DNA from: Candidatus Poribacteria bacterium
Lineage (GTDB): Bacteria; Poribacteria; WGA-4E; WGA-3G
NCBI GenBank assembly: GCA_965198235.1
Contig: OZ240248.1
Coordinates: 4,224,001 to 4,288,000 of the forward strand
DNA length: 64,000 bases
Direction: 5' to 3'
Numbering within the stretch: the first letter of the stretch is position 1; every line of letters starts with the position of its first letter. Below, piece by piece: positions 1 through 64,000 of the stretch. The notes beneath the pieces are model-generated. The model ran no database searches. It saw only the letters and a program-made list of their open reading frames with translations, and was not told the DNA's origin. The translations under genes and the position numbers were made by a program.

Positions 1-537
1 GTCCCTAACGATCCCGTGAACGAAGGTCCAGCTGTCAGCGACAGTATAACATCCAAAAATCTCCTGATCAGTCTCGGCATCGTTTTTCCAATTGAGCCAC
101 GCGGCGGCGAGCATTTCGCCATAGAGCTGGAATTGCGGGTTGGGTGCATTAACACCCCGCTTCGTTTCATGGACGACGAGGTAAGGTTGATGCATTCGTC
201 CTGCAACATAGGGAGCAAGGGTTCCATCGGCTTCACCTTCGAGTTCAAAAGTCGGGTAACTCGCTCTGAGTGGGACTCCCGCCCATGCCTGAACATGTCC
301 TTGTTCAGCAATTACCAGCAACGGATAAATAGCACGCGCCCAAAGGGTGGCTTCGTTCATGAGTATAAGTTGACGCTTCTGCAGCAGAGATTTTAGATAG
401 TTAAGTGACCTGATTTCTTCGGGGTCTAGAACTAATGTCATTTCATCCCATTGGTCAGACACATCAGGGCGTTCATGCAGTATCACAAGTGCGTTGAGCG
501 TTTCTTCAGTGAGTTGTGATAATGGATACGTTTGCAT
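1..537 (-). CDS. Hypothetical PD-(D/E)xK nuclease-fold-like protein, 3' end beyond the window edge (absent from the ORF track)
   Basis: Manual translation from ATG 537 (GGAGG RBS upstream): MQTYPLSQLTEETLNALV...GEADGTL...LVVHETKRG...QLYGEMLAAAW...GCYTVADSWTF, open to position 1. The D...ExK plus Q-x-x-x-E-M-x-A-A pattern is restriction-endonuclease-like. Confidence 0.6.
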   Translation of the reverse strand, partial: MQTYPLSQLTEETLNALVILHERPDVSDQWDEMTLVLDPEEIRSLNYLKSLLQKRQLILMNEATLWARAIYPLLVIAEQGHVQAWAGVPLRASYPTFELEGEADGTLAPYVAGRMHQPYLVVHETKRGVNAPNPQFQLYGEMLAAAWLNWKNDAETDQEIFGCYTVADSWTFVHGIVRD

Positions 538-660
538 CGCTGAAAACCTCCTTCCAAGGTGTTCTACAAAACTTTTACTTCTGCTCAGGTAGTTTCAAAG
601 CCCGCTCCAAAGGGATTTCAAATCTGATAATATCTAATTTTGGGATATATTGCAACCGTT

Positions 661-2475
661 TTAAAAGATCCCATTTATAAATAAAACAGCGCGTGTCAGG
701 TCTCCTTCCTGAAAACCAGTAGCGTAGAGAACATTCGTTTCGTCAATATAGGTATACCGATTCTCGCCGAAAAAATGTGTGATTTCAAAATTCAAGCGGA
801 ACGTTCGACTTAAGTCGTAATGTAGACCTGCCCCCCAGTCAGAAAGGTTGGCATTGAAGTCGAAGAACCGGTAATTGAAACTGTCAAGGGCATCGTTGAT
901 GAAATCGATGCGGATGACGCTAAAATATGCAAAAGCACGCGCTTCCCGATAATTATAGAGGCCGTGATCGCGAATCCACGTAAAGTCAAGCTGAATGCGA
1001 TCGTCCCAAGAGTTTTCAGTTGCCCGATCATCTTGATTGAACCGTCCGCGGAAGTCCACAAAATCCCTTGCCCGGTAATAACTCGTATCGGTCACTCGAA
1101 CGTAAGTGAGTCGATTCGACAACGCGATGCGGTACGCCTCACTGAGATCATAAGAGAAAATCAAATTTGCATGTGCGGCATCCCGAATAATCTGTTCATC
1201 AAAATCGGATTTGGTATAGAGATCTGCGTCCAAATCATCTTGATTGTCAATTTCAACGTCGTGTAGGTCGCGTGTATAACGGAGTTTGAGTTCTGTCTGG
1301 AACATTGAAGAGATCAATGACGTGGTCGAGGCATATTTCCTAAATCGTAATTCTGCTGGATCCAGATAGTAAAGGTTCCCACGCCCATCAATTCCTTTGA
1401 GTTGGAGTGCAACATCTGTTTCAACTTCTCGCCGAAACGGGATAAGAAGTTTCTGCCTATAGGCACCATCTGTGGTAAACCGTTGGATACGCCGTAGCCG
1501 ATAGCGAAACAACTTTGTATCGCCATCATAGCGTCGCGTCGGATCGTCACGTCGTTTCGGAAGCGTGGAGGCGAAGTCCTTTAGGTACTTCGCTGTATCA
1601 GCGATAAGAAGTGTTCCATCTGTCAATGCCGCTATCCGAAAAGGTGCGATAAATTCCCTAGCTGCATCGCCATACTTGCCAAAGGCACGCTCGAACTTTC
1701 CATCGGCATTATATTTTAGTACCCGATGCCCCTTTTCATCAACAATATAAAGATTCCCAACTTTATCCACCGCCATATCCGCGGGATGTGCGATGTGCCC
1801 TGCCCCTGGTTGGTCAAGGAAATAGTGGTCAACTGTCTTGCCGCTCGCATCAAGTTTGACAATAAGCTTATTCGGCACATCGCTGTCGCAAACATAGAGA
1901 TTATTATGTACATCGATTGTTAGTAAAAATTCCCGTTTCGTGTCTCCCTGTGGGATAATCAGCGCATAATTACCATCTGCATCCAAGCCGGGAGCGGCGG
2001 ATTCAAGACGCTTTATCCGTTGGCTCAAATCCTGAATCGGGTAATTTGCGACGAATACACCCTGAGCGTCAAATTTATGGATACACGGACCGTAGTTGAA
2101 GACCTTGGGACCTTGCCCTTTTTGTAGGTTTGCGTCTGAAACCTCCACAAACATCCAGTCCATTACATAGATACTACTATCCGTGCCAATAGCGATAGCC
2201 GTAGGGTTAATGAACCGAAATTCGCTCTCTGCCTCCATCTGGATGTCAAATACAAAACCTCCCATCTCATTGAACTTCTGGATTCGGAAGTTATCTGTAT
2301 CCGTTACATAAATACCACCATCAGGTCCAAACGCCATGAACAAGGTTTTTGCGAATTGTGCTTCACCCGCCCCTTTCCCACCAAACGCATTAACAAATTT
2401 GAATTCCTGTGCAGCGTTTATGTGTATTGGAAGCAGGAGTAGCAGACAAAGCGTTACGTTTTTCAAGTTAAACAT
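661..2475 (-). CDS. Secreted NHL-repeat (beta-propeller) protein with a putative C-terminal beta-barrel
   Basis: Signal peptide; NHL repeats (IYVTDTDNFRIQKF, LYIVDEKGHRVLKY, FGKYGDAAREFIAP); C-terminal ~210 aa with alternating aromatic strands ending in F. Confidence 0.7.
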   Translation of the reverse strand: MFNLKNVTLCLLLLLPIHINAAQEFKFVNAFGGKGAGEAQFAKTLFMAFGPDGGIYVTDTDNFRIQKFNEMGGFVFDIQMEAESEFRFINPTAIAIGTDSSIYVMDWMFVEVSDANLQKGQGPKVFNYGPCIHKFDAQGVFVANYPIQDLSQRIKRLESAAPGLDADGNYALIIPQGDTKREFLLTIDVHNNLYVCDSDVPNKLIVKLDASGKTVDHYFLDQPGAGHIAHPADMAVDKVGNLYIVDEKGHRVLKYNADGKFERAFGKYGDAAREFIAPFRIAALTDGTLLIADTAKYLKDFASTLPKRRDDPTRRYDGDTKLFRYRLRRIQRFTTDGAYRQKLLIPFRREVETDVALQLKGIDGRGNLYYLDPAELRFRKYASTTSLISSMFQTELKLRYTRDLHDVEIDNQDDLDADLYTKSDFDEQIIRDAAHANLIFSYDLSEAYRIALSNRLTYVRVTDTSYYRARDFVDFRGRFNQDDRATENSWDDRIQLDFTWIRDHGLYNYREARAFAYFSVIRIDFINDALDSFNYRFFDFNANLSDWGAGLHYDLSRTFRLNFEITHFFGENRYTYIDETNVLYATGFQEGDLTRAVLFINGIF

Positions 2476-2545
2476 TTGCTACTTTATAGAATCACTAAAC
2501 CTTTCCTATCCTCTTGACATAGTGTTTGTTCCGCGGTCAGGTATG

Positions 2546-2965
2546 CTAAGATTCAGGAACATGCGGATGTTTTTTTTGGATATTATCCAAGATACCATTG
2601 ATAAATTTAGGGGAGTCCGGCGTACTGTAGGATTTAGCAATCTCAATAGCCTCGTTGATCGAGGTCGCTAGGTCAATATCGTCAATATAGAGAATTTCAT
2701 AAGTTGCACATCGCAGAATAGAGAGATCGACAACAGGCATTCGGTGGAGTTTCCAATTTTTGGATGTGTTTTGAAGTAATGTATCAATCGCCTCCAGATG
2801 TGCGGTAGTGCCCTCAACAAGTTCCAACGCGAAGGGTCGAAGTTTTACCGATGTGTCTTGGCTTTGCCAAAACCGTTCTATAACGATTGATGCTGGCGCG
2901 GCGGTAAGTTGAATCTGATACAGTATTTGCATCGCAACGATGCGAGATTGTCTACGAAGAGACAT
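2546..2965 (-). CDS. nusB: Transcription antitermination factor NusB
   Basis: RRQSRIVAMQILYQ, NWKLHRMPVVDLSILR, INEAIEIAKSYS...FINGILD. Confidence 0.95.
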   Translation of the reverse strand: MSLRRQSRIVAMQILYQIQLTAAPASIVIERFWQSQDTSVKLRPFALELVEGTTAHLEAIDTLLQNTSKNWKLHRMPVVDLSILRCATYEILYIDDIDLATSINEAIEIAKSYSTPDSPKFINGILDNIQKKHPHVPES

Positions 2966-3034
2966 AATGTGTCCTGACTTTTCGATCTTAGAATGTTAAC
3001 GCGCGCAGACCCTTTTTCGTATACACTACTTTGT

Positions 3035-3063
3035 ATTATACACAGTTTCTGACAGCATGTCAA
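3035..3063 (-). promoter_or_regulatory. Sigma70-type promoter for nusB
   Basis: Perfect TTGACA-N17-TATAAT on the minus strand. Confidence 0.75.
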
Positions 3064-3294
3064 ACAAAACTCCAGAGGCGTTCAGTTCTCTTGCTGTGCA
3101 ATCTCCGAATCCGTAATCTCAGAGATCATCGGTTGTCAAAACATCTCGTAACCGATAACTCAAAACCCTAAACTAACGTGAACGTGAGATTGATAATAAA
3201 AGTATGGTAGAAACTAAGCGAGAGAACCACTAAGTCTCACCCAAGTCCTGAACTCCGAAACACTCTGCTTTAACTGTCGCACACATGTCAGTAT

Positions 3295-5841
3295 CTAACC
3301 GAGAAGGGCGTTAAAAAACAACTTAAACGTCCCACGGGTTTGTGCGCGGAACTGCGGTCGAAATCCGAAAAGGATGACACGCCCCGCACCATACTGCGCT
3401 GAGACCATAGCCGCCTGTTCCGAGAGTTGGTCTTCGCCGACAAGCCAGCCGCTTTTCAAGATAGCCTTTTCTGGATATTGAACAACGAGCTCGTATCTTT
3501 CGCTGAAGCGTGAGTGTTGAATCTCGAATGCCGGGCTACCCCAAAACAGTATGAGAGTTTCATCAGGCATACCGTACCCGAGCGGGTGATTTGCGTCAAC
3601 AACCGCTTTCAATGTCGAGCCAGGACAGAAGAACGACTTCGACGACTTTCCTTTAAGGGTATTGCTGACCTGCAAATCCAATTTCTCAATCGCAAACTCA
3701 CATGCTTCGTTAAGGGCAAGTAGCGTTCCACCGTCCTCAACGAACTGCTTAATCGCTTTGACCCCTTCCTTACCAATGCCGCTCCGGTATGCTGGCGGAA
3801 CGTCGAACTCCTTCGATTCATCTTCGTCGGCTTCATCCGTTTCCGCTTTGCCGACGATCCTGTTGATCGTGTCGTCAGGGAGTATGAAAACGTCAAGTCG
3901 CTGACTCAGGTCGCCACTCGTGATGTCATCGTCTTTCAACGTCTGATAGGGGAATCCGAACTGCTCAAGGACCAATCGCGTCCAACCTTCATCCATATTG
4001 CCCCCGTGGTATCGCTGGTACATACCGACGCGCAATTGTTGGACATCATGCCGGGGGACCGAAAGCTCCTGTTCTAAGGCATAGAACGTGGTCCCGAAAT
4101 CGAGCGTGAATCCGTCAAGTGCCTCTTTCGATTCAGCGGGGACCACAAACGCCCCCGGTGGAAATTGCGTATCGCCGACTTCGATTGCCTCATCAACCCG
4201 TATAACTTGGATGTCTCGCGCCAGCAATTGGTTGACGAGCCTGAAACTTTCATTGAGTCGCCCGTCGAAGATATAACCAAATTCTGATTCACCAACCAAC
4301 CGCCCCGTGGGCTGCTCGGGTGCTGTAAGCAGAGCGAAAGTAGCGTTATCGCACGCTAAAGCATCGACAGGTTCGACATTCACGCCCATAAACTCCGCGA
4401 TTGTGTCTGTCGCCGTGTCATACGGGGGATTTGGCGTACCTTCGGGCGTGCGTGTCCAAGCGTCATCAGGGAAAAAGGTCTGTCCGAGCAAGGTTTTGAT
4501 GATCGCCATTTTCGGCTGATTGAGGAAAATGGCGTATGTACCTGCCGGATAGGTTAAATCATTGGCGGTGAAGGTTTGTGTTGCTTTTTGGATGTCAATG
4601 CCCTGGGCGAGCAGTTTATTAATCAGATCCACGACGGTTAAGGTATCATGCTGTATCGGACGGATGAGATATGCGTTTGGCGTACATGTCGCGCCACGCG
4701 CTGTCTGCCGCTTCGCTTTCAGATATGCGTTCGACAGGATGGTATCTTTGTGCCGCGCGGCTAAATCAAGCAAGCCCCACGCTGCAATCTTCTGTTGTTC
4801 AACGATGTCGCGTAATCGCCACCAACCGCCCAGCCACGGATGAGGAAAATTGGTCTGGGGTTTATAATGCGGAAACGCTCTGAGTCGCCCACCTTGGGAT
4901 TTTAATTGCCCCTTGTGGATATATAGGGGTGTCGCCAACTTTGTGTGTGCGGATTCTGTCAAGATGCTGGCGATGTTGTGATAATTCCCAATCCAGTGGA
5001 ATCCGAGGTGACTCCACGCTGGAAATTGTGCGGCATTCAGGACACCTGTCTTACCCGCCTCTTCCAGTCTATATGCCATGTGCGCCCCGTACCAGCTTAT
5101 TTCCCGCCAGACGAGTGGGTCGGCGTGCGGGTGAATCGGCTCACAATAAGGAGCGACGTACAGGCGTGCCCCGTAACTCCCCATCTCGTGGTGGTCTTGG
5201 AACACTTGTGGGTGCCACTCCTGAAACAGAATCCGTGCGACGTATTGCGATTCGACCAAATTCAACATAAAGGCGTCACGGTTGTTGTCGTGCCCGGCAT
5301 ATTTATGATAAAGCCACGGAAGATTACAGCCCTCGTATTCGGTATCGAGATATTTGTTGTACCAATCTGTCGTCATGACCAGACCGTCCGGGTTCAGGCA
5401 GGGAAACATCAGGAAAATCACGTTATCGAGAATGTGTTGGGTTTCCGCATCCGTTCTGGTTATCAAATCGTAGGTGAGTTCCGATGCCATCTGCGTGCTC
5501 CCGATCTCGGTGGCGTGAATGCCCATTGACTGACAGAGTACTACCTTTCCCTCGCTGATCAAAGACTTCGCCGCGTCCTCCGAGAGTCCCCGGGCATCGC
5601 TTATTTGGGCGTTGACCGCTTGCAGACGCGCTAAATTCGTCAGATTTTGCGGCGATGAGATGAAGGCTAACAGAAACGGGTTCCCCTCTGTAGAAGGCCC
5701 CATATCAATGACTCGCAGGCAGTCGCTCTCCTGCTCTAACAGCCGCAAGTACGCAACGATCCTGTCCCAAGTGGCGATCTTACGGTCACAGCCAAGTTGG
5801 AATCCAAAGAATGCTTCGGGGGAAGTCACTTGATTGTTCAT
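3295..5841 (-). CDS. M14 family zinc carboxypeptidase with C-terminal class I glutamine amidotransferase-like domain
   Basis: GIHATE, HDNNRD and DHHEMG zinc motifs; DEGWTR and FGFRPQFRAQ C-terminal motifs; start moved to MNNQ (ATG 5841, GAGGAG RBS). Confidence 0.85.
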   Translation of the reverse strand: MNNQVTSPEAFFGFQLGCDRKIATWDRIVAYLRLLEQESDCLRVIDMGPSTEGNPFLLAFISSPQNLTNLARLQAVNAQISDARGLSEDAAKSLISEGKVVLCQSMGIHATEIGSTQMASELTYDLITRTDAETQHILDNVIFLMFPCLNPDGLVMTTDWYNKYLDTEYEGCNLPWLYHKYAGHDNNRDAFMLNLVESQYVARILFQEWHPQVFQDHHEMGSYGARLYVAPYCEPIHPHADPLVWREISWYGAHMAYRLEEAGKTGVLNAAQFPAWSHLGFHWIGNYHNIASILTESAHTKLATPLYIHKGQLKSQGGRLRAFPHYKPQTNFPHPWLGGWWRLRDIVEQQKIAAWGLLDLAARHKDTILSNAYLKAKRQTARGATCTPNAYLIRPIQHDTLTVVDLINKLLAQGIDIQKATQTFTANDLTYPAGTYAIFLNQPKMAIIKTLLGQTFFPDDAWTRTPEGTPNPPYDTATDTIAEFMGVNVEPVDALACDNATFALLTAPEQPTGRLVGESEFGYIFDGRLNESFRLVNQLLARDIQVIRVDEAIEVGDTQFPPGAFVVPAESKEALDGFTLDFGTTFYALEQELSVPRHDVQQLRVGMYQRYHGGNMDEGWTRLVLEQFGFPYQTLKDDDITSGDLSQRLDVFILPDDTINRIVGKAETDEADEDESKEFDVPPAYRSGIGKEGVKAIKQFVEDGGTLLALNEACEFAIEKLDLQVSNTLKGKSSKSFFCPGSTLKAVVDANHPLGYGMPDETLILFWGSPAFEIQHSRFSERYELVVQYPEKAILKSGWLVGEDQLSEQAAMVSAQYGAGRVILFGFRPQFRAQTRGTFKLFFNALLG

Positions 5842-5935
5842 TATGTCTCCTCTTTCGATGATTGGTACTTGAGAATGCCAGCATCCAGATTGTATCATGA
5901 TTCCTTGAAAAATTGAACAGAAATTCCTAAGAGGA

Positions 5936-6077
5936 CAGAGGCATTCAGTTTTAAGGTTTTTATCCGATTTACGCGAAGAGTCGCGAGCTGGGGGAAACGC
6001 CCAAGCAAAAACACTCACTCCTACAGGGGATCCGCTCAAACCGAAAATCTAAAATTTCGGAAAATCGAATGGCTCTG
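5936..6077. mobile_element. MITE family C, copy 1
   Basis: TIR CAGAGGCATTC...GAATGGCTCTG; 9-bp direct repeat CTAAGAGGA at 5927-5935 and 6078-6086. Confidence 0.8.
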
Positions 6078-6289
6078 CTAAGAGGACTTACGCCGTTCAG
6101 CGATCACACCTCGGTTCTATCTTTCTCTGATATTCGGTATTGGGTTCAATATCCAAGATGCAGGCGTTCAGAGATTCACGATTCAGGATTCACGTTAAAC
6201 CCATAATCACACCCACCAGCAAAAATGTCCCCTTAAATTTCGGATTTTACTATAATATGTCAACAAGGCATCCACAATGCTTGAAATAC

Positions 6290-6318
6290 TTGACAATTCT
6301 GTGAAAAACTTTTAGAAT
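6290..6318 (+). promoter_or_regulatory. Sigma70-type promoter for the ggt cluster
   Basis: TTGACA-N17-TAGAAT. Confidence 0.65.
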
Positions 6319-6353
6319 TCAGCGTATTAGTCTTCAGCAAAAGGAAAAAACTT

Positions 6354-7955
6354 GTGAATTTACACAAAAGGGAATATGGAACCGTCGCTGGACCACACCC
6401 CCGCACTGCCCAAGCGGGGTTTAAAATGCTCCTTGCAGGTGGAAACGCCGTTGATGCCGCTGTTGCCGCTGCCTTTGCGGAAGGGGTTGTGGAACCCTCA
6501 CATAACGGTATCGCGGGATACGGTGGCTGTGTGCTTATCTATCGCAAGAAAACGCAAGATGTCATTACCATAGACTACAACACCGCCGCACCGTCTGCTG
6601 CTTCTGAGGATATGTTTACGATTGAAGAGGCTCCCGACGCACCTGCCGGCTACCGGGTGCCGGGACGCGTAAACGTTCACGGACCGTTGTCTATAGGTGT
6701 ACCAGGGGTCGTCGCCGGCTTATGCTTGGCTTTAGAGGAGTTCGGAAGTCTGCCACTCACAGAAATCCTCCGGCCAGCCATCAATTCTGCCCGCTACGGC
6801 TATGCGCCGAACAGCGCGAACCGCGGTGGGATAGCAGGAAATGCCGAACGATGGAAACAGGACTTCCCTGAAACGGCACGTATCTTCCTCAAAAATGGTA
6901 GACCGCCGAAGAAAGGGGAAACACTCACCAATCCTGAACTCGCCCGAACCTTGGAGGCGGTCGCTGAAGGCGGACACCCCGCATTCTACGAAGGCACAAT
7001 TGCTGAAACAATCGCAAACCACATTCAGGAATTAGGTGGATGCCTAACCGTGAATGACCTCAAGAACTACCGCCCCTTCATCACAGAACCTTACAAAATT
7101 CAGTATCGAGGCTACTCGGTCTATACCGCACCGCTCGGAGCAGGTGGACTGACCACTTTACAGATGCTCCGATTGGTGGAGAGATTTGACGTGGCAACAA
7201 TGTCCGTCCCTGAAAGGTTCCACCTTTTCGCTGAAGCCATGAAAGTCTGCTGGCCCGAAAGACTCCGTCGATTTGGGGATCCAACTTTCATAGATATAGA
7301 TATCGAAACGGAACTCTCCGATAGTTTCACAGCGACCCTCAGCGAAAAACTGAATGCAGGACTTGAATCGCCGCAACCGGGGGAGGTCGTCTACTACGAA
7401 CCGATGAACTGCACAAGTCACATATCTACTGCGGACGCACAAGGAAATATGGTATCTCTAACACAAACGCACGGCGGTGGATTCGGTTCAATGGTGACAG
7501 TCCCGGGAACCGGTCTACTCTTCGGACACGGTGTCGGACGTTTCGATCCTCGACCGGGGATTGCGAACTCAGTCGGACCCGGCAAACGTCCACTTCACAA
7601 CATGGCTCCGTTTCTCGCCACGCGGGACGGTAAACCTTTCGCTACTTACGGTATCCCCGGCGGCAGAACTATCCCGAACAATCAGTTTAACATTAGCGTG
7701 AGTCTCTTCGATTTGCAGGTGCCGATGCAAAGCGCCCTGGACGCACCACGGCTTCATACAGACGGTGCTGAACCGATCCAAGTCGAACCTCGCGCAGGTG
7801 AAGAGACGCTCACAGCGTTACGAGAACTCGGACACGAAGTCACACCAAGTGCGGGCATCGGAGGTCCAGGACACGGTGTTCGCGTCTCGGACGATGGAAC
7901 TCATCATGACGGTGGCACGGATCCACGCGGTGAAGGCAAAGTGATGGCGAAATAA
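6354..7955 (+). CDS. ggt: Gamma-glutamyltransferase family protein
   Basis: GGNAVDAAVA, VEPSHNGIAGYG, TSHISTADAQGNMVSLTQT (catalytic Thr), PGKRP, GGTDPRGEG. Confidence 0.9.
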   Translation: MNLHKREYGTVAGPHPRTAQAGFKMLLAGGNAVDAAVAAAFAEGVVEPSHNGIAGYGGCVLIYRKKTQDVITIDYNTAAPSAASEDMFTIEEAPDAPAGYRVPGRVNVHGPLSIGVPGVVAGLCLALEEFGSLPLTEILRPAINSARYGYAPNSANRGGIAGNAERWKQDFPETARIFLKNGRPPKKGETLTNPELARTLEAVAEGGHPAFYEGTIAETIANHIQELGGCLTVNDLKNYRPFITEPYKIQYRGYSVYTAPLGAGGLTTLQMLRLVERFDVATMSVPERFHLFAEAMKVCWPERLRRFGDPTFIDIDIETELSDSFTATLSEKLNAGLESPQPGEVVYYEPMNCTSHISTADAQGNMVSLTQTHGGGFGSMVTVPGTGLLFGHGVGRFDPRPGIANSVGPGKRPLHNMAPFLATRDGKPFATYGIPGGRTIPNNQFNISVSLFDLQVPMQSALDAPRLHTDGAEPIQVEPRAGEETLTALRELGHEVTPSAGIGGPGHGVRVSDDGTHHDGGTDPRGEGKVMAK

Positions 7956-7969
7956 CAGGAGATCTGGCA

Positions 7970-8758
7970 ATGGCTTTCTGTAACGATGCACTCGCTGGAC
8001 TACATATCGTTATTTCCGGCGGGTGCGGAGCGATCGGACTTGGAATCGTCAAAAAATTAATGGCACACGGCGCAAACGTAACGGTGAACGACATCCTGTC
8101 GGATCAACAGGCAGCAGACCGACTCAGTCAGAACGGCATTGACATATCAAAAATAAACTATGTTAAGGCAGACCTGACCGACACCGACGAAACCGATATG
8201 CTGGTAAATACTGCTCGTAAACGGTTCGGACCTATCCACGTCGCTCTGTGTCATATCGGTATGGTGATTCCGAAACCGTTGTTGGAATACAACGCAGAAG
8301 AATGGGATGAGACCATGGCGGTCAATGTGCGGACAGCGTTCTTATTGGGCAGTGCCGCATCCCGTTCAATGCTTGAAGACGGCATTAAAGGACAACTCAT
8401 TTTTACGACATCTTGGGTCGCTGATGTGCCGTGGCCCGAGATTGGACCGTATAACGCAAGCAAGGCTGCAATGAAGCAGTTGATGCGTTCCTTTGCACGG
8501 GAACTCGCGGATAAAGGAATTCGCGCAAACGCAGTCGCACCCGGGATCGTCAGCGTTGGGCTTGCAAAACAACAGTGGGATACGGATCCAACCTACCGTG
8601 CTCGGGCACAGAAAGCAATCCCTCTTAGCGTTATGCAACCGCTTGATTCGGTGGCAGACGCCTTTCTATTTTTGTGCAGTACCGCTGCAGATTATATGAC
8701 TGGAACAGTGCTACTCGTAGACGGTGGATGTAGTCTGTATCCAATGGATGATGCCTAA
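7970..8758 (+). CDS. Short-chain dehydrogenase/reductase
   Basis: SGGCGAIG, YNASK, IRANAVAPG, VDGG. Confidence 0.9.
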   Translation: MAFCNDALAGLHIVISGGCGAIGLGIVKKLMAHGANVTVNDILSDQQAADRLSQNGIDISKINYVKADLTDTDETDMLVNTARKRFGPIHVALCHIGMVIPKPLLEYNAEEWDETMAVNVRTAFLLGSAASRSMLEDGIKGQLIFTTSWVADVPWPEIGPYNASKAAMKQLMRSFARELADKGIRANAVAPGIVSVGLAKQQWDTDPTYRARAQKAIPLSVMQPLDSVADAFLFLCSTAADYMTGTVLLVDGGCSLYPMDDA

Positions 8759-8959
8759 TTCGCCAAGGATAGACAAAACAAATTTTCGCGTGGTTTAGTA
8801 AGCAGGTTTCGGTGTCAGACGGTTCTAATCTATTTTGAAACCAAAGCCGGGGACCGAAACCTTTCAGAAGTAACGACATCAATCGGAAAATTCCAGCAGC
8901 GTTTTCCGATGCAATTTCAATCTCGTGTTTCGTAAAAGGCACGAAAAGACGGAGAAATT

Positions 8960-9286
8960 ATGTCACAATTTGTAAAAGCCGCGACAATCGACCAGATTCA
9001 ACCCGGTAAATGTATTGGTGTGAAAGTCGAAGGCGTTTTCATCGGCATCTACAACGTGAAGGGCGAGTATTACGCCATGAACAATATCTGCCCACACCTC
9101 GGTGGCGTTTTGAGTTACGGCTTTTTAGATAACAACTGTGTTACCTGCCCACTCCACATGTGGGAATTTAATGTAACAACAGGTGAGTGTGTGTGGCCAG
9201 GTGAGGAGAAATTACCCACCTATCCTGTCAAAGTGGAGGGCGAAGATATCTTTGTGAATGTGGAAACACCGCTCCACGCGAGTTAG
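8960..9286 (+). CDS. Rieske [2Fe-2S] ferredoxin
   Basis: CPHLGG...CPLHMWEF. Confidence 0.92.
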   Translation: MSQFVKAATIDQIQPGKCIGVKVEGVFIGIYNVKGEYYAMNNICPHLGGVLSYGFLDNNCVTCPLHMWEFNVTTGECVWPGEEKLPTYPVKVEGEDIFVNVETPLHAS

Positions 9287-9350
9287 CACCAGTTTTGGTA
9301 AAACGGCGCGGTCATCCGATCGCGCCCGTTGAAGAAGGAGAAAAAACATT

Positions 9351-10298
9351 ATGGCGTATCTGCTCACCGGTGGCATGGGGTGCATCGGTACTTACGTCAT
9401 CCGCGACCTATTGGCCGCCGGTGAAAAGGTAGTCGTTTACGATTTTGCTTATGACCTGACCATCCCCAAAATGGTTCTCACGGATGAACAACTTGAAGGG
9501 TTCACCTTCGTGCAGGGTGACATCACCGATCTGCCACACATCTTGCGCACTATCCAAGAATATGAGATTGATCGGGTTATTCATCTCGCCTCATGGCAAG
9601 TACCGGCGTGCAACGCGAATCCACCAGAGGCGTTAAAGGTGGTTTGCGAAGGCACGATCAACATATTGGAAGCAGCACGTATTTTCAACCTCAAACGTGT
9701 TGTATGGGCAAGCAGTGTTGCCGTCTTCGGAGCACCAGAGGATTACAACCACGAACAGATTCTCAACGATGCACCACACTATCCGAAGTTCATCTACGGT
9801 GCCTGTAAATCCCTCAACGAAAGATACGCAATGCACTATTTTGATGCATACGGTGTGGATTCGATTGGGCTTCGGTTTACTGCGGTCTATGGGGTCGGTA
9901 GAACCCGCGGCATGAGTTCATTCACGACGCAAATGATCGAAGCAGTGGCATTAGGTAAACCACACATCTGTCCGTTTGGTGACGACGCTGTGGATTGGCA
10001 GTATGTGGAAGATGTCTCTCGTTCGATTGTTGTCGCTTGCACCTGCCCAACCACGCAGACCCGCGTCTTCAATGTGAAGGGTGGTATTCGACCCGTCAAA
10101 GACGGCGTGTCATACCTCAAGACCTTGGTGCCAGATGCACAGATTACGCTGGAACCAGGGGTGTTTGGAATCTCGTGGGACTACGACGCGACATCTATCG
10201 CTGAAGAGATTGGATTTACGCCCGACTACACAATGGAGCAAGGGATTCTGAAAACGTTCAATCGTTTTCGGGAACGCGCAGGGTTGGCGCAGGTATAG
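9351..10298 (+). CDS. NAD-dependent epimerase/dehydratase (extended SDR)
   Basis: TGGMGCIG, GDITD, ASSVAVFG, YGACK. Confidence 0.88.
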   Translation: MAYLLTGGMGCIGTYVIRDLLAAGEKVVVYDFAYDLTIPKMVLTDEQLEGFTFVQGDITDLPHILRTIQEYEIDRVIHLASWQVPACNANPPEALKVVCEGTINILEAARIFNLKRVVWASSVAVFGAPEDYNHEQILNDAPHYPKFIYGACKSLNERYAMHYFDAYGVDSIGLRFTAVYGVGRTRGMSSFTTQMIEAVALGKPHICPFGDDAVDWQYVEDVSRSIVVACTCPTTQTRVFNVKGGIRPVKDGVSYLKTLVPDAQITLEPGVFGISWDYDATSIAEEIGFTPDYTMEQGILKTFNRFRERAGLAQV

Positions 10299-10358
10299 GG
10301 CAGAAAGCACTCCGACTATTAGAAAATGAAAGAACGATGATGTTGTCCAACCCTCAAC

Positions 10359-11048
10359 CTAATAGTACTTCTTCATTTGTGCCCAGGTGACAGCCAGCTT
10401 CCCGCGAGCATCAACAGACAGTACCTGTTCCCACGGGATATTTTTTCCTTTGGAATCGGCTTGATGTATATCATCAAAGTTCGGATGTCCCCACCCACCG
10501 CTATTGTTATCAACGACAACAATCTGGGCAGTCTTGCCTTTGAATTCAGAGACATCCCACTCTACCCGCGCCATCGTTTCGGTAGCCTTTCCTGTTGCTG
10601 TGCGTACGACTTTTCCTTTAATCTCAAGGTTAACACAACATGGAGCAGGGTCATCCTTCCATGGGTGATTGCCACCGCCCATGAGGAAATTCATTGTCTT
10701 TCCGATAATCGTGAACTCAATTGAGGTGAGGGTGCCTTGGGGTCCATCACCCTGCGTGGCACCTGGCTTCTGTCCGAGTTTTTTTCCTTTCTTCGGACCT
10801 TGGTACTTTTCGTATAAGCCTAACCACCAATCCCCTTGATGTTCAGAGGGCTGACCGCGGTTTCGCGCTGTCGAGTTATCTCCCCAAGTTGGCTGGAAAT
10901 CGAATCCAACATCCTCTTTTTCCCAATCCGTGAGGTCGCCGGTTTCAAAATCGTTGTTAAACGCTCGCCCTGAGGTGATGTTAACGGGCAGAACCAGCAA
11001 GATCAAGAGGACGGAAGGCATCATGAGCGAGAAAAATATTTTTTTCAT
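10359..11048 (-). CDS. Secreted beta-sandwich (carbohydrate-binding-like) protein with KLAxTW C-terminal motif
   Basis: Signal peptide; DFETGDL...FLMGGG...TATG...WDVSEFKGK...GGWGH resembles modules found with GH32/GH116 enzymes; ends VDARGKLAVTWAQMK. Confidence 0.65.
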   Translation of the reverse strand: MKKIFFSLMMPSVLLILLVLPVNITSGRAFNNDFETGDLTDWEKEDVGFDFQPTWGDNSTARNRGQPSEHQGDWWLGLYEKYQGPKKGKKLGQKPGATQGDGPQGTLTSIEFTIIGKTMNFLMGGGNHPWKDDPAPCCVNLEIKGKVVRTATGKATETMARVEWDVSEFKGKTAQIVVVDNNSGGWGHPNFDDIHQADSKGKNIPWEQVLSVDARGKLAVTWAQMKKYY

Positions 11049-11171
11049 GAGACGCGTCTCCTTCTATTTGTGAATAATTGTGTGCTACAGGTTATCTGGG
11101 CAGTAACTCGTGAACACACGTCTGAAAGCCGAACAACATCATCGCTTTTCATGATACACGCTTGCGTGTAT

Positions 11172-11284
11172 TAGTAAAATCCACAATTACCTTGACACTG
11201 TAGGGCGAGGATACAATCCTCGCCAGCGGGGATACAATGGGGCTGCTGTCATCTAAAATGTCAACATATTCCCGGATCTTACTA
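11172..11284. mobile_element. MITE-like family E element with internal REP hairpin
   Basis: TAGTAAAATCC...GGATCTTACTA; internal GTAGGGCGAGGATACAATCCTCGCC; solo ends GGATTTTACTA at 6242 and 22747. Confidence 0.55.
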
Positions 11285-11343
11285 TATAATACACTATTGT
11301 GAAAATAATGTCAAGGAAAATCGTGAATTTCGGCGCGAAACGA

Positions 11344-11943
11344 CTACAACAGGTCAACGGTTTGTCTCGCGAAAATCAATCCGATGACGCAGACAATCGC
11401 TGTCAAGGTCCGTTTTTCGCTCTTAATAGCGCGTGCGAAACAAAAATCGTGGGAAGATGGTTCGGGATAGGGATGAAATTGCGGAATAAATCGGGGCACC
11501 TGCTCTTGGTATGCTTGATAAACCGGACCGCAGGATTCCTTCAGATACGCCTCTTCTACGACAATAATCGGTAAGTATTGAAAGAAATAGCCAACAACCA
11601 ACACTGCTACCAGCCAATAGACATTCGCAACAAAACAAACGCCAAGACTGAGCAGAAAATTACCGAGATAGAGCGGATTGCGGACGTAACTATAGGGACC
11701 CGTTGTGACGAGATCTCGCGCGGCACCGAGGGTTCTTGCACGGGTGGATGCTCCCGCATATCCGACCGCCCATATCCTGAGAAATTCACCTACAGCAATG
11801 AACAGCACACCAACTCCTACTGTGTACCACACAGGTTCAGCAAAATAGAGTAGCACGAGGATAAAAGGGATAGGTGTGAAACTGCGGATTTTGAAGAAGA
11901 AGTTGCCAACCCGTAAGGTAGCATAGACTGTTAGTCTGTGCAT
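11344..11943 (-). CDS. Isoprenylcysteine carboxyl methyltransferase / phospholipid methyltransferase family membrane protein
   Basis: GEFLRIWAVGY, LVTTGPYSYVRNPLYLGNF, EEAYL...Y...VPRFIP; the upstream ORF extension lies in a repeat, so start set to 11943. Confidence 0.85.
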   Translation of the reverse strand: MHRLTVYATLRVGNFFFKIRSFTPIPFILVLLYFAEPVWYTVGVGVLFIAVGEFLRIWAVGYAGASTRARTLGAARDLVTTGPYSYVRNPLYLGNFLLSLGVCFVANVYWLVAVLVVGYFFQYLPIIVVEEAYLKESCGPVYQAYQEQVPRFIPQFHPYPEPSSHDFCFARAIKSEKRTLTAIVCVIGLIFARQTVDLL

Positions 11944-11957
11944 TTGTAAGCCAAAGC

Positions 11958-12050
11958 ATTTAGCCTGAAACGAAGTGGAAGGCGGATATACGGAAAAAGA
12001 TATGCCTGGCAGAACCCACCTCAACGAACCGCAAGGAATAATTAAAAAAC
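11958..12050 (+). repeat. Family F dispersed repeat
   Basis: TAGCCTGAAACGAAGTGGAAGGCGGA...GAACCGCAAGGAATAATTAAAAAAC; homologs at 27435, 36096, 57526 and a partial copy at 27584. Confidence 0.7.
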
Positions 12051-12051
12051 G

Positions 12052-13113
12052 CTATTTCGGTGTACGCCAGATCATGATACCCCCAACAATAGCGTACAGG
12101 ATGTTCGCTCCCCAACAAGCGAGAAACGGATGAAGCTTACCACTTTCACTCAATCCTTCAAGAATCGCGAAGGAGAGTGCCCAATAGAGAAAAGAGAGGA
12201 AGAAAGCCATCACCAACCCCGCAAAGAAACCTGCTCTACCAAAACGGATAGCGACAGGCGCGCCAAGCATAATAACAACGACAGCTGCGAATGGATACGC
12301 TGTTTTGTGATACAACTTTACCTGCTCTTTGCGCGAAATCTGTCCCGCTTCCTGTTTATAGGCGATCTGTTGACGGAGTTCTTCGATTGTCATCGCCCTT
12401 GGATCTTTTTCACTCCCAATAAAACGGGCAGGATCTTCGTGTCGTTCAATCGCATGTGTATCAAACGCTTCATAACTCACCTCGACCCCGTTTTCAAAGT
12501 GGCGAATGTACCCATCAGTCAATTGCCACTGGGTAGGTGTCCACGCCGCTGACTTCGCGAACGTCACACGAGCGAGTTTCCCCTCTGTATCATATTCATA
12601 GATAGTGAGTTGTTGGATTTTGCGAGCGTCCAAGGCGATCCGCTGTGAGTAAAAGATACGGTCGCTTTTGCCTTTGAAGACGATGTTCCTGCCGCGACGC
12701 GGTCTAACCTTATTTTGTAAGAGATGCGCTTCATGAAAGGCAGGCGACGCGACCCGATTATAAAAAAGCGCGAAGAGTCCACAAATAACGAGCGTTACAA
12801 TCAAAACAGGAACGAGAAGCCGGTAAACACTTAGACCACCCGCCTTCATAGCAGTGAACTCGTTGCTTTGTACCATCCTACCCAGTACAAAAAAGATAGC
12901 CACAAATGCAGCAACGGGTACCACCTCCATAATCCGACGTGGTGCTTGGAAGAGCACAATTTTAACAGCCGTCATATAAGCGACATCATCATCAAACTTT
13001 TTGATGTCCTTATCCAGCAAACGCACGATAATAATCAAGGTGATAAAGAACAAAAGCCCGACAAAAAAGGCTTTGAGGTATTCACGAAGCAGGTACCGAT
13101 CTAAAATATTCAA
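12052..13113 (-). CDS. lptG: LPS export ABC transporter permease LptG
   Basis: ILDRYLLREY, NEFTAMKAGGLS, AYPFAAVVVIMLGAP, LACWGANI; downstream of its paralog; TTG start inferred. Confidence 0.82.
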   Translation of the reverse strand: MNILDRYLLREYLKAFFVGLLFFITLIIIVRLLDKDIKKFDDDVAYMTAVKIVLFQAPRRIMEVVPVAAFVAIFFVLGRMVQSNEFTAMKAGGLSVYRLLVPVLIVTLVICGLFALFYNRVASPAFHEAHLLQNKVRPRRGRNIVFKGKSDRIFYSQRIALDARKIQQLTIYEYDTEGKLARVTFAKSAAWTPTQWQLTDGYIRHFENGVEVSYEAFDTHAIERHEDPARFIGSEKDPRAMTIEELRQQIAYKQEAGQISRKEQVKLYHKTAYPFAAVVVIMLGAPVAIRFGRAGFFAGLVMAFFLSFLYWALSFAILEGLSESGKLHPFLACWGANILYAIVGGIMIWRTPK

Positions 13114-13189
13114 GACACGCGTCCTATATAAAATATTTCCAATTTTTACAGGGTTGAAAACTGCGTCTGCATACGGCGGGAGGTCTCGG

Positions 13190-14392
13190 TTACGATTCGA
13201 CTTTCCTACTGACGACAAGCGGCATTTTACTGTCCCGGTCCCGCCACGTCCGCAGCGTCCCTTCACCTATCATACGGATACTGAGAAGAACGCCGAACGC
13301 ACCAATAGCAATATTGGGAAGCCACATGGCAAGTGCAGGAGATAACATACCGTTCAAACCTGCACTTTGACCGATTTGAAGCAGTAAGTAGTAAACTAAG
13401 ATCACAGCTAAGCCGACACCAAACCCAATCATCCTACCGCTCTGTTTCACCATCAACCCAAGCGGCACGCCCATTAACCCGAATGCCAAACAGGCGAAAG
13501 GGATAGAGAACTTTTTGTGATACTCAACCTGCGCAAAACGGAGTTTACTAAGGGTGTAGTCAGGGTTTTGGCTGGTTGGTACCGCGGCTGCCAACGTATT
13601 GATGAATGCCTTGAGTTGGACGATACTCATTGACCGTGGTGTTTGGTTCTGAAACGCGCCGCGCTCCAGATCCTCGGTCAACTGCAGTGCCAGTTGTTGC
13701 TGCTGGAACTTTGTTACACGGTATGCCTCTGAATCATCGGTTGTTGGTTCGTAAGTGAGCCCATCGTAAAGCGTGAGCATAGCTCTACCCCCTTCAAAAC
13801 CGAGGGTGCCTTCTCGGGCGTGACTGAACCGAGGACGCCCAGTCCAGATACCATCCCAGATTTTGACATCCTGCATGCGACCACTTGTGGCATCCGTGGA
13901 TTCGTACATCCACAGTTTGCCTTCTCTCTCCAACTCTTTCATGACGGTGGCTTCTTCCAAAACGAACGTCGGATTGTGTCTTTGGATGTCGCGTTTGAGT
14001 GTCGCGTAAGCAAGGTTCGCCTTTGGCAGCGCGTAGTCCATCAATCCAAGATCAACGACGCTCAGCACCGCTGCAATGCCTAAAAGGGGAAGCATAAGAT
14101 GATGGAAAGCGACACCGTGTGCTTTCATCGCGATGATCTCATTATCGGTAGAGAGCCTTCCGAGAGAAAGTAAAATTGCGACCAAAGCCGCCATCGGAAG
14201 AGATAACACAACCGTCGCCGGCATCACATAGGTGAGCAATTCGACAAGGTAAATCGGACTTATCCCCTTCTGCACAAAAAGCTTCGTCAACCGAAAGAGG
14301 TCATCGAAGATGAGGATAAAGGTAAAACAGATAAGTGCTATTATGAACGGTGGAAAAAATTCTTTAAGTAGATACCGCGCTAATATTCTCAT
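13190..14392 (-). CDS. lptF: LPS export ABC transporter permease LptF
   Basis: RILARYLLKEF, GRLSTDNEIIAMKAHG, EYHKKFSIPFAC, AMWLPN. Confidence 0.85.
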   Translation of the reverse strand: MRILARYLLKEFFPPFIIALICFTFILIFDDLFRLTKLFVQKGISPIYLVELLTYVMPATVVLSLPMAALVAILLSLGRLSTDNEIIAMKAHGVAFHHLMLPLLGIAAVLSVVDLGLMDYALPKANLAYATLKRDIQRHNPTFVLEEATVMKELEREGKLWMYESTDATSGRMQDVKIWDGIWTGRPRFSHAREGTLGFEGGRAMLTLYDGLTYEPTTDDSEAYRVTKFQQQQLALQLTEDLERGAFQNQTPRSMSIVQLKAFINTLAAAVPTSQNPDYTLSKLRFAQVEYHKKFSIPFACLAFGLMGVPLGLMVKQSGRMIGFGVGLAVILVYYLLLQIGQSAGLNGMLSPALAMWLPNIAIGAFGVLLSIRMIGEGTLRTWRDRDSKMPLVVSRKVES

Positions 14393-14607
14393 ATTTTTGA
14401 TGGAGCCGTAGATGTTTCACGATAGACGCGCTTTGCGGACATATCAATCAACAGATTTCAATAATTATTGGTTTCACTATAAACTGATACCATTCTTTTT
14501 TTGTTAGTTGATTTGTGCTGAAAAAACCTTCATAATTTAATACATTAGTGGTAGCACACCCTGATTTTAATTTGAAATTTTGCTATGAAAGATGTTATCA
14601 TACCCAC

Positions 14608-15087
14608 ATGAACCTTACGCTTGAATCAATTCAACTTACAACTGATGACTTGGTGGACGTAGCGGCACGTCATACTTCTGCCCAAGAAATCTACTCTCCA
14701 ACAGCCCCAAGGCGACCGACTGCCCAATTCGGTTGGCGCGACAGATGGTGGTTAAATCACACAGCCACACAGCAAGTTGTCATCAATTACTGGTTCTTCG
14801 AGTCACACGATGAAGCACACACAGCCGCTGATGAAGGCAGATTTCGGCTCTCAGCGCAGACCGTTTCAAAATTGGGTGGACGTGATTCCATCTATCAACC
14901 CCCACCAGATGACAAACATGGATTGGGTGATGTGGTGTGGCAGGCTGGAGCAAATTTCCTGTTCGTACAACAGACTATCGTCGTGCTGGTCGCCGAAATA
15001 GGAGGGCAGGTTCCCGAGGAAACAACCCTCCATATCGCCAAAAAAATTTCCAAGAAAATCCAGAGCGCGCTGCCGTCGAAACAGTAA
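14608..15087 (+). CDS. Hypothetical protein
   Basis: Fills the gap between lptF and the aldolase; globular composition; start uncertain. Confidence 0.6.
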   Translation: MNLTLESIQLTTDDLVDVAARHTSAQEIYSPTAPRRPTAQFGWRDRWWLNHTATQQVVINYWFFESHDEAHTAADEGRFRLSAQTVSKLGGRDSIYQPPPDDKHGLGDVVWQAGANFLFVQQTIVVLVAEIGGQVPEETTLHIAKKISKKIQSALPSKQ

Positions 15088-15108
15088 CCGTGTAAACGTA
15101 AACACAAC

Positions 15109-16173
15109 CTAATAATCTTGATACCACGTTGCGGATTGCTTGGCAATCTGAACGTTTTCCACACCACCAAATTGGCGATGCTTAAACCACGGTAACGCGT
15201 TCTCCGCCGCAGCGTTTGCGTTCTTGAAGTTCGTTGTTGCTTCGTTTTCCAAGAACTGCTTAACTGCCCCAGTGTCAGGATAGTATTGGACAGCATCTTT
15301 CCAGATGGCTCTTCCACAGAGGAAACCACTTGCACCGGCACCGGTCGCGAGGTCAACATTTTCGATGAATTCCTCAATATCCACACCGGCACTCAAAATT
15401 ACCCACGGCAGTGTCGAGGTTTCGTCTAATTTCTGGCAGATTTCCTTCACTTCAGCGAGTTCATACGCCGAGTCTCCTGCATAAAAACTGGCATTTTGAT
15501 AATCTGCTGTATATTTCAGATCGGCAGGAAATTCTAATTTCAGAATGTCAACTTTGTAGCTTGGATCCGTGAACTCCGCGACACTCCGAATCACAAGGTC
15601 GGGTTTCTGTTTCGCGAAGGCGACGCTCTTCGCCGTACCTTCAAGGGCGTAACTGACTAATTCCAACAAAAACGGCAAATCTTGCTTTTCGCATTCGTCC
15701 CCGACATGACGCACAAAGGCTTGCTGGTGTTCAAGAGTTTCCGCGGAGGCATCAGGGTGGTAATAGGCGAGGAGTTTAATAGCATCTGCACCGGCGCGCT
15801 GTGCCTTGGCGATGCTCCAGTTGGCAATCGGATTGGAGAGACGTTCGTTCTCACCAACCCCTTCGCTGACATAGCCCGATTCTTCATAGGCTAACAGCAA
15901 TGCGACATCCCGTGGAATCTGGGTAATAGAGTACGGATGCCCGTAAATTGGGTCGGTCAGAACCGCTGTGGCATTTGGAGAAAGGGCCCGGGTAATCAAA
16001 GTTTTCAGTGCTGCGACATCTTCGTATTGGACATCGGCTTTGTCCTTATCGAGTGCATCTGCGAGTGCCTGTACCATGGAACCACGCTGGTCAATCGCCA
16101 TCATTTTAAAGCGACCCTTCGCATCGGCGAGTTTCATGATACCCCGCAATTTACCAGAGGAAATATCGTTCAT
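15109..16173 (-). CDS. lacD: Tagatose-1,6-bisphosphate aldolase (LacD/YihT class I aldolase family)
   Basis: MMAIDQRGS, ADAIKLL, VDILKLEFP, PWVILSAGV, GASGFLCGRAIW. Confidence 0.8.
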   Translation of the reverse strand: MNDISSGKLRGIMKLADAKGRFKMMAIDQRGSMVQALADALDKDKADVQYEDVAALKTLITRALSPNATAVLTDPIYGHPYSITQIPRDVALLLAYEESGYVSEGVGENERLSNPIANWSIAKAQRAGADAIKLLAYYHPDASAETLEHQQAFVRHVGDECEKQDLPFLLELVSYALEGTAKSVAFAKQKPDLVIRSVAEFTDPSYKVDILKLEFPADLKYTADYQNASFYAGDSAYELAEVKEICQKLDETSTLPWVILSAGVDIEEFIENVDLATGAGASGFLCGRAIWKDAVQYYPDTGAVKQFLENEATTNFKNANAAAENALPWFKHRQFGGVENVQIAKQSATWYQDY

Positions 16174-16231
16174 TTACTTCTCCTTTTTCAGTGGCTATCG
16201 GAAACCATCAGTTTGCTTCGCAGTGAGAATC

Positions 16232-16338
16232 GTCAGTTAAGAAGTTGATTTGTAACAATTCATCGCCCCTTGCGGTACTCCAGGGTGAGGTGATTTGTTA
16301 TAGGAAACCTCTTAACCGATAACCGATGACTGATAACT
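16232..16338. repeat. Long imperfect inverted repeat with heptamer (AACCGAT/GACTGAT) tail
   Basis: TCAGTTAAGAAGTT..TGTAACAA pairs with TTGTTATA..AACCTCTTAACCGA; AACCGAT-AACCGAT-GACTGAT follows; related remnant near 3128-3160. Confidence 0.5.
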
Positions 16339-16340
16339 AC

Positions 16341-17405
16341 TTAGTATTCACGTTCAACGAAAAAACGGATTAAAGAGAAAAACAGTTGCTTTGCCCGTCC
16401 ATCAGGGAGATCGGCGAAATTGTTCTTAAACCGTCCAGCGGCTTCCTGTAAGAGTGCCTGAGACCGCTGTTGGGCATAGGCAATCGATTTATATTTTCGC
16501 ATTAAGTGGAGTACGCTCTCGACCTCTGCCTCGGTTTTCTCATCACGGGGACGTGCCATGATGTCAATCACATGCTGGGCTTCAGCCGAACTGCAAGCAT
16601 TGATAAGATGAATAAGAACGAGGGTACGTTTGCCTTCACTAATGTCCCCAGCAATCTCTTTTCCATACCTGCCGACATCGCCGATCAGGTTAAGGACATC
16701 GTCCTGAATTTGAAAGGCGACTCCGAGTTCTTTGCCGAGTTCTACGAGTCCATCTATTTCTGTTTCACTTGCGCCGCCAATGATTGCACCAACCCGACAC
16801 GGTGTGATACAGGTATACCACGCAGTTTTCTGTACGCACATCGTTAAGTAGTCATCTTCATCGAGATCCCAGCGGTTATCGCTAACCCAACTCAATTCAA
16901 TGTGCTGTCCCTCAACGACTTGGTTGCTGAGCTGTATGAATTCAGATAAAATGCGGAAGGCGAGTTGATGTCCGAGAATCTCAGTGTTTCGGTGCAGCAT
17001 CTCCCACATCTTGCAGTGGAGGGCATCCCCAACGTTGATAGCCATTGGGATCCCGTGCTTTTGATGGAGACACGGTTCGCCTCTGCGGAGCTCGGAACCA
17101 TCTTCAATATCGTCGTGAATCAGGAGCCAATTCTGGAGGAGTTCAAGTGAGGCAGCGGTGTTAACAGCGCGCTGCGTATCGCCGCCAAACGCCTCGCACA
17201 TGAGCATGCAGAGCGCGGGACGTAACCCTTTCGCGGCGCGGCGCGGGTAGTCTAACATCATCTGGTACAACTGATGGACATCCGGGTGCTTGTGGGTAGT
17301 CGGGAGAAAATCAAAAATACAGGCATCAACCCTACTTTTGACATCACTGAGGTATGTTGTGACAAGATGCTTTGTTGGTGAGGGTTCTTGTCCAGTTTTC
17401 TGCAT
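16341..17405 (-). CDS. Polyprenyl diphosphate synthase
   Basis: KGLRP, LIHDDIED...RRG, AINVGD, GQHIEL, FQIQDDVL, GDISEGK. Confidence 0.92.
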   Translation of the reverse strand: MQKTGQEPSPTKHLVTTYLSDVKSRVDACIFDFLPTTHKHPDVHQLYQMMLDYPRRAAKGLRPALCMLMCEAFGGDTQRAVNTAASLELLQNWLLIHDDIEDGSELRRGEPCLHQKHGIPMAINVGDALHCKMWEMLHRNTEILGHQLAFRILSEFIQLSNQVVEGQHIELSWVSDNRWDLDEDDYLTMCVQKTAWYTCITPCRVGAIIGGASETEIDGLVELGKELGVAFQIQDDVLNLIGDVGRYGKEIAGDISEGKRTLVLIHLINACSSAEAQHVIDIMARPRDEKTEAEVESVLHLMRKYKSIAYAQQRSQALLQEAAGRFKNNFADLPDGRAKQLFFSLIRFFVEREY

Positions 17406-17591
17406 TGCTTTCCTTATCTTTTTCGCTATCTTTTTATTTTACTCAGTCCTCCCATAATTTCGTCGGATCCCTGAGCACGAATATCAAGCTTTATCAAGCG
17501 TTGACTCGCAAGTTTTGCTTTAGAATTATAACACATTGTGGGGTGAAAATCAAATTTTTGTTGAACAAGGTGTGTAGAATATTTGTCCACT

Positions 17592-17630
17592 GTCTGAATC
17601 AGGATTTACAGGATTAGAGGATTTACAGGA
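17592..17630 (+). repeat. GTCTGAATC-headed 9-nt periodic GGA tandem repeat
   Basis: GTCTGAATCAGGA-TTTACAGGA-TTAGAGGA-TTTACAGGA; a second copy lies on the minus strand at 57635-57679. Confidence 0.55.
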
Positions 17631-17651
17631 GGACTCCTGAGCAACTCTCAC

Positions 17652-17734
17652 TTTCACGGAAGCTTCACGGAGGTTTTCACGGATGTAGGCGTGACGTGGG
17701 TTGCTAAGGGGCAACATGCCACCTCTCCGTGAAA
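17652..17734. repeat. Family D element, copy 1 (83 bp)
   Basis: TTTCACGGA...GTAGGCGTGACGTGGGTT...TCCGTGAAA; colinear with 22782-22864. Confidence 0.75.
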
Positions 17735-17984
17735 AAGCGAGAATGGTTTTCATCGGGTGTCCCCTTCTGGAGATAGTAAATCATATTTGGACACGGGTGT
17801 CAACCTCAAAAAACGTGATGTCCGGCTACGGAGCTTGGCAATCGGGAGGCATGGGGAAACTCACTCAGAAGGGGAAGTCATCACAAGGGCTTCCCGAAGG
17901 AACTTATTCATGTGGTAAATCAGGGTCTATGACTTTATCACACGCGAGTTCTGTAGGTTAATTCCGGGTTTCACCTCTTACGCT

Positions 17985-18221
17985 CTACAAGTCATCCAAG
18001 TCAAGTGCGATGAATCGGTACCCAAGCGGTTTTATCCGATCGACTAAAGTTTCTCGTAATTGGAGGGCACGCGTAAATTGTGCCTCCGAAACCTGTATCC
18101 GTAAAACTGGGGCGTGGTCAAAAAGTGAAACGTCTTCAAGCTCGAATTCGCTCAGGATCTGCTTGACCTCTACCAATGCAGTGGAACTCTCGGCTTGCAC
18201 CGTGTCGGGATCTTTTGCCAT
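17985..18221 (-). CDS. Small protein resembling the C-terminal domain of LarE
   Basis: LRIQVSEAQF...RETLVDRIKPLGYRFIALDL; ATG lies immediately after the SDR stop. Confidence 0.6.
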   Translation of the reverse strand: MAKDPDTVQAESSTALVEVKQILSEFELEDVSLFDHAPVLRIQVSEAQFTRALQLRETLVDRIKPLGYRFIALDLDDL

Positions 18222-18222
18222 C

Positions 18223-19029
18223 TTAGGACTGTCGCCTCCAGTCGCTACCTGCCATGAATCCACCATCAACGAAAACCATCTGCCCGGTAACAAAATCAGA
18301 GGCGTTAGAAGCGAAGAAGATTGTCAATCCTGCCAAGTCTTCGGGTTCACCCCATCGATCTGCAGGTGTCCGATTGAGAATCCACCGGTTTCGGTTGTCC
18401 TCACGTGCAGGGGCAGTCATCTCGGTTCGGATGAAGCCAGGGGCAATGCCGTTGACTTGAATATTGTGTTCCGCCCATTCCACTGCGAGCAGTTTTGTCA
18501 ACTGGAGCAGTCCACCCTTCGCCGCCGTATAGGCGACACTCGTCGGCAGTCCGATCGCCGAGGTGAGCGACAATGTGTTGATTACCTTCCCCGATTTTTG
18601 TCGCTGCATGACATTACCGCAAGCTTTTGCCAGAAAAAACGCGCCCTTCAGATTAACATCCGTAACGAAGTCCCAATCCGCCTCGGTAAATTCCAAGGCA
18701 GGATTGCGTATATTGACCCCAGCGTTGTTAACGAGGACATCAAGCCGCCCCAAAGTCTCCACAGTCTGCGCGACGAGCGCGTCAATTTCTGTAAGATTGC
18801 TGACATCCGCCTGAATAGGGAGGACTTTTCTACCGGTTTCACCGGCAATCCGTTCAGCGACGGGGGTCAAGGTCTCTATCTTCCGACCCACAACGACGAG
18901 ATCTGAACCTGCACCAGCAAGCCCTTCTGCCATTGCAAGCCCAATGCCGCGACTCGCCCCAGTGACGAGACTCACCTTACCATCCAACTGAAATTGCTGG
19001 ACGATGTCCGTAGCAGATTTCTGATTCAT
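18223..19029 (-). CDS. SDR of the gluconate 5-dehydrogenase / KduD type
   Basis: FQLDGKVSLVTGASRGIG, NNAG, YTAAKGG, RTPADRWGEPEDL, VDGG. Confidence 0.88.
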   Translation of the reverse strand: MNQKSATDIVQQFQLDGKVSLVTGASRGIGLAMAEGLAGAGSDLVVVGRKIETLTPVAERIAGETGRKVLPIQADVSNLTEIDALVAQTVETLGRLDVLVNNAGVNIRNPALEFTEADWDFVTDVNLKGAFFLAKACGNVMQRQKSGKVINTLSLTSAIGLPTSVAYTAAKGGLLQLTKLLAVEWAEHNIQVNGIAPGFIRTEMTAPAREDNRNRWILNRTPADRWGEPEDLAGLTIFFASNASDFVTGQMVFVDGGFMAGSDWRRQS

Positions 19030-19100
19030 ATTTCGCTCCAATTCGTGTTATACCAATTAACCAAGTTTATTCCGTCCAATCCTATTTGTTATCGGCTAAT

Positions 19101-20294
19101 TTACTCCGACAAACCCTCCAACTCGGCGTACTGATGCAACAAATCTGTATCAACTACTTTTATTTTGCCGTTGTGCTCCTCTGCCAAAGACACCAATAAT
19201 TTTGCAGCAGGAGAACGTTTCGGATCAACCTCAAGGGCAACCACATAGATAATAGCGTTGTTGACGTTCTTTTCCCGCACTGTTTCAAGAATAATGTCTT
19301 TATCTTCTTCAATATCGGACCCAGGAGCCGCGGCAGGAAGTCCGTCTGTTATCAAAACAATAACAGATGGATCCAATGTTAGCGCGACTTTAAGCGCAGC
19401 AAGAATATTTGTTCCAGCCCCTTGTTGGCTGTTCAATTTATCAAGATACTTCAGGGTGCGTTTTATATTTGAGGCATTCGCTGGTAGCATTTTCTTGCTC
19501 ATCGCTCTCGCCTGAGTAGAAAACGTTACAAGGTTTAGAGTATCCTCGCCTCCAAGCATCAGCACAGAATCGCTGAGAGAATTGACAGCAAGAAACAACT
19601 TTTTCAGTCCTGCAGCCTGCATGCTTGCGGACACATCAAGACAGTAGACGACATCTTTGGGTCCCCCGAATTCATCAAGGAAATCGATGATGCCGAGTCG
19701 GTCTGCGATACCGCTACTTCCGCCACCACCAAGGAGTCCACCGTCCGAGCCATCTTGTCCACCCCCACGGAATCTACCCATACCGTCGCCGCGTGCTCGA
19801 ACCCTACCGGTAACAATACCGCGTCCATCCGTCCGCCCGGGTTGTGAAATAAGTCTGCTGAGGTTTGAGGCTTCCGCATCCCGTAATTGTGCATCCGTCA
19901 TAACATCTGGAATAACCTCACTCAAAGGTGCCTTGTTGACCTCTACGTCTTCGAGAACAACGCGTGGACTGAGTTTCATGACTTCATCCATCTTATTCCG
20001 AGCGGTTTCAATCTTCTTCTTCATCGCGTCTCTGGCGAGCTGCTGGCTGGGATCATACATCTTTTTGGTGAGTGGTGGCTTCGGTTTCGGTTTCCGCTTT
20101 CTGGGCGCATCTGCATCGTTAATCAAGTCAACTGCGAGCGCATCCGCCTGTTCATGGCTGAGTCGATTTATTGGGAGAAAAAGGTAGGTGATAACGAAAA
20201 TCATGTGTAAAATAAGCGATAACAAGACGACAGAGCGTACACGGTTTCTACGTCGTCGGGCATCAATGCCCCAATTCAGCAATTGATTTAACAT
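19101..20294 (-). CDS. Membrane-anchored von Willebrand factor A domain protein
   Basis: N-terminal TM with SLILH, Pro/Lys linker, Gly-rich stretch, MIDAS DVSASM, GTN, LITDG. Confidence 0.8.
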   Translation of the reverse strand: MLNQLLNWGIDARRRRNRVRSVVLLSLILHMIFVITYLFLPINRLSHEQADALAVDLINDADAPRKRKPKPKPPLTKKMYDPSQQLARDAMKKKIETARNKMDEVMKLSPRVVLEDVEVNKAPLSEVIPDVMTDAQLRDAEASNLSRLISQPGRTDGRGIVTGRVRARGDGMGRFRGGGQDGSDGGLLGGGGSSGIADRLGIIDFLDEFGGPKDVVYCLDVSASMQAAGLKKLFLAVNSLSDSVLMLGGEDTLNLVTFSTQARAMSKKMLPANASNIKRTLKYLDKLNSQQGAGTNILAALKVALTLDPSVIVLITDGLPAAAPGSDIEEDKDIILETVREKNVNNAIIYVVALEVDPKRSPAAKLLVSLAEEHNGKIKVVDTDLLHQYAELEGLSE

Positions 20295-20383
20295 GATGAA
20301 TTCCTCCGCGTTACGTTTCTCTTTTTGTTGTATGTTTTGAAATTATAGTTTTGTAAGTAACATGTTTTGGGATTTCTGTGTGC

Positions 20384-20902
20384 CTACGTTCCTGACGCAG
20401 TTTGCTGATTTTCAAAAGCCTGAATCCACGTTCTGCCTTCAGGGGTCAGTTCATAATAGGTATGATTTCGGTGTTTAATCCATTTCCCCTTGACGATATT
20501 TTTTCGATAGTGGATGATACGCCCTTCAACCCGTTTCAAACCACCGAGATCCCTCAATTTGCGATGTCGCTGGTGCATCTCTTCAAGCGGAATTCTCAAG
20601 GTTTCAGCGACAACAATAGAATAGTCCATTCCCAATTCTTGATGGTGTTTCAGTATAAAGTAATCGGTCTCATCAAGTTCAGCAAACTCAGGTGGAAGTG
20701 CAACTGAATCCGCTGGAGTTTCGGTTGTCCGAATCTCATCCCACGCGACTGCCAATAACCGCTCCGGGCGCAAGCTTTGTACTGCTCTACAAGTGGTGCG
20801 ATGGACAGTTATCGTACTGTCTTCCTTGAAATAGCCGGTAATGGAGTCCCCTTCTTGAGGTACACAGCACTTCGCGATTTTATAGGTGAGTTCATCTGCC
20901 AT
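20384..20902 (-). CDS. RelA/SpoT RIS (zinc-finger)-like domain fused to a DUF2250-like winged helix
   Basis: AKCCVPQEGDSITGY...ITVHRTTC...PERLLAVAW followed by ILKH...DYS...KHRNHTYYELTPEG. Confidence 0.7.
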   Translation of the reverse strand: MADELTYKIAKCCVPQEGDSITGYFKEDSTITVHRTTCRAVQSLRPERLLAVAWDEIRTTETPADSVALPPEFAELDETDYFILKHHQELGMDYSIVVAETLRIPLEEMHQRHRKLRDLGGLKRVEGRIIHYRKNIVKGKWIKHRNHTYYELTPEGRTWIQAFENQQTASGT

Positions 20903-20932
20903 ATCCGTGTTCCGTTACAATGCCTTATCTTA

Positions 20933-21208
20933 GCCCAAGTTGCCAACTAAAAAGTTGTGGGTACTCAAGCACAATTTGTACTGAAAATTCACGCGTGTTT
21001 TCAAAGATACACATGTCGCCCCTCTGGGGCTTTATCGGTTGGTGGCACGCATGTTCTACACACATGTCGCCCCTCTGGGGCTTTTAGCCATCGAAACCAC
21101 CTTGATTTTCCTATGACCGCCGGATATCCGACAAACTCTAAATGCTATTTGAAAAAACTAAAGATGCAATGGAAACAATATTCTTTATTTTACAGTGGCA
21201 ACTTAGGT
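20933..21208. mobile_element. MITE family B, copy 1
   Basis: TA|GCCCAAGTTGCC...GGCAACTTAGGT|TA; two internal ACATGTCGCCCCTCTGGGGCTTT hairpins. Confidence 0.7.
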
Positions 21209-21220
21209 TATATTAGTGCC

Positions 21221-22495
21221 TCAACCCCGTCCTAATGCCCGATATCCGATGTCGTTCCGCGCGTGTGCATTATCAAAATGAATAGCGGAAACACCTTTAT
21301 ATGCCTGTTGAATCGCATCGTGCAACCCGTCGGCAACAGCAGTGACACCCAACACTCTACCGCCATCCGTGACAACGGTTTCACCATTCTGCTTTGTGCC
21401 CGCATGAAAGACGGTAACGCCTTCAATCGCATCGGCATCTTCAAGCCCTGTGATAACTATCCCTGTCTGGTAGGGGTCTGGATACCCACCCGAAGCCATA
21501 ACGACACACGCTGCTGCCTCGTTATGCCATTGCACGTCAGCGTGCTGTTCAAGTGTTCCATCAATACATGCGATTAGCAAAGGGACTAAATCACTTTTGA
21601 GGCGCGGCAAGAGGACCTGCGTCTCCGGATCACCAAAGCGACAGTTGAACTCCAGTACCTTCGGACCGGCATCCGTAATCATCAATCCAACATACAGTAC
21701 ACCCTTGAATGAACTTCCAATATCCGCCATACCGTTGACGGTAGGGTAAACGACGCTCGCCATCACATAGTCGTGCAATTCTGGTGTGATCACTGGCGCA
21801 GGAGAGTATGCTCCCATCCCCCCGGTGTTCTTGCCAGTATCACCATCGTGTGACATCTTGTGATCCTGAGAACTGACAAAAGGGAGACAGTAGGTGCCAT
21901 CGGTAAGCACGGTGAAGGAGGCTTCTTCGCCGATGAGCTCCTCTTCAATAACAACACTATCGCCAGCCTCACCGAATGCCTTATCCACCAGAATCGTTCT
22001 GACAGCCTGCGTCGCTTCTGCGACGGTGCGTCCCGGAATAACGCCCTTGCCTGCAGCGAGTCCGTTCGCTTTGACGAAAACAGGGGCATCGTGAGTTTCG
22101 ATATAGGTTATCGCCTCATCCGCGCCCACAAATGTGCGGTGTGCTGCCGTCGGTATGTCGTTTTTTACCATCAGTTGCTTGGCAAAATCCTTACTCGCTT
22201 CGAGGCGCGCTGCACGCTTATCGGGTCCAAATGCCTTCAACCCGCGTTCGTGAAACGCATCGACAATTCCCTCAGCCAACGGAACTTCGGGTCCGACAAC
22301 GGTTAACGCAATGCTTTGGGACTCCGCCCAATCCGCCAAGTCAGTAAACCGATCCGGCATCGGGATAGATTCTGAGATTTGCGCGATGCCAGCATTACCG
22401 GGCGTGCAATAGATTTTTTTGACGAGTGGGCTCTGTGCAAGCTTCCAGACGAGCGCATGTTCGCGTCCACCTTGCCCAACAACCAGAATTTTCAT
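21221..22495 (-). CDS. purD: Phosphoribosylamine--glycine ligase
   Basis: [57 protein letters not shown]. Confidence 0.97.
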
Positions 22496-22564
22496 ACTAT
22501 ATATCCTTTTTGACTGTATTATACCAGAATGTGTTCGGAAAATCAAGCGTTTCCAGTTAATTTG

Positions 22565-22708
22565 CAGAGCCATTCAGTTTTCGGTTTTTGCCGGTTTTAG
22601 AGAAAGATTCGCGACCGGGAGGTCGCTCCTACAGAAAAGGGAGTGTTTTTGCTTGGGTGTTTCCCCAGGAATCGGAGATCCCTCCTACAGGAGAATTGAA
22701 TGACTCTG
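22565..22708. mobile_element. MITE family C, copy 2
   Basis: TIR CAGAGCCATTC...GAATGACTCTG; 9-bp direct repeat GTTAATTTG at 22556-22564 and 22709-22717; two CTCCTACAG-ending REP hairpins inside. Confidence 0.82.
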
Positions 22709-22781
22709 GTTAATTTGTCAGAGATATTCAATTTTAAGAAATTATCGGATTTTACTATAAATGTTCCGAAGGAAGACGACC

Positions 22782-22864
22782 TTTCACGGAGGCTTCACGG
22801 AGGTTTTTACCGACGTAGGCGTGACGTGGGTTTCTAAGATGCAATATGCTGTCTCTCCGTGAAA
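22782..22864. repeat. Family D element, copy 2 (83 bp)
   Basis: Same length, ends and core as 17652-17734. Confidence 0.75.
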
Positions 22865-22916
22865 AAACGAATGTGAAAATATAATTAACGTATCGTATCA
22901 ATGTTTTCACTATAAC

Positions 22917-22945
22917 TTGACAAAGTGTGCATGACCTGTTATACT
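22917..22945 (+). promoter_or_regulatory. Sigma70-type promoter
   Basis: TTGACA-N17-TATACT with extended -10 TG. Confidence 0.7.
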
Positions 22946-23016
22946 AACCGCTGTTTGACTTACGGCGCAGACGGACCATATTGGAGCATATTCTATGGCG
23001 ACAGGAGGAATACTTT

Positions 23017-23685
23017 ATGCGCTATCTGCGAGGCATCATTACATGGATTGATTCATTGGAATCCGGCAGACAATTTCGGAGTTGGGCTGCAATTCTCGTC
23101 ATAATCCTTGGAGTGGTAATCTTAGTAAGTCTCAGTGTAGCGAGTATTGTAACTTGCGTTAATACCATAGCAGCGAGCAAAGATTCGGATATGATTTCAT
23201 CGATTCTTGTCGTCATTGGATCAATCCTGGAAGTTTGCATTGTCATCACCATTGCCATAGTCCTCGCCATGCTGTTTTGGAACAGATCCAATAAAATAAG
23301 AACACTTGATAATGATCCGCAGTTTATTTTAATATCCATTGCGGTTATTATGGTCCAACTGCTTGGCGAAGCAAGTTTCTTCGGACTCATCGGAACGGGT
23401 GTTCAGTCGCTGGTGGCTTCAATATTCGGATCCGGGCTTCCGAAACTATTAACTTTTTTACTGTACGACCGTGGGTTACTGGGTCCTTTACCGCACGACC
23501 TTGGAGAAACCCCGAACCTTATCTCAGGTGTGATTATGTGTGTGATCTGTGTTCTCTCTGGACCAGTGCTATTGATTATCGCTTACTTCATAGCAGAAGA
23601 GATCAACGTCTTTGCAAATATAGCGGAGAGTCTCAATAATATAGAGACGAAGTTGGTGGCTGAGGAACCTGCTTCAGATAGTTGA
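23017..23685 (+). CDS. Hypothetical multi-pass membrane protein
   Basis: About four hydrophobic segments; AGGAGG RBS before ATG 23017. Confidence 0.75.
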   Translation: MRYLRGIITWIDSLESGRQFRSWAAILVIILGVVILVSLSVASIVTCVNTIAASKDSDMISSILVVIGSILEVCIVITIAIVLAMLFWNRSNKIRTLDNDPQFILISIAVIMVQLLGEASFFGLIGTGVQSLVASIFGSGLPKLLTFLLYDRGLLGPLPHDLGETPNLISGVIMCVICVLSGPVLLIIAYFIAEEINVFANIAESLNNIETKLVAEEPASDS

Positions 23686-23717
23686 CATACTCCCCTCGCT
23701 AAAGCGTGGGATCCTAA
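23682..23717 (-). mobile_element. IS200/IS605-type right-end remnant (palindromic mini-element)
   Basis: Minus strand TTAGGATCCCACGCTTTAGCGAGGGGAGTATGTCAA: a subterminal hairpin followed by TCAA. Confidence 0.55.
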
Positions 23718-23745
23718 CAGTAGATTGATAACGGAGGAATTGCTA

Positions 23746-25752
23746 ATGGCTGAACAACACCACGAACTCGCCCACGTTTTTACTGAGGCTTCGCAAGGCG
23801 TTAACGACGCACGCGGTGGCACTTCACGTGATCTCAACACACCCTATACTTTTCCGGGCTATACCAAAGCGGAATGGACCGAAAAAGCTGCGGCATTACG
23901 TCAGCAGATTCGCGTTGCGAACGGCTTAGTGCCGATGCACGAACCGACACCGCTAAATGCCGAGGTTTTCGGGAAAATCGAGCGCGAAGATTACAGTGTC
24001 GAAAAAGTCTATTTTGAACCCTTCCCCGGCTTCTTCACAACGGGAAATCTTTATCGACCCCTGGGGAAATCCGGTCGGTTTCCGGGGATTGTAAGTCCGC
24101 ATGGGCATTGGAGTCGCGGTAGACTGGAGAATATCGAGCGTGGTTCAATCCCGGGACGCTGTATTAATTTCGCAAAACAGGGGTACGTCATTTTCGCCTA
24201 CGATATGCTCGGCCATAACGACAGTGGTAAACAGATAGCGCACGGTTACGGCGGTGCACACGAAGGACTGTGGGGACTCAGCGCGATGGGACTTCAACTC
24301 CAGAATAGTATCCGTACCATCGACTTTTTAGAGAGTCTGCCAGATGTAGACAACGAACGTATCGGGTGTACAGGCGCGTCGGGCGGTGGCACACAAGCTT
24401 TTATATTGACGGCGGTTGATGAACGCATTAAGGTCTCGGCACCTGTCAATATGATCTCAGCCACGATGCAAGGCGGATGCATCTGTGAAAATGCCCCGAA
24501 CCTCCGTTTAGATGCAAGCAACATTGAAATCGGCGCGCTGATGGCACCGCGTCCACTCCTACTCGTGTCCGCGACAGGGGACTGGACGGTGAAGACCCCC
24601 ACGGTTGAATATCCAGCCATCCGAAGCATCTATGCCCACTTTGAGGCGGAGGACAAAGTGCATCAGGTTCAAGTAGACGCAGAGCATAATTACAACCAAG
24701 AAAGCCGTGAGGCGGTCTACGCATGGTTCGCTAAATGGTTTTTGGGAGCCGAAGACCTTTCAGCATTTAAAGAGGTGGCATATCAGGTTGAACCAGATGA
24801 GGCACTGTTGGTTTTCTCGGAACGCGATATACCACCGCACGCCATGAAACAGGACGAGTTTCTACCGGCTTGGGCAAACAGTTCCCAACAAGCGATTGAA
24901 AGATTGAAGCCAACGAATGAAGCAGAACTCCAGACATTTCGCGAAGAAATGGGTAGTGGGTTACAACATGCACTCGGGTTACACATCCCGAAAAACACGG
25001 ACGTAACGCTTGTTGAACCAGAAGGCGCATTTCCGACGACTTATCATACAAATTTGTCCGCCAGACACCTTGTCATCGGTAGAAACGGTATGGGGGACGC
25101 TATCCCTGCTCTCCTATTTAGTCCAGAGCCCCAAGTAGGACACGATCCGGTAACACTCATTGTTCATCCAGAGGGTAAGGAAAAGTTAATCAATTCGGAG
25201 ACAGGGGAACCGTCTTCGCTCATCACCGACTTACTCGGTGCTGACCAGAAAGTGCTGATCATCGATGTTTTTGGGACGGGTGAGCATAGCGATTATGAGA
25301 GATCGGAAGATACCAACTACTTCACCACCTATAATCGAACAACAGCAGCGTTACGCGTGCAAGATATCGTAACAGCACTGCACTACTTCACAAACAGAGG
25401 CGATGTCTCAGAGGTGAGCCTGATCGGGATAGGGGAAGCGGGATTGTGGAGTTTGCTGGCGGCGGGATTTACGGATGTCAAAAACGTTGTTGTGGATGCG
25501 ACACAATACGCCCTCGACAGCGACGCGGCTTTCTTAGAAACTTTACCGATACCGAGCATCCGTCGAGTCGGCGATCTCCGAACAGCTGGAACACTTGTTG
25601 CACCCCGCCGGCTGATTATCCACAACACCGGTGGTGTGTTTGATACGGGATGGATTGCTGAGGTTTACGGAAATATCGGGGCAAGCCAGGACTTACTTGT
25701 CGAAAAAGATAAGTTGTCTGATGAAGATATAGTCACACAGGTAATTGGGTAG
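23746..25752 (+). CDS. Acetylxylan esterase-like double alpha/beta hydrolase
   Basis: YSVEKVYFE, SPHGHW, GCTGASGGGTQ, GGCICENAP, HNYN; second domain with a degenerate elbow. Confidence 0.8.
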   Translation: MAEQHHELAHVFTEASQGVNDARGGTSRDLNTPYTFPGYTKAEWTEKAAALRQQIRVANGLVPMHEPTPLNAEVFGKIEREDYSVEKVYFEPFPGFFTTGNLYRPLGKSGRFPGIVSPHGHWSRGRLENIERGSIPGRCINFAKQGYVIFAYDMLGHNDSGKQIAHGYGGAHEGLWGLSAMGLQLQNSIRTIDFLESLPDVDNERIGCTGASGGGTQAFILTAVDERIKVSAPVNMISATMQGGCICENAPNLRLDASNIEIGALMAPRPLLLVSATGDWTVKTPTVEYPAIRSIYAHFEAEDKVHQVQVDAEHNYNQESREAVYAWFAKWFLGAEDLSAFKEVAYQVEPDEALLVFSERDIPPHAMKQDEFLPAWANSSQQAIERLKPTNEAELQTFREEMGSGLQHALGLHIPKNTDVTLVEPEGAFPTTYHTNLSARHLVIGRNGMGDAIPALLFSPEPQVGHDPVTLIVHPEGKEKLINSETGEPSSLITDLLGADQKVLIIDVFGTGEHSDYERSEDTNYFTTYNRTTAALRVQDIVTALHYFTNRGDVSEVSLIGIGEAGLWSLLAAGFTDVKNVVVDATQYALDSDAAFLETLPIPSIRRVGDLRTAGTLVAPRRLIIHNTGGVFDTGWIAEVYGNIGASQDLLVEKDKLSDEDIVTQVIG

Positions 25753-25867
25753 ACTTTGCAATATGGGTTTGCAAGCTGCGTCCTAAAAAAATTGGGCGGA
25801 CACCACGGTCCGCCCTTACATTTGTACGCGCGGTTTGTAACCACGCAAAATCACAAAGTAGATGCCT

Positions 25868-27241
25868 CTATGAGAGGTTGTATCCACGTTCGTTGTGTTG
25901 CGACAGGTCAAGCCCCGTCTGTTCCTCATCCTCTTCAACGCGTAAGCCGACTGTGGCATCCACAATTTTGAGGATGATAAACGAAAGCACACCACTCCAG
26001 ACAATCGTAATGATGATACTGAGGAACTGCGCCCAAACCTGTTTACCTATTGTCATACCTTCAACCAATCCGACACCACCTAAGCCCTTAGCGACAAAAA
26101 TGCCGGTCAACAAGGCACCGACAATTCCACCGATACCGTGAACACCGAATGCATCCAGGGAATCGTCATAGCCGAGTTGCGCCTTCAGGCTGGTAGCCCC
26201 CCAGAAACAGACAACGCCGGAGACGATGCCGATAACAAGCGCGCCAATCGGTCCGACAAAGCCTGAGGCAGGGGTAATCGCAACCAATCCAGCCACCGCT
26301 CCTGTTACGATGCCCAAAGCACTCGGTTTGCCGTGTTTCGCCCATTCAACGAACATCCACGCAATCGCGGCGGTGGCAGTTGAAATCTGGGTAACGAGCA
26401 TTGCCATGCCAGCGGCACCATCAGCAGCAACAGCACTACCAGCATTAAAGCCGAACCAACCCACCCAGAGCATCGAAGCACCAACGACGGTGAGTGTCAA
26501 ACTGTGTGGCGGCATCGCCGTTATTTGGTAACCGAGCCGTTTTCCGACTAAGATGGCAGCAACCAACGCCGCGATACCTGCGTTAATATGCACAACGGTT
26601 CCCCCCGCGAAATCAAGCCCACCGATAATATCACCAAATAACGAACCGTCACCTGACCATGCCATATGGCATATAGGAGCATAGACAATTAACGACCAGA
26701 GTACGGAGAAGATTAGCATCGCCGAGAACTTCATCCGCTCCGCGAATGCACCAGCGATGAGTGCGGGTGTGATGATCGCAAATGTCAACTGGAAGGTAAT
26801 AAAAACGGTTTCGGGGATAGTCCCAGAGAGGGTGTCCACGCCGATACCACGTAAAAACATGGTCCCGAGTCCGCCGACAAAAGAAGTGAGCGTCAATTTC
26901 CCCGCCTCCATGCCAGCGGTATTAAAAGCGAGACTATAGCCACAAATAATCCACACGATAGTAATCAACCCTGTCAATGCAAAACATTGCATAAGCACAG
27001 AGAGTACATTTTGGACACGCACGAGTCCGCCATAGAAAAGCGCAAGCCCAGGAATCGTCATAAATAGCACCAGGGCAGTGGCAGTAAGCATCCAAGCGGT
27101 GTCGCCTGAATCAGGGGCAGTCGCCTCTTGTGCCATCGCCAAACTCGGCACGCCACACAGCAATAAAATAACAATTAGCGTTCTAATTCGTGTATAACCA
27201 GATCGCTCCTTTACAGATTGCGATGCACATCGTTGTTGCAT
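25868..27241 (-). CDS. amtB: Ammonium transporter (AmtB type)
   Basis: GDTAWML, PGLALFYGG, DFAGGTVVH, WVGWFGFNAGS, DDSLDAFGVHG; start uncertain. Confidence 0.95.
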   Translation of the reverse strand: MQQRCASQSVKERSGYTRIRTLIVILLLCGVPSLAMAQEATAPDSGDTAWMLTATALVLFMTIPGLALFYGGLVRVQNVLSVLMQCFALTGLITIVWIICGYSLAFNTAGMEAGKLTLTSFVGGLGTMFLRGIGVDTLSGTIPETVFITFQLTFAIITPALIAGAFAERMKFSAMLIFSVLWSLIVYAPICHMAWSGDGSLFGDIIGGLDFAGGTVVHINAGIAALVAAILVGKRLGYQITAMPPHSLTLTVVGASMLWVGWFGFNAGSAVAADGAAGMAMLVTQISTATAAIAWMFVEWAKHGKPSALGIVTGAVAGLVAITPASGFVGPIGALVIGIVSGVVCFWGATSLKAQLGYDDSLDAFGVHGIGGIVGALLTGIFVAKGLGGVGLVEGMTIGKQVWAQFLSIIITIVWSGVLSFIILKIVDATVGLRVEEDEEQTGLDLSQHNERGYNLS

Positions 27242-27434
27242 CTGTATCCTCCATAATATTTACAAGCAAGGGTCGCTTGTTTTGTTGTTTCTGTACAGTA
27301 GACAACTTCGTCTACCTCTTCAATTTTTGTAGGGACAGGTACTTGTGTCCTACTAACCGTTTCCTGAAAGAGAGCCTAATTCCCAGAAGATATTGATTCA
27401 GCATTTTAGCAGAATCTCATAATAGTATCAAGCG

Positions 27435-27551
27435 TTTTTTAATTTTACCTTGCGGTTAAAGAGCGTTCGCTTAGCAATGGACATGCGTTTCTTAAATCCG
27501 TCCTCATAGCGCAAGCCTATAGAGGCTTGCGGGACAATGTTACGGACTACA
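27435..27551 (-). repeat. Family F repeat with an extra hairpin inserted in its REP loop
   Basis: TTTTTTAATTTTACCTTGCGGTT...ATCCGTCCTC[ATAGCGCAAGCCTATAGAGGCTTGCGGG]ACAATGTTACGGACTAC, compared with the uninterrupted copy at 57526. Confidence 0.65.
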
Positions 27552-27743
27552 TGCTCTTCTTAATCCCGCTTCTAAACCCTCACTTTTAATTTTACCTTGC
27601 GGTTAAGTGGTAAATAGAAAAAAAGTGGAACGTCCACAAAACGTGAAGTAAAACTCAGGGATATAAGTGAAACTTCGTGTGGACGTCCCTATTAGGTTAT
27701 CAGTCCCCGTCCTGTGTGGATCGAAGACTAAACCGAAACATAT

Positions 27744-29081
27744 TTAACGTATTGAGGAAACATTAAAGTCAGGATAAGCACTCGCGCCGTGTTCTTCGTA
27801 GTCAAGTCCAGCTTGTTCTTCATCTTCACTGACCCGTAGACCCGTAACAGTCTTAATTCCATAGAACAAAATAAAGCCAGTAGCGAGACACCATGCGAGG
27901 ACAGCGACGACACCGACGATTTGTGCCCAGAGAAGTCCGAATCCTCCACCGAAGAAAACGCCACTTGAGCTATCGAAAAATCCGAGAAGGATCGTGCCTA
28001 ACGCACCGCAAGTCCCGTGAACAGAGATAGCACCGACAGGATCATCAATGCGAAGTTTCTCAAACAACAGAACACTCAGGACGACAACAATACCACCGAG
28101 TGCGCCAATAATCGCAGCGGATACTGGACTCACAGACGCACAGCCTGCAGTGATGGAGACTAATCCGGCGAGTGCCCCGTTGAGTGCCATACCAGCATCA
28201 GGTTTGCCGAGGATGATCCATGCCATAATCATCGCTGCAATAGCACCTGCTGCGGCTGCGAGGTTCGTCGTTACGGCAATACCAGAAATCTCTGCTGCGT
28301 CCGCGCCCATTTGGCTACCCGGGTTAAATCCGAACCAACCGAGCCACAAAATAAAGACACCGAGTGCGGCAAGCGGGAGATTGTGCCCAGCAATCGGTCT
28401 CGGTTTTCCATCGCTATCGTATTTACCAAGGCGAGGCCCTAAAACGACAGCACCCGTCAGTGCAAGCCAGCCACCCGTCGAGTGGACCACGGTCGAACCA
28501 GCAAAATCCGACATGCCCATGCTTGACAACCAACCGCCACCCCAAATCCAGTGTCCAACAACCGGATAGATAATACCGGTGATGAAGATGCTGTAAATAA
28601 GGTAACTTTTGAATTGCGTACGCTCCGCCATTGCACCAGAAACGATAGTCGCGGCGGTAGCGGCAAATACGAGCTGGAAGATCCACGCAGCGTGCGTCGG
28701 CACGGAGGTCCACTCTAATGAAGCAAACGCTGTGGAATCAGTCGGAACGAACCACCCACTCCATCCCATGAATGCGCTACCCGTCCCAAACATAATGGCA
28801 AAACCGATTGCCCAATAAGCGATCGAACCCATCGAGAAGTCCATCAGGTTCTTCATGAGAATGTTGACAGCGTTCTTGGCACGCGTAAATCCAGACTCCA
28901 CCATAGCGAACCCTGCCTGCATAAAGAAAACCAGAAATGCAGCAACAAGCACCCACAGCGTGTCTGCCATATACTTTGCATCTGAAACCTTTTCACCCTC
29001 AATGGATCCGTTTAAGGCGAAAACGTTCAGACTCAGCAAACATGTGAGTATCAAAACTGTTATGATAACCTTACTTTTCAT
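27744..29081 (-). CDS. amt: Ammonium transporter (second subfamily)
   Basis: LVFFMQAGFAMVESG, TIVSGAMAER, DFAGSTVVH, GWFGFNPGS, IDDPVGAISVHG. Confidence 0.95.
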   Translation of the reverse strand: MKSKVIITVLILTCLLSLNVFALNGSIEGEKVSDAKYMADTLWVLVAAFLVFFMQAGFAMVESGFTRAKNAVNILMKNLMDFSMGSIAYWAIGFAIMFGTGSAFMGWSGWFVPTDSTAFASLEWTSVPTHAAWIFQLVFAATAATIVSGAMAERTQFKSYLIYSIFITGIIYPVVGHWIWGGGWLSSMGMSDFAGSTVVHSTGGWLALTGAVVLGPRLGKYDSDGKPRPIAGHNLPLAALGVFILWLGWFGFNPGSQMGADAAEISGIAVTTNLAAAAGAIAAMIMAWIILGKPDAGMALNGALAGLVSITAGCASVSPVSAAIIGALGGIVVVLSVLLFEKLRIDDPVGAISVHGTCGALGTILLGFFDSSSGVFFGGGFGLLWAQIVGVVAVLAWCLATGFILFYGIKTVTGLRVSEDEEQAGLDYEEHGASAYPDFNVSSIR

Positions 29082-29270
29082 TCGAGATATCTCCTTTGTA
29101 TCAATCCTTCCTTAAAACTGGTGTGTTGAGAACGGCGGAGGCGGATATTTAAATTTTCATGAGATCCGCCTTTCATATACGCCTTGAGGGTGTTCATCAC
29201 GAATACGAAACATTCGGGATGTCCCTGTCTCGCGACGACAACGACTCGTCTTCACAGACCCACTTTTTGC

Positions 29271-29990
29271 TTACCAAGAACGAACGAAAGTCATTCTACC
29301 GGTAATCCCTGTTTCATCATCACCTTTTTGGGTTTCAAATCCAACAAAAACGCCGAGCGTGTTATTTTCGCCATAGCCGACATTGGCACGGAGACCAGGG
29401 GCTAAACTACTGAGTCCGCCTTCGGTTAAATCAAGCGTTACTTCTACTTGTGGACCAACAGAGAGTGTGTCATTGAGCGACAGAAGCACAAAATTGCGGA
29501 GGTAGAACGAATCCCCTGCTTCTTCATCGAACATAGAATTGAAGAAGCCTTGTATCCACGACTCAAAGTAGATGGAACCAGCGGTGAGATAGGTAAACAA
29601 TTGCGGGGCAATCAAGGAAGAAGGACCGTTCGGGGCGGCGTAGTCAAACCCAATACCTACCATGGGGAGGAAACTGAGGGACAGTGAATCACTATCAACG
29701 ACCGGAATGCCAATTCCGAGGTCTAATTCACCAAAAGTATCAACAACGTAAATATCAGTATCCAGAGAGAGACCGCCGAGGAAACTTGGAGAATGGCTGG
29801 CACCAACCCAGATCTGTGTTCCTAAACTATCTGTATCGGTCCGGAACCATCCGGAAACACCTGATGATTCTTCTTCTGCCATCTCTTCACCCGCTTCATG
29901 CGCGTCTGCATAAACCATGGGGATACTACCAACTGCAAAAATACAAACCATTACTAACAAACGAACCAACCAAAACGTATGCGTTTTCAT
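29271..29990 (-). CDS. Putative small outer-membrane beta-barrel protein (paralog 1)
   Basis: Signal peptide, acidic linker, amphipathic strands, C-terminal GRMTFVRSW; paralog at 34413. Confidence 0.7.
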   Translation of the reverse strand: MKTHTFWLVRLLVMVCIFAVGSIPMVYADAHEAGEEMAEEESSGVSGWFRTDTDSLGTQIWVGASHSPSFLGGLSLDTDIYVVDTFGELDLGIGIPVVDSDSLSLSFLPMVGIGFDYAAPNGPSSLIAPQLFTYLTAGSIYFESWIQGFFNSMFDEEAGDSFYLRNFVLLSLNDTLSVGPQVEVTLDLTEGGLSSLAPGLRANVGYGENNTLGVFVGFETQKGDDETGITGRMTFVRSW

Positions 29991-30213
29991 TTTTTACCTC
30001 TTGGAGTTTTACTCCGATTTTTCCGTTTTGACCAACAACTCGTGCCTTTTTCTACGGTGCGTTAGTGCCAGTCTGCGGCTTTCATGGAGAACGAGCCCGC
30101 TTGACTTCAGCATAAATTTGTGATATAGTGATTTTGCCTGTCTTTTTCGACCCTTTTTCAACAAAAGGGGGCAGGCTTTCACCAGTGCTTACTGTGCACC
30201 TGTTTCCATTTTA

Positions 30214-30229
30214 AGCAAAAAGTGTGCCA
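30214..30229 (-). promoter_or_regulatory. Sigma54 (-24/-12) promoter for the barrel-amt-amtB cluster
   Basis: Minus strand TGGCAC-ACTTT-TTGCT matches the TGGCAC-N5-TTGCW consensus exactly. Confidence 0.8.
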
Positions 30230-30490
30230 ATTGCCTTTTGGCGCAGCTTGCAAGCCAAAACTTGCTGTCGTAAAGTATAGAGAAATATTCCGTTTGCAAA
30301 CCCATATAAGAAAGCCCATACTGTCGCGCGCAAAGACTGGGATTCGTAAGTTATAGATAAACACAAGACCTCACCAACTGAATAGGAACATGGAACTATC
30401 CAAAACTTTCAGAAACGTCCAGATATAGTCGGAAACCAGATTAACCTTACAAGTCAATCTGCAAGAAAGCGCATAATTAAAAAACAAAAA

Positions 30491-31897
30491 ATGCTGAAAT
30501 TTTCAACAAAACATTGCCCAAAAAAGATGCAAATGGTGCTTTTGAGCGTTGTCGTGCTGTTCGGAGTAGCACTCCGATTTTGGAACTTGGGGCAATGGAG
30601 TTTCTGGATTGATGAGGTTTTCACCGTCCGAGACGCACAAAACCTCTCATTTGACAGTTGGCAAGTTATCCCAAATCCGATTCCCTATTTCACAGTGAAA
30701 CTATCAATCTTGCTGGGTGGCAGTAGCGAATGGGGGAGCCGATTAATTCCGTGCATAGTCGGAATCGCCTCCATTCCCGCGGTTTTTGGGTTAGGACGAA
30801 CGCTATTCAATTGGCGAATCGGGCTCCTCGGTGGTGCATTCGTCGCATGCTCAAGTTGGCACCTGTTTTGGGCACAAAATGCGCGTTACCCCGTTTTTAC
30901 CTTTTTCTTTGCTGTCCTGACGGCGTGGTTTTTCTATACATCTCTCGAACGCGACGCAACGCTTTTGATGATAGGTGCGCTCGTCTCCTGTTTCTGTTTA
31001 ATCCTTTCACATACCCTCTCCGTTGTGATGGTTCCAGGGTTAGCTGCGTATGCCGTGATCTGTCTATTAGAAAAATCCGATAGAAAGCGGTGGTTGAATC
31101 TACTCATCTTCTTTATCCCGTTCGCGATGCCGGTGCTGGCACTCGCGCTTCCACAAGTTCGAGGCTATCTCTTCTTTGGGTGGGGACGCAACGAATGGCA
31201 GCGGAGTCCACTCTACATCGTGCTAACACTCGTCCAAGGCGTGAGTATTCCAGTCACCATTACCGCCTTTTTTGCTCCCGTCGCAACGCGATTCAATAGA
31301 GCCACGCTTTTTTTACTCTGTTATGCTGGTGTCCCGTTAATTCTTTTTCTGATTGCATCTCAACTCCAAAACGTCGCTGGTTATTACCTATTTTGGACAA
31401 CACCCGTCTACTTTATTCTGGCAGGAGTTACGTGTGAACGGATATGGAAAGCAATAGAGACGGAATCAGGAAGTGTCTTCGGTGTACTTGTGCCGTGTGT
31501 ACTTCTGGTGACACTCCTGTCGCAAGACTATCTCTATTTTAAAATCGAAAACGGGGGGAGACCGAAATGGCGGGAGGCGTTTGAAGTCGTACAAGCAGAA
31601 AAAAAACCTACCGACAAAGTAGTACTTTCCGAACCTGAGATGGGTAGGTATTACCTTCGGGAATTGACACCCATCTACATCGGCAGGTTATTAGACAATT
31701 CAGAAGCGTTTGAAAGAGAATGGGAAACTTCGGGAAGAGAACGGTTATGGTTTCTTGTGGATGTCGCGAGCTTTAATGTCTTTGATGCGGACGAGGCAGT
31801 TCGCAACTGGATCCGCCAACGGGGACGCATGGTAAAAACATTGCCTGCCTTTTCACGCGCAAAAGACAGGACAATTCACGTTTATCTACTGGAATAG
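30491..31897 (+). CDS. GT-C fold membrane glycosyltransferase (PMT/ArnT-like)
   Basis: LRFWNLGQWSFWIDE, SEWGSRL, HLFWAQNARY; many TM segments. Confidence 0.82.
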   Translation: MLKFSTKHCPKKMQMVLLSVVVLFGVALRFWNLGQWSFWIDEVFTVRDAQNLSFDSWQVIPNPIPYFTVKLSILLGGSSEWGSRLIPCIVGIASIPAVFGLGRTLFNWRIGLLGGAFVACSSWHLFWAQNARYPVFTFFFAVLTAWFFYTSLERDATLLMIGALVSCFCLILSHTLSVVMVPGLAAYAVICLLEKSDRKRWLNLLIFFIPFAMPVLALALPQVRGYLFFGWGRNEWQRSPLYIVLTLVQGVSIPVTITAFFAPVATRFNRATLFLLCYAGVPLILFLIASQLQNVAGYYLFWTTPVYFILAGVTCERIWKAIETESGSVFGVLVPCVLLVTLLSQDYLYFKIENGGRPKWREAFEVVQAEKKPTDKVVLSEPEMGRYYLRELTPIYIGRLLDNSEAFEREWETSGRERLWFLVDVASFNVFDADEAVRNWIRQRGRMVKTLPAFSRAKDRTIHVYLLE

Positions 31898-31956
31898 AAT
31901 ACAGCGATCATACAAATACCCCCTGTGAAAAAGCACCAAATGCCGACCTCCGCCCG

Positions 31957-34158
31957 CTATATCCCAAAGGTATTGGTATACTTGAGTAGCACTGTGCGCC
32001 CCCTCGTCAGCAATTGTCTTGGTATCTCATAACGGTCCCTATATGTATTGAGATTTTCATTGTAAACCAACCACAAGTCATTCCCTTCACGGAAATTATA
32101 TCGAAACCGAATATTCGTTGAGAACCGATCACTGGCAGTATTGTATTGCACAAAAGCATTCAGGGAAACTTGTGTGTTTAGAGCTGCCCGTGTCCGAAGC
32201 CGAACGACATGTGCATTAAATCCCTGATTGCGTTCAGGGAAACGGACGATATTGACTTCGTACTCACTGCTCATTTCTAAATGTCGTGACACATTCCAAG
32301 TCGGTTCTATACCAAAATCAAGTCGCCAACCGTCATAAAATCCGCCGAAAGCCCAATCGAAATCCGCGCGGAATAAGCTTCCACTGGGGGTCTCAAAACC
32401 CCCTTCAGTCTTGAAATTGGTGTAGTTTCCCGCCGGGATCACCGTATCTTCGGGAAAATCTTCATCTTCGGGCAGATCTTCATAATCCATCTCAAAGTCT
32501 ATCCAGACATCTGCCCCAGACTTCCACTGCAGATCGGTATCATAAGCGAGATGCGCGGATTCCACAGATCTATCTTCATTGCGGAGTACAATGAACCCGG
32601 AAAACTGTAGCGGGCTTACTTTTCTAATTGAGGTTTCCTCCCCCATTAGCCAATCATAAGTAGCCTTTCCTCGCAGCAGCGTGAAATCCTCTCGCCTTGT
32701 ATATCCAACCCCTGGCAAAAAATCTTTGCCGCTTCGGGCTGCGGCAAGCTGATAATCAAATCCAACATCGGTGCGGCGAGTGAGTTCTGTAAGAAACATC
32801 GCTGTATCGAAAAAATTGGATGCTTGCTTTTGAATGATTTCGTCTTCAAAGGTTTGTCCCCACTTAATGGTTAAATATTCTTTTCCAAACAGCCGGAAAA
32901 TGCCGTCAAGCCCATACGCGAAGTTGTAATTTCCTTTTTCGTCAATACGGTTTGTTACCATGATGCCAGCGTAGGAATATGGGTTGAGAACTTGCCGACG
33001 TAGCCGTAGCACTCCGAAGTTTTCTCTCGGGATGTCCGCCTTACGTGCGGTTTGCAGGTCAAGAAAACCGAGGTCCCAATTCCCGATACGTCCAACAAGT
33101 CTTGCCCCACCAATGATGGGAATCTGTTCACCACTTCGGATGCCGATGCGGCGGCTATGAAAAAGTCGAGCACGATTGACGAAATTGAAGGAAAAAAGCC
33201 CGGAACGTTCTTGAAAGAATTGCCTTTTTTCCGGGAAGAAGAGCGAAAACCGGCTTAGATTAACTTGTTGATCGTCTGCTTCCACCTGGGCAAAGTCAGG
33301 GTTTAGTGTTGTATCCAAAGTCAGGTTGCTGGTGACATTATATTTAATATCGACCCCAATATTTCTTGCCAATTCATTTTTGAGATGGTAGACGGTCTCG
33401 GCCTCGTTGAAGGTGGGTGTCTGTTCAAATCCGCCAATAGCGTAAGGCGTAAAGTAAACTGGTTTCTGACTGTAAACCTGATCTAAAAGTACAGGGTGTG
33501 CTCGAGATGGGGTATCAATATCACGCTCCGGAGACAGGTCTGGAAAGACCAGTCGTTCGTTTTTTCGGGCAATATCTCGATAGGTGATTAACCCCATGAC
33601 AACCCTACCCTTTTCATCCTGAAAACTTAGGCTGGAGAACGGAATACGCATTTCAACGAACCACCCCTCTTCATTCTGAACTGTGGCGACATCCCAATAG
33701 GTATTCCAGTTCTCGTTCTCCGATTTGCCATCATCAAAGATGGCTTCATCGCCTCGAATACCAGCCGGGGTTGTCCAAAATGATAGGGCACTGTTCCTAT
33801 CGTTGAAGGTATCAAGAATGATTCCGAACTTATCATCCTTGCTCGATCTGTCGCGATAGAGGGAGTTCACACGAATCCCGGAGGGATCGGTATCATAACA
33901 TCGCGCTGAACAGTAGAAATAATCCTGATCATAAGCAATTCTGATTTCAGTTCTCTCGGTGGGTTCACCCTTATAAGTGGGTCTATTCATGGTCATGGGT
34001 AGTGGCTCAATCTTCTGCCATCCGGGTTCGTCACTGAAGCCATCAATTTGGATAGATTCCGTCAAACGGGTTAACCGTATAGGTTCTTGGGCGTTAATGA
34101 TGTTCGCAGAAACGAAAAGAATTAAAATCACGCCCACTATCGCAGATTTAGACATCAC
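31957..34158 (-). CDS. CBM9-like plus DUF5916-type outer-membrane protein
   Basis: IQIDG...EPGW, EMRIPFSSL, NPDFAQVEADDQQVNLSRFSLFFPEKRQFFQE, C-terminal KYTNTF. Confidence 0.8.
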   Translation of the reverse strand: MMSKSAIVGVILILFVSANIINAQEPIRLTRLTESIQIDGFSDEPGWQKIEPLPMTMNRPTYKGEPTERTEIRIAYDQDYFYCSARCYDTDPSGIRVNSLYRDRSSKDDKFGIILDTFNDRNSALSFWTTPAGIRGDEAIFDDGKSENENWNTYWDVATVQNEEGWFVEMRIPFSSLSFQDEKGRVVMGLITYRDIARKNERLVFPDLSPERDIDTPSRAHPVLLDQVYSQKPVYFTPYAIGGFEQTPTFNEAETVYHLKNELARNIGVDIKYNVTSNLTLDTTLNPDFAQVEADDQQVNLSRFSLFFPEKRQFFQERSGLFSFNFVNRARLFHSRRIGIRSGEQIPIIGGARLVGRIGNWDLGFLDLQTARKADIPRENFGVLRLRRQVLNPYSYAGIMVTNRIDEKGNYNFAYGLDGIFRLFGKEYLTIKWGQTFEDEIIQKQASNFFDTAMFLTELTRRTDVGFDYQLAAARSGKDFLPGVGYTRREDFTLLRGKATYDWLMGEETSIRKVSPLQFSGFIVLRNEDRSVESAHLAYDTDLQWKSGADVWIDFEMDYEDLPEDEDFPEDTVIPAGNYTNFKTEGGFETPSGSLFRADFDWAFGGFYDGWRLDFGIEPTWNVSRHLEMSSEYEVNIVRFPERNQGFNAHVVRLRTRAALNTQVSLNAFVQYNTASDRFSTNIRFRYNFREGNDLWLVYNENLNTYRDRYEIPRQLLTRGRTVLLKYTNTFGI

Positions 34159-34412
34159 ATTATTTTTCCTTCCAACGCATCAAAATGCGTTATGTCTGGG
34201 GTTGATGCGTGTTTGATGAAATGATGATAATATGGATTGTTCATTGTCTAAATCAAGTTCTATAAATTTACAAGGGACTGCGATTCAGAATGCATATCTT
34301 ATTTTTAACGGAAAAAGACGCGCTTTGCATCTGTTTGAAGCAGGCCCACATGCCTATCGGGTAGGAACGATCTCTCAATCGCGGCCATTTGGTATAAGAA
34401 GGAAAAAGGGTG

Positions 34413-35165
34413 TTACCATGTCCGAGTGAAATTCATTCTACCCGTAAGCCCAGTTTCACCTTCCTCTTTCTTTGTCTCATATCCGAGATATAAGCCGAGG
34501 GTGTTATTTTCTCCATAACCGACGTTCAAACGTCCACCGAAATTGAGTGCCCACAGTCCACCGCCATCGCCGAGACCGAGCACGGCTTCAGCCTGTGGAC
34601 CAACCGCGACAGTGTCATTAAGAGCGTATGTGAGATAATTACGGGTGTAGAGTTCGTTTAGGCTTTCGTTATCAAATATCGACTTGACTGTACCGATTGT
34701 CCAATGAAAACCATAGATTTTACCGGCAGGTAAAAAAGCAAATATTTGTGGAAATAGGGCATTTGGACCGTCCGCAGTGGTATAATCAAACCCAACACCG
34801 AGCATCGGGAGCAGAATAAGCGTCAAGTTGTCACTCTTCACAACAGGGAATGAAACCCCCATATCAAACTCACCGAAATGATCGTTAACATAGATGTTGG
34901 AGTCAAACGCAACGCCACCGAGGGGATGGCTGGCACCAATTAAAAAATAAGTACCTAAGCTATCAACATCAATTTGAAACCAGCCTGTAATATTCGGTTT
35001 TTCTTCCATCGGCTTTTCTTCTGCTTTTTCACCTTCCATTTCATGACCATCGGCGAAGGCAGTAGAGAAACCAACAATAGACATCACACAAACTATTAAC
35101 ACGACAATAGCTAATGTAAAGACTTTATTGAAAATCTGTACAGGACAGATGAGACGATTGTTCAT
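34413..35165 (-). CDS. Putative small outer-membrane beta-barrel protein (paralog 2)
   Basis: Shares GWF..D.DSLGT, GASH, G.GFDY, LNDT..VGPQ, NVGYGENNTLG and ETG.TGRM.F.R.W with 29271..29990; GGAG RBS before ATG 35165. Confidence 0.7.
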   Translation of the reverse strand: MNNRLICPVQIFNKVFTLAIVVLIVCVMSIVGFSTAFADGHEMEGEKAEEKPMEEKPNITGWFQIDVDSLGTYFLIGASHPLGGVAFDSNIYVNDHFGEFDMGVSFPVVKSDNLTLILLPMLGVGFDYTTADGPNALFPQIFAFLPAGKIYGFHWTIGTVKSIFDNESLNELYTRNYLTYALNDTVAVGPQAEAVLGLGDGGGLWALNFGGRLNVGYGENNTLGLYLGYETKKEEGETGLTGRMNFTRTW

Positions 35166-35282
35166 GAAAATCTCCTTTGCTTGATGGGACAGAGACATCA
35201 AAACTTGCCCTAAAAATTATTTCAAAATCTGATTGCAGTAATTTCTCGTCAACAATTATAGAGAGTCATCTTTCGGCTTTTA

Positions 35283-35404
35283 TAGGACTTACGCAAATTT
35301 GGAGTCGATGCCGACCTTGAGCGGATATTACCGAAGAACGCGCAATGAATTGCGCTACTACGAACGAAAGACCGCACGAAAACGGGTGAACTGCGTAAGT
35401 CCTA
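35283..35404. mobile_element. MITE family A, copy 1 (122 bp)
   Basis: 13-bp TIR TAGGACTTACGCA/TGCGTAAGTCCTA; 5-bp direct repeat TTTTA on both sides. Confidence 0.85.
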
Positions 35405-35406
35405 TT

Positions 35407-36096
35407 TTAATTAGCTTGCTCAACCTGTTCCATAAGCCACTCCACTTTACTCGGATCTTTTATACCCTTTGATGCTTCAACACCAGAACAGAGGTCGATG
35501 CCGTGGGGACGAATTGTCTCAATAGCGGCTTTGACATTCTCCGGACGAATCCCACCTGCGAAGAAAACGGGCAGCGGACTCTCTGCAATGAGCTCAGCAG
35601 CGACATTCCAATCACAGGTTTTTCCTGTACCGCCGTATCTCGGTTTCTCAAGACTTACATCAACGCTATCAAACAGCAGGAAATTCGCGCCAGCATCTCG
35701 GTACGCCAGCATCTCTTCTCGAACAGCCGGGACATCCACATTTTTAGGACTTCCCGCCGGCAAATAGACAGACTTCCAGAACTCACATGCGCTTGTGCGC
35801 TTAAGTTCCTCAACCTGCTGTGGAGACTCCTGTCCAAGGAGTTGAACGGCAAATGGCTGAACCTGCGAGACTATTTCTTGGATGTCGGACGTTGAGCGGT
35901 TATAGAGTAGAATTACGGTAGGAATAGGACTCTCGCTTGCAATTTCGGCGGCTTGAGTCGCGGAGCGTGTCCGTTCAGATACGGCAACATCAACCAACAC
36001 CCCGATGTAATCCGCTCCCGCATCAGCAGCAAGTCGAGCATCATGGATAGAGGTAGTGCCACAGATTTTGACACTGCAGCCGGATTCTTTAGACAT
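35407..36096 (-). CDS. trpF: Phosphoribosylanthranilate isomerase
   Basis: VKICGTT, GADYIG, LLFDS...GGTGKTCDW, FAGGIRPENV, DLCSGVE. Confidence 0.92.
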   Translation of the reverse strand: MSKESGCSVKICGTTSIHDARLAADAGADYIGVLVDVAVSERTRSATQAAEIASESPIPTVILLYNRSTSDIQEIVSQVQPFAVQLLGQESPQQVEELKRTSACEFWKSVYLPAGSPKNVDVPAVREEMLAYRDAGANFLLFDSVDVSLEKPRYGGTGKTCDWNVAAELIAESPLPVFFAGGIRPENVKAAIETIRPHGIDLCSGVEASKGIKDPSKVEWLMEQVEQAN

Positions 36097-36181
36097 TTTT
36101 TAATTATTCCTTGCGGTTCAGTGACGTGGTTTGAAATGTGGCGGTTTTTCCTTGGAGTCGCCCTCCATTTCATTACGGGCT
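36096..36181 (-). repeat. Family F repeat abutting the trpF start codon
   Basis: Minus strand GCCCGTAATGAAATGGAGGGCG...GAACCGCAAGGAATAATTAAAAA-ATG. Confidence 0.7.
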
Positions 36182-36285
36182 TGGTTTTTGAGCGAATAAG
36201 AAGATAGCAAAACTACTGACCGCTGATTACAGCATCATAATTTGGGGGCACTGCCACAATGCCTGACCACTACACCTTACTTAAT

Positions 36286-36407
36286 TAGGACTTACGCAAT
36301 TTTGTTCATAGCCCGCTCGCTTAGAGAGGGATCGTATAAAAAACGCAGGCGTTGTGTGGCACAACCTAACAGGTTATGCTACAAAAGAGGACGCTGCGTA
36401 AGTCCCA
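36286..36407. mobile_element. MITE family A, copy 2 (122 bp)
   Basis: TAGGACTTACGCA/TGCGTAAGTCCCA; 5-bp direct repeat TTAAT. Confidence 0.85.
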
Positions 36408-36446
36408 TTAATAAGGTACTGAGGACCTCATCCACACAATAACTAC

Positions 36447-36806
36447 TCACTCTTCAAAGATGGTTTGCCGATCGGCATCCGAATAACAGATAATCATCGT
36501 TACGGGTTGCCAACCGGTGTTGACGGCATTGTGCTTGACATTACGTGGAATACGCAGCATCATTCCCGGTCTGAGCGGGATAACCTCATCTCCCAACCTG
36601 TGATCGCATTCACCTGAAAGAACATAGATAAGCTCCTCACAGTTCGGATGATAGTGGGTAGGATTGCCTTCACCGGCGTTAATATAGACAATACCAAACG
36701 TCATCTCAGCTTCTGGATCAATCTGATCGTTACAGAGCCACTTAATCGCGCCCCACGGGAATTCAAGCGCGCCGGTATCGTTGCTGTTAGTTAACGTTAT
36801 TTCCAT
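36447..36806 (-). CDS. Cupin domain protein
   Basis: HYHPNCEELIYVLSG...IPRNVKHNAVN. Confidence 0.9.
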   Translation of the reverse strand: MEITLTNSNDTGALEFPWGAIKWLCNDQIDPEAEMTFGIVYINAGEGNPTHYHPNCEELIYVLSGECDHRLGDEVIPLRPGMMLRIPRNVKHNAVNTGWQPVTMIICYSDADRQTIFEE

Positions 36807-36959
36807 AGTGGTTTCCTTTTTTTAAACTTCATCAAACTTCGCCAGCGGCGGTGGGGTTCGTTCGCTGAACAACTGCCTACATATTTCCGGGCTTTACTAT
36901 AAAGTGCCGGCAAGGAATGTCCAGTGGACATTCTGATCTTCAAGCATAAACTATTGTTA

Positions 36960-37119
36960 ACCCAAGCCACTTTTTTATTCACATAGCACCCCTCTGGGAT
37001 GCGGCTTCTCGAATGGCCGATTTTCTATAGACATAACACCCCTACGGGGTGTAAAAAGAAGTTTTTACTTGAAAAATCTATGTTCAAACGTTCAAGACCT
37101 ATTAGGTAGCAACTTGGAT
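36960..37119. mobile_element. MITE family B, copy 2
   Basis: TA|ACCCAAG...GCAACTTGGAT|TA; internal CATAGCACCCCTCTGGGATGC and CTATAGACATAACACCCCTACGGGGTG. Confidence 0.6.
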
Positions 37120-37161
37120 TATTGTTAAAAACCTTTCGCATAGTCAACGCTTGGCAACCCA

Positions 37162-38007
37162 TTAAAAAACTTCAAAACAAATTAAACACTGCAAGGCATA
37201 CGCTTGTAGTCCCATCGTAGGCTCTTCGTGAAGATAGCCGATAGGAGCAGAGATAGCCCGCACACTGCGAATTTGCATATCAAGTGCCCGATGTGTATGT
37301 CCGAAGAGCGCATGCGTGACAAGAGGCTCCTGTAAGCATTGTGTACCGAGATGCTTGCTGCCCATGAACGCCTGAAAAAAATCCCACGGCAACTCACCGC
37401 GGTATCGGATACACTCCCGAAACGGAACATGGTGTGTGACGACAACGATACGTGATACATCGTCCCGAATAGAGGCAATCTGCGCCTCAAGATCTGCTTC
37501 AAAACGCCGGGCAACAACAGGATCAGGAGCCTCCCATTTGGCGTACCGCTTATCGTTCCAGACGGCTCCCATCAACTCCTTTTCGGCATATTGATTATCG
37601 GAGAAATCGTACCCATCCGGGGCAAAACTATAATCGTACCAGCCGATAGTCCCACAGAAACCGATTTTCTCCCTGACAAAGGGTTCATCCATCAACGGAT
37701 GAAATCCGCACGCATAACAAAGTTCCGAAATAATCCCGCATTTCTGTTCACTTGTAACGTTAGAGGTCTCAATAGCCCAGATGTCATGGTTACCGGGGAC
37801 AAACACTATCTCACATGCCAAATCCGCAAGGTGAAAGGCATTCAGCGTTTCAGAAAGCTGAACTAAATGTCGTGCGAGATCTCCAGCGAGCACTAAAACG
37901 TCAAGTTCTGCTGCCCTAACAGCATCAATGAGATGCGGCACAAGTGCCTTGTTCCAAGGCGTAACGTCCGTGTGCAAGTCTGAAATGAGTCCAATTTTCA
38001 TTTTCAA
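37162..38007 (-). CDS. Calcineurin-like metallophosphoesterase
   Basis: SDLH, AGD, PGNHD, THHVP, FGHTH. Confidence 0.9.
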   Translation of the reverse strand: MKMKIGLISDLHTDVTPWNKALVPHLIDAVRAAELDVLVLAGDLARHLVQLSETLNAFHLADLACEIVFVPGNHDIWAIETSNVTSEQKCGIISELCYACGFHPLMDEPFVREKIGFCGTIGWYDYSFAPDGYDFSDNQYAEKELMGAVWNDKRYAKWEAPDPVVARRFEADLEAQIASIRDDVSRIVVVTHHVPFRECIRYRGELPWDFFQAFMGSKHLGTQCLQEPLVTHALFGHTHRALDMQIRSVRAISAPIGYLHEEPTMGLQAYALQCLICFEVF

Positions 38008-39452
38008 TCGTTAGAAAATTCCAAACCCCTGAAAACCTCATCCAGAAAGATACGCACCCCACTGTCATCGTCCTGCTGGTACTGTTGAAGCTGGCGTTCC
38101 AACGCTCGGATTGAAGGCACATCGCCGATTTTCGCAATAGCGTCTACAAGTGTGAGTTGAATCGCGGATTCAGTGCTGTTTTCCAAGGCATTAATCAATC
38201 GATCCCGCGCCTTAGATCCACCAATGCCCCCGAGTGCAGAAGCAGTAATATCCTTCGTGCTGGTGTCTCCCTTTTCAAACGCAGTAATAAGAGCATCAAC
38301 AGCGGGTTCACCAATCTGACTGAGTGCTAACCCAGCTTGAAAGCGGATGCCGGGAATTTCTGCGGAGTTTTCAAGAACAACAATGAGAGGATCGATCGCA
38401 GAAACGGGTTTGAGAATTCCGAGCATAGCAAGACAGGCGCGTCGAATTTCCTGCTCCGGTTCCACTTTAATTTGGATGTATTCTTGCACAAGCTTAGCGA
38501 GTTGCCCTTCGTTAATTCTTTGATAAAGTGCTTCGGATCTGTGTCTGAATTGCGTCCCGAAGGGAGCCTTAAGGGTAGCAGTATTCTCGGTCCTATCCAC
38601 AGTGAGTAAACCGAGGATCGCAGCAGATTCCAACTGCCGTGCCTGAAGACTATCGGCTGGAAGTTGGTTCACATCCGCGCTTTGAAACTCCTGAAAAAGG
38701 TCATTTAGGACACTCAATTCAACGAGGTGCTGAAGACTATTAATTGATTCTTTCCGGAGTGAGAACTCTGTGCTATTTTCGAAGAGGTCCACGAGTGGCT
38801 CAATCGCACGGATATCGCCTAAGTCTCCGAGCGCGTCCACAGCGGCAATTTTCACGCCTATTAATTCAGTGGTTCGGAACGTAAACTGCTTTTTAGAAAG
38901 CTTTCCGAGCGTCTTCTTGTAATCATCAAGACTATAAATTTTGCGCTCATCGACAATCTTCTCAACGATGTCCCCTACCTGAATATCGGTATTCGCTGCG
39001 GGGGTACCGGGTTGAATCTGTTTGACACGCACAGTGCCACTGCCTTCAACGCTGAGCCCTACCTTATCTCCCTGTCTGCGGAGAGCGATACGCAGTGGTG
39101 GCTTATCTTTTAAATGAAGAATGAAGTTATTATCCTCATCCAGTACCTGCTTTATCGCACTGTTAAAGTCTCCAACGTCTCGGACAGGGTATTCTGCAAT
39201 GACATAAGAGATAAGTTCACCGCTCTCAAGCTGTGCTCTATCTGCGGGTCCACTCGGTGTCGTATTCAAAACAACGACACCGCTTGTCGACCAGCGATCT
39301 TTCAGGTCACTGTCTAACTGCTGCACCTGCATTTTTAGGCGTTCATCGTAATACTGATTATCACATCCGAGTCCCAGCATTAGTACAAAAAGGAGTGACA
39401 CGATAAACACCAAGTAGTGAGGTTTGTTAAACCGTGTTATTTTCTTTCGCAT
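38004..39452 (-). CDS. Putative lipoprotein with PDZ domains and HEAT repeats
   Basis: Lipobox-like LGLGC; PSGPADRAQLESGELI and PGTPAANTDIQVGDIV (PDZ); ALGDLGDIRAIEPL and ALSQIGEPAVDAL (HEAT). Confidence 0.78.
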   Translation of the reverse strand: MRKKITRFNKPHYLVFIVSLLFVLMLGLGCDNQYYDERLKMQVQQLDSDLKDRWSTSGVVVLNTTPSGPADRAQLESGELISYVIAEYPVRDVGDFNSAIKQVLDEDNNFILHLKDKPPLRIALRRQGDKVGLSVEGSGTVRVKQIQPGTPAANTDIQVGDIVEKIVDERKIYSLDDYKKTLGKLSKKQFTFRTTELIGVKIAAVDALGDLGDIRAIEPLVDLFENSTEFSLRKESINSLQHLVELSVLNDLFQEFQSADVNQLPADSLQARQLESAAILGLLTVDRTENTATLKAPFGTQFRHRSEALYQRINEGQLAKLVQEYIQIKVEPEQEIRRACLAMLGILKPVSAIDPLIVVLENSAEIPGIRFQAGLALSQIGEPAVDALITAFEKGDTSTKDITASALGGIGGSKARDRLINALENSTESAIQLTLVDAIAKIGDVPSIRALERQLQQYQQDDDSGVRIFLDEVFRGLEFSND

Positions 39453-39552
39453 ACAGGATCCTTCCATTTTATAGCAAGTTTAGCCCCTTCCGAGTAACGG
39501 GCGGGGCCCGGCGTTGCCAGCTGCGCCGAAGGGGACGAGAACGGCTCACAGT

Positions 39553-40437
39553 TCAATTAAGAGGAATGACGACATCCCGGCTGCTCTGTTCTTTCAAAGC
39601 CTCTAAGAGAGGTTCCACAACTTTTTCGTCACCGAGGACTGCCAACGCTCGAATCGCATCAACACGCAGGGATGACCCTTTATTTTGCACAATTTTGACT
39701 AACTCCGGCACAGCAGCACCCCCGATCTTGCCGAGTGCTTCTACAGCAAGCTGGCGGACCTCAGGTTCCTCCCGGTCGCGCTTCCATCTCGCAGAACCGG
39801 ACTCAATCAACGCGGCGAGTGCTGGAATCGCTTGTTCACTTCCAACCTCTCCGAGTGCCTTGACGGCATTCAAGCGAGTTTCCGTTCTTCGATGATCCAG
39901 AAGTTTTACCAAAATAGGGACAATCGTCCCCGGATCCTCCCTACCGAGATGCCCAAGTATCCAATGTGCATTATGCCTATCGCGATTGTCACTCGACTTA
40001 ATCGCCTTTTGGAGTTGGTTGAGAAGCCGCTTCCGGTCGCCTTGTTTATAGACTCGTTTCAGAGCATCAAGTGCAGCATTTTGGACATCCAAGTCGTCAT
40101 CACGGAGTGTCTCAAAAACGAGTCTTTCGAGGTACTTCCTCTGCTCGGCTTGATACGCGAGGAACATCTGTTTGCCTCGCTCCGTGATCGATGCTCCCTC
40201 CCAATCAGTGGTGTTCGGCTCGTAAAATTCCTGCGAGTTGTAAAATCCGAGCAGATAGTATGCCTCAGCATTATCAATCTGTTGCTGGAGCGCAAGTTTA
40301 AATTCTCGGACAGCGCGTTCCTCTTTGCGTCGTTTATCCGATTTAATCAGTTCCTTACCCTTCGCGAGGTTCTCGTTCTGGGTGCCACACCCAATTACAA
40401 AGAGCATAAGCGCGAGGGCAAGCCAGATTTTTTTCAT
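39553..40437 (-). CDS. Putative lipoprotein with TPR-like and HEAT repeats
   Basis: VIGC lipobox; AEAYYLLG; RLNAVKALGEVGSEQAIPAL and VRQLAVEALGKIG. Confidence 0.8.
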   Translation of the reverse strand: MKKIWLALALMLFVIGCGTQNENLAKGKELIKSDKRRKEERAVREFKLALQQQIDNAEAYYLLGFYNSQEFYEPNTTDWEGASITERGKQMFLAYQAEQRKYLERLVFETLRDDDLDVQNAALDALKRVYKQGDRKRLLNQLQKAIKSSDNRDRHNAHWILGHLGREDPGTIVPILVKLLDHRRTETRLNAVKALGEVGSEQAIPALAALIESGSARWKRDREEPEVRQLAVEALGKIGGAAVPELVKIVQNKGSSLRVDAIRALAVLGDEKVVEPLLEALKEQSSRDVVIPLN

Positions 40438-40625
40438 AGTCGATTTCTCCTATGCCACTGTCGGTCAGTGCCACCTTTAACTTCAAAGCGATTCAATATG
40501 TCTGGCGGTTTTCTGAATCTTCATCGCGGCAGGTTATGCCTACTAATAGGGAGTGAGCCGTTCCGTAGATACTTGCTAATACAGCTCACTTTAACACCCA
40601 ATTGAACGAAACAGGACTCACACCA

Positions 40626-41189
40626 TTAGGCATTAAGCAGTTCCTGCTGTTCGCCGCCGGGCTCAGCAGCTTGATCCTCATCTCCGCCTGTATCTTCCGG
40701 TTCCTCTACTTCTACTTCTGCTTCTTCTTCTTCTTGTTCTTCTGCATCAAGTGCCTTCTGCAGGGTAACAAGTGGCTTTTCAATGAATCCCCAATCCTTA
40801 TATCTCTGGATAACATTCGTTTCTGAGGATGGAAGTTCAATTTCAAGGGTTTTCGCGCCATCTTCTGCAGCGGTAGCCTCCGCAGCTTTTATGAGATGGT
40901 CTGCTACCCCTAATTGCCGAAACGGTCCGGATACAGCGAGATTCCCGACTTGGGCTGCCTCAGGATCGCTGGAATCCTTGCTCACAGTAATCTGTCCGAT
41001 TGGGTATCCACTCGACTCCGCAACGAGTCGATGGGTCTGACCGTCCGATTCCAAATCGGCTTGCAGTTCCTTCGTAACCTGTGTTTTGGTTTTTTCAGGA
41101 AAACAAAATGCGTGTAAATGTGTCGCATCGTCTTCTTCAGCCGGGCGTATTTTGAGTGCACCGGTCAAGCCAAAGTCTTGATTTGCCAT
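40626..41189 (-). CDS. GNAT family N-acetyltransferase with acidic tail
   Basis: IRPAEEDD, LAVSGPFRQLGVADHLI, RYKDWGF. Confidence 0.85.
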   Translation of the reverse strand: MANQDFGLTGALKIRPAEEDDATHLHAFCFPEKTKTQVTKELQADLESDGQTHRLVAESSGYPIGQITVSKDSSDPEAAQVGNLAVSGPFRQLGVADHLIKAAEATAAEDGAKTLEIELPSSETNVIQRYKDWGFIEKPLVTLQKALDAEEQEEEEAEVEVEEPEDTGGDEDQAAEPGGEQQELLNA

Positions 41190-41352
41190 GTTATTCTCCT
41201 TTAGTTTTTACCAAGGTGCCGGCATTTTCGCGTACTGCGGGGCAGTACATCTCGATACCCAGCATCTCTACACATCTATTATGCCATTGTAATACAATCT
41301 ATTTCACATTACAAGCACTTTTCAAAGTGTTATCATCTGAAAGCGAAACGCG

Positions 41353-43818
41353 CTAAGGAATCGATGTTTCACTTCCCGTTTCAGTATCATCGGAACTTCC
41401 AACTCGAATAGATGCGGATCGTTCGGAGACTTCAACAGGGTCTTCCGCTGTTGCTCCATCAAGCTCTTCCTGCCCAATTCGCAATTGCCGTTCTGCATCC
41501 ACAACATCTCTATTAATCTTGCCAATACATCGGTTGAGTTTATCAACAAGAGCAGTATGACCACTCATAGCACGACGGATTTGGCGGAGTTGGTCGATGA
41601 CAAGTCGAAAGGCTCTGACAAAGTCGCCTGCATCTAAACGGGCATACTTCTCAAGCGTGTCAAAGTCACAACCTCGACTCCAAGCAAGCATCGCAGTGCA
41701 GAGTCGGAGTTCTAACAGAGGTGTGATTTCAGTCACCTTATGCTTAACCTCTAAAGACTGTATGAACGAAATTTCAGAACTGACTGTATAAATCTCTTCT
41801 AACAAACGTTCGTCTTTGAGGGGCTTAAAGTATCCATCTTTACGAGGTTCGGTGACAATCGCCACCATGAGACAGTTAATTGCGTCCTCCGTGAGCCTCT
41901 CAAAAGAACCGCTAAACAGTAATTGGGTTAACTGGACCTCATATCCATAGATATGGGCAGCGGTGCGCCCGCGCGGCAGAAGGGTCCGTGCTTCAATGTA
42001 TCCGAGTTCTTCAAGCACCTTCAAACGGGCTGCTATCTGTCGCTGCGGATCGTTCTCAACAAACGTTGTCTTCTTCTTGAGTTTCTGAAGCCGCTCTTCC
42101 TCCTTGCGAATGGTTTTATATCTCCCAGTACACGTGGACAAGTGCTGGCATTCGTCACAAAGACTCGGCTCGCGACTCGCTTGAAAACGTTTAATTTTCT
42201 TGTGAACGGTCCTCAACCTCTTCGCGCGTTCATTTTTCCGCTTCTTTCCCCGCGTCTGTGATTTGATCTGCGCCATCTCTACATGCAAACGCTGCAGATT
42301 TTTTTCACGATCTCGTTTCTGGCGATAATGCTTTTCGATCTGCACACTCCCATCAATACCCTCGTGAATACACTCCGGTTTAGGGAGTATTTGAAGTTTC
42401 CCCGTCTTATCCTCAATCTGCTTGTTGAGCTTAGCGACCCGCACACGGTTTTGATGATTGCTCAAACTCATCGTGTAAACATCGTAAATATCGTCGCCAT
42501 ATTTCTGATAAAGATTGAGAATACTGGAATAGGAAAGATTGAATTGACTCTCTATCGGTTCAATCTTATCAGAAACAACACCTCGAGTCTCGTTTGAATC
42601 GGCGTATGAGGACATAATTTGAGCATAGACATAACCGATGGTGTCAATACCGCGTCTGCCAGCGCGCCCTGACATCTGATGATATTCTCGTGCTTTGAGA
42701 TACCGAAATCCGAGTCCATCAAATTTTTCAAGGCTGTCAAAAACCACCGAGCACGCTGGCATATTAATACCCACAGCGAACGTTTCGGTGGTAAAGAGGA
42801 GTTGAATGAACCCGGAGGTAAACAACCTCTCAACGACCTCTTTAAGCGTTGGTAGCATACCGGCGTGATGATAGGCGATCCCACAACTGACTAATCTGCG
42901 AAATTCGGCAATCTTCCTTTCTTCAACGATGTCAAATTGGAGGCAGAGTTCATCAAATTGCTTTAAAATCTGTGCGGTCTGTTTTTTATTAAGCAACTGT
43001 AACTGCGATCCGACCACCAATGAAACGGCGTTTTCTTCGCAGCCTCTACGACTAAAACAGAAATAGAGGCAGGGAAGCTGCTTTTCTCGACAAAGATGTG
43101 GAATAAGACTTGTCTCTATAAAATCAGCGGGAAGTGCCTGAGGTATTTTATCTTCAAATGGGTCGGATTTTCGTCCACGCGCATCGTGCTGTGCCCGCCT
43201 CCGAAGCGCGGAGATATGCTCTACACTACCGATGCCGTAATCTTTAAAATAGAGGTAATGCTCCAAAGGAACCGGACGTTTTAATTCTTCGACTATCTCG
43301 ATGTCGATATCCCGCACACTTTGCATCCACTCTGCAAAAGGGTTAATGTTCGGGATCGTTGCACTCAGACAGACAAATTTAATATGTTGAGGGGCGAAAA
43401 TGAGGCTCTCTTCCCAGACGGTGCCGCGCTCAATATCATTAATATAATGGATTTCGTCAAAGATGACGTAAGAGACATCTTGTAACCGTTCAATGTCGTC
43501 AAAGATAGTATTCCGAAAAATCTCGGTAGTCATCAACAGTACTTGCGCATACGGATTTAGGACCACGTCGCCTGTAACAATGCCGATTTTTTCCCCATAT
43601 TCCGCGTAAAAATCCCGATATTTTTGATTACTGAGGGCTTTGATCGGTGCGGTGTAGATAACACGCTGGTTCTCTTTAAGACACTTTTCGACGGCGTACT
43701 CAGCGATGACAGTTTTACCAGCACCTGTCGGGGCAGTGACAATCACTGAGGCATCCCGATTAATCGCCGCGATCGCTTTCTCCTGAAACCGATCCAGTTG
43801 TAACCCTTTGTACAGCAT
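41353..43818 (-). CDS. Ski2/HelY-like DExH-box RNA helicase
   Basis: APTGAGKT, PIKALSNQK, DEIH, LSAT, HHAGMLP, QMSGRAGRRG; DSHCT-like C-terminus. Confidence 0.92.
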   Translation of the reverse strand: MLYKGLQLDRFQEKAIAAINRDASVIVTAPTGAGKTVIAEYAVEKCLKENQRVIYTAPIKALSNQKYRDFYAEYGEKIGIVTGDVVLNPYAQVLLMTTEIFRNTIFDDIERLQDVSYVIFDEIHYINDIERGTVWEESLIFAPQHIKFVCLSATIPNINPFAEWMQSVRDIDIEIVEELKRPVPLEHYLYFKDYGIGSVEHISALRRRAQHDARGRKSDPFEDKIPQALPADFIETSLIPHLCREKQLPCLYFCFSRRGCEENAVSLVVGSQLQLLNKKQTAQILKQFDELCLQFDIVEERKIAEFRRLVSCGIAYHHAGMLPTLKEVVERLFTSGFIQLLFTTETFAVGINMPACSVVFDSLEKFDGLGFRYLKAREYHQMSGRAGRRGIDTIGYVYAQIMSSYADSNETRGVVSDKIEPIESQFNLSYSSILNLYQKYGDDIYDVYTMSLSNHQNRVRVAKLNKQIEDKTGKLQILPKPECIHEGIDGSVQIEKHYRQKRDREKNLQRLHVEMAQIKSQTRGKKRKNERAKRLRTVHKKIKRFQASREPSLCDECQHLSTCTGRYKTIRKEEERLQKLKKKTTFVENDPQRQIAARLKVLEELGYIEARTLLPRGRTAAHIYGYEVQLTQLLFSGSFERLTEDAINCLMVAIVTEPRKDGYFKPLKDERLLEEIYTVSSEISFIQSLEVKHKVTEITPLLELRLCTAMLAWSRGCDFDTLEKYARLDAGDFVRAFRLVIDQLRQIRRAMSGHTALVDKLNRCIGKINRDVVDAERQLRIGQEELDGATAEDPVEVSERSASIRVGSSDDTETGSETSIP

Positions 43819-43850
43819 CCAAACCTCCCTTGCGTAATGTTATAAAAGTA

Positions 43851-43879
43851 ATTGTAATAGATACGTTATTTTTTGTCAA
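43851..43879 (-). promoter_or_regulatory. Sigma70-type promoter for the helicase
   Basis: TTGACA-N17-TACAAT. Confidence 0.7.
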
Positions 43880-44041
43880 GCGAAATTTTTCTCAGGTGAG
43901 AGGAATCCAAAGCTGCCATAGGCATAATCTACAAGTCGCGCCCCAATCTTCTGTAGGAATAAATCTCCCTATCACGATTCCATTGACGACTCACAACCGA
44001 TAGCTGCAAACTAAGCCACCCTATGCCTCTACCGTTTCTCC

Positions 44042-44070
44042 TTGACATCCTCCACTTTTCATGTTATTAT
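44042..44070 (+). promoter_or_regulatory. Sigma70-type promoter
   Basis: TTGACA-N17-TATTAT. Confidence 0.65.
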
Positions 44071-44123
44071 GGTATTAAGAGCGTTTAAACCGGGTTCCAT
44101 ATCGAAGTTAGAGGTGAAAACTT

Positions 44124-44633
44124 ATGCAAAACGCTAAAGGGAGACGAAACCAAGCGTCAGATACCTATGGAAAGCATATCTTGGCGATTCTGATATGTGT
44201 CGTGCTTTGCGGTGTCATCGCATGGGCACAAAAAAGCGGCGATGAAAACAAGAAAGGCATCACCTTGGTAGATCTCGGCGTTACAGAGGCACAGAAAATC
44301 GAACTTGAAGAATTGTGGGACCTGAAACGTCAAAAGGACATTCAGGCAATCAATGACTTGAAAACCTTAAATCGACTTGCAAAGGATTCGCTTGTAGAAG
44401 ATACAGAGATTCAAGAAACCTTGGACGAATTCCGAGCGAAACGGAAGGAAATGCGGGGACAGATTAAGGAGATCGAGGAAGAGTTGATTCAGACATTGCC
44501 GACGCAAGCCCAACTCCATTTAACGCTTATGGGCGTGTTAGATAACGGTATCCCACGTAGAACAAGAAAGGCACAAACCAACAAAAACACAGACAAAACG
44601 CCTAAACCGCCTTCAGAACAGCAGACGCAATAA
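44124..44633 (+). CDS. Exported helical protein, Spy/CpxP-like
   Basis: Signal/TM segment, LGVTEAQK motif, coiled-coil, LPTQAQL. Confidence 0.6.
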   Translation: MQNAKGRRNQASDTYGKHILAILICVVLCGVIAWAQKSGDENKKGITLVDLGVTEAQKIELEELWDLKRQKDIQAINDLKTLNRLAKDSLVEDTEIQETLDEFRAKRKEMRGQIKEIEEELIQTLPTQAQLHLTLMGVLDNGIPRRTRKAQTNKNTDKTPKPPSEQQTQ

Positions 44634-44639
44634 AAAAGG

Positions 44640-44712
<73 letters not shown>

Positions 44713-44729
44713 ACGCAAAGATTGTTTTA

Positions 44730-44758
44730 ATTATATCACATATTCTCAGGGAATGCAA
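44730..44758 (-). promoter_or_regulatory. Sigma70-type promoter for tRNA-Ala
   Basis: TTGCAT-N17-TATAAT. Confidence 0.65.
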
Positions 44759-44781
44759 AAAAATTTACTTTTTTTGGAAAA

Positions 44782-45618
44782 ATGACAAAAAAATCGCAAA
44801 CAGACCCATTTTTCTCCTTCGCGAACCTTGGTAATAACGAAGTTCAACTCGCAACGGGTGCCCTGCTCATCGCGCAAAGCGAGTACCGCGAACTCGATAT
44901 TGAGAATTACCTCCACCAACTTGATGAGATGGCGGCTGTGGTTCGGGAACGGATCCAAGAGGCAACGCTACCTGAGCAACACATCACCGAACTGAATCGA
45001 TACCTCTTTCAGGAAAAAGGGTTCACAGGAAATACCGACAACTACTACGCACTCGGCAACAACTTCCTCAACTTTGTCCTTGATAAAAAGACAGGGATTC
45101 CAATTACGTTAGGCGTTGTCTATATCGAAGTCGGTAGACGCGCTGGGTTACCACTCGTCGGCGTAAATTTCCCAGGGCATTTTCTTGTAAGATACCAACG
45201 TGAACATTTAGACATCCTGCTCGATGTATTTGAAAACGGATCTTTCATGTGCGAAGACTCACTCCGGGCAAAACTCCAAGAAACCCTCGGTGACTCGGCA
45301 CCGCTGGAATCGAGTATGTTAGCTGAAGCCACAGATAAAGAGATCCTTGCACGCATTTTGCGGAATCTGACGCGCGCCTACACGCTCCTTGAGAACTACG
45401 ACAAAGCACTTACAGCCGCTGAACGCATCACGTGGCTGTTGCCGAACGCCCCCGCGGATTATCGCCTGCTCGGTTACCTACATTACAAAAATCATGCGTA
45501 CAGCGAAGGTATTGCGGCTTTCGAGACATATCTCCAACTCACAGACGCACCCTCCGATGCCACGGCGGTCGAGCGAAACATACAACACCTCCAAAAACTC
45601 CTCTCACGCCTGAATTAA
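44782..45618 (+). CDS. SirB1/YchA-like transglutaminase-core protein with TPR
   Basis: GFTGNTDNYY, GIPITLGVVY, GVNFPGHFLVR, ILARILRNL. Confidence 0.88.
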   Translation: MTKKSQTDPFFSFANLGNNEVQLATGALLIAQSEYRELDIENYLHQLDEMAAVVRERIQEATLPEQHITELNRYLFQEKGFTGNTDNYYALGNNFLNFVLDKKTGIPITLGVVYIEVGRRAGLPLVGVNFPGHFLVRYQREHLDILLDVFENGSFMCEDSLRAKLQETLGDSAPLESSMLAEATDKEILARILRNLTRAYTLLENYDKALTAAERITWLLPNAPADYRLLGYLHYKNHAYSEGIAAFETYLQLTDAPSDATAVERNIQHLQKLLSRLN

Positions 45619-45619
45619 G

Positions 45620-45774
45620 TAGGACTTACGCAATTTTTCTATGAGCACCTCCGTATGACGCGCCGCTGGCGAGGTGTTTTTGCTGGGGGTTTTTGCTTGG
45701 GGTTTTTGATAGGGTGTTTCCTCTGCGGATTTCCCCTAGAAACCTCGCCAGCAATGGATGTTGCGTAAGCCCTG
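45620..45774. mobile_element. MITE family A, copy 3 (155 bp, with internal micro-repeat expansion)
   Basis: TAGGACTTACGCA/TGCGTAAGCCCTG; 5-bp direct repeat TTAAG. Confidence 0.85.
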
Positions 45775-46002
45775 TTAAGTTTACGCCAACACACGCATTA
45801 TCACCTACACAAAAAATATGACTTTTTTTCACGGACGTGATATACTGAGTCCGAACGTCCTGTTAGCGGATGCGCACGGTGCGGCGGATTTCCGCTTTCA
45901 AGCCCGTGGCGGTCCGTATAACGGTTAATGGCAAACACTACATTTGAATTTCAGCGGTTTCTGGAAAAATCCCAACTCAAATTAACAATGGAGGAGATAA
46001 CA

Positions 46003-46785
46003 ATGAAGTACCTGGAACGCTATTGCACCTGGGTATGCGCTGCCCTGCTTCTGCTCAATTTATCATTGCCAGCACTGGGACAGAGCGAAAAGGCAGAAAC
46101 CCTTGTTGGACACTGGACATTTGAGAAAGGTGTCGAACTGGAAGATCTCACGGGTAACTTTCCCGACATTCAGCTCATGGGTGCTACAATCGAGGATGGG
46201 CAATTGAATGTTGACCTCGGTAAGTGGGCAATCGCCAGTGGATATGATGGACCGGATATCGGAGAAAAGACGTTGGTGTCGTGGGCTATCATGGATAACC
46301 TTGATGTCCAGAAAGGCTCAATATTAACCATCGATCGTCTCTCCGATCCCACATTCGACGCGATCGTTTTTGGGGAACGCCAACATCATCGCTGGATGGC
46401 AGGTAGCGGTTGGTTTCACCGCACCCAAGATCCGAAACCTGGGTTCGAGGAAAAGAAAGCGGGAGAACTTATTATGATGGCAATCTCGTACGCAGACGAC
46501 GGTGGCACGGCACGTGTGAGGCTATATCGAAATGGGGACGAAATTGGCGACTATACTTTTGGTCAATTCGTGACCTTTGATAACAAGGATGCCGAGGCAA
46601 TTTGGGGGAAGCGTCACGGGGGTTTAGGCGGAGGTCCTGGAGATCTCGACGCTCACATTGAGGATTCACGCATCTACGCCTCTGTTCTGAGTGAGGCAGA
46701 GATCAAAAAATTGCTGCCGGACACGCTTGATGTGGAAGCGCACGGTAAGCTTGCTACCACATGGGCACGACTGAAAACGGAATAG
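46003..46785 (+). CDS. Secreted LamG/concanavalin A-like protein with KLATTW C-terminal motif
   Basis: GGAGGAG RBS, signal peptide, LVGHWTFE, RLYRNG, IEDSRIYASVLSEAEI; ends VEAHGKLATTWARLK. Confidence 0.8.
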   Translation: MKYLERYCTWVCAALLLLNLSLPALGQSEKAETLVGHWTFEKGVELEDLTGNFPDIQLMGATIEDGQLNVDLGKWAIASGYDGPDIGEKTLVSWAIMDNLDVQKGSILTIDRLSDPTFDAIVFGERQHHRWMAGSGWFHRTQDPKPGFEEKKAGELIMMAISYADDGGTARVRLYRNGDEIGDYTFGQFVTFDNKDAEAIWGKRHGGLGGGPGDLDAHIEDSRIYASVLSEAEIKKLLPDTLDVEAHGKLATTWARLKTE

Positions 46786-47006
46786 GTATCTGGACATTAG
46801 TTTTTGTGTTAGGTGTCCCGGAGGGTTTTGGAACCCCTTCGGGACTTCCACAAGAGCGATCTAATACTAATTACGGTGGTCAAGGAAAAATTGGAATTTG
46901 AATTGACGACCAAAAACCTTTATACAAAAAATTGTGCTTCAAAAAATGTGATGACAGAAAGAAACCATGAACACTATTTTACAAAAAGGAGTAATCAGTA
47001 AAAAAG

Positions 47007-48404
47007 ATGTTAACCAAAGCCAACATTGAACATGAAAAATCAAAACTAGGCTCTCCATTTTTTGAGGATGCCCTCGCCCCGACTCGCGATGAAGCGACAC
47101 TTCTGCCCCTGCTTGATAACCTCGGTAAATTACCAGCAGGATTTAATGGTGAACTTTTTATCCCACTTCTCACGCATGTGAACCCGAAGATCCGCATGCT
47201 CGCAGCAAAAAATGTCGGCAAACTCAAAGATGAAAAGTTTTTAACAGAACTTTCACAATTGGTATCCACCGAAAAAAATACTTTCGCCCGTCGCGAGGCG
47301 ATTTCCGCGATTGGACGCATGAGAAGCGAAAAGGCAATCCCGGTTTTGACTCAGTACCTCACCGATGCAGACCCAAAGGTCATTCTACAAGCACTGCGCG
47401 GGTTACTCTATTTTAAAGAAAAGCCGGAAGTTCAAAGTGCGTTAGACTCTTTGCATAAACACCCGAATGAACTCATCCGAGAGCATCTCGCTAACGAGGT
47501 GAAAAATAAAAGTGAAAGATCGCAAGGTGTGAAAAAAGATAGGCATCACTCAACCAGCCTAGATACTCTCAAAAACGTGATTGTCCACGCCGACGTGCAA
47601 AAGACACTAAAAGTAATTCCAGATGAGTCAATCCATCTCACTTTTACATCGCCACCCTATTACAATGCTCGAGATTACACAATTTACGAAAGTTACGAGG
47701 CATATCTTGACTTCCTAACTGCTGTCTTCAAGGAAACACATCGTATTACCAAAGAGGGACGGTTCTTTGTGCTTAACACATCTCCTGTTATCTTGCCTCG
47801 CATTAGTCGCGCCCATTCCAGCAAACGATATGCCATTCCGTACGACATACACCCACGCCTTACTGAAATAGGGTGGGAATTTATCGATGACATCGTTTGG
47901 ACGAAACCCGACTATGCTGCCAAAAACCGAAACGGAGGGTTTTTCCAACATCGTAAGCCTCTTGGGTACAAAGCGAATTCTGTCACTGAAAACGTCATGG
48001 TATACCGAAAGAAAACAGATAAGCTCATCGACTGGAACATCCGTCAGTACGACGATGAAACCATTGCCGCAAGCAAAGTTATGGGAGAGTATGAAAAAAC
48101 GAACCTGTGGCATATTAATCCTGCGACCGATAAAGTTCACCCAGCAGTCTTTCCGCCTGAATTGGCAGCGCGTGTCGTGCGATTCTATTCCTTTAAAGGA
48201 GATCTCGTTTTCGACCCATTTGGAGGTAGTGGGACTGTTGGAGACGTTGCCCTAACTCATGAAAGGTACTTTCTTCTCTGTGAAAAAGAAGCAGAATATG
48301 TTGAACGCGCGAAACACTTACTTAATACAGCTTTGTTTACTCAGTCAAAACCTCGGGTTCTTTCGCTTACTGAATTAAAATCTGCCCTTGTAGAAAGGAA
48401 TTAA
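47007..48404 (+). CDS. Beta-class N4-cytosine/N6-adenine DNA methyltransferase with N-terminal HEAT repeats
   Basis: HEAT (IRMLAAKNVGKL, ARREAISAIGRM, VILQALRGL); motif IV FTSPPYY precedes HPAVFP and motif I FDPFGGSGT. Confidence 0.9.
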   Translation: MLTKANIEHEKSKLGSPFFEDALAPTRDEATLLPLLDNLGKLPAGFNGELFIPLLTHVNPKIRMLAAKNVGKLKDEKFLTELSQLVSTEKNTFARREAISAIGRMRSEKAIPVLTQYLTDADPKVILQALRGLLYFKEKPEVQSALDSLHKHPNELIREHLANEVKNKSERSQGVKKDRHHSTSLDTLKNVIVHADVQKTLKVIPDESIHLTFTSPPYYNARDYTIYESYEAYLDFLTAVFKETHRITKEGRFFVLNTSPVILPRISRAHSSKRYAIPYDIHPRLTEIGWEFIDDIVWTKPDYAAKNRNGGFFQHRKPLGYKANSVTENVMVYRKKTDKLIDWNIRQYDDETIAASKVMGEYEKTNLWHINPATDKVHPAVFPPELAARVVRFYSFKGDLVFDPFGGSGTVGDVALTHERYFLLCEKEAEYVERAKHLLNTALFTQSKPRVLSLTELKSALVERN

Positions 48405-48409
48405 AATCT

Positions 48410-49402
48410 ATGACCGTTACTGGTATTGTTATCAAAAATATCATCCGAAAACTGCTCGCAGGACAAGACTACCGCTCCGAAGTTTTGACTCTGATCAATG
48501 CCGAGTTCTTACAATATGTTGTTGACTTTTTCAAACGTGTCGCTTGTGCAAAGTTGGATAACAAAGACGTGACTGTTGATTGGTACAAAAAGGAGCTCCT
48601 TTGTTCAGACTTACTTTCCAAAGAAGAGGTCGCTATTCATTCAGGTCTGAACATGAAAACAATCTCAAATATGTACAATTCAGCGAGTAAGTCAATTGTC
48701 TTGGAAGCATCGCTAGAACATTACGATGCGCTCTACGATGCCATCAACAGTTTAACTGAACAAGATAGCATAGATGTGGCTTTCACAATAAAATTTCGGG
48801 ATGTGAGCGTTGATTTGAATATTAACGAGAGTTTGATTGTAATCAATACACTCGCTGTCAAACGTTCAGCACTTCGAGGCGGATTATGGAGCACTGCTGG
48901 AAAACAAGTAGAAAAACCGTTAATGGTCGCCCTTTGCGCCCTCTTCCAAGTGCCGAAAAAATACTTTGATCAGACAAATCTTCCAGAATCAGAGCGAGAA
49001 TCCGATTTCTACCTGTTTGACGGTACAGGAAAGGCCTACCCCTGTGAAGTGAAGTTAATGGGAAAAGGAAACCCTGAAAGCGCGGATGCGGTGTACGCCA
49101 GGGACAGCCGCGTGTTGGTCGCGAACACACTTTCAGACTTGAATAAAGAACAAATGGATTCAAACAACATTCTCTGGGTTGAACTTCAAACTGAAAATGG
49201 ATATAAACGATTTGAAGAGGTCCTAAAGACCTTATCTATCCCTTACAAACCCTTTACCGGAGATCTCCAAGGAGCATTAGATAAAATTTTGTCCGTCATT
49301 CTGTCTGACGATGTCCAAGAGTCAGTAACCCCTCAAGTCGTTTTAATCGAAAGTGAACAAGATAGCGATTCCGGCTCACAATTACTGGTTGAATTTGAAT
49401 GA
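48410..49402 (+). CDS. Type II restriction endonuclease, CfrBI-like family
   Basis: GLNMKTISNMY, INTLAVKRSALRGGLWSTAGKQVEKPL, RESDF...EVKLMGKGNPESADA; adjacent methyltransferase. Confidence 0.8.
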   Translation: MTVTGIVIKNIIRKLLAGQDYRSEVLTLINAEFLQYVVDFFKRVACAKLDNKDVTVDWYKKELLCSDLLSKEEVAIHSGLNMKTISNMYNSASKSIVLEASLEHYDALYDAINSLTEQDSIDVAFTIKFRDVSVDLNINESLIVINTLAVKRSALRGGLWSTAGKQVEKPLMVALCALFQVPKKYFDQTNLPESERESDFYLFDGTGKAYPCEVKLMGKGNPESADAVYARDSRVLVANTLSDLNKEQMDSNNILWVELQTENGYKRFEEVLKTLSIPYKPFTGDLQGALDKILSVILSDDVQESVTPQVVLIESEQDSDSGSQLLVEFE

Positions 49403-50079
49403 AAATTTTAGGTATTGACACCTCAACTCCTATCGGGAGTATTGCTTTAATTGATGGCGATAATTTAGTGGCGGAGCATACGCTCAACATCGTCCAAGCA
49501 CACTCCTCCAGACTTATGCCTGCAATTGATAGCGTCCTGAAATGGGGCAACATCACAGCAGAGACTCTGGACGGATGTGCCGTTGGTATCGGACCTGGAT
49601 CGTTCACCGGTATCCGCATCGGTGTCGCGACGATCAAATCCCTCTGCTATGCCCTCGACAAACCGATTGTTGGTGTCTCGACCTTGGAGGCAATCGCCTA
49701 TAACCTCCGATCGACAAACGGTGTCATCTGTCCACTTCTCGATGCCCGACGGAGTGAAATCTATGGCACTGCTTTCCACGGTGGCACCGAATGGCAACGT
49801 CTTAGCGAAGACCTCTGCTTACCCATCGATGCTTTCCTCGATCAACTCAATACAGATGTCCCCTCAAATGGCACTCTCAATTTCGTTGGGGATGGACTTT
49901 TGACGTACGGAAACGCAGTCCGAGAAAGACTCGGTGGGAATGCACACTTTGCCAATCCTATTTTCAACGTTCCACGAGGGGCAACGATTGCACACCTTGG
50001 GACACAACGTCTACAGCACGGAGAGAGCGATAGCTATTGGACTTTGGCACCAAATTATGTTAGAATTGGATTGTATTGA
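49399..50079 (+). CDS. tsaB: tRNA threonylcarbamoyladenosine biosynthesis protein TsaB
   Basis: MKILGIDTST, HSSRLMPAI, GPGSFTGIRIG, DARRSEIY, PNYVR. Confidence 0.95.
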   Translation: MKILGIDTSTPIGSIALIDGDNLVAEHTLNIVQAHSSRLMPAIDSVLKWGNITAETLDGCAVGIGPGSFTGIRIGVATIKSLCYALDKPIVGVSTLEAIAYNLRSTNGVICPLLDARRSEIYGTAFHGGTEWQRLSEDLCLPIDAFLDQLNTDVPSNGTLNFVGDGLLTYGNAVRERLGGNAHFANPIFNVPRGATIAHLGTQRLQHGESDSYWTLAPNYVRIGLY

Positions 50080-50123
50080 GGCTGAAACATTTCGCTGTAA
50101 ATCTGCAATAGTCAAGGTAACAC

Positions 50124-50396
50124 ATGTATATCAGCAGATTGGAATGGGACGAATACCGCATTGAACATATTGCTCGGCATAACATAGAACCCGATGAAGT
50201 GTGGGATGTCTGTGAAGATCCACACCATTTAGCCCGTCGTCACGGACAAAATCGATATCTTGTTTACGGACAAACAGCAGACGGACGATACTTGTTTGTT
50301 GTCTTGGAGAGTATCGGAGGAACTATGTATAAACCTATTACCGCGCGAAATATGACTGTCCACGAAAAACGAAACTTTAGGAGGCAGAAAAAATGA
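50124..50396 (+). CDS. BrnT-family type II toxin
   Basis: LEWDE...HIARHNI...E, GQTADGRYLFVV, PITARNM...EKR. Confidence 0.85.
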   Translation: MYISRLEWDEYRIEHIARHNIEPDEVWDVCEDPHHLARRHGQNRYLVYGQTADGRYLFVVLESIGGTMYKPITARNMTVHEKRNFRRQKK

Positions 50397-50656
50397 AAGA
50401 GTTGCACGTACCCGAGTTTTCAACTTATGAAGAGGAAGCTGATTTCTGGGATAACTTAGACACCGCAGATTTCATGGAAGACGATGACCAGTGGTTTCGC
50501 TTTGAAACACCACACAAACGGGGGATTCGTGTCGCAATTCTTCCCGAAATCGCTGAAGAACTCAGGCAAAAAGCACAAGCGCAGGGTGTATCAATTGAAA
50601 CTTTAGTGAATACCCTTTTGATCGATCACGTACGGGAATCAACACACCCGAATTAG
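50393..50656 (+). CDS. BrnA/CopG-type antitoxin
   Basis: PEFSTYEEEADFWD; C-terminal ribbon-helix-helix; ATGA overlap with the toxin. Confidence 0.85.
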   Translation: MKELHVPEFSTYEEEADFWDNLDTADFMEDDDQWFRFETPHKRGIRVAILPEIAEELRQKAQAQGVSIETLVNTLLIDHVRESTHPN

Positions 50657-52087
50657 ATGAACCGTATCTTTAAAAACACGTCCTCCCTTTTTAGTGCCCA
50701 CCTTATCGGCCGCCTCGGCTCACTTGTGATAACGATTTGGCTCATGCCTCGTTATTTTACGGAAAGTGAACTCGGCGGCTATTTTGTTGCGATTGCCCTC
50801 ACGAACCTTATTGCGACTCTCACAGAATTGGGGTTACAAAATCCACTCATCCGAGAGATGACGTTGCATCTGCAACAGACCCGGCACTACCTCGGCAACG
50901 CCCTCATCGTTCGCGTCATCCTCTCCATTATCGCATACGGCATCATGATTATCAGCGGGATATTCCTCTATTCCCCGGTAATCGTAAAGATGATAATTTT
51001 TTTAGGATTGGCAGAGATTGCCAATTCTTTGGCACAATTGTATCGATGCGTCTTCCGCGCGCATGAGGAGATGAAATATGAGGCTTTAACTGTAATAGCC
51101 GAGCGGGGTGCATTTCTTGTCATCGGCGGTGGCGCGATTCTACGCGGATACGGACTCGTGCCTGTCTGTCAGGTGATGCTGGTAGCAAGTTGTATTAACC
51201 TGATTTTAAGCGTTGGACTCACCCGACTCCGCTTCACTTCGCTCCGTTTCCAACCGAGTCGAGAGATCGTGAAAGTGCTGATGCAACAGGCATTGCCATT
51301 CGCGATTGGTAACCTTTTCAATCTGCTCTATTTTCGCGTTGATGCAATTATGTTGTCAAAACTGAGCTCAGAAGGGATAGATGCGAATACATGGTACGGT
51401 TTGGCGTATACGATTGTCAACGCCTTCACGATTCTACCGGGAGCGTTCATGATGGGTGCGATGTTCCCCGTTCTATCCCGCGCATGGGAAAGAGAAAAAG
51501 GGAGATTTCCCGGAGCATATACGTTCGGTATGCGATGGATGGTGCTGAGCGGATTTCCGTTAGCGGTTGGACTCTCGACACTATCTCCGGAAATTACGGC
51601 GGTGTTGTTTCCAACCTATACAGCGAATGAAGTAGCCAAAGTGTCAACAGCACTGCAATGGCTCAGTTGGGCGGGCGGACTCATCTTCGTGACGACAGCA
51701 GTGTTGGCGGTGCTACGAGCGACAGACAAACGCCGCGCTTTCTCAGTCCTCATGGGAACAACCGCACTCCTGAATATCTGCCTGAATCTATACCTAATCC
51801 CGCGTTTCAGCCATGCTGGCGCGGCGATAGCGATGGTTATAAGCGAGGTATTTCTGCTCATTTTTGGGATCGGCTACATTTCAAGAAACATTATCAAATT
51901 CCGGGAAACCCCTCCTATATTCCCCACCGTTTTGAAAGCATCCATCCTCTCTGCTCTGATGGGCATCGGTTTGGTCATGTTAAAGGGTTCCTTCTCCATT
52001 TGGGTGCTGATTCCGTTGGCAGTGCTGTTTTACGGTGGAGGGATCACCATTCTGGGGGAATTCCGGGAAAGACTTAGGTTCGATTAA
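50657..52087 (+). CDS. Wzx-like polysaccharide flippase (MOP superfamily)
   Basis: RIFKNTS, ELGL, LYFRVDAIML, LNLYLIPRFSHAGAAIAMVISE; many TM segments. Confidence 0.88.
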   Translation: MNRIFKNTSSLFSAHLIGRLGSLVITIWLMPRYFTESELGGYFVAIALTNLIATLTELGLQNPLIREMTLHLQQTRHYLGNALIVRVILSIIAYGIMIISGIFLYSPVIVKMIIFLGLAEIANSLAQLYRCVFRAHEEMKYEALTVIAERGAFLVIGGGAILRGYGLVPVCQVMLVASCINLILSVGLTRLRFTSLRFQPSREIVKVLMQQALPFAIGNLFNLLYFRVDAIMLSKLSSEGIDANTWYGLAYTIVNAFTILPGAFMMGAMFPVLSRAWEREKGRFPGAYTFGMRWMVLSGFPLAVGLSTLSPEITAVLFPTYTANEVAKVSTALQWLSWAGGLIFVTTAVLAVLRATDKRRAFSVLMGTTALLNICLNLYLIPRFSHAGAAIAMVISEVFLLIFGIGYISRNIIKFRETPPIFPTVLKASILSALMGIGLVMLKGSFSIWVLIPLAVLFYGGGITILGEFRERLRFD

Positions 52088-52093
52088 TAGCCC

Positions 52094-55000
52094 TTATTTC
52101 ACTATCACCACTCGTTGTGTTGCGGCAAAGTCTCCCGCCACGAATTGTAAAAAGTAGACACCGCTTGAAACAGGTTCGCCTGTTTCATTCCGTCCATCCC
52201 AATAGGCGGCCCGTTCCCGTGTCAGATAATATCCGACAGGCTTGAACCCAACAGAAATTGTTCGGACCAAATGACCACTGACATCGTAGATTTTCATGCT
52301 CACATCTGCCGTTTCCGCCAACTGGTACGGTATCCATGTCTCAGGATTGAAGGGGTTGGGGTAATTCGGCAGTAATTTCGTTTCTGTCACGTCTTGATTG
52401 GCGTTTGCCAGCCAAGAATGTAAAAACCGAATCGCCATCTCAACACTCTGCGATTTCTCTGGGACGGCTTCTAATTCATTCAGGGCACGCCGGACGACAA
52501 TAACATCTCCAGGTGAGGACGGTGTACCTTTGACAATGTCCATCAGAGAAGGTGCAGCGGAGACTACCTTTTCACCGAGACGTTCCGCAACAAACACGAG
52601 ATCAAGGATATTCACCTGCCCATCTTTGTTGACATCTGTCCTCGGATTGGACGGTAGCTTTTGTCCAAGATTCTGTCCCACAAGAATTATATCAAGAACG
52701 TTGACAATTCCGTCCTGATTGACATCCCCACTGGATTTCACACCTTTTGCTGTAATAAACAAATCCGCCCAATGTGCCCAGTCCCAATAGTTATTTCCAC
52801 CGGGGTCGGTCCCCAATTCCAGTAATACGGTCTCACCTGCATGCTCAGAAAGGAGGATTTGTGCGTCTGTCCATCCTGGAGCCTTTGTGAAGTGTTCAAA
52901 TCGGTTTTGTCCATTTAGAAGCACCGCAAAAGAGACACCGTCACTACCAGCATTCTCATCCAACAATCCCATCGAAAAAGAGAACATTATTTCTTCTGCT
53001 TGAGGCAGAGAAAGTGAGAATTGGAGAACGGACTGACCATCTTCTGGGGGGTGGGCATTAATGGACTTCTTTTCCACACCACCTACAATTCCATGGCTCC
53101 GCTCGCCTGAACCGTAAACATTCCCAAGTCGAAAGACACTATCAAACTGGAGACCAACAATAAATTCGGCATCTCTTAGATTGTAGGGGGTGCCTACTCG
53201 TTGGGCAGGGCCAAATAAAAAGAGAATTTGTGTAGGTAGTTTCGTATTGAGAACATATTGCTCTTGCCCTATATGCCTCACTGTATCAGGGAAGCTCCTT
53301 ATCGGTTCATTGGGAAGGTAAAATCCTACTTTCGTAAACGCATCCGATGGTTCAGAGACGATTTTAGGTTCTCCCCACCTTGCCCAATCCCATCCAGTAT
53401 CTTTTTTGGGGCCTGGGTTCGTAGTAAGGCGGAGTTTGACATCTTCACCTCGGTAGGTTGTCAAATCCAGATGAATTTGCTCCCACTTCTGTTCTGTGTA
53501 ATGTTGACGAAAAATTTCATCGTCTTGGACAGAGACGATGAAAGTTACACCATCAGAATTTTCAGAACCCTCAGCTAACCCAATATCGAATTCCAAACGG
53601 ATGTGAGGACTATCCGGTAGCGAAAGGTTCCACTCCCCAAATGTATCACCCCTGATACCTTGCCAAGGAGGGTGTGCATCAATCGCGGACTTACGAACAC
53701 CAGCGATGGAAACCTCCGTTTTCTGAAAAGTCGCCCCTTTTTGTCGTGGCAATTCCTTACCCTTGTGAACGATGCCCGTCCCTAAAAGATGAATTTCTGA
53801 TAATAAATCAATTTCGTGAGAGATACTCATCCTTTCGAGTCGAAATAAAACTGCATTTTCTGTCACACGCGATCCCGTCACAGAAACACCATCTGGCAAG
53901 GCGTTGATATGCGCTTGAGAGAAATCGCGCGGAGTGTCGCTCAAAAAATAAGATTCCTCAGGATGCAATCCGAGTAGTGTCGTTTCGTTGTAGGCGCGCC
54001 AATGTGGTATATTCCGCTGGGTCCTCACCTGCGTCACACCTAAAACGCGTTCATACCCCAGACTTTCTTCAGGTAGAACAAACGTAGCCCCCGTTTTTGT
54101 TTTTTTCAGTGCTGCAATTTCGCCGTTTTCTCCAACATATTGAAATAAAGTGTTAGGTGTCCAGTCGGATTCAAAGTCAGGTTTGAATCCTCGTTGCTGC
54201 CATGTTCGCGCAATTGAAAGTAACTCCTGTGTCCTCACCCGTTCAGGCCCCAAGTCAGCTACTGACGAGAGCCGAAGCGTTGGTAAAACGCCCCAATTCT
54301 CATACGCATCCAAATATTCTTGGTAAAGTGGTGGACTTCCATCTGGATTAGGTAATCCCAGATAGCCGTAGGGTAATGTATAAGGAGAGAATAAGAAGAC
54401 ACTAATCGGGTGTGGGGTTCCCCGTGGCGTGGGGTCCCATAGTGGTGGGAGTTTCCAACGTTGCGCGAAACTTTCACGGAAGAAGGTGACTTCATGAAGG
54501 TGCTCACCACTAAAAATAACGCCTGGCATTGCTTCCGCCAATTCCTCATGTGCTAACACGTTACCTTGACCGGCATTTAATCTTTCAATCAGTCCGTTTG
54601 CATCATTAATGACAAAGTGACTAACATCCAAGTGGAACGCATCCACTTTGTACTTTTCCCATACGTTTTTCAGCTGCTGGAGAAGGATTTTTCTAAACGT
54701 AGAATTTGCAAGATTAATAAAGGCATGACGTCCAGCAGACTCTGTTCGTTCCCACCACCATCCAACAAGATTTCCGTTCCATGGGTCCCGAAATTGGAAT
54801 TCTTGAAATTCCGCGTAGAGGGGATGATAGGTTGAGACTCCAACGAGATTTGCGTGAGGCATCACTCGAAATCCGTGTTGGTGAGCAGCTTCAACAAAAC
54901 GACCAAACTCAGGTTTCGCTGTATAATCGGGATAATTAACATCATAATCATCCCTACGCCACTGATTCAAATACAGCAAGGTTTTTGCGGGATCAACCTG

Positions 55001-55918
55001 CTCCGCTAACTTATCTAATATACCGACATCCAAACCAGGATCGATATAGGTAACGACCAGACCAATCTCTCCAACCCATGCTGGCATCTCATCCAATCGC
55101 CAGGGTTTGAAAGTCTGTTCCATCCACTCCCGATACTGCCTCGCAGGCACACACCAATCGCCGCTATATGTATTGAGTCGCCATACAACAGATTTCGCAG
55201 AGGTAAGTGCGTCGAAAGGTGCTTGGTTTTGTGTCTCAAAACCGAGTGCAAAACTCTCTATATATTTTTCATAGTGGAGGACTTTGAATTGGAAGGTTTC
55301 ATCTGCTCCCCGAACGGAAAAACCACCCTGTTCCCCTTGAAGAATCGCGAGTTGTACTTCCCAACTACCGGGATAATTGAAACTTCTGGAGGTAAATGGG
55401 GACATCGTATTAATGATTTGCCCACCCTCTGCCGGAAGAATAAGGTCCAGATTCCTGACATTTAGATTCCCACACCCCCACTGAATGCCATAGACACCTG
55501 CTGTGTCGGAAGTCCCTTCCTGTTCAATCAGTAGATCGCCTGATCTCGCGTCAATTCCTATGAGCAGGCGAATCCGGTTTTGTCCCTGACGAAACACGAT
55601 TTCTGCTTTCAGCGGCGCGACTTTCCTTGCCTGTGTTAGCGTCGCTTGGTCTGTCCAGACAGGTCCAACATTTCTCCTCAACAATCCACTGCGTCCGCTG
55701 ATACCTGAAGGCACACCGCCGACAGAAGGGAGGGTATAGGCTTCTTCTGTTAGTTTATTATAGAGTTGGGTGATAACACCGTCCATGAACTGGACTTGAT
55801 AGGTATCGGTTTCGACAAAAACGTTATTGTCAACGACCTTAATCTCGGCAGATTGCACGACTTGAGAACAAAACAAGCAGAGTATTCCACTCAGAACGGC
55901 TATGCCTAAACGGCGCAT
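52094..55918 (-). CDS. Large secreted glycoside hydrolase-like protein (DUF6259-like barrel, NPCBM-like modules, dockerin, FlgD-Ig/T9SS-like C-terminal domain)
   Basis: WRRDDYDVNYPDY, DAFHLD, two AHPP...SDGV.F modules, GDVNQDGIVNVLDI/DVNKDGQVNILDL, LLPNYPNPFNPETWIPYQL...YWDGRNETGEPVSSGVYF. Confidence 0.78.
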   Translation of the reverse strand: MRRLGIAVLSGILCLFCSQVVQSAEIKVVDNNVFVETDTYQVQFMDGVITQLYNKLTEEAYTLPSVGGVPSGISGRSGLLRRNVGPVWTDQATLTQARKVAPLKAEIVFRQGQNRIRLLIGIDARSGDLLIEQEGTSDTAGVYGIQWGCGNLNVRNLDLILPAEGGQIINTMSPFTSRSFNYPGSWEVQLAILQGEQGGFSVRGADETFQFKVLHYEKYIESFALGFETQNQAPFDALTSAKSVVWRLNTYSGDWCVPARQYREWMEQTFKPWRLDEMPAWVGEIGLVVTYIDPGLDVGILDKLAEQVDPAKTLLYLNQWRRDDYDVNYPDYTAKPEFGRFVEAAHQHGFRVMPHANLVGVSTYHPLYAEFQEFQFRDPWNGNLVGWWWERTESAGRHAFINLANSTFRKILLQQLKNVWEKYKVDAFHLDVSHFVINDANGLIERLNAGQGNVLAHEELAEAMPGVIFSGEHLHEVTFFRESFAQRWKLPPLWDPTPRGTPHPISVFLFSPYTLPYGYLGLPNPDGSPPLYQEYLDAYENWGVLPTLRLSSVADLGPERVRTQELLSIARTWQQRGFKPDFESDWTPNTLFQYVGENGEIAALKKTKTGATFVLPEESLGYERVLGVTQVRTQRNIPHWRAYNETTLLGLHPEESYFLSDTPRDFSQAHINALPDGVSVTGSRVTENAVLFRLERMSISHEIDLLSEIHLLGTGIVHKGKELPRQKGATFQKTEVSIAGVRKSAIDAHPPWQGIRGDTFGEWNLSLPDSPHIRLEFDIGLAEGSENSDGVTFIVSVQDDEIFRQHYTEQKWEQIHLDLTTYRGEDVKLRLTTNPGPKKDTGWDWARWGEPKIVSEPSDAFTKVGFYLPNEPIRSFPDTVRHIGQEQYVLNTKLPTQILFLFGPAQRVGTPYNLRDAEFIVGLQFDSVFRLGNVYGSGERSHGIVGGVEKKSINAHPPEDGQSVLQFSLSLPQAEEIMFSFSMGLLDENAGSDGVSFAVLLNGQNRFEHFTKAPGWTDAQILLSEHAGETVLLELGTDPGGNNYWDWAHWADLFITAKGVKSSGDVNQDGIVNVLDIILVGQNLGQKLPSNPRTDVNKDGQVNILDLVFVAERLGEKVVSAAPSLMDIVKGTPSSPGDVIVVRRALNELEAVPEKSQSVEMAIRFLHSWLANANQDVTETKLLPNYPNPFNPETWIPYQLAETADVSMKIYDVSGHLVRTISVGFKPVGYYLTRERAAYWDGRNETGEPVSSGVYFLQFVAGDFAATQRVVIVK

Positions 55919-55944
55919 GCAATTTTCCTCCTAAAACTTATATG

Positions 55945-56198
55945 ACCTAAGCACATAGCACTCCGCTGGAGTGCAAGAGATTGTGGACCCCCGGTTTCTA
56001 TAGACATATCACCCCGCTGGGGTGAGAAAAACACCTGAAAAACCTTATTGAAATCCGCAGAAATCCGCAGAAATCCGCAGAAACACCCAAGCAATACGCA
56101 GAAATACCCAAGCAAAAACACCCCTATCAATACGCAGAAATACCCAAGCAAAAACACCCCAAGCAAAAACACCAAAATTTGTTAGTAGCAACTTGGGT
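55945..56198. mobile_element. MITE family B, copy 3, with tandem micro-repeat array
   Basis: ACCTAAG...GCAACTTGGGT|TA; CATAGCACTCCGCTGGAGTGC and CTATAGACATATCACCCCGCTGGGGTG hairpins; array at 56050-56173. Confidence 0.65.
56050..56173 (+). repeat. Composite tandem array of AAATCCGCAG and CCCAAGCAAAAACAC units
   Basis: 3x AAATCCGCAG followed by four CCCAAGC-containing units interleaved with AATACGCAG and CCCTATC. Confidence 0.9.
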
Positions 56199-56254
56199 TA
56201 TTTTAGCGAAAAAAATCGTGACTGGGCGGTCGCTTCTACATGAAGAGAGACCCA

Positions 56255-57526
56255 TCAAGAATATAGCCCCCGTAGCACCTCAAAATAATTAGGGAACGTC
56301 TTGCTGACACAGTCTGGATTATTAATCCGAATCCCTTTTGCCTTTAAACCGACGAGCGAAAATGCCATCGCCATACGATGGTCATCGTAGGTATCAATTG
56401 CAGTGGGGGTAATAGGGGCGGGTGAAATTTCGAGTCCGTCTCGGTGTTCAACGACAGGGACACCTAACTTTCGTAGTTCTGTCACCATTGCATGGATTCG
56501 GTCGGTCTCTTGCCAGCGTGTGTGTTCAATGTTTCGGATGGTTACTTTGCTATAGGCGAACGGAGCAATCGCCGCGAGGGTTAGAGCAGTATCCGAAATC
56601 GCCCTCATATCCACATCGATCCCTTTCAACTGGCTCGGTCCAGTAACGGTAATCCCAATGTCAGAAACAGTGACCTGACACCCCATCTGCTCCAAAATAC
56701 GCACAAACTGAACATCGCCTTGCACGGAATCTAAGTGCAAATGTTGGACAGTGACACGTCCACCGGTGAGCGCAGCAGCAGCAAAGAAGTAAGAGGCGTT
56801 GGAGGCATCCGGCTCAATGTTATAGATACGCGGCTGATACCGCTGTCCACCTTCAATCCGAAAATATCGATAGCCTTCCCTGACGACCTGTACACCAAAC
56901 GCCTCCATGACTGCCAATGTGATGTCAATATAGGGCATTTCGCGGTCCCCGACGACCTCAATCTCTACGTCGTTTTTAGCATAGGGTGCGATGAGTAGCA
57001 ACGCCGTCAAGAATTGACTGCTCTTACTGACATCAAGTCGGGTCTTTCCACCCTCCAGTCCGTTTGCTTCGACGATGACAGGAAGATGTCCATTGTCATA
57101 TTGCGAGCGTGCCGAAACTCCAATTTGCGTCAGGGCATCCAGTAAATCGGAGATGGGGCGGCCGTGTCGCATCGGTTCATCGCCATCAATGACGAACCTC
57201 CCATGACCTAACGAAACGTAGGCGGTAAGCGAACGTGAAGTGGTCCCTGAGTTTCCGATATAGAGTTCAGCACTCGAAACCGGAATGTCCCCGCCATTTC
57301 CATGCACATCAAACCTCGCCTGCTTCTCATCAGCGTTAATCTCGATACCGAGCTTCTGCAGAGCATTGCACATATAGCGCGTATCATCGCTGAAGAGAGC
57401 ACCCGTTAGAGTCGAAGCCCCGCGTGCCAACGCGGCAACTAACAACGCGCGGTTGGTATAACTTTTGGAACCCGGCACCACAATCGTGGCATCAAGCGAT
57501 TTACGAATCGGCTGTATCTCAATCAT
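56255..57526 (-). CDS. aroA: 3-phosphoshikimate 1-carboxyvinyltransferase (EPSP synthase)
   Basis: PGSKSYTNRAL, GNSGTTSR, SSQFLTALL, EPDASNASYF, QETDRI, DHRMAM, KTFP. Confidence 0.97.
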   Translation of the reverse strand: MIEIQPIRKSLDATIVVPGSKSYTNRALLVAALARGASTLTGALFSDDTRYMCNALQKLGIEINADEKQARFDVHGNGGDIPVSSAELYIGNSGTTSRSLTAYVSLGHGRFVIDGDEPMRHGRPISDLLDALTQIGVSARSQYDNGHLPVIVEANGLEGGKTRLDVSKSSQFLTALLLIAPYAKNDVEIEVVGDREMPYIDITLAVMEAFGVQVVREGYRYFRIEGGQRYQPRIYNIEPDASNASYFFAAAALTGGRVTVQHLHLDSVQGDVQFVRILEQMGCQVTVSDIGITVTGPSQLKGIDVDMRAISDTALTLAAIAPFAYSKVTIRNIEHTRWQETDRIHAMVTELRKLGVPVVEHRDGLEISPAPITPTAIDTYDDHRMAMAFSLVGLKAKGIRINNPDCVSKTFPNYFEVLRGLYS

Positions 57527-57618
57527 TTTTTAATTTTACCTTGCGGTTCGTTCAGGCGGATTAGGTATTTAACGCGCCGCTCCGTATATCCGTCCTCCAC
57601 TACGTTACGGACTACGCG
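57526..57618 (-). repeat. Family F repeat abutting the aroA start codon
   Basis: Minus strand GTAGTCCGTAACGTAGTGGAGGACGGA...GAACCGCAAGGTAAAATTAAAAA-ATG. Confidence 0.7.
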
Positions 57619-57756
57619 CTTAGGATTATTGTTAAAATCCGTGTTCTCCGCGTTTTCCGCGCACTTCCGCGATTCAGACTTTTTTCTCTATATCCGCCTT
57701 CCACTTCGTTACAGGCTGCGTTTTCGCTGTAAATTATTGTATCCTGAAAAACTCGT

Positions 57757-58656
57757 TCATTTAGCAATCCGTGCTTCCGATAATAATTGTCGAAGTTCGT
57801 CCTTCGCAGATTCACTAACGGGCAGCAACGGACCCGTTGTATAGGCATTACAGACTCCTAAAATCTCCAGACACGCCTTCATACCGCTAACGCCCTGTCC
57901 ATAGGTATACATTTTGCCAAGCCGAAGTAGCAACTTCTGTAACCGGTGTACTTCGTCAATATCTCGTGCTTTTGCGGCGTTGTAGAGCGCGACAGATTCT
58001 TTCGGAGCGACGTTTGAAACCGAGACGACACCACCGTCAGCACCGAACAGCACGGCTGCACCGAGCGCAGTATGCGAACCGAGCATGACAGAGAAATCTG
58101 CCTTGTCACCGAGCAAAGCCAAGAGGCTGAGGCAGTTCGTCCAATCGCCGGAACTGTCCTTAATTCCCACAATGTTATCGCAAGTTTCTGCGAGTTGGGC
58201 AACGATATAGGGTTTAATCATTGTTTTGACGGTTGAAGGGATATTGTAAATGAAAACAGGGAGTTCCGTGCTTGCGGCAACATCGTAATAGAACTCGATC
58301 AGGTCCGCATCGTCGGTGGAAGGGTAATAGTAACCGGGTGTCGCGGCAACCGCATCAACGCCGAACTGTTCGGCGACTTCAATGTTTTGGATAACGCGCT
58401 GGGTGCTTGTGTCCATCACACCACAAATAATGGGCACACGACCCCCAATCGCTTTCACAGCGATGTCCATTGCTCGTTCGCGCTCCGTATTCGTCAATGT
58501 GGTAAATTCGCCAGAAGTTCCCAATAGATAGATGCCGTGGACACCGTTGTCAATCAAACGATTGAGTTGATTAATAAACCCGAACTCATCAACGCGCTCT
58601 TTTTCATCAAGTGGCGTTATCGTCGGTGAAAAAATGCCTTCAAATCGGATACTCAT
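57757..58656 (-). CDS. DapA/NAL family class I aldolase
   Basis: LGTSGEF, PGYY, IYNIP, GIKDSSG. Confidence 0.9.
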   Translation of the reverse strand: MSIRFEGIFSPTITPLDEKERVDEFGFINQLNRLIDNGVHGIYLLGTSGEFTTLTNTERERAMDIAVKAIGGRVPIICGVMDTSTQRVIQNIEVAEQFGVDAVAATPGYYYPSTDDADLIEFYYDVAASTELPVFIYNIPSTVKTMIKPYIVAQLAETCDNIVGIKDSSGDWTNCLSLLALLGDKADFSVMLGSHTALGAAVLFGADGGVVSVSNVAPKESVALYNAAKARDIDEVHRLQKLLLRLGKMYTYGQGVSGMKACLEILGVCNAYTTGPLLPVSESAKDELRQLLSEARIAK

Positions 58657-58924
58657 GAATCCCTCCTATGGGGAGTAATTGCTATCTTTCTCACTAATAT
58701 GGCTTGCAAGGAATACAGGATCGAATTATCTGTCAGACTTAAAATTTCAGTGTAGCAGAATCCGATTTAGATGTCAAGTGGATCCGAAAAACCAAGCAAG
58801 TTTCAGTTTGCCAATTATGCCGAAAATGTGTTATGATGCTATCGAACCCAATCGGTTTACACGTTCCGTATCGACCAAAATGAGTAGAAGATAGACGCTG
58901 CAGTACACCAAATGGGAAATCAAA

Positions 58925-60748
58925 ATGAACATCCGCACCCAATTAACATTCAGGTACATAGGTATTGTGCTTTTAGTGTTACTCGCAATGTATTTCTATC
59001 TTGCTACGATGCTCAAAGACTCCATGAGCAGTCGTATTACCAGCGAATTGGAAGTGCAGGCAGCATTAACTCGGGAATTTCTCATTGAAAAACTCCCTAC
59101 CAAGGAGAACTTTACTTACCACCTAATAGATCCTCTCGTCGATAGACTCGGAAAGGCTAACAACGCCCGTGTGACCTTCATTGGCTTAGACGGTGTTGTC
59201 TGGGGTGATACAGAACGGGATGGACAGGCACTACGTGCCATGGACAACCAACTCACGCGTCCAGAGGTACAGGATGCCATCAAGAAAGGAAGCGGTATTC
59301 GAGACCGATATAGCGATACAACACAGACAGAATTTCGTTACTTTGCCCTTCCAATACATCGCAACGTGGGCACGGAAATTTCTCCAAACGGACAAAGAAC
59401 CTTGATTGGCATCTGCCGCGTCGCGCTTCCGATGGTAGCCGTCAATACAGCAATTGGCAACCTCCGACGGATGGCTCTAATTGCGAGCGCGGCGGGACTA
59501 ATTCTCACAATCGTATTTAGCGTCTTTAGCACCAGTGCCATCACTAAACCGATTAAGAAATTAACCCAGATGACCCAATCGCTTGCTGCTGGCAACATAA
59601 ACTCGCGTGTACCCGTCGATTCCAGAAATGAACTCGGACAACTCTCGCAGAACTTTAACCTGATGGCAGACAGGATACAGGAACAGATTGACAAGATCTC
59701 CGAAGAGCACCGACGTTCCGCAACCATTTTGACAAACATGGGAGAAGGTGTACTACTCGTGAACGGTGCGTCTGAAATTACCTACGCCAACCGAACGGCT
59801 ATCTCTATGTTGGAACTCCCTGACCCTTATATCGGCAAAGCCTTGATCGAAATCAACCGGATTCCAGAACTACAAGCACTCCTGAAAAAGGCAGAGCAGA
59901 CAGAAACCATCGCGTTCGCAGAAATCCAGCTGGGTAACCTGAGAGAACCAGAAGCAGAGGTCACGGTTGTTCCCGTTTCTGCGGGTCAAGAGTACGTTAT
60001 CGTTATCCATGATGTCACTAAGGAACGGCAATTAGAGCGGATTCGCGCTGACTTCGTAGCGAACGTCTCACACGAACTCCGTACTCCACTTACAACGATC
60101 CGAGGTTACGCCGAAACCTTACTCAGTGAGAATTCCGTTCGGACAAAGACAGGTGAACAGTTTATTGTGAAAATTCTCAATCACTCCGCCCGACTTACAA
60201 GATTAATCTCGGACCTATTGGAACTCTCTCGGCTCGAGTTGGGTGAAGTAGAATTGAAACACTCGCCCTGTCACCTCAATACCTTCTACGAACCACTTTT
60301 AGACGTGTTTGAACCGCTATTAGAGGAATCAGGATTGGTTTTAAAATGGGAGATTTCTGAAAAGCTTCCGAAGGTTAACGTAGATCAACAACTTTTCATG
60401 CAGATTTTCGTGAACCTGATCGATAATGCCATCAAATACACACCCGATGGCGGAGCAATTACCGTTTCAGCAGAGATCTGCTATCGAGAAGAAACTGAAG
60501 GTTTCGACACAACCTCGGAAGAGATTATCCTAAGTGTAAATGATACAGGTATCGGTATCCCGATGGAATCTCAATCTCGCGTGTTCGAGCGGTTTTACCG
60601 TGTCGACGCAGGACGTGCCAGAGAAATGGGCGGCACCGGATTAGGATTGGCAATCGTTAAGCATATTGTACGCTGTCACAATGGAAGGATATGGCTGGAA
60701 AGCACACTCGGGCAAGGCAGCACATTCTACGTCGCTGTGCGATTATAA
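58925..60748 (+). CDS. PhoR-like sensor histidine kinase (HAMP, PAS, HisKA, HATPase)
   Basis: TRPEVQDA, NELGQLSQNFN, FVANVSHELRTPLT, NLIDNAIKY, FERFYRVD, GGTGLGLAIVKH. Confidence 0.92.
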   Translation: MNIRTQLTFRYIGIVLLVLLAMYFYLATMLKDSMSSRITSELEVQAALTREFLIEKLPTKENFTYHLIDPLVDRLGKANNARVTFIGLDGVVWGDTERDGQALRAMDNQLTRPEVQDAIKKGSGIRDRYSDTTQTEFRYFALPIHRNVGTEISPNGQRTLIGICRVALPMVAVNTAIGNLRRMALIASAAGLILTIVFSVFSTSAITKPIKKLTQMTQSLAAGNINSRVPVDSRNELGQLSQNFNLMADRIQEQIDKISEEHRRSATILTNMGEGVLLVNGASEITYANRTAISMLELPDPYIGKALIEINRIPELQALLKKAEQTETIAFAEIQLGNLREPEAEVTVVPVSAGQEYVIVIHDVTKERQLERIRADFVANVSHELRTPLTTIRGYAETLLSENSVRTKTGEQFIVKILNHSARLTRLISDLLELSRLELGEVELKHSPCHLNTFYEPLLDVFEPLLEESGLVLKWEISEKLPKVNVDQQLFMQIFVNLIDNAIKYTPDGGAITVSAEICYREETEGFDTTSEEIILSVNDTGIGIPMESQSRVFERFYRVDAGRAREMGGTGLGLAIVKHIVRCHNGRIWLESTLGQGSTFYVAVRL

Positions 60749-60768
60749 ACACGCGAGAATAAATAACG

Positions 60769-61446
60769 CTAAATTTTCCACACCTCTTGCGTGTAAGCCA
60801 TCTCCCAAAAAAGGTACTCATAACGGCTACTCAACAAGAAATAGTTCTTAATCCGTTCTTTTTGAGAGGTGCTATGTTCGGCTGTGAGATTGTTGAGCAG
60901 ACCCCGCAGCGACTTACCCAGCGATAGGAATTCAGGAGAGGCGTACATCTCAATCCATTCCTGATAGAGCGGTTCCGGCGAACCGCCTTGTTCGGCAAGC
61001 GTTGTCCCGATCTCGGCGTAGCCCCACTGACACGGTAGAACCCCCGCAACGACATCCGCCAAAGTCCCGACCTGTGCGACATCGAGCAGATGCCGGGTGT
61101 AAGCATGCGTCGTAGGTGCTATGGGTGCGGCTTCCATCTCAGCGGCGGAGATACCAAATTTCGCACAATACCCACGATGCAAATCCATCTCAGTGTTCAG
61201 TGTTGAATTGAGAAGCCCCGCAAACATCGCCATCGTCGCTTCGTCGGGTGCTTTGATAACACCGTGCGCAAATACACGACTATAGTCCAACAGGAAGAGA
61301 TAGTCCTGAATGAGGTAAAATTTAAATTTTTCTGTGGGGAGACTCCCATCAGCAATACCCCGAACGAACGGATGCTTAAGGTCAGCTTCCCAAATCGGTG
61401 CAGCAGTGTGTCTGAGTTCATCGGTAAATCGTCCATTTTGTGCCAT
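60769..61446 (-). CDS. tenA: Thiaminase II / aminopyrimidine aminohydrolase
   Basis: HPFVRGIADGSL, FYLIQDYLFL, LPCQWGY, WIEMY, YEYLFWEMAY; start MAQ at 61446 with AAGGAG upstream. Confidence 0.92.
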   Translation of the reverse strand: MAQNGRFTDELRHTAAPIWEADLKHPFVRGIADGSLPTEKFKFYLIQDYLFLLDYSRVFAHGVIKAPDEATMAMFAGLLNSTLNTEMDLHRGYCAKFGISAAEMEAAPIAPTTHAYTRHLLDVAQVGTLADVVAGVLPCQWGYAEIGTTLAEQGGSPEPLYQEWIEMYASPEFLSLGKSLRGLLNNLTAEHSTSQKERIKNYFLLSSRYEYLFWEMAYTQEVWKI

Positions 61447-61492
61447 AGTCTTGTTGAAACTCCTTGAAAATATGCTATAATCTTTGCTGTGT

Positions 61493-61521
61493 ATCATATC
61501 CTAACAACAAAAGGATGTCAA
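61493..61521 (-). promoter_or_regulatory. Sigma70-type promoter for tenA, overlapping a divergent extended -10 (TGCTATAAT)
   Basis: TTGACA-N17-TATGAT on the minus strand. Confidence 0.55.
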
Positions 61522-61522
61522 A

Positions 61523-62410
61523 ATGTTTGAAAAACTCGGAATAGTAACCAATATCTGGTCTGAAGAGGTAGAAAACGGGGCGCGCTTCGATGAACTTATG
61601 GTGGAATTCGGCGCGAACGGATTTAAGGATATGGAGGTCCGCGAAGGCGATTACCTCCGCAACTCCGAATTCGGGGAACTCATTCAACAACTCGAATCCG
61701 CGATGCCTGACTACACCGCCACAGAATACAAAACTATCTGTGATGCTATCTGGACAGAACAACCTTACGAAACGAAACATTCCTCGCTCTTTGCAGAGGT
61801 TGCATCTTTCGTCCAAAAAGCATCCGGACTTACCTTGAGTTATGCCAGGTCCCATCCTTGGCTCTCATCCCCAAAGGACAGTGAAGCAGACACACAACAG
61901 ATTGTTACGGCGAAGAAGTTGGCATACCTACTCTGCCCAGCGCGACCGCGGCTTCGTCTCGTCGATCCCGACACCGAAGGAGACATCAACGAATCCGCTG
62001 CTATCGCCAACCTAAAGCATTACAATGCACTCTTACCGGACTTTCCGATGATTTTTGCCGTAGAGAACGCTCGACAAACCGCTACACTGACCTTGAAGTT
62101 AGCCGTCGCGGGCGGTGCCAAACTCACCTACGACGAAACAAACACATACCGCGCTGACGGGACAACGGTGAATCCGCCAGACGAATTCTGGGGTGCCGTC
62201 AAAATGGCGGATCTCACCTCGGTCCATTTCAAACAGAAAACCGAAGACGGTGTTCTCTCAGAAGTAGATGACGGCTTTGTCGATTTTCGGGCAATTGCCG
62301 AACGCTTGAAAACACAACACTATACCGGCGATCTGCTACTCGAAAACACTCCGACTGCGCATTCTCTGCAAGATGCCCTGCGGAGTCGAGAGTATCTGCT
62401 CGGTTGCTAA
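61523..62410 (+). CDS. Hypothetical protein, xylose-isomerase-like TIM barrel (AP endonuclease 2 fold)
   Basis: GFKDMEV, AVEN, LTYDETN, SVHFKQ, DGFVDF, YTGDLLLEN. Confidence 0.65.
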   Translation: MFEKLGIVTNIWSEEVENGARFDELMVEFGANGFKDMEVREGDYLRNSEFGELIQQLESAMPDYTATEYKTICDAIWTEQPYETKHSSLFAEVASFVQKASGLTLSYARSHPWLSSPKDSEADTQQIVTAKKLAYLLCPARPRLRLVDPDTEGDINESAAIANLKHYNALLPDFPMIFAVENARQTATLTLKLAVAGGAKLTYDETNTYRADGTTVNPPDEFWGAVKMADLTSVHFKQKTEDGVLSEVDDGFVDFRAIAERLKTQHYTGDLLLENTPTAHSLQDALRSREYLLGC

Positions 62411-62443
62411 GAAGATATCCACAATACGAGACAGATCACTCAT

Positions 62444-63259
62444 CTACATCGTCTTAAGCTTACCCCACGTGGTAGCGAGTTTCGCTTTCGGAGAAACTGG
62501 CAATATTGTATCTAATCCGAGTTCACGGATCATCTCTGTCTCTTCAAACGTAAGTGCGACACCGTTGAAAAGGGCGACGTGCGTAATCGAAACGGAGAAG
62601 AAGCCACCGGGGAGTTTATTACATTCTAATAGACACCCCATGAGGAGTGGATAAGCCTCCTGCGTCAAGTCATTTCCCTTGATGACCTTCGCGGCAACCT
62701 CTTCGCCATCTCTGTAGATAAAAGAGTCTGCATCGCGTGTGACGACTGCAGCGACAAACTGCCATGTGTTAACCTCCATCGTCCCTGCCGGACTGATGAT
62801 ACTTCCATTATCCGAGCCGTTTGCTGAAGTTTCTAAGCGGATCGCGCCGGGACCGGTGTCACCAATATCGAGAATCCAACCGCCGTTCCAGCACCACGCG
62901 CCTTTGGAGATGATACCTTTTCCATCACCCGGTGCAGCAGGATTCAACCATGCGACTAAAGTAAAATCATTCTCCCCAACGTTGACGGTATCACTGTGCG
63001 GAATCTCAAGATAGTCGTCCTTGCCATCAAATTTGAGGGCTGGACCGAGGTCACTATCTATCCATTTCGGATCCCCCTCGATTGTCCCATCGTTGCCGTT
63101 CCCCGAATGATCCTTTACCGTGTTGCCTTTACCTTCATCAAAGAGCCAGACACCTGCCAAGGTGCCTAAATCTATTTCAGCATAGCCTATCGCCACTGAA
63201 GCAAGCAGCATCCATACAAGGACTATGTATATCCAAGTCGTATTAATTTTCATTCTCAT
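62444..63259 (-). CDS. Secreted LamG domain protein with KLATTW C-terminal motif
   Basis: GVWLFDEGKGNTVKDHSGNGNDG, ALKFDGKDDY, FTLVAW; ends VSPKAKLATTWGKLK. Confidence 0.88.
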   Translation of the reverse strand: MRMKINTTWIYIVLVWMLLASVAIGYAEIDLGTLAGVWLFDEGKGNTVKDHSGNGNDGTIEGDPKWIDSDLGPALKFDGKDDYLEIPHSDTVNVGENDFTLVAWLNPAAPGDGKGIISKGAWCWNGGWILDIGDTGPGAIRLETSANGSDNGSIISPAGTMEVNTWQFVAAVVTRDADSFIYRDGEEVAAKVIKGNDLTQEAYPLLMGCLLECNKLPGGFFSVSITHVALFNGVALTFEETEMIRELGLDTILPVSPKAKLATTWGKLKTM

Positions 63260-64000
63260 TCTCCTTTTGACAGCCGTTTAATCGTAAATCCGTTCCACAC
63301 CCAACGTTTTTTATCTGTATAAATCACTTGGGTTAGACGCTCGTCGGTAATAGTAACAGTGTATCGTCTCTCCGCAGATTCATCCGCTGAGGTAAGACGT
63401 AGTTTCTGGAATTTCTTTTCGCCGTTCGCAATCAGGTTAATCTCCACCGGTGCAACGATCCCCGCGTAGAAATAACACGTTATCTCATAAGTGCCATTGG
63501 GGAGTGCGATTCTGAAAACACCATCCTCTTCACCCCAGAGGTTATCTTGATACAGAAGAAGATTCGGTTCACCTACTGCCAAGACCTCGCGTATGTCCCG
63601 CGCAGATTTCGTGTTTTCGGTATGCCAATATTTGAGTTCAAAACCACCTCCGCCGGTTCTGAATCTATCCTGCACAGATTTCGACATCCAACCATACCGA
63701 CCGTCTGTATAGCCCGTGTCCTTGTATATAAGGATGTGCCCTGGAGCAGTCTCTGCATCGCGCGGTTGCATGTCGAACGTGATTGCAGTCGTGTCCTGCC
63801 ATAATTGCGCGTCTGGTGCTGCTCTCTTTCGCCGGTAAAGCCGATTAAAGTTAGTTGAATGGATCACTTCATAATCTTGAACAAGATCTCCAACACCATC
63901 ATACTCTGTTCGCCAAACAAGGACATAGTCCGCCGGCATTTTCCTGTTCTTGTAGCGCAGCGGAAAATGATCCGTGCTGGGCTCATAGTTCTGAAGATAC
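63256..64000 (-). CDS. 3' part of a larger hypothetical protein, 5' end beyond the window edge
   Basis: Frame stays open from 63939 to 64000 (YLQNYEPSTDHFPLRYKNRK-MPADY); C-terminal FRIALPNGTYEIT beta-sandwich-like module. Confidence 0.65.
   Translation of the reverse strand, partial: YLQNYEPSTDHFPLRYKNRKMPADYVLVWRTEYDGVGDLVQDYEVIHSTNFNRLYRRKRAAPDAQLWQDTTAITFDMQPRDAETAPGHILIYKDTGYTDGRYGWMSKSVQDRFRTGGGGFELKYWHTENTKSARDIREVLAVGEPNLLLYQDNLWGEEDGVFRIALPNGTYEITCYFYAGIVAPVEINLIANGEKKFQKLRLTSADESAERRYTVTITDERLTQVIYTDKKRWVWNGFTIKRLSKGE

Follow-up and report, generated by a model that had tools for sequence, protein, structure and literature searches.

How does a sequence of 21 nt come to lie inside unrelated repeats, and inside genes, throughout a genus of bacteria? 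The question arises from a window of 64,000 nt, the whole stretch of DNA analyzed here, which belongs to a genome (G000) of sponge-associated Poribacteria comprising 5.17 Mb in 2 contigs (96.3% complete, about 86% coding). A preliminary description of the window listed four places at which the sequence occurs, and their coordinates, strands and sequences proved to be as described (Table 1).

The four sites in the window and their hosts

The 15-mer core of the unit is found 7 times in the window at up to 2 mismatches, against 0.21 expected, a count not attained in any of 100 shuffles. Site 1 lies in a degenerate GTAG-type REP with the left arm GCGAGC and the right side ...TCACTCCTACAG, and this REP sits in a MITE bounded by CAGAGGCATTCAG and GAATGGCTCTG. 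Sites 1 and 2 have hosts with the same terminal inverted repeats; the earlier count of three MITE families is about right. The MITE at site 2 (family 6) is missing from the orthologous spacer in the 4 relatives for which both anchors could be located. Two of the sites had been placed in the loops of REP hairpins. This is borne out for site 3, where an 11-bp stem encloses the array and two empty paralogs (family 5) have loops of 2-3 nt. Site 1 folds no better than its shuffles (z = 0.26), and its REP, of the type GCGAGC...GCTCGC-TCCTACAG, is recognizable only through relatives, the right arm being degenerate in the window. Site 4 begins at the end of the 24-nt spacer of its host; the host REPs are of the type that flanks the three RAYT-like genes of the genome, and there are 3 empty paralogs (family 7).

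Table 1 Positions of the repeat and of its hosts in the window
Feature	Positions	Strand	Description
Site 1	5994..6014	+	Single 21-nt unit, GAAACG plus 15-mer core, after the purine linker TGGGG
Site 2	22643..22663	-	Single 21-nt unit flanked by REP modules of a MITE; read on the strand of the unit, the linker is CTGGG
Site 3	45674..45733	-	Mosaic array in the loop of a hairpin
Site 3 host hairpin	45665..45752	.	11-bp stem in the centroid structure; arms GCTGGCGAGGT (45665-45675) and ACCTCGCCAGC (45742-45752), array between
Site 4	56050..56173	+	Mosaic array of 124 nt, the longest in the window
Site 4 host	55958..56049	+	Two REP hairpins (55958-55974 and 56009-56025), then a conserved 24-nt spacer

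The array at site 3 consists of the linker TAGGGG, a single AAATCCGCAG, a CCCTATCAA core and a pair of CCC(A/C)AGCAA cores, and that at site 4 of three AAATCCGCAG followed by cores with the spacers TACGCAGAAATA, AAACAC and AAAC type. The two arrays do have their accessory sub-units in common, in differing number: AAATCCGCAG and CCCTATCAA occur once each at site 3, and three times and once at site 4.

One vocabulary in many contexts

The basic unit has 21 nt (about 25 nt with its linker). It is A/C-rich on one strand, neither self-complementary nor palindromic, and has neither inverted ends nor a hairpin of its own. Its general form is a variable purine-rich 5' linker, (Y)TGRRG, followed by GAAAYR, a core CCC(AAG or TAT)CAA and AAAC(AC). 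Counted through the genome, the 15-mer core occurs 146 times exactly and 275 times at up to 1 mismatch, in 205 loci. About 279 arrays with a total of 9,598 nt are written in one small vocabulary, whose sub-units are 15- to more than 1,000-fold above expectation. The arrays occupy at least a dozen unrelated immediate contexts, with hosts from several unrelated REP and MITE families and also outside REPs.

The arrays run from the linker through AAATCCGCAG repeats and cores to AAACAC, with short blocks reiterated. Among 190 core-to-core steps the spacer is AAAC in 88, AAACAC in 47 and TACGCAGAAATA in 28; the spacer and core-step counts support the view that the mosaics are assembled from one vocabulary. 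All sub-unit boundaries coincide with A-runs, which suits templated addition from elsewhere and local slippage or deletion alike. One could imagine that a reverse transcriptase adds the blocks to nicked loops from an RNA template, in the manner of a telomerase or retron, and both the polarity of the arrays and the reiteration of short blocks, expected from realignment on one short template, are consistent with this. Block order is not fixed, however, with 58 TAT-to-AAG steps and 35 AAG-to-TAT steps. Moreover, the reverse transcriptase named as a candidate did not materialize: PF00078 has no match in this genome, 96.3% complete in its 2 contigs, while the same search was positive in 3 of 14 control genomes. 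We consider RNA-templated addition very improbable.

In the junctions of 251 arrays the base at -1 is a G in 240 cases, -2 and -3 are purines, and on the right side a C stands at +1 in 190; no fixed word or constant tetranucleotide was found to the left of the insert (positions -10 to -5). The insertion replaces 1-10 target bases, and there is no regular target-site duplication in 12 host families and at a coding site (coding site A, below). AAAC or AAC is present at the insertion site of the empty target in 7-8 of the 12 families, as judged by manual reading of the alignments, and TTAC precedes the insert in the loops of several REP families only. The purine linker is missing from empty REP loops and hence arrives with the insert there; at coding site A it partly pre-exists in the target (left CTGG), and one linker rule does not fit both. 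In a single nested case, an exact 21-nt unit lies in inverse orientation inside a forward unit with a 5-nt duplication on both sides, and in a second a forward array contains an inverted array. Blocks of the form TACGCAG-AAATA-core can be read as serial self-insertions; tandem duplication accounts for them too.

Several familiar identities do not fit. The unit does not conform to a MITE, as it has no terminal inverted repeats and, apart from the 5-nt case, no target-site duplication. An element dependent on IS200/IS605 would have sub-terminal hairpins and a fixed tetra- or pentanucleotide to its left, and the unit has neither. The genome contains one CRISPR-like array; its repeat is unrelated and has only GAAAC in common with the unit.

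Filled and empty sites

Aligning filled with empty hairpins, as had been proposed, revealed both states in 12 paralogous host repeat families, in an orthologous REP (empty in G014, filled in G018 and G024) and at a coding site. Of the 29 copies of MITE family 1, 14 are empty, 14 are filled (in 5 array states) and 1 has an unrelated insert of 53 nt. Leaving out the last, we built a tree from 28 flank pairs; empty and filled states are not clustered on it (8 state changes, against a mean of 9.5 after shuffling; 112 of 500 shuffles were as low), on a poorly resolved topology, too weak for counting events, with 1 of 25 inner branches well supported.

Arrays also change their length in place, in the way of a mini- or microsatellite. 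The array of site 4 measures 124 nt in G000 and its ortholog in G006 only 30 nt, between flanks of about 95% identity, and a second coding site ranges from an empty-like state to a 60-nt array (21 versus 60 nt). All five comparable length differences at this site are multiples of 3. Position conservation across the genus was compared for 6 of the 279 array loci of G000.

Coding site A is filled in 3 of 29 loci (species) of the genus and empty in the other 26 and in G000. The filled state, derived in the 3 species, adds 15 nt in frame and replaces about 7-10 bases of a target that contains no REP. In-frame units are tolerated inside proteins.

Does the unit need mobility of its own to account for these patterns? 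It could be an ancestral slippage-prone hairpin loop that was spread by the copying of REPs and MITEs and by recombination between REP stems, the empty copies being older or having lost their loop. Six copies of MITE family 1 carry the same 49-nt fill, many host REPs have the same inner stem GGTT...AACC, which makes an exchange of loops by short homology conceivable, and the orthologous length changes agree with slippage. Yet this does not sit well with the diversity of immediate contexts or with the 36 of 279 arrays for which both 120-nt flanks are unique in the genome. Nor does it accommodate the unit at coding site A. Empty REPs, finally, are perfect 9-bp hairpins with loops of 2-3 nt and not scars. 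Slippage alone does not explain how the unit arrives at unrelated loci, and we regard an origin without any mobility of the unit as unlikely. Deletion from longer ancestral arrays could be a source of part of the variation within families.

That the unit is an element in its own right, as the preliminary description held, follows from its many contexts and its filled and empty states, which do not fit fragments of one longer element. The same unit turns up in dozens of genomes that were assembled independently, and an assembly artifact is no explanation either; the filled and empty states, the coding insertion and the differences in array length speak against both. The contigs of four sequencing runs end at arrays or jump across them. 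Apparent joints in read contigs at 56015-56176 were rejected as length variants, as they are empty paralogs of the host repeat and have short sides. Contigs from an RNA library contain array sequence joined to other loci, for which carry-over of DNA is possible.

A repeat of one genus and its candidate enzymes

The exact 15-mer is present in all 24 sampled genomes of the same genus and in none of 16 genomes from 7 other genera. At up to 1 mismatch, 69 genomes from 11 other genera of the same order gave 0-4 matches each, the level of the control pattern, and the sister genus g9 (23 genomes sampled) gave background counts. The repeat is restricted to one genus, across which it is abundant, with 2 to 100 copies per genome. 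Genus-wide abundance, filled and empty states, the coding insertion and the length differences between orthologous arrays are evidence for a movement of the unit that does not depend on its hosts.

Which enzyme could move it? A HUH tyrosine transposase able to cleave single-stranded hairpin DNA, either RAYT-like or an IS200/IS605-type TnpA, is one candidate. The genome has six Y1_Tnp genes, three of IS605 type with a tnpB-like neighbor and three RAYT-like ones flanked by REPs; the host at site 4 is a RAYT-associated REP element, and the TTAC before inserts in several REP families as well as the exact ends and 5-nt duplication of the nested unit would suit such an enzyme. We nevertheless think it improbable. 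RAYT-like genes occur in 18 of the 24 genomes of the genus, which leaves 6 carriers of the repeat without them, and in 9 of the 16 genomes from other genera, in which the repeat is absent, so that no co-occurrence is seen among these genomes and the RAYT enzyme put forward earlier is not upheld. G024, assembled in one contig and 94% complete, carries the 15-mer 100 times and gave no RAYT match at E≤1e-10. Furthermore, no constant tetranucleotide stands to the left of the insert, the unit lacks a hairpin of its own, and target bases are replaced, unlike in peel-and-paste transposition.

The unit might instead be retained by a function, for example as a DNA or RNA binding site for a host protein on loops, and thus by selection rather than by selfish copying. 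Most copies are letter-perfect, even between species with coding DNA that is 10-25% divergent, and intergenic positions account for 230 of the 279 arrays in a largely coding genome. Against this stand the lack of an orientation bias relative to neighboring genes (70 co-oriented versus 96 anti-oriented arrays between tandem genes), the wide range of copy numbers within the genus, the tolerance of in-frame units in proteins, and Rfam, which matched none of the four sites (in the window it found a tRNA only). Selection also offers no route to new sites, and we give a purely functional explanation little credence. The cumulative GC skew lacks the clean V form from which replichores could be assigned.

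A tentative mechanism

Perfect stems of at least 7 bp abut 31 of the 279 arrays and 21 of 3,000 random places. This test is a stricter substitute for a comparison of flank duplex energies, in which the 22-nt flanks did not differ from mismatched flank pairs (-9.17 versus -9.22 kcal/mol). Taken together, the two results make hairpin targeting a tendency and not a rule.

We tentatively propose that the unit is a non-autonomous micro-repeat akin to the small dispersed repeats (SDRs) of cyanobacteria, which would arise by microhomology-primed template switching at A-runs, change by slippage and be carried by REP and MITE hosts. Seeding would occur when a nascent strand switches template during replication or repair and writes an existing unit or array into a new site, primed on a very short A-rich microhomology (AAAC or AAC) and overwriting few target bases. 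It would be most common where a fork meets a hairpin, as in the loops of REPs and MITEs. Growth and shrinkage in place could follow from slippage or realignment among the three A-runs of the unit, giving periods of 10, 13, 15 and 21 nt, and passive spread from the copying of filled REPs and MITEs themselves. We infer both this mode of copying and the action of hairpins as places of stalling. Direct traces of a template switch, for instance donor flanks copied together with the unit, were not found, and the nested 21-nt unit with its 5-nt duplication looks like staggered-cut transposition, unlike a template switch. The identity of the unit across species would be easier to explain by a conserved master template or a protein that recognizes it; neither was found.

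Relation to known repeats and significance

SDR1-8 of Nostoc punctiforme and its relatives, reportedly described by Elhai et al. in 2008, are said to be small dispersed repeats with units of about 21-27 nt. Many of their copies reportedly lie inside MITEs or other repeats, with nested copies, mobility evident from filled and empty sites and no encoded protein; SDR4-6 are said to have a hairpin in common, and tandem heptamer repeats to occur near SDRs. To our knowledge, the SDRs of Nostocaceae are the only described parallel. They appear to be the closest known counterpart of the Poribacteria repeat in a comparison of these features. Here, too, a unit of 21 nt occurs in hundreds of copies inside MITEs and other repeats, contains copies within copies, is confined to one coherent group of genomes, shows recent movement in its filled and empty sites and encodes no protein, and tandem heptamers lie near some hosts in relatives (e.g., L035 and L081). 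The likeness to cyanobacterial SDRs drawn at the outset is apt in unit size, copy number, nesting and filled and empty sites. The differences are that Poribacteria are another phylum, that the unit is strand-asymmetric without the hairpin reported for SDR4-6, and that polar tandem mosaics of sub-units, a preference for hairpin loops and in-frame insertions in genes set it apart.

The BIMEs of E. coli, BOX of Streptococcus pneumoniae (modules of 45-60 nt) and the NIMEs of Neisseria are modular mosaic repeats as well. All combine a few short modules, the number and order of which vary among many intergenic positions. We know of no single seeding of BIME, BOX or NIME modules into other repeats or genes, as the Poribacteria unit appears to do.

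REP and REPIN elements are associated with RAYT transposases and include GTAG-tagged REPs (PMC3733652, PMC3116915), and GTAG REP families with alternative larger loops of up to 27 bp are mentioned in the former (PMC3733652). The host hairpins in Poribacteria are REP-like, several with a GTAG-type tag (...TCCTACAG), and RAYT-like genes flanked by REPs are present. Unlike its hosts, the unit is no palindrome of 20-40 nt or doublet; it occurs in unrelated REP families and outside REPs, and does not follow RAYT genes. Rickettsia palindromic elements (RPEs) are noted to insert in frame in coding genes (PMC3733652). The Poribacteria unit resembles them in being tolerated as additional peptide segments and differs from these palindromes of 100-150 bp in having 21 nt and no palindrome. 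Among HIP1-rich cyanobacteria, SDR-like repeats are stated not to occur beyond Nostocaceae (PMC5861425), and the titles of eight works citing the SDR paper do not mention SDRs outside cyanobacteria. We found no published account of REPs, MITEs or dispersed repeats of this kind from Poribacteria in the literature searched.

The Poribacteria unit is among the smallest elements that behave as mobile DNA, near the lower size limit. More speculatively, and with clear reservations, it could represent another lineage of ultra-small mobile DNA, one that arose independently outside cyanobacteria and needs no reverse transcriptase or dedicated transposase, with host replication or repair copying a 21-nt unit into loops and genes, reiteratively and primed by microhomology, and the same process building the mosaics. 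As the second case after SDRs, the genus offers many complete long-read genomes, clear filled and empty sites in paralogs and orthologs, and gene insertions whose direction of change is readable from the distribution among species. With these features, and with a reverse transcriptase unlikely and a RAYT engine not supported, the copying of a 21-nt sequence becomes testable by comparative genomics. The arrays break short-read assemblies, and in the proteins of these uncultivated symbionts of sponges they create length variation that stays in frame. If host machinery does copy the unit, this would be a general route to new short repeats and new peptide linkers in bacteria.

Results

All four places at which the preliminary description had located the unit (a 21-nt A/C-rich micro-repeat, GAAACG followed by a 15-mer core) or tandem mosaic arrays of its sub-blocks were confirmed, with matching coordinates, strands and structure (see table). 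The window holds 7 matches to the core with up to two mismatches, against 0.21 expected, a number reached in none of 100 shuffles. The array of site 3 forms the loop of an 11-bp hairpin. At site 1, the right arm of the REP is degenerate and folds no better than shuffled sequence; this host is a putative REP family member, assigned solely from its resemblance to other copies. Terminal repeats are shared by the hosts of sites 1 and 2. An Rfam search of the window matched one tRNA gene and nothing else.

Features in the window and on contig 1 of the genome that holds it (G000)
Feature	Location	Coordinates	Strand	Remark
Single 21-nt unit, exact	window	5994-6014	+	site 1
Single 21-nt unit, exact	window	22643-22663	-	site 2
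Mosaic array	window	45674-45733	-	site 3
Mosaic array	window	56050-56173	+	site 4
tRNA gene	window	44640-44712	-	sole Rfam match of the window
TTTTAATT..CCTTGCGGTT family	window	4900-4922, 12013-12053, 27433-27471, 27584-27606, 36094-36132, 57524-57562		beside gene ends
RAYT-like Y1 transposase gene	contig 1	606,794-607,286	-	
RAYT-like Y1 transposase gene	contig 1	1,898,762-1,899,242	+	
RAYT-like Y1 transposase gene	contig 1	3,853,633-3,854,113	-	
IS200/IS605-type tnpA gene	contig 1	119,825-120,245	-	
IS200/IS605-type tnpA gene	contig 1	4,381,475-4,381,925	-	
IS200/IS605-type tnpA gene	contig 1	4,792,771-4,793,221	-	
CRISPR-like array	contig 1	2,733,887-2,738,066		~56 repeats at regular intervals, ending in ATTGAAAC

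In G000 (5.17 Mb, two contigs, 48% G+C) the core has 146 exact copies, or 275 if one mismatch is allowed, at 205 loci. Equally over-represented are the accessory words AAATCCGCAG (156 versus ~10 expected), CCCTATCAAAAAC (112) and CCCAAGCAAAAAC (256; ~0.2 expected for each of the latter two, both strands). Under a seed-and-merge definition, on which the count rests, there are 279 arrays of 15 to 161 nt, 9,598 nt in total. Intergenic arrays number 230 and 49 lie within crude ORFs, in a genome of which the same crude call makes ~86% ORF; between tandem genes, 70 are co-oriented and 96 anti-oriented, with no clear bias. HIP1 occurs 139 times per strand versus 79 expected, an enrichment unlike that of cyanobacteria.

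A scan of bacteria and archaea (one genome per species) with a degenerate 21-mer gave at least 118 matches, and among the matches listed all were in Candidatus or uncultured Poribacteria records or untitled metagenome bins. The exact 15-mer is present in 24/24 sampled genomes of the same genus (2 to 100 copies) and in 0/16 genomes from seven further genera of its order. When one mismatch was allowed in a set of 69 genomes from 11 other genera, each gave 0 to 4 matches, which is what the reversed control pattern gives too. Three sister-genus genomes have 1 to 3 exact copies. Hence, amplification of the micro-repeat is specific to one genus. Because dozens of independent assemblies carry it, the assembly artefact envisaged in the preliminary description does not account for it. 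Single units also lie on two viral-classed IMG/VR contigs (L233, 78.7 kb; L234, 15.0 kb), which may derive from phages or prophages of Poribacteria or be host DNA classified wrongly.

Arrays are polar. From 5' to 3', a purine-rich linker is followed by zero to five AAATCCGCAG words (or a CCACAG variant), then by spaced cores CCC(AAG or TAT)CAA and finally by AAAC or AAACAC. One core is present in 161 arrays and two to seven in 96. The 190 core-to-core spacers are AAAC (88), AAACAC (47), TACGCAGAAATA (28) or rarer or composite forms, resulting in periods of 10, 13, 15 and 21 nt. Core order is loose, with 58 TAT-to-AAG and 35 AAG-to-TAT steps. Every block boundary lies at an A-run, and a TACGCAG-AAATA-core block is laid out like linker-AAACA-core; this allows two readings of long arrays, as serial or nested copies of one ~25-nt unit or as duplications between A-runs.

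Junctions were read from 251 parsed arrays. In 240 of them G immediately precedes the first AAA; purines occupy positions -2 and -3, G occupies -4 in 185 arrays, and T or C predominates at -5 and -6. Frequent linkers are CTGAAG, TTGAAG, CTGGGG, TCGAAG, TTGGGG and TAGGGG. Downstream, C dominates the first three bases (190, 184 and 163 of 251). A perfect stem of at least 7 bp adjoins 31/279 arrays versus 21/3000 random places: arrays favor hairpin loops, though other places are used too.

When host families were defined by the 120-nt flanks of each array, both flanks were repeated elsewhere for 71/279 arrays, giving 21 multi-copy families, in 12 of which empty and filled copies coexist. Empty GGNGNGGTT-loop-AACCNCNCC REPs are perfect hairpins with loops of 2 to 4 nt; filled copies read TTAC, T(T)AGRGG, units, AAAAAC, ACC, which implies that one or two loop bases were replaced. 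A further host repeat has an 8- to 9-nt loop swapped for a 21- to 22-nt unit. These comparisons revealed no regular target duplication, and by our reading of the alignments AAAC or AAC stands at the empty-site junction in 7 to 8 of the 12 families. In one MITE family, empty copies read CATC-A-ACTCGTG and filled copies CATC-GAAG...AAAAAC-ACTCGTG; of its 29 copies, 14 are empty, 14 carry arrays in one of five states and one has an unrelated insert. Fills between the host anchors measure 26 nt (4 copies), 36 (1), 49 (6), 72 (2) and 82 (1). That several copies have the same fill shows that arrays travel with their hosts during copying; that fills differ shows that arrays change. The tree built from this family's flanks is poorly resolved. 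For 36/279 arrays both flanks are unique in G000; these lie mostly in a short REP-like hairpin, some in ORFs. The dispersed TTTTAATT..CCTTGCGGTT family hosts the micro-repeat elsewhere in G000. Tandem heptamer or hexamer repeats (GGTTGTC, CTGAAAA and CAGCCAT types) flank some unit hosts, in loci of relatives (L035, L081, L056, L101, L108) and near 1,325,900 on contig 1.

Orthologous places in relatives also differ. The nearest syntenic relative, G006, has the site 4 host repeat in the same place, with flanks ~95% identical and an array of 30 nt versus 124 nt, and in G002 the place is without any repeat. In the site 3 spacer the repeat load differs in each of five relatives; beside the downstream gene lies a GTAG-type REP that G014 has in the empty state, G018 with one unit and G024 with a short array. 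For sites 1 and 2, relatives' spacers are shorter or carry other repeats; the site 2 spacer, 464 nt long in G000, spans 96 to 115 nt in three of them, and in a fourth it is taken up by 899 nt of unrelated sequence. Such spacers (window 22574-23010 and 45620-45800; orthologs L161-L170) are hot spots of repeat turnover, with wholly different REP and MITE loads in each of five species. Near 2,910,170 on contig 1, an empty GTAG-type REP hairpin lies within a long ORF (2,907,858-2,911,350, minus strand); at the orthologous place another species (L098) has a 21-nt unit, with a length difference of 9 nt.

Two coding sites document insertion into genes. Coding site A (contig 1 near 988,547, in a 972-codon ORF) has a 29- or 32-nt form in 26/29 genus loci and G000, and a 44-nt form with the unit in G018, G024, G006 and one locus from the collection scan. 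The filled state, found in a minority of loci, is thus derived; it adds 15 nt in frame and replaces about 7 to 10 target bases, and the CTGG left of the unit is already in the empty form. By identity at the locus the three carriers are not mutual closest relatives, which leaves either repeated hits, clean loss of the insert or transfer by recombination. Coding site B (ORF 4,767,872-4,769,993) is empty-like in G004 and G014. It carries one unit in G018, a 60-nt array in G000 and decayed units in G012, G024, G006 and G054. Length could be compared in five cases, and the differences (12, 39, 42, 57 and 63 nt) are all divisible by three. Proteins thus tolerate the units, as peptide inserts rich in lysine, proline and glutamine.

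Discussion

Our work demonstrated that a short sequence appears at new places, preferably in hairpin loops, overwriting few bases and leaving fuzzy junctions. New copies often adjoin AAAC or AAC in the target, and length changes later by A-run-bounded blocks.

Which enzyme could drive this? The preliminary description had named, as examples, a reverse transcriptase and an HUH/RAYT enzyme (RAYT, REP-associated tyrosine transposase). The former finds no support: the RT domain PF00078 had no match in the 96.3%-complete G000, and the identical search was positive in 3/14 control genomes. G000 has six Y1_Tnp genes. Three are of the IS605 type with a tnpB-like neighbor; two of these are near-identical, with the start of a tnpB-like ORF directly downstream of each. 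The other three, RAYT-like and of ~160 codons, are flanked by REPs of the type adjoining site 4, each hairpin preceded by TTCTATAGACATAG, and one has inverted copies of the site 4 host element on both sides, with empty loops. A search with one RAYT-like protein as the query found it in 18/24 genomes of the genus and 9/16 of other genera, and gave no match in the single-contig genome G024, where the 15-mer occurs 100 times. Given this distribution, the repeats can persist without a RAYT, and a genome with a RAYT need not have them. The one CRISPR-like array of G000 has a repeat unrelated to the unit.

The reading we tentatively rank first, while giving it somewhat less than an even chance, is copying by template switching. 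A nascent strand would switch onto another array, primed by A-rich microhomology and favored where hairpins stall the fork; slippage would then alter the array, which would hitch-hike on REP or MITE copying. Several findings count against template switching. No donor flanks carried with an insert were caught, and the linker behaves inconsistently, being brought in at REP loops and partly pre-existing at coding site A. Moreover, in one nested insertion an exact 21-nt unit lies inverted between direct repeats of 5 nt, which looks like the product of a staggered cut. The unit is perfectly conserved across species whose coding DNA diverges by 10 to 25%, which also hints at a conserved template or recognizing factor, of which none was found here.

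The small dispersed repeats (SDRs) of Nostocaceae are the nearest known kind, as the preliminary description had sensed. SDRs are reportedly similar in unit size, dispersed, resident in MITEs, nested, narrow in taxonomic range and found at filled and empty sites, six features in common with the Poribacteria unit. Heptamer repeats are also said to surround cyanobacterial SDRs, which the heptamer and hexamer repeats near some unit hosts recall. The Poribacteria unit differs: it comes from another phylum, lacks a hairpin of its own, is arranged in polar mosaics and targets hairpin loops; moreover, in-frame gene insertions are documented for it. Among the cyanobacteria that PMC5861425 examined, it reports no SDR-like repeats except in Nostocaceae. 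GTAG-tagged REP families whose loops have large alternative forms have been described (PMC3733652) but are not known to share an inserted unit. Literature searches on Poribacteria with REP, MITE or dispersed repeats turned up no account of the repeats seen here.

In summary, the existence of the unit as a real dispersing micro-repeat of Poribacteria is well supported.
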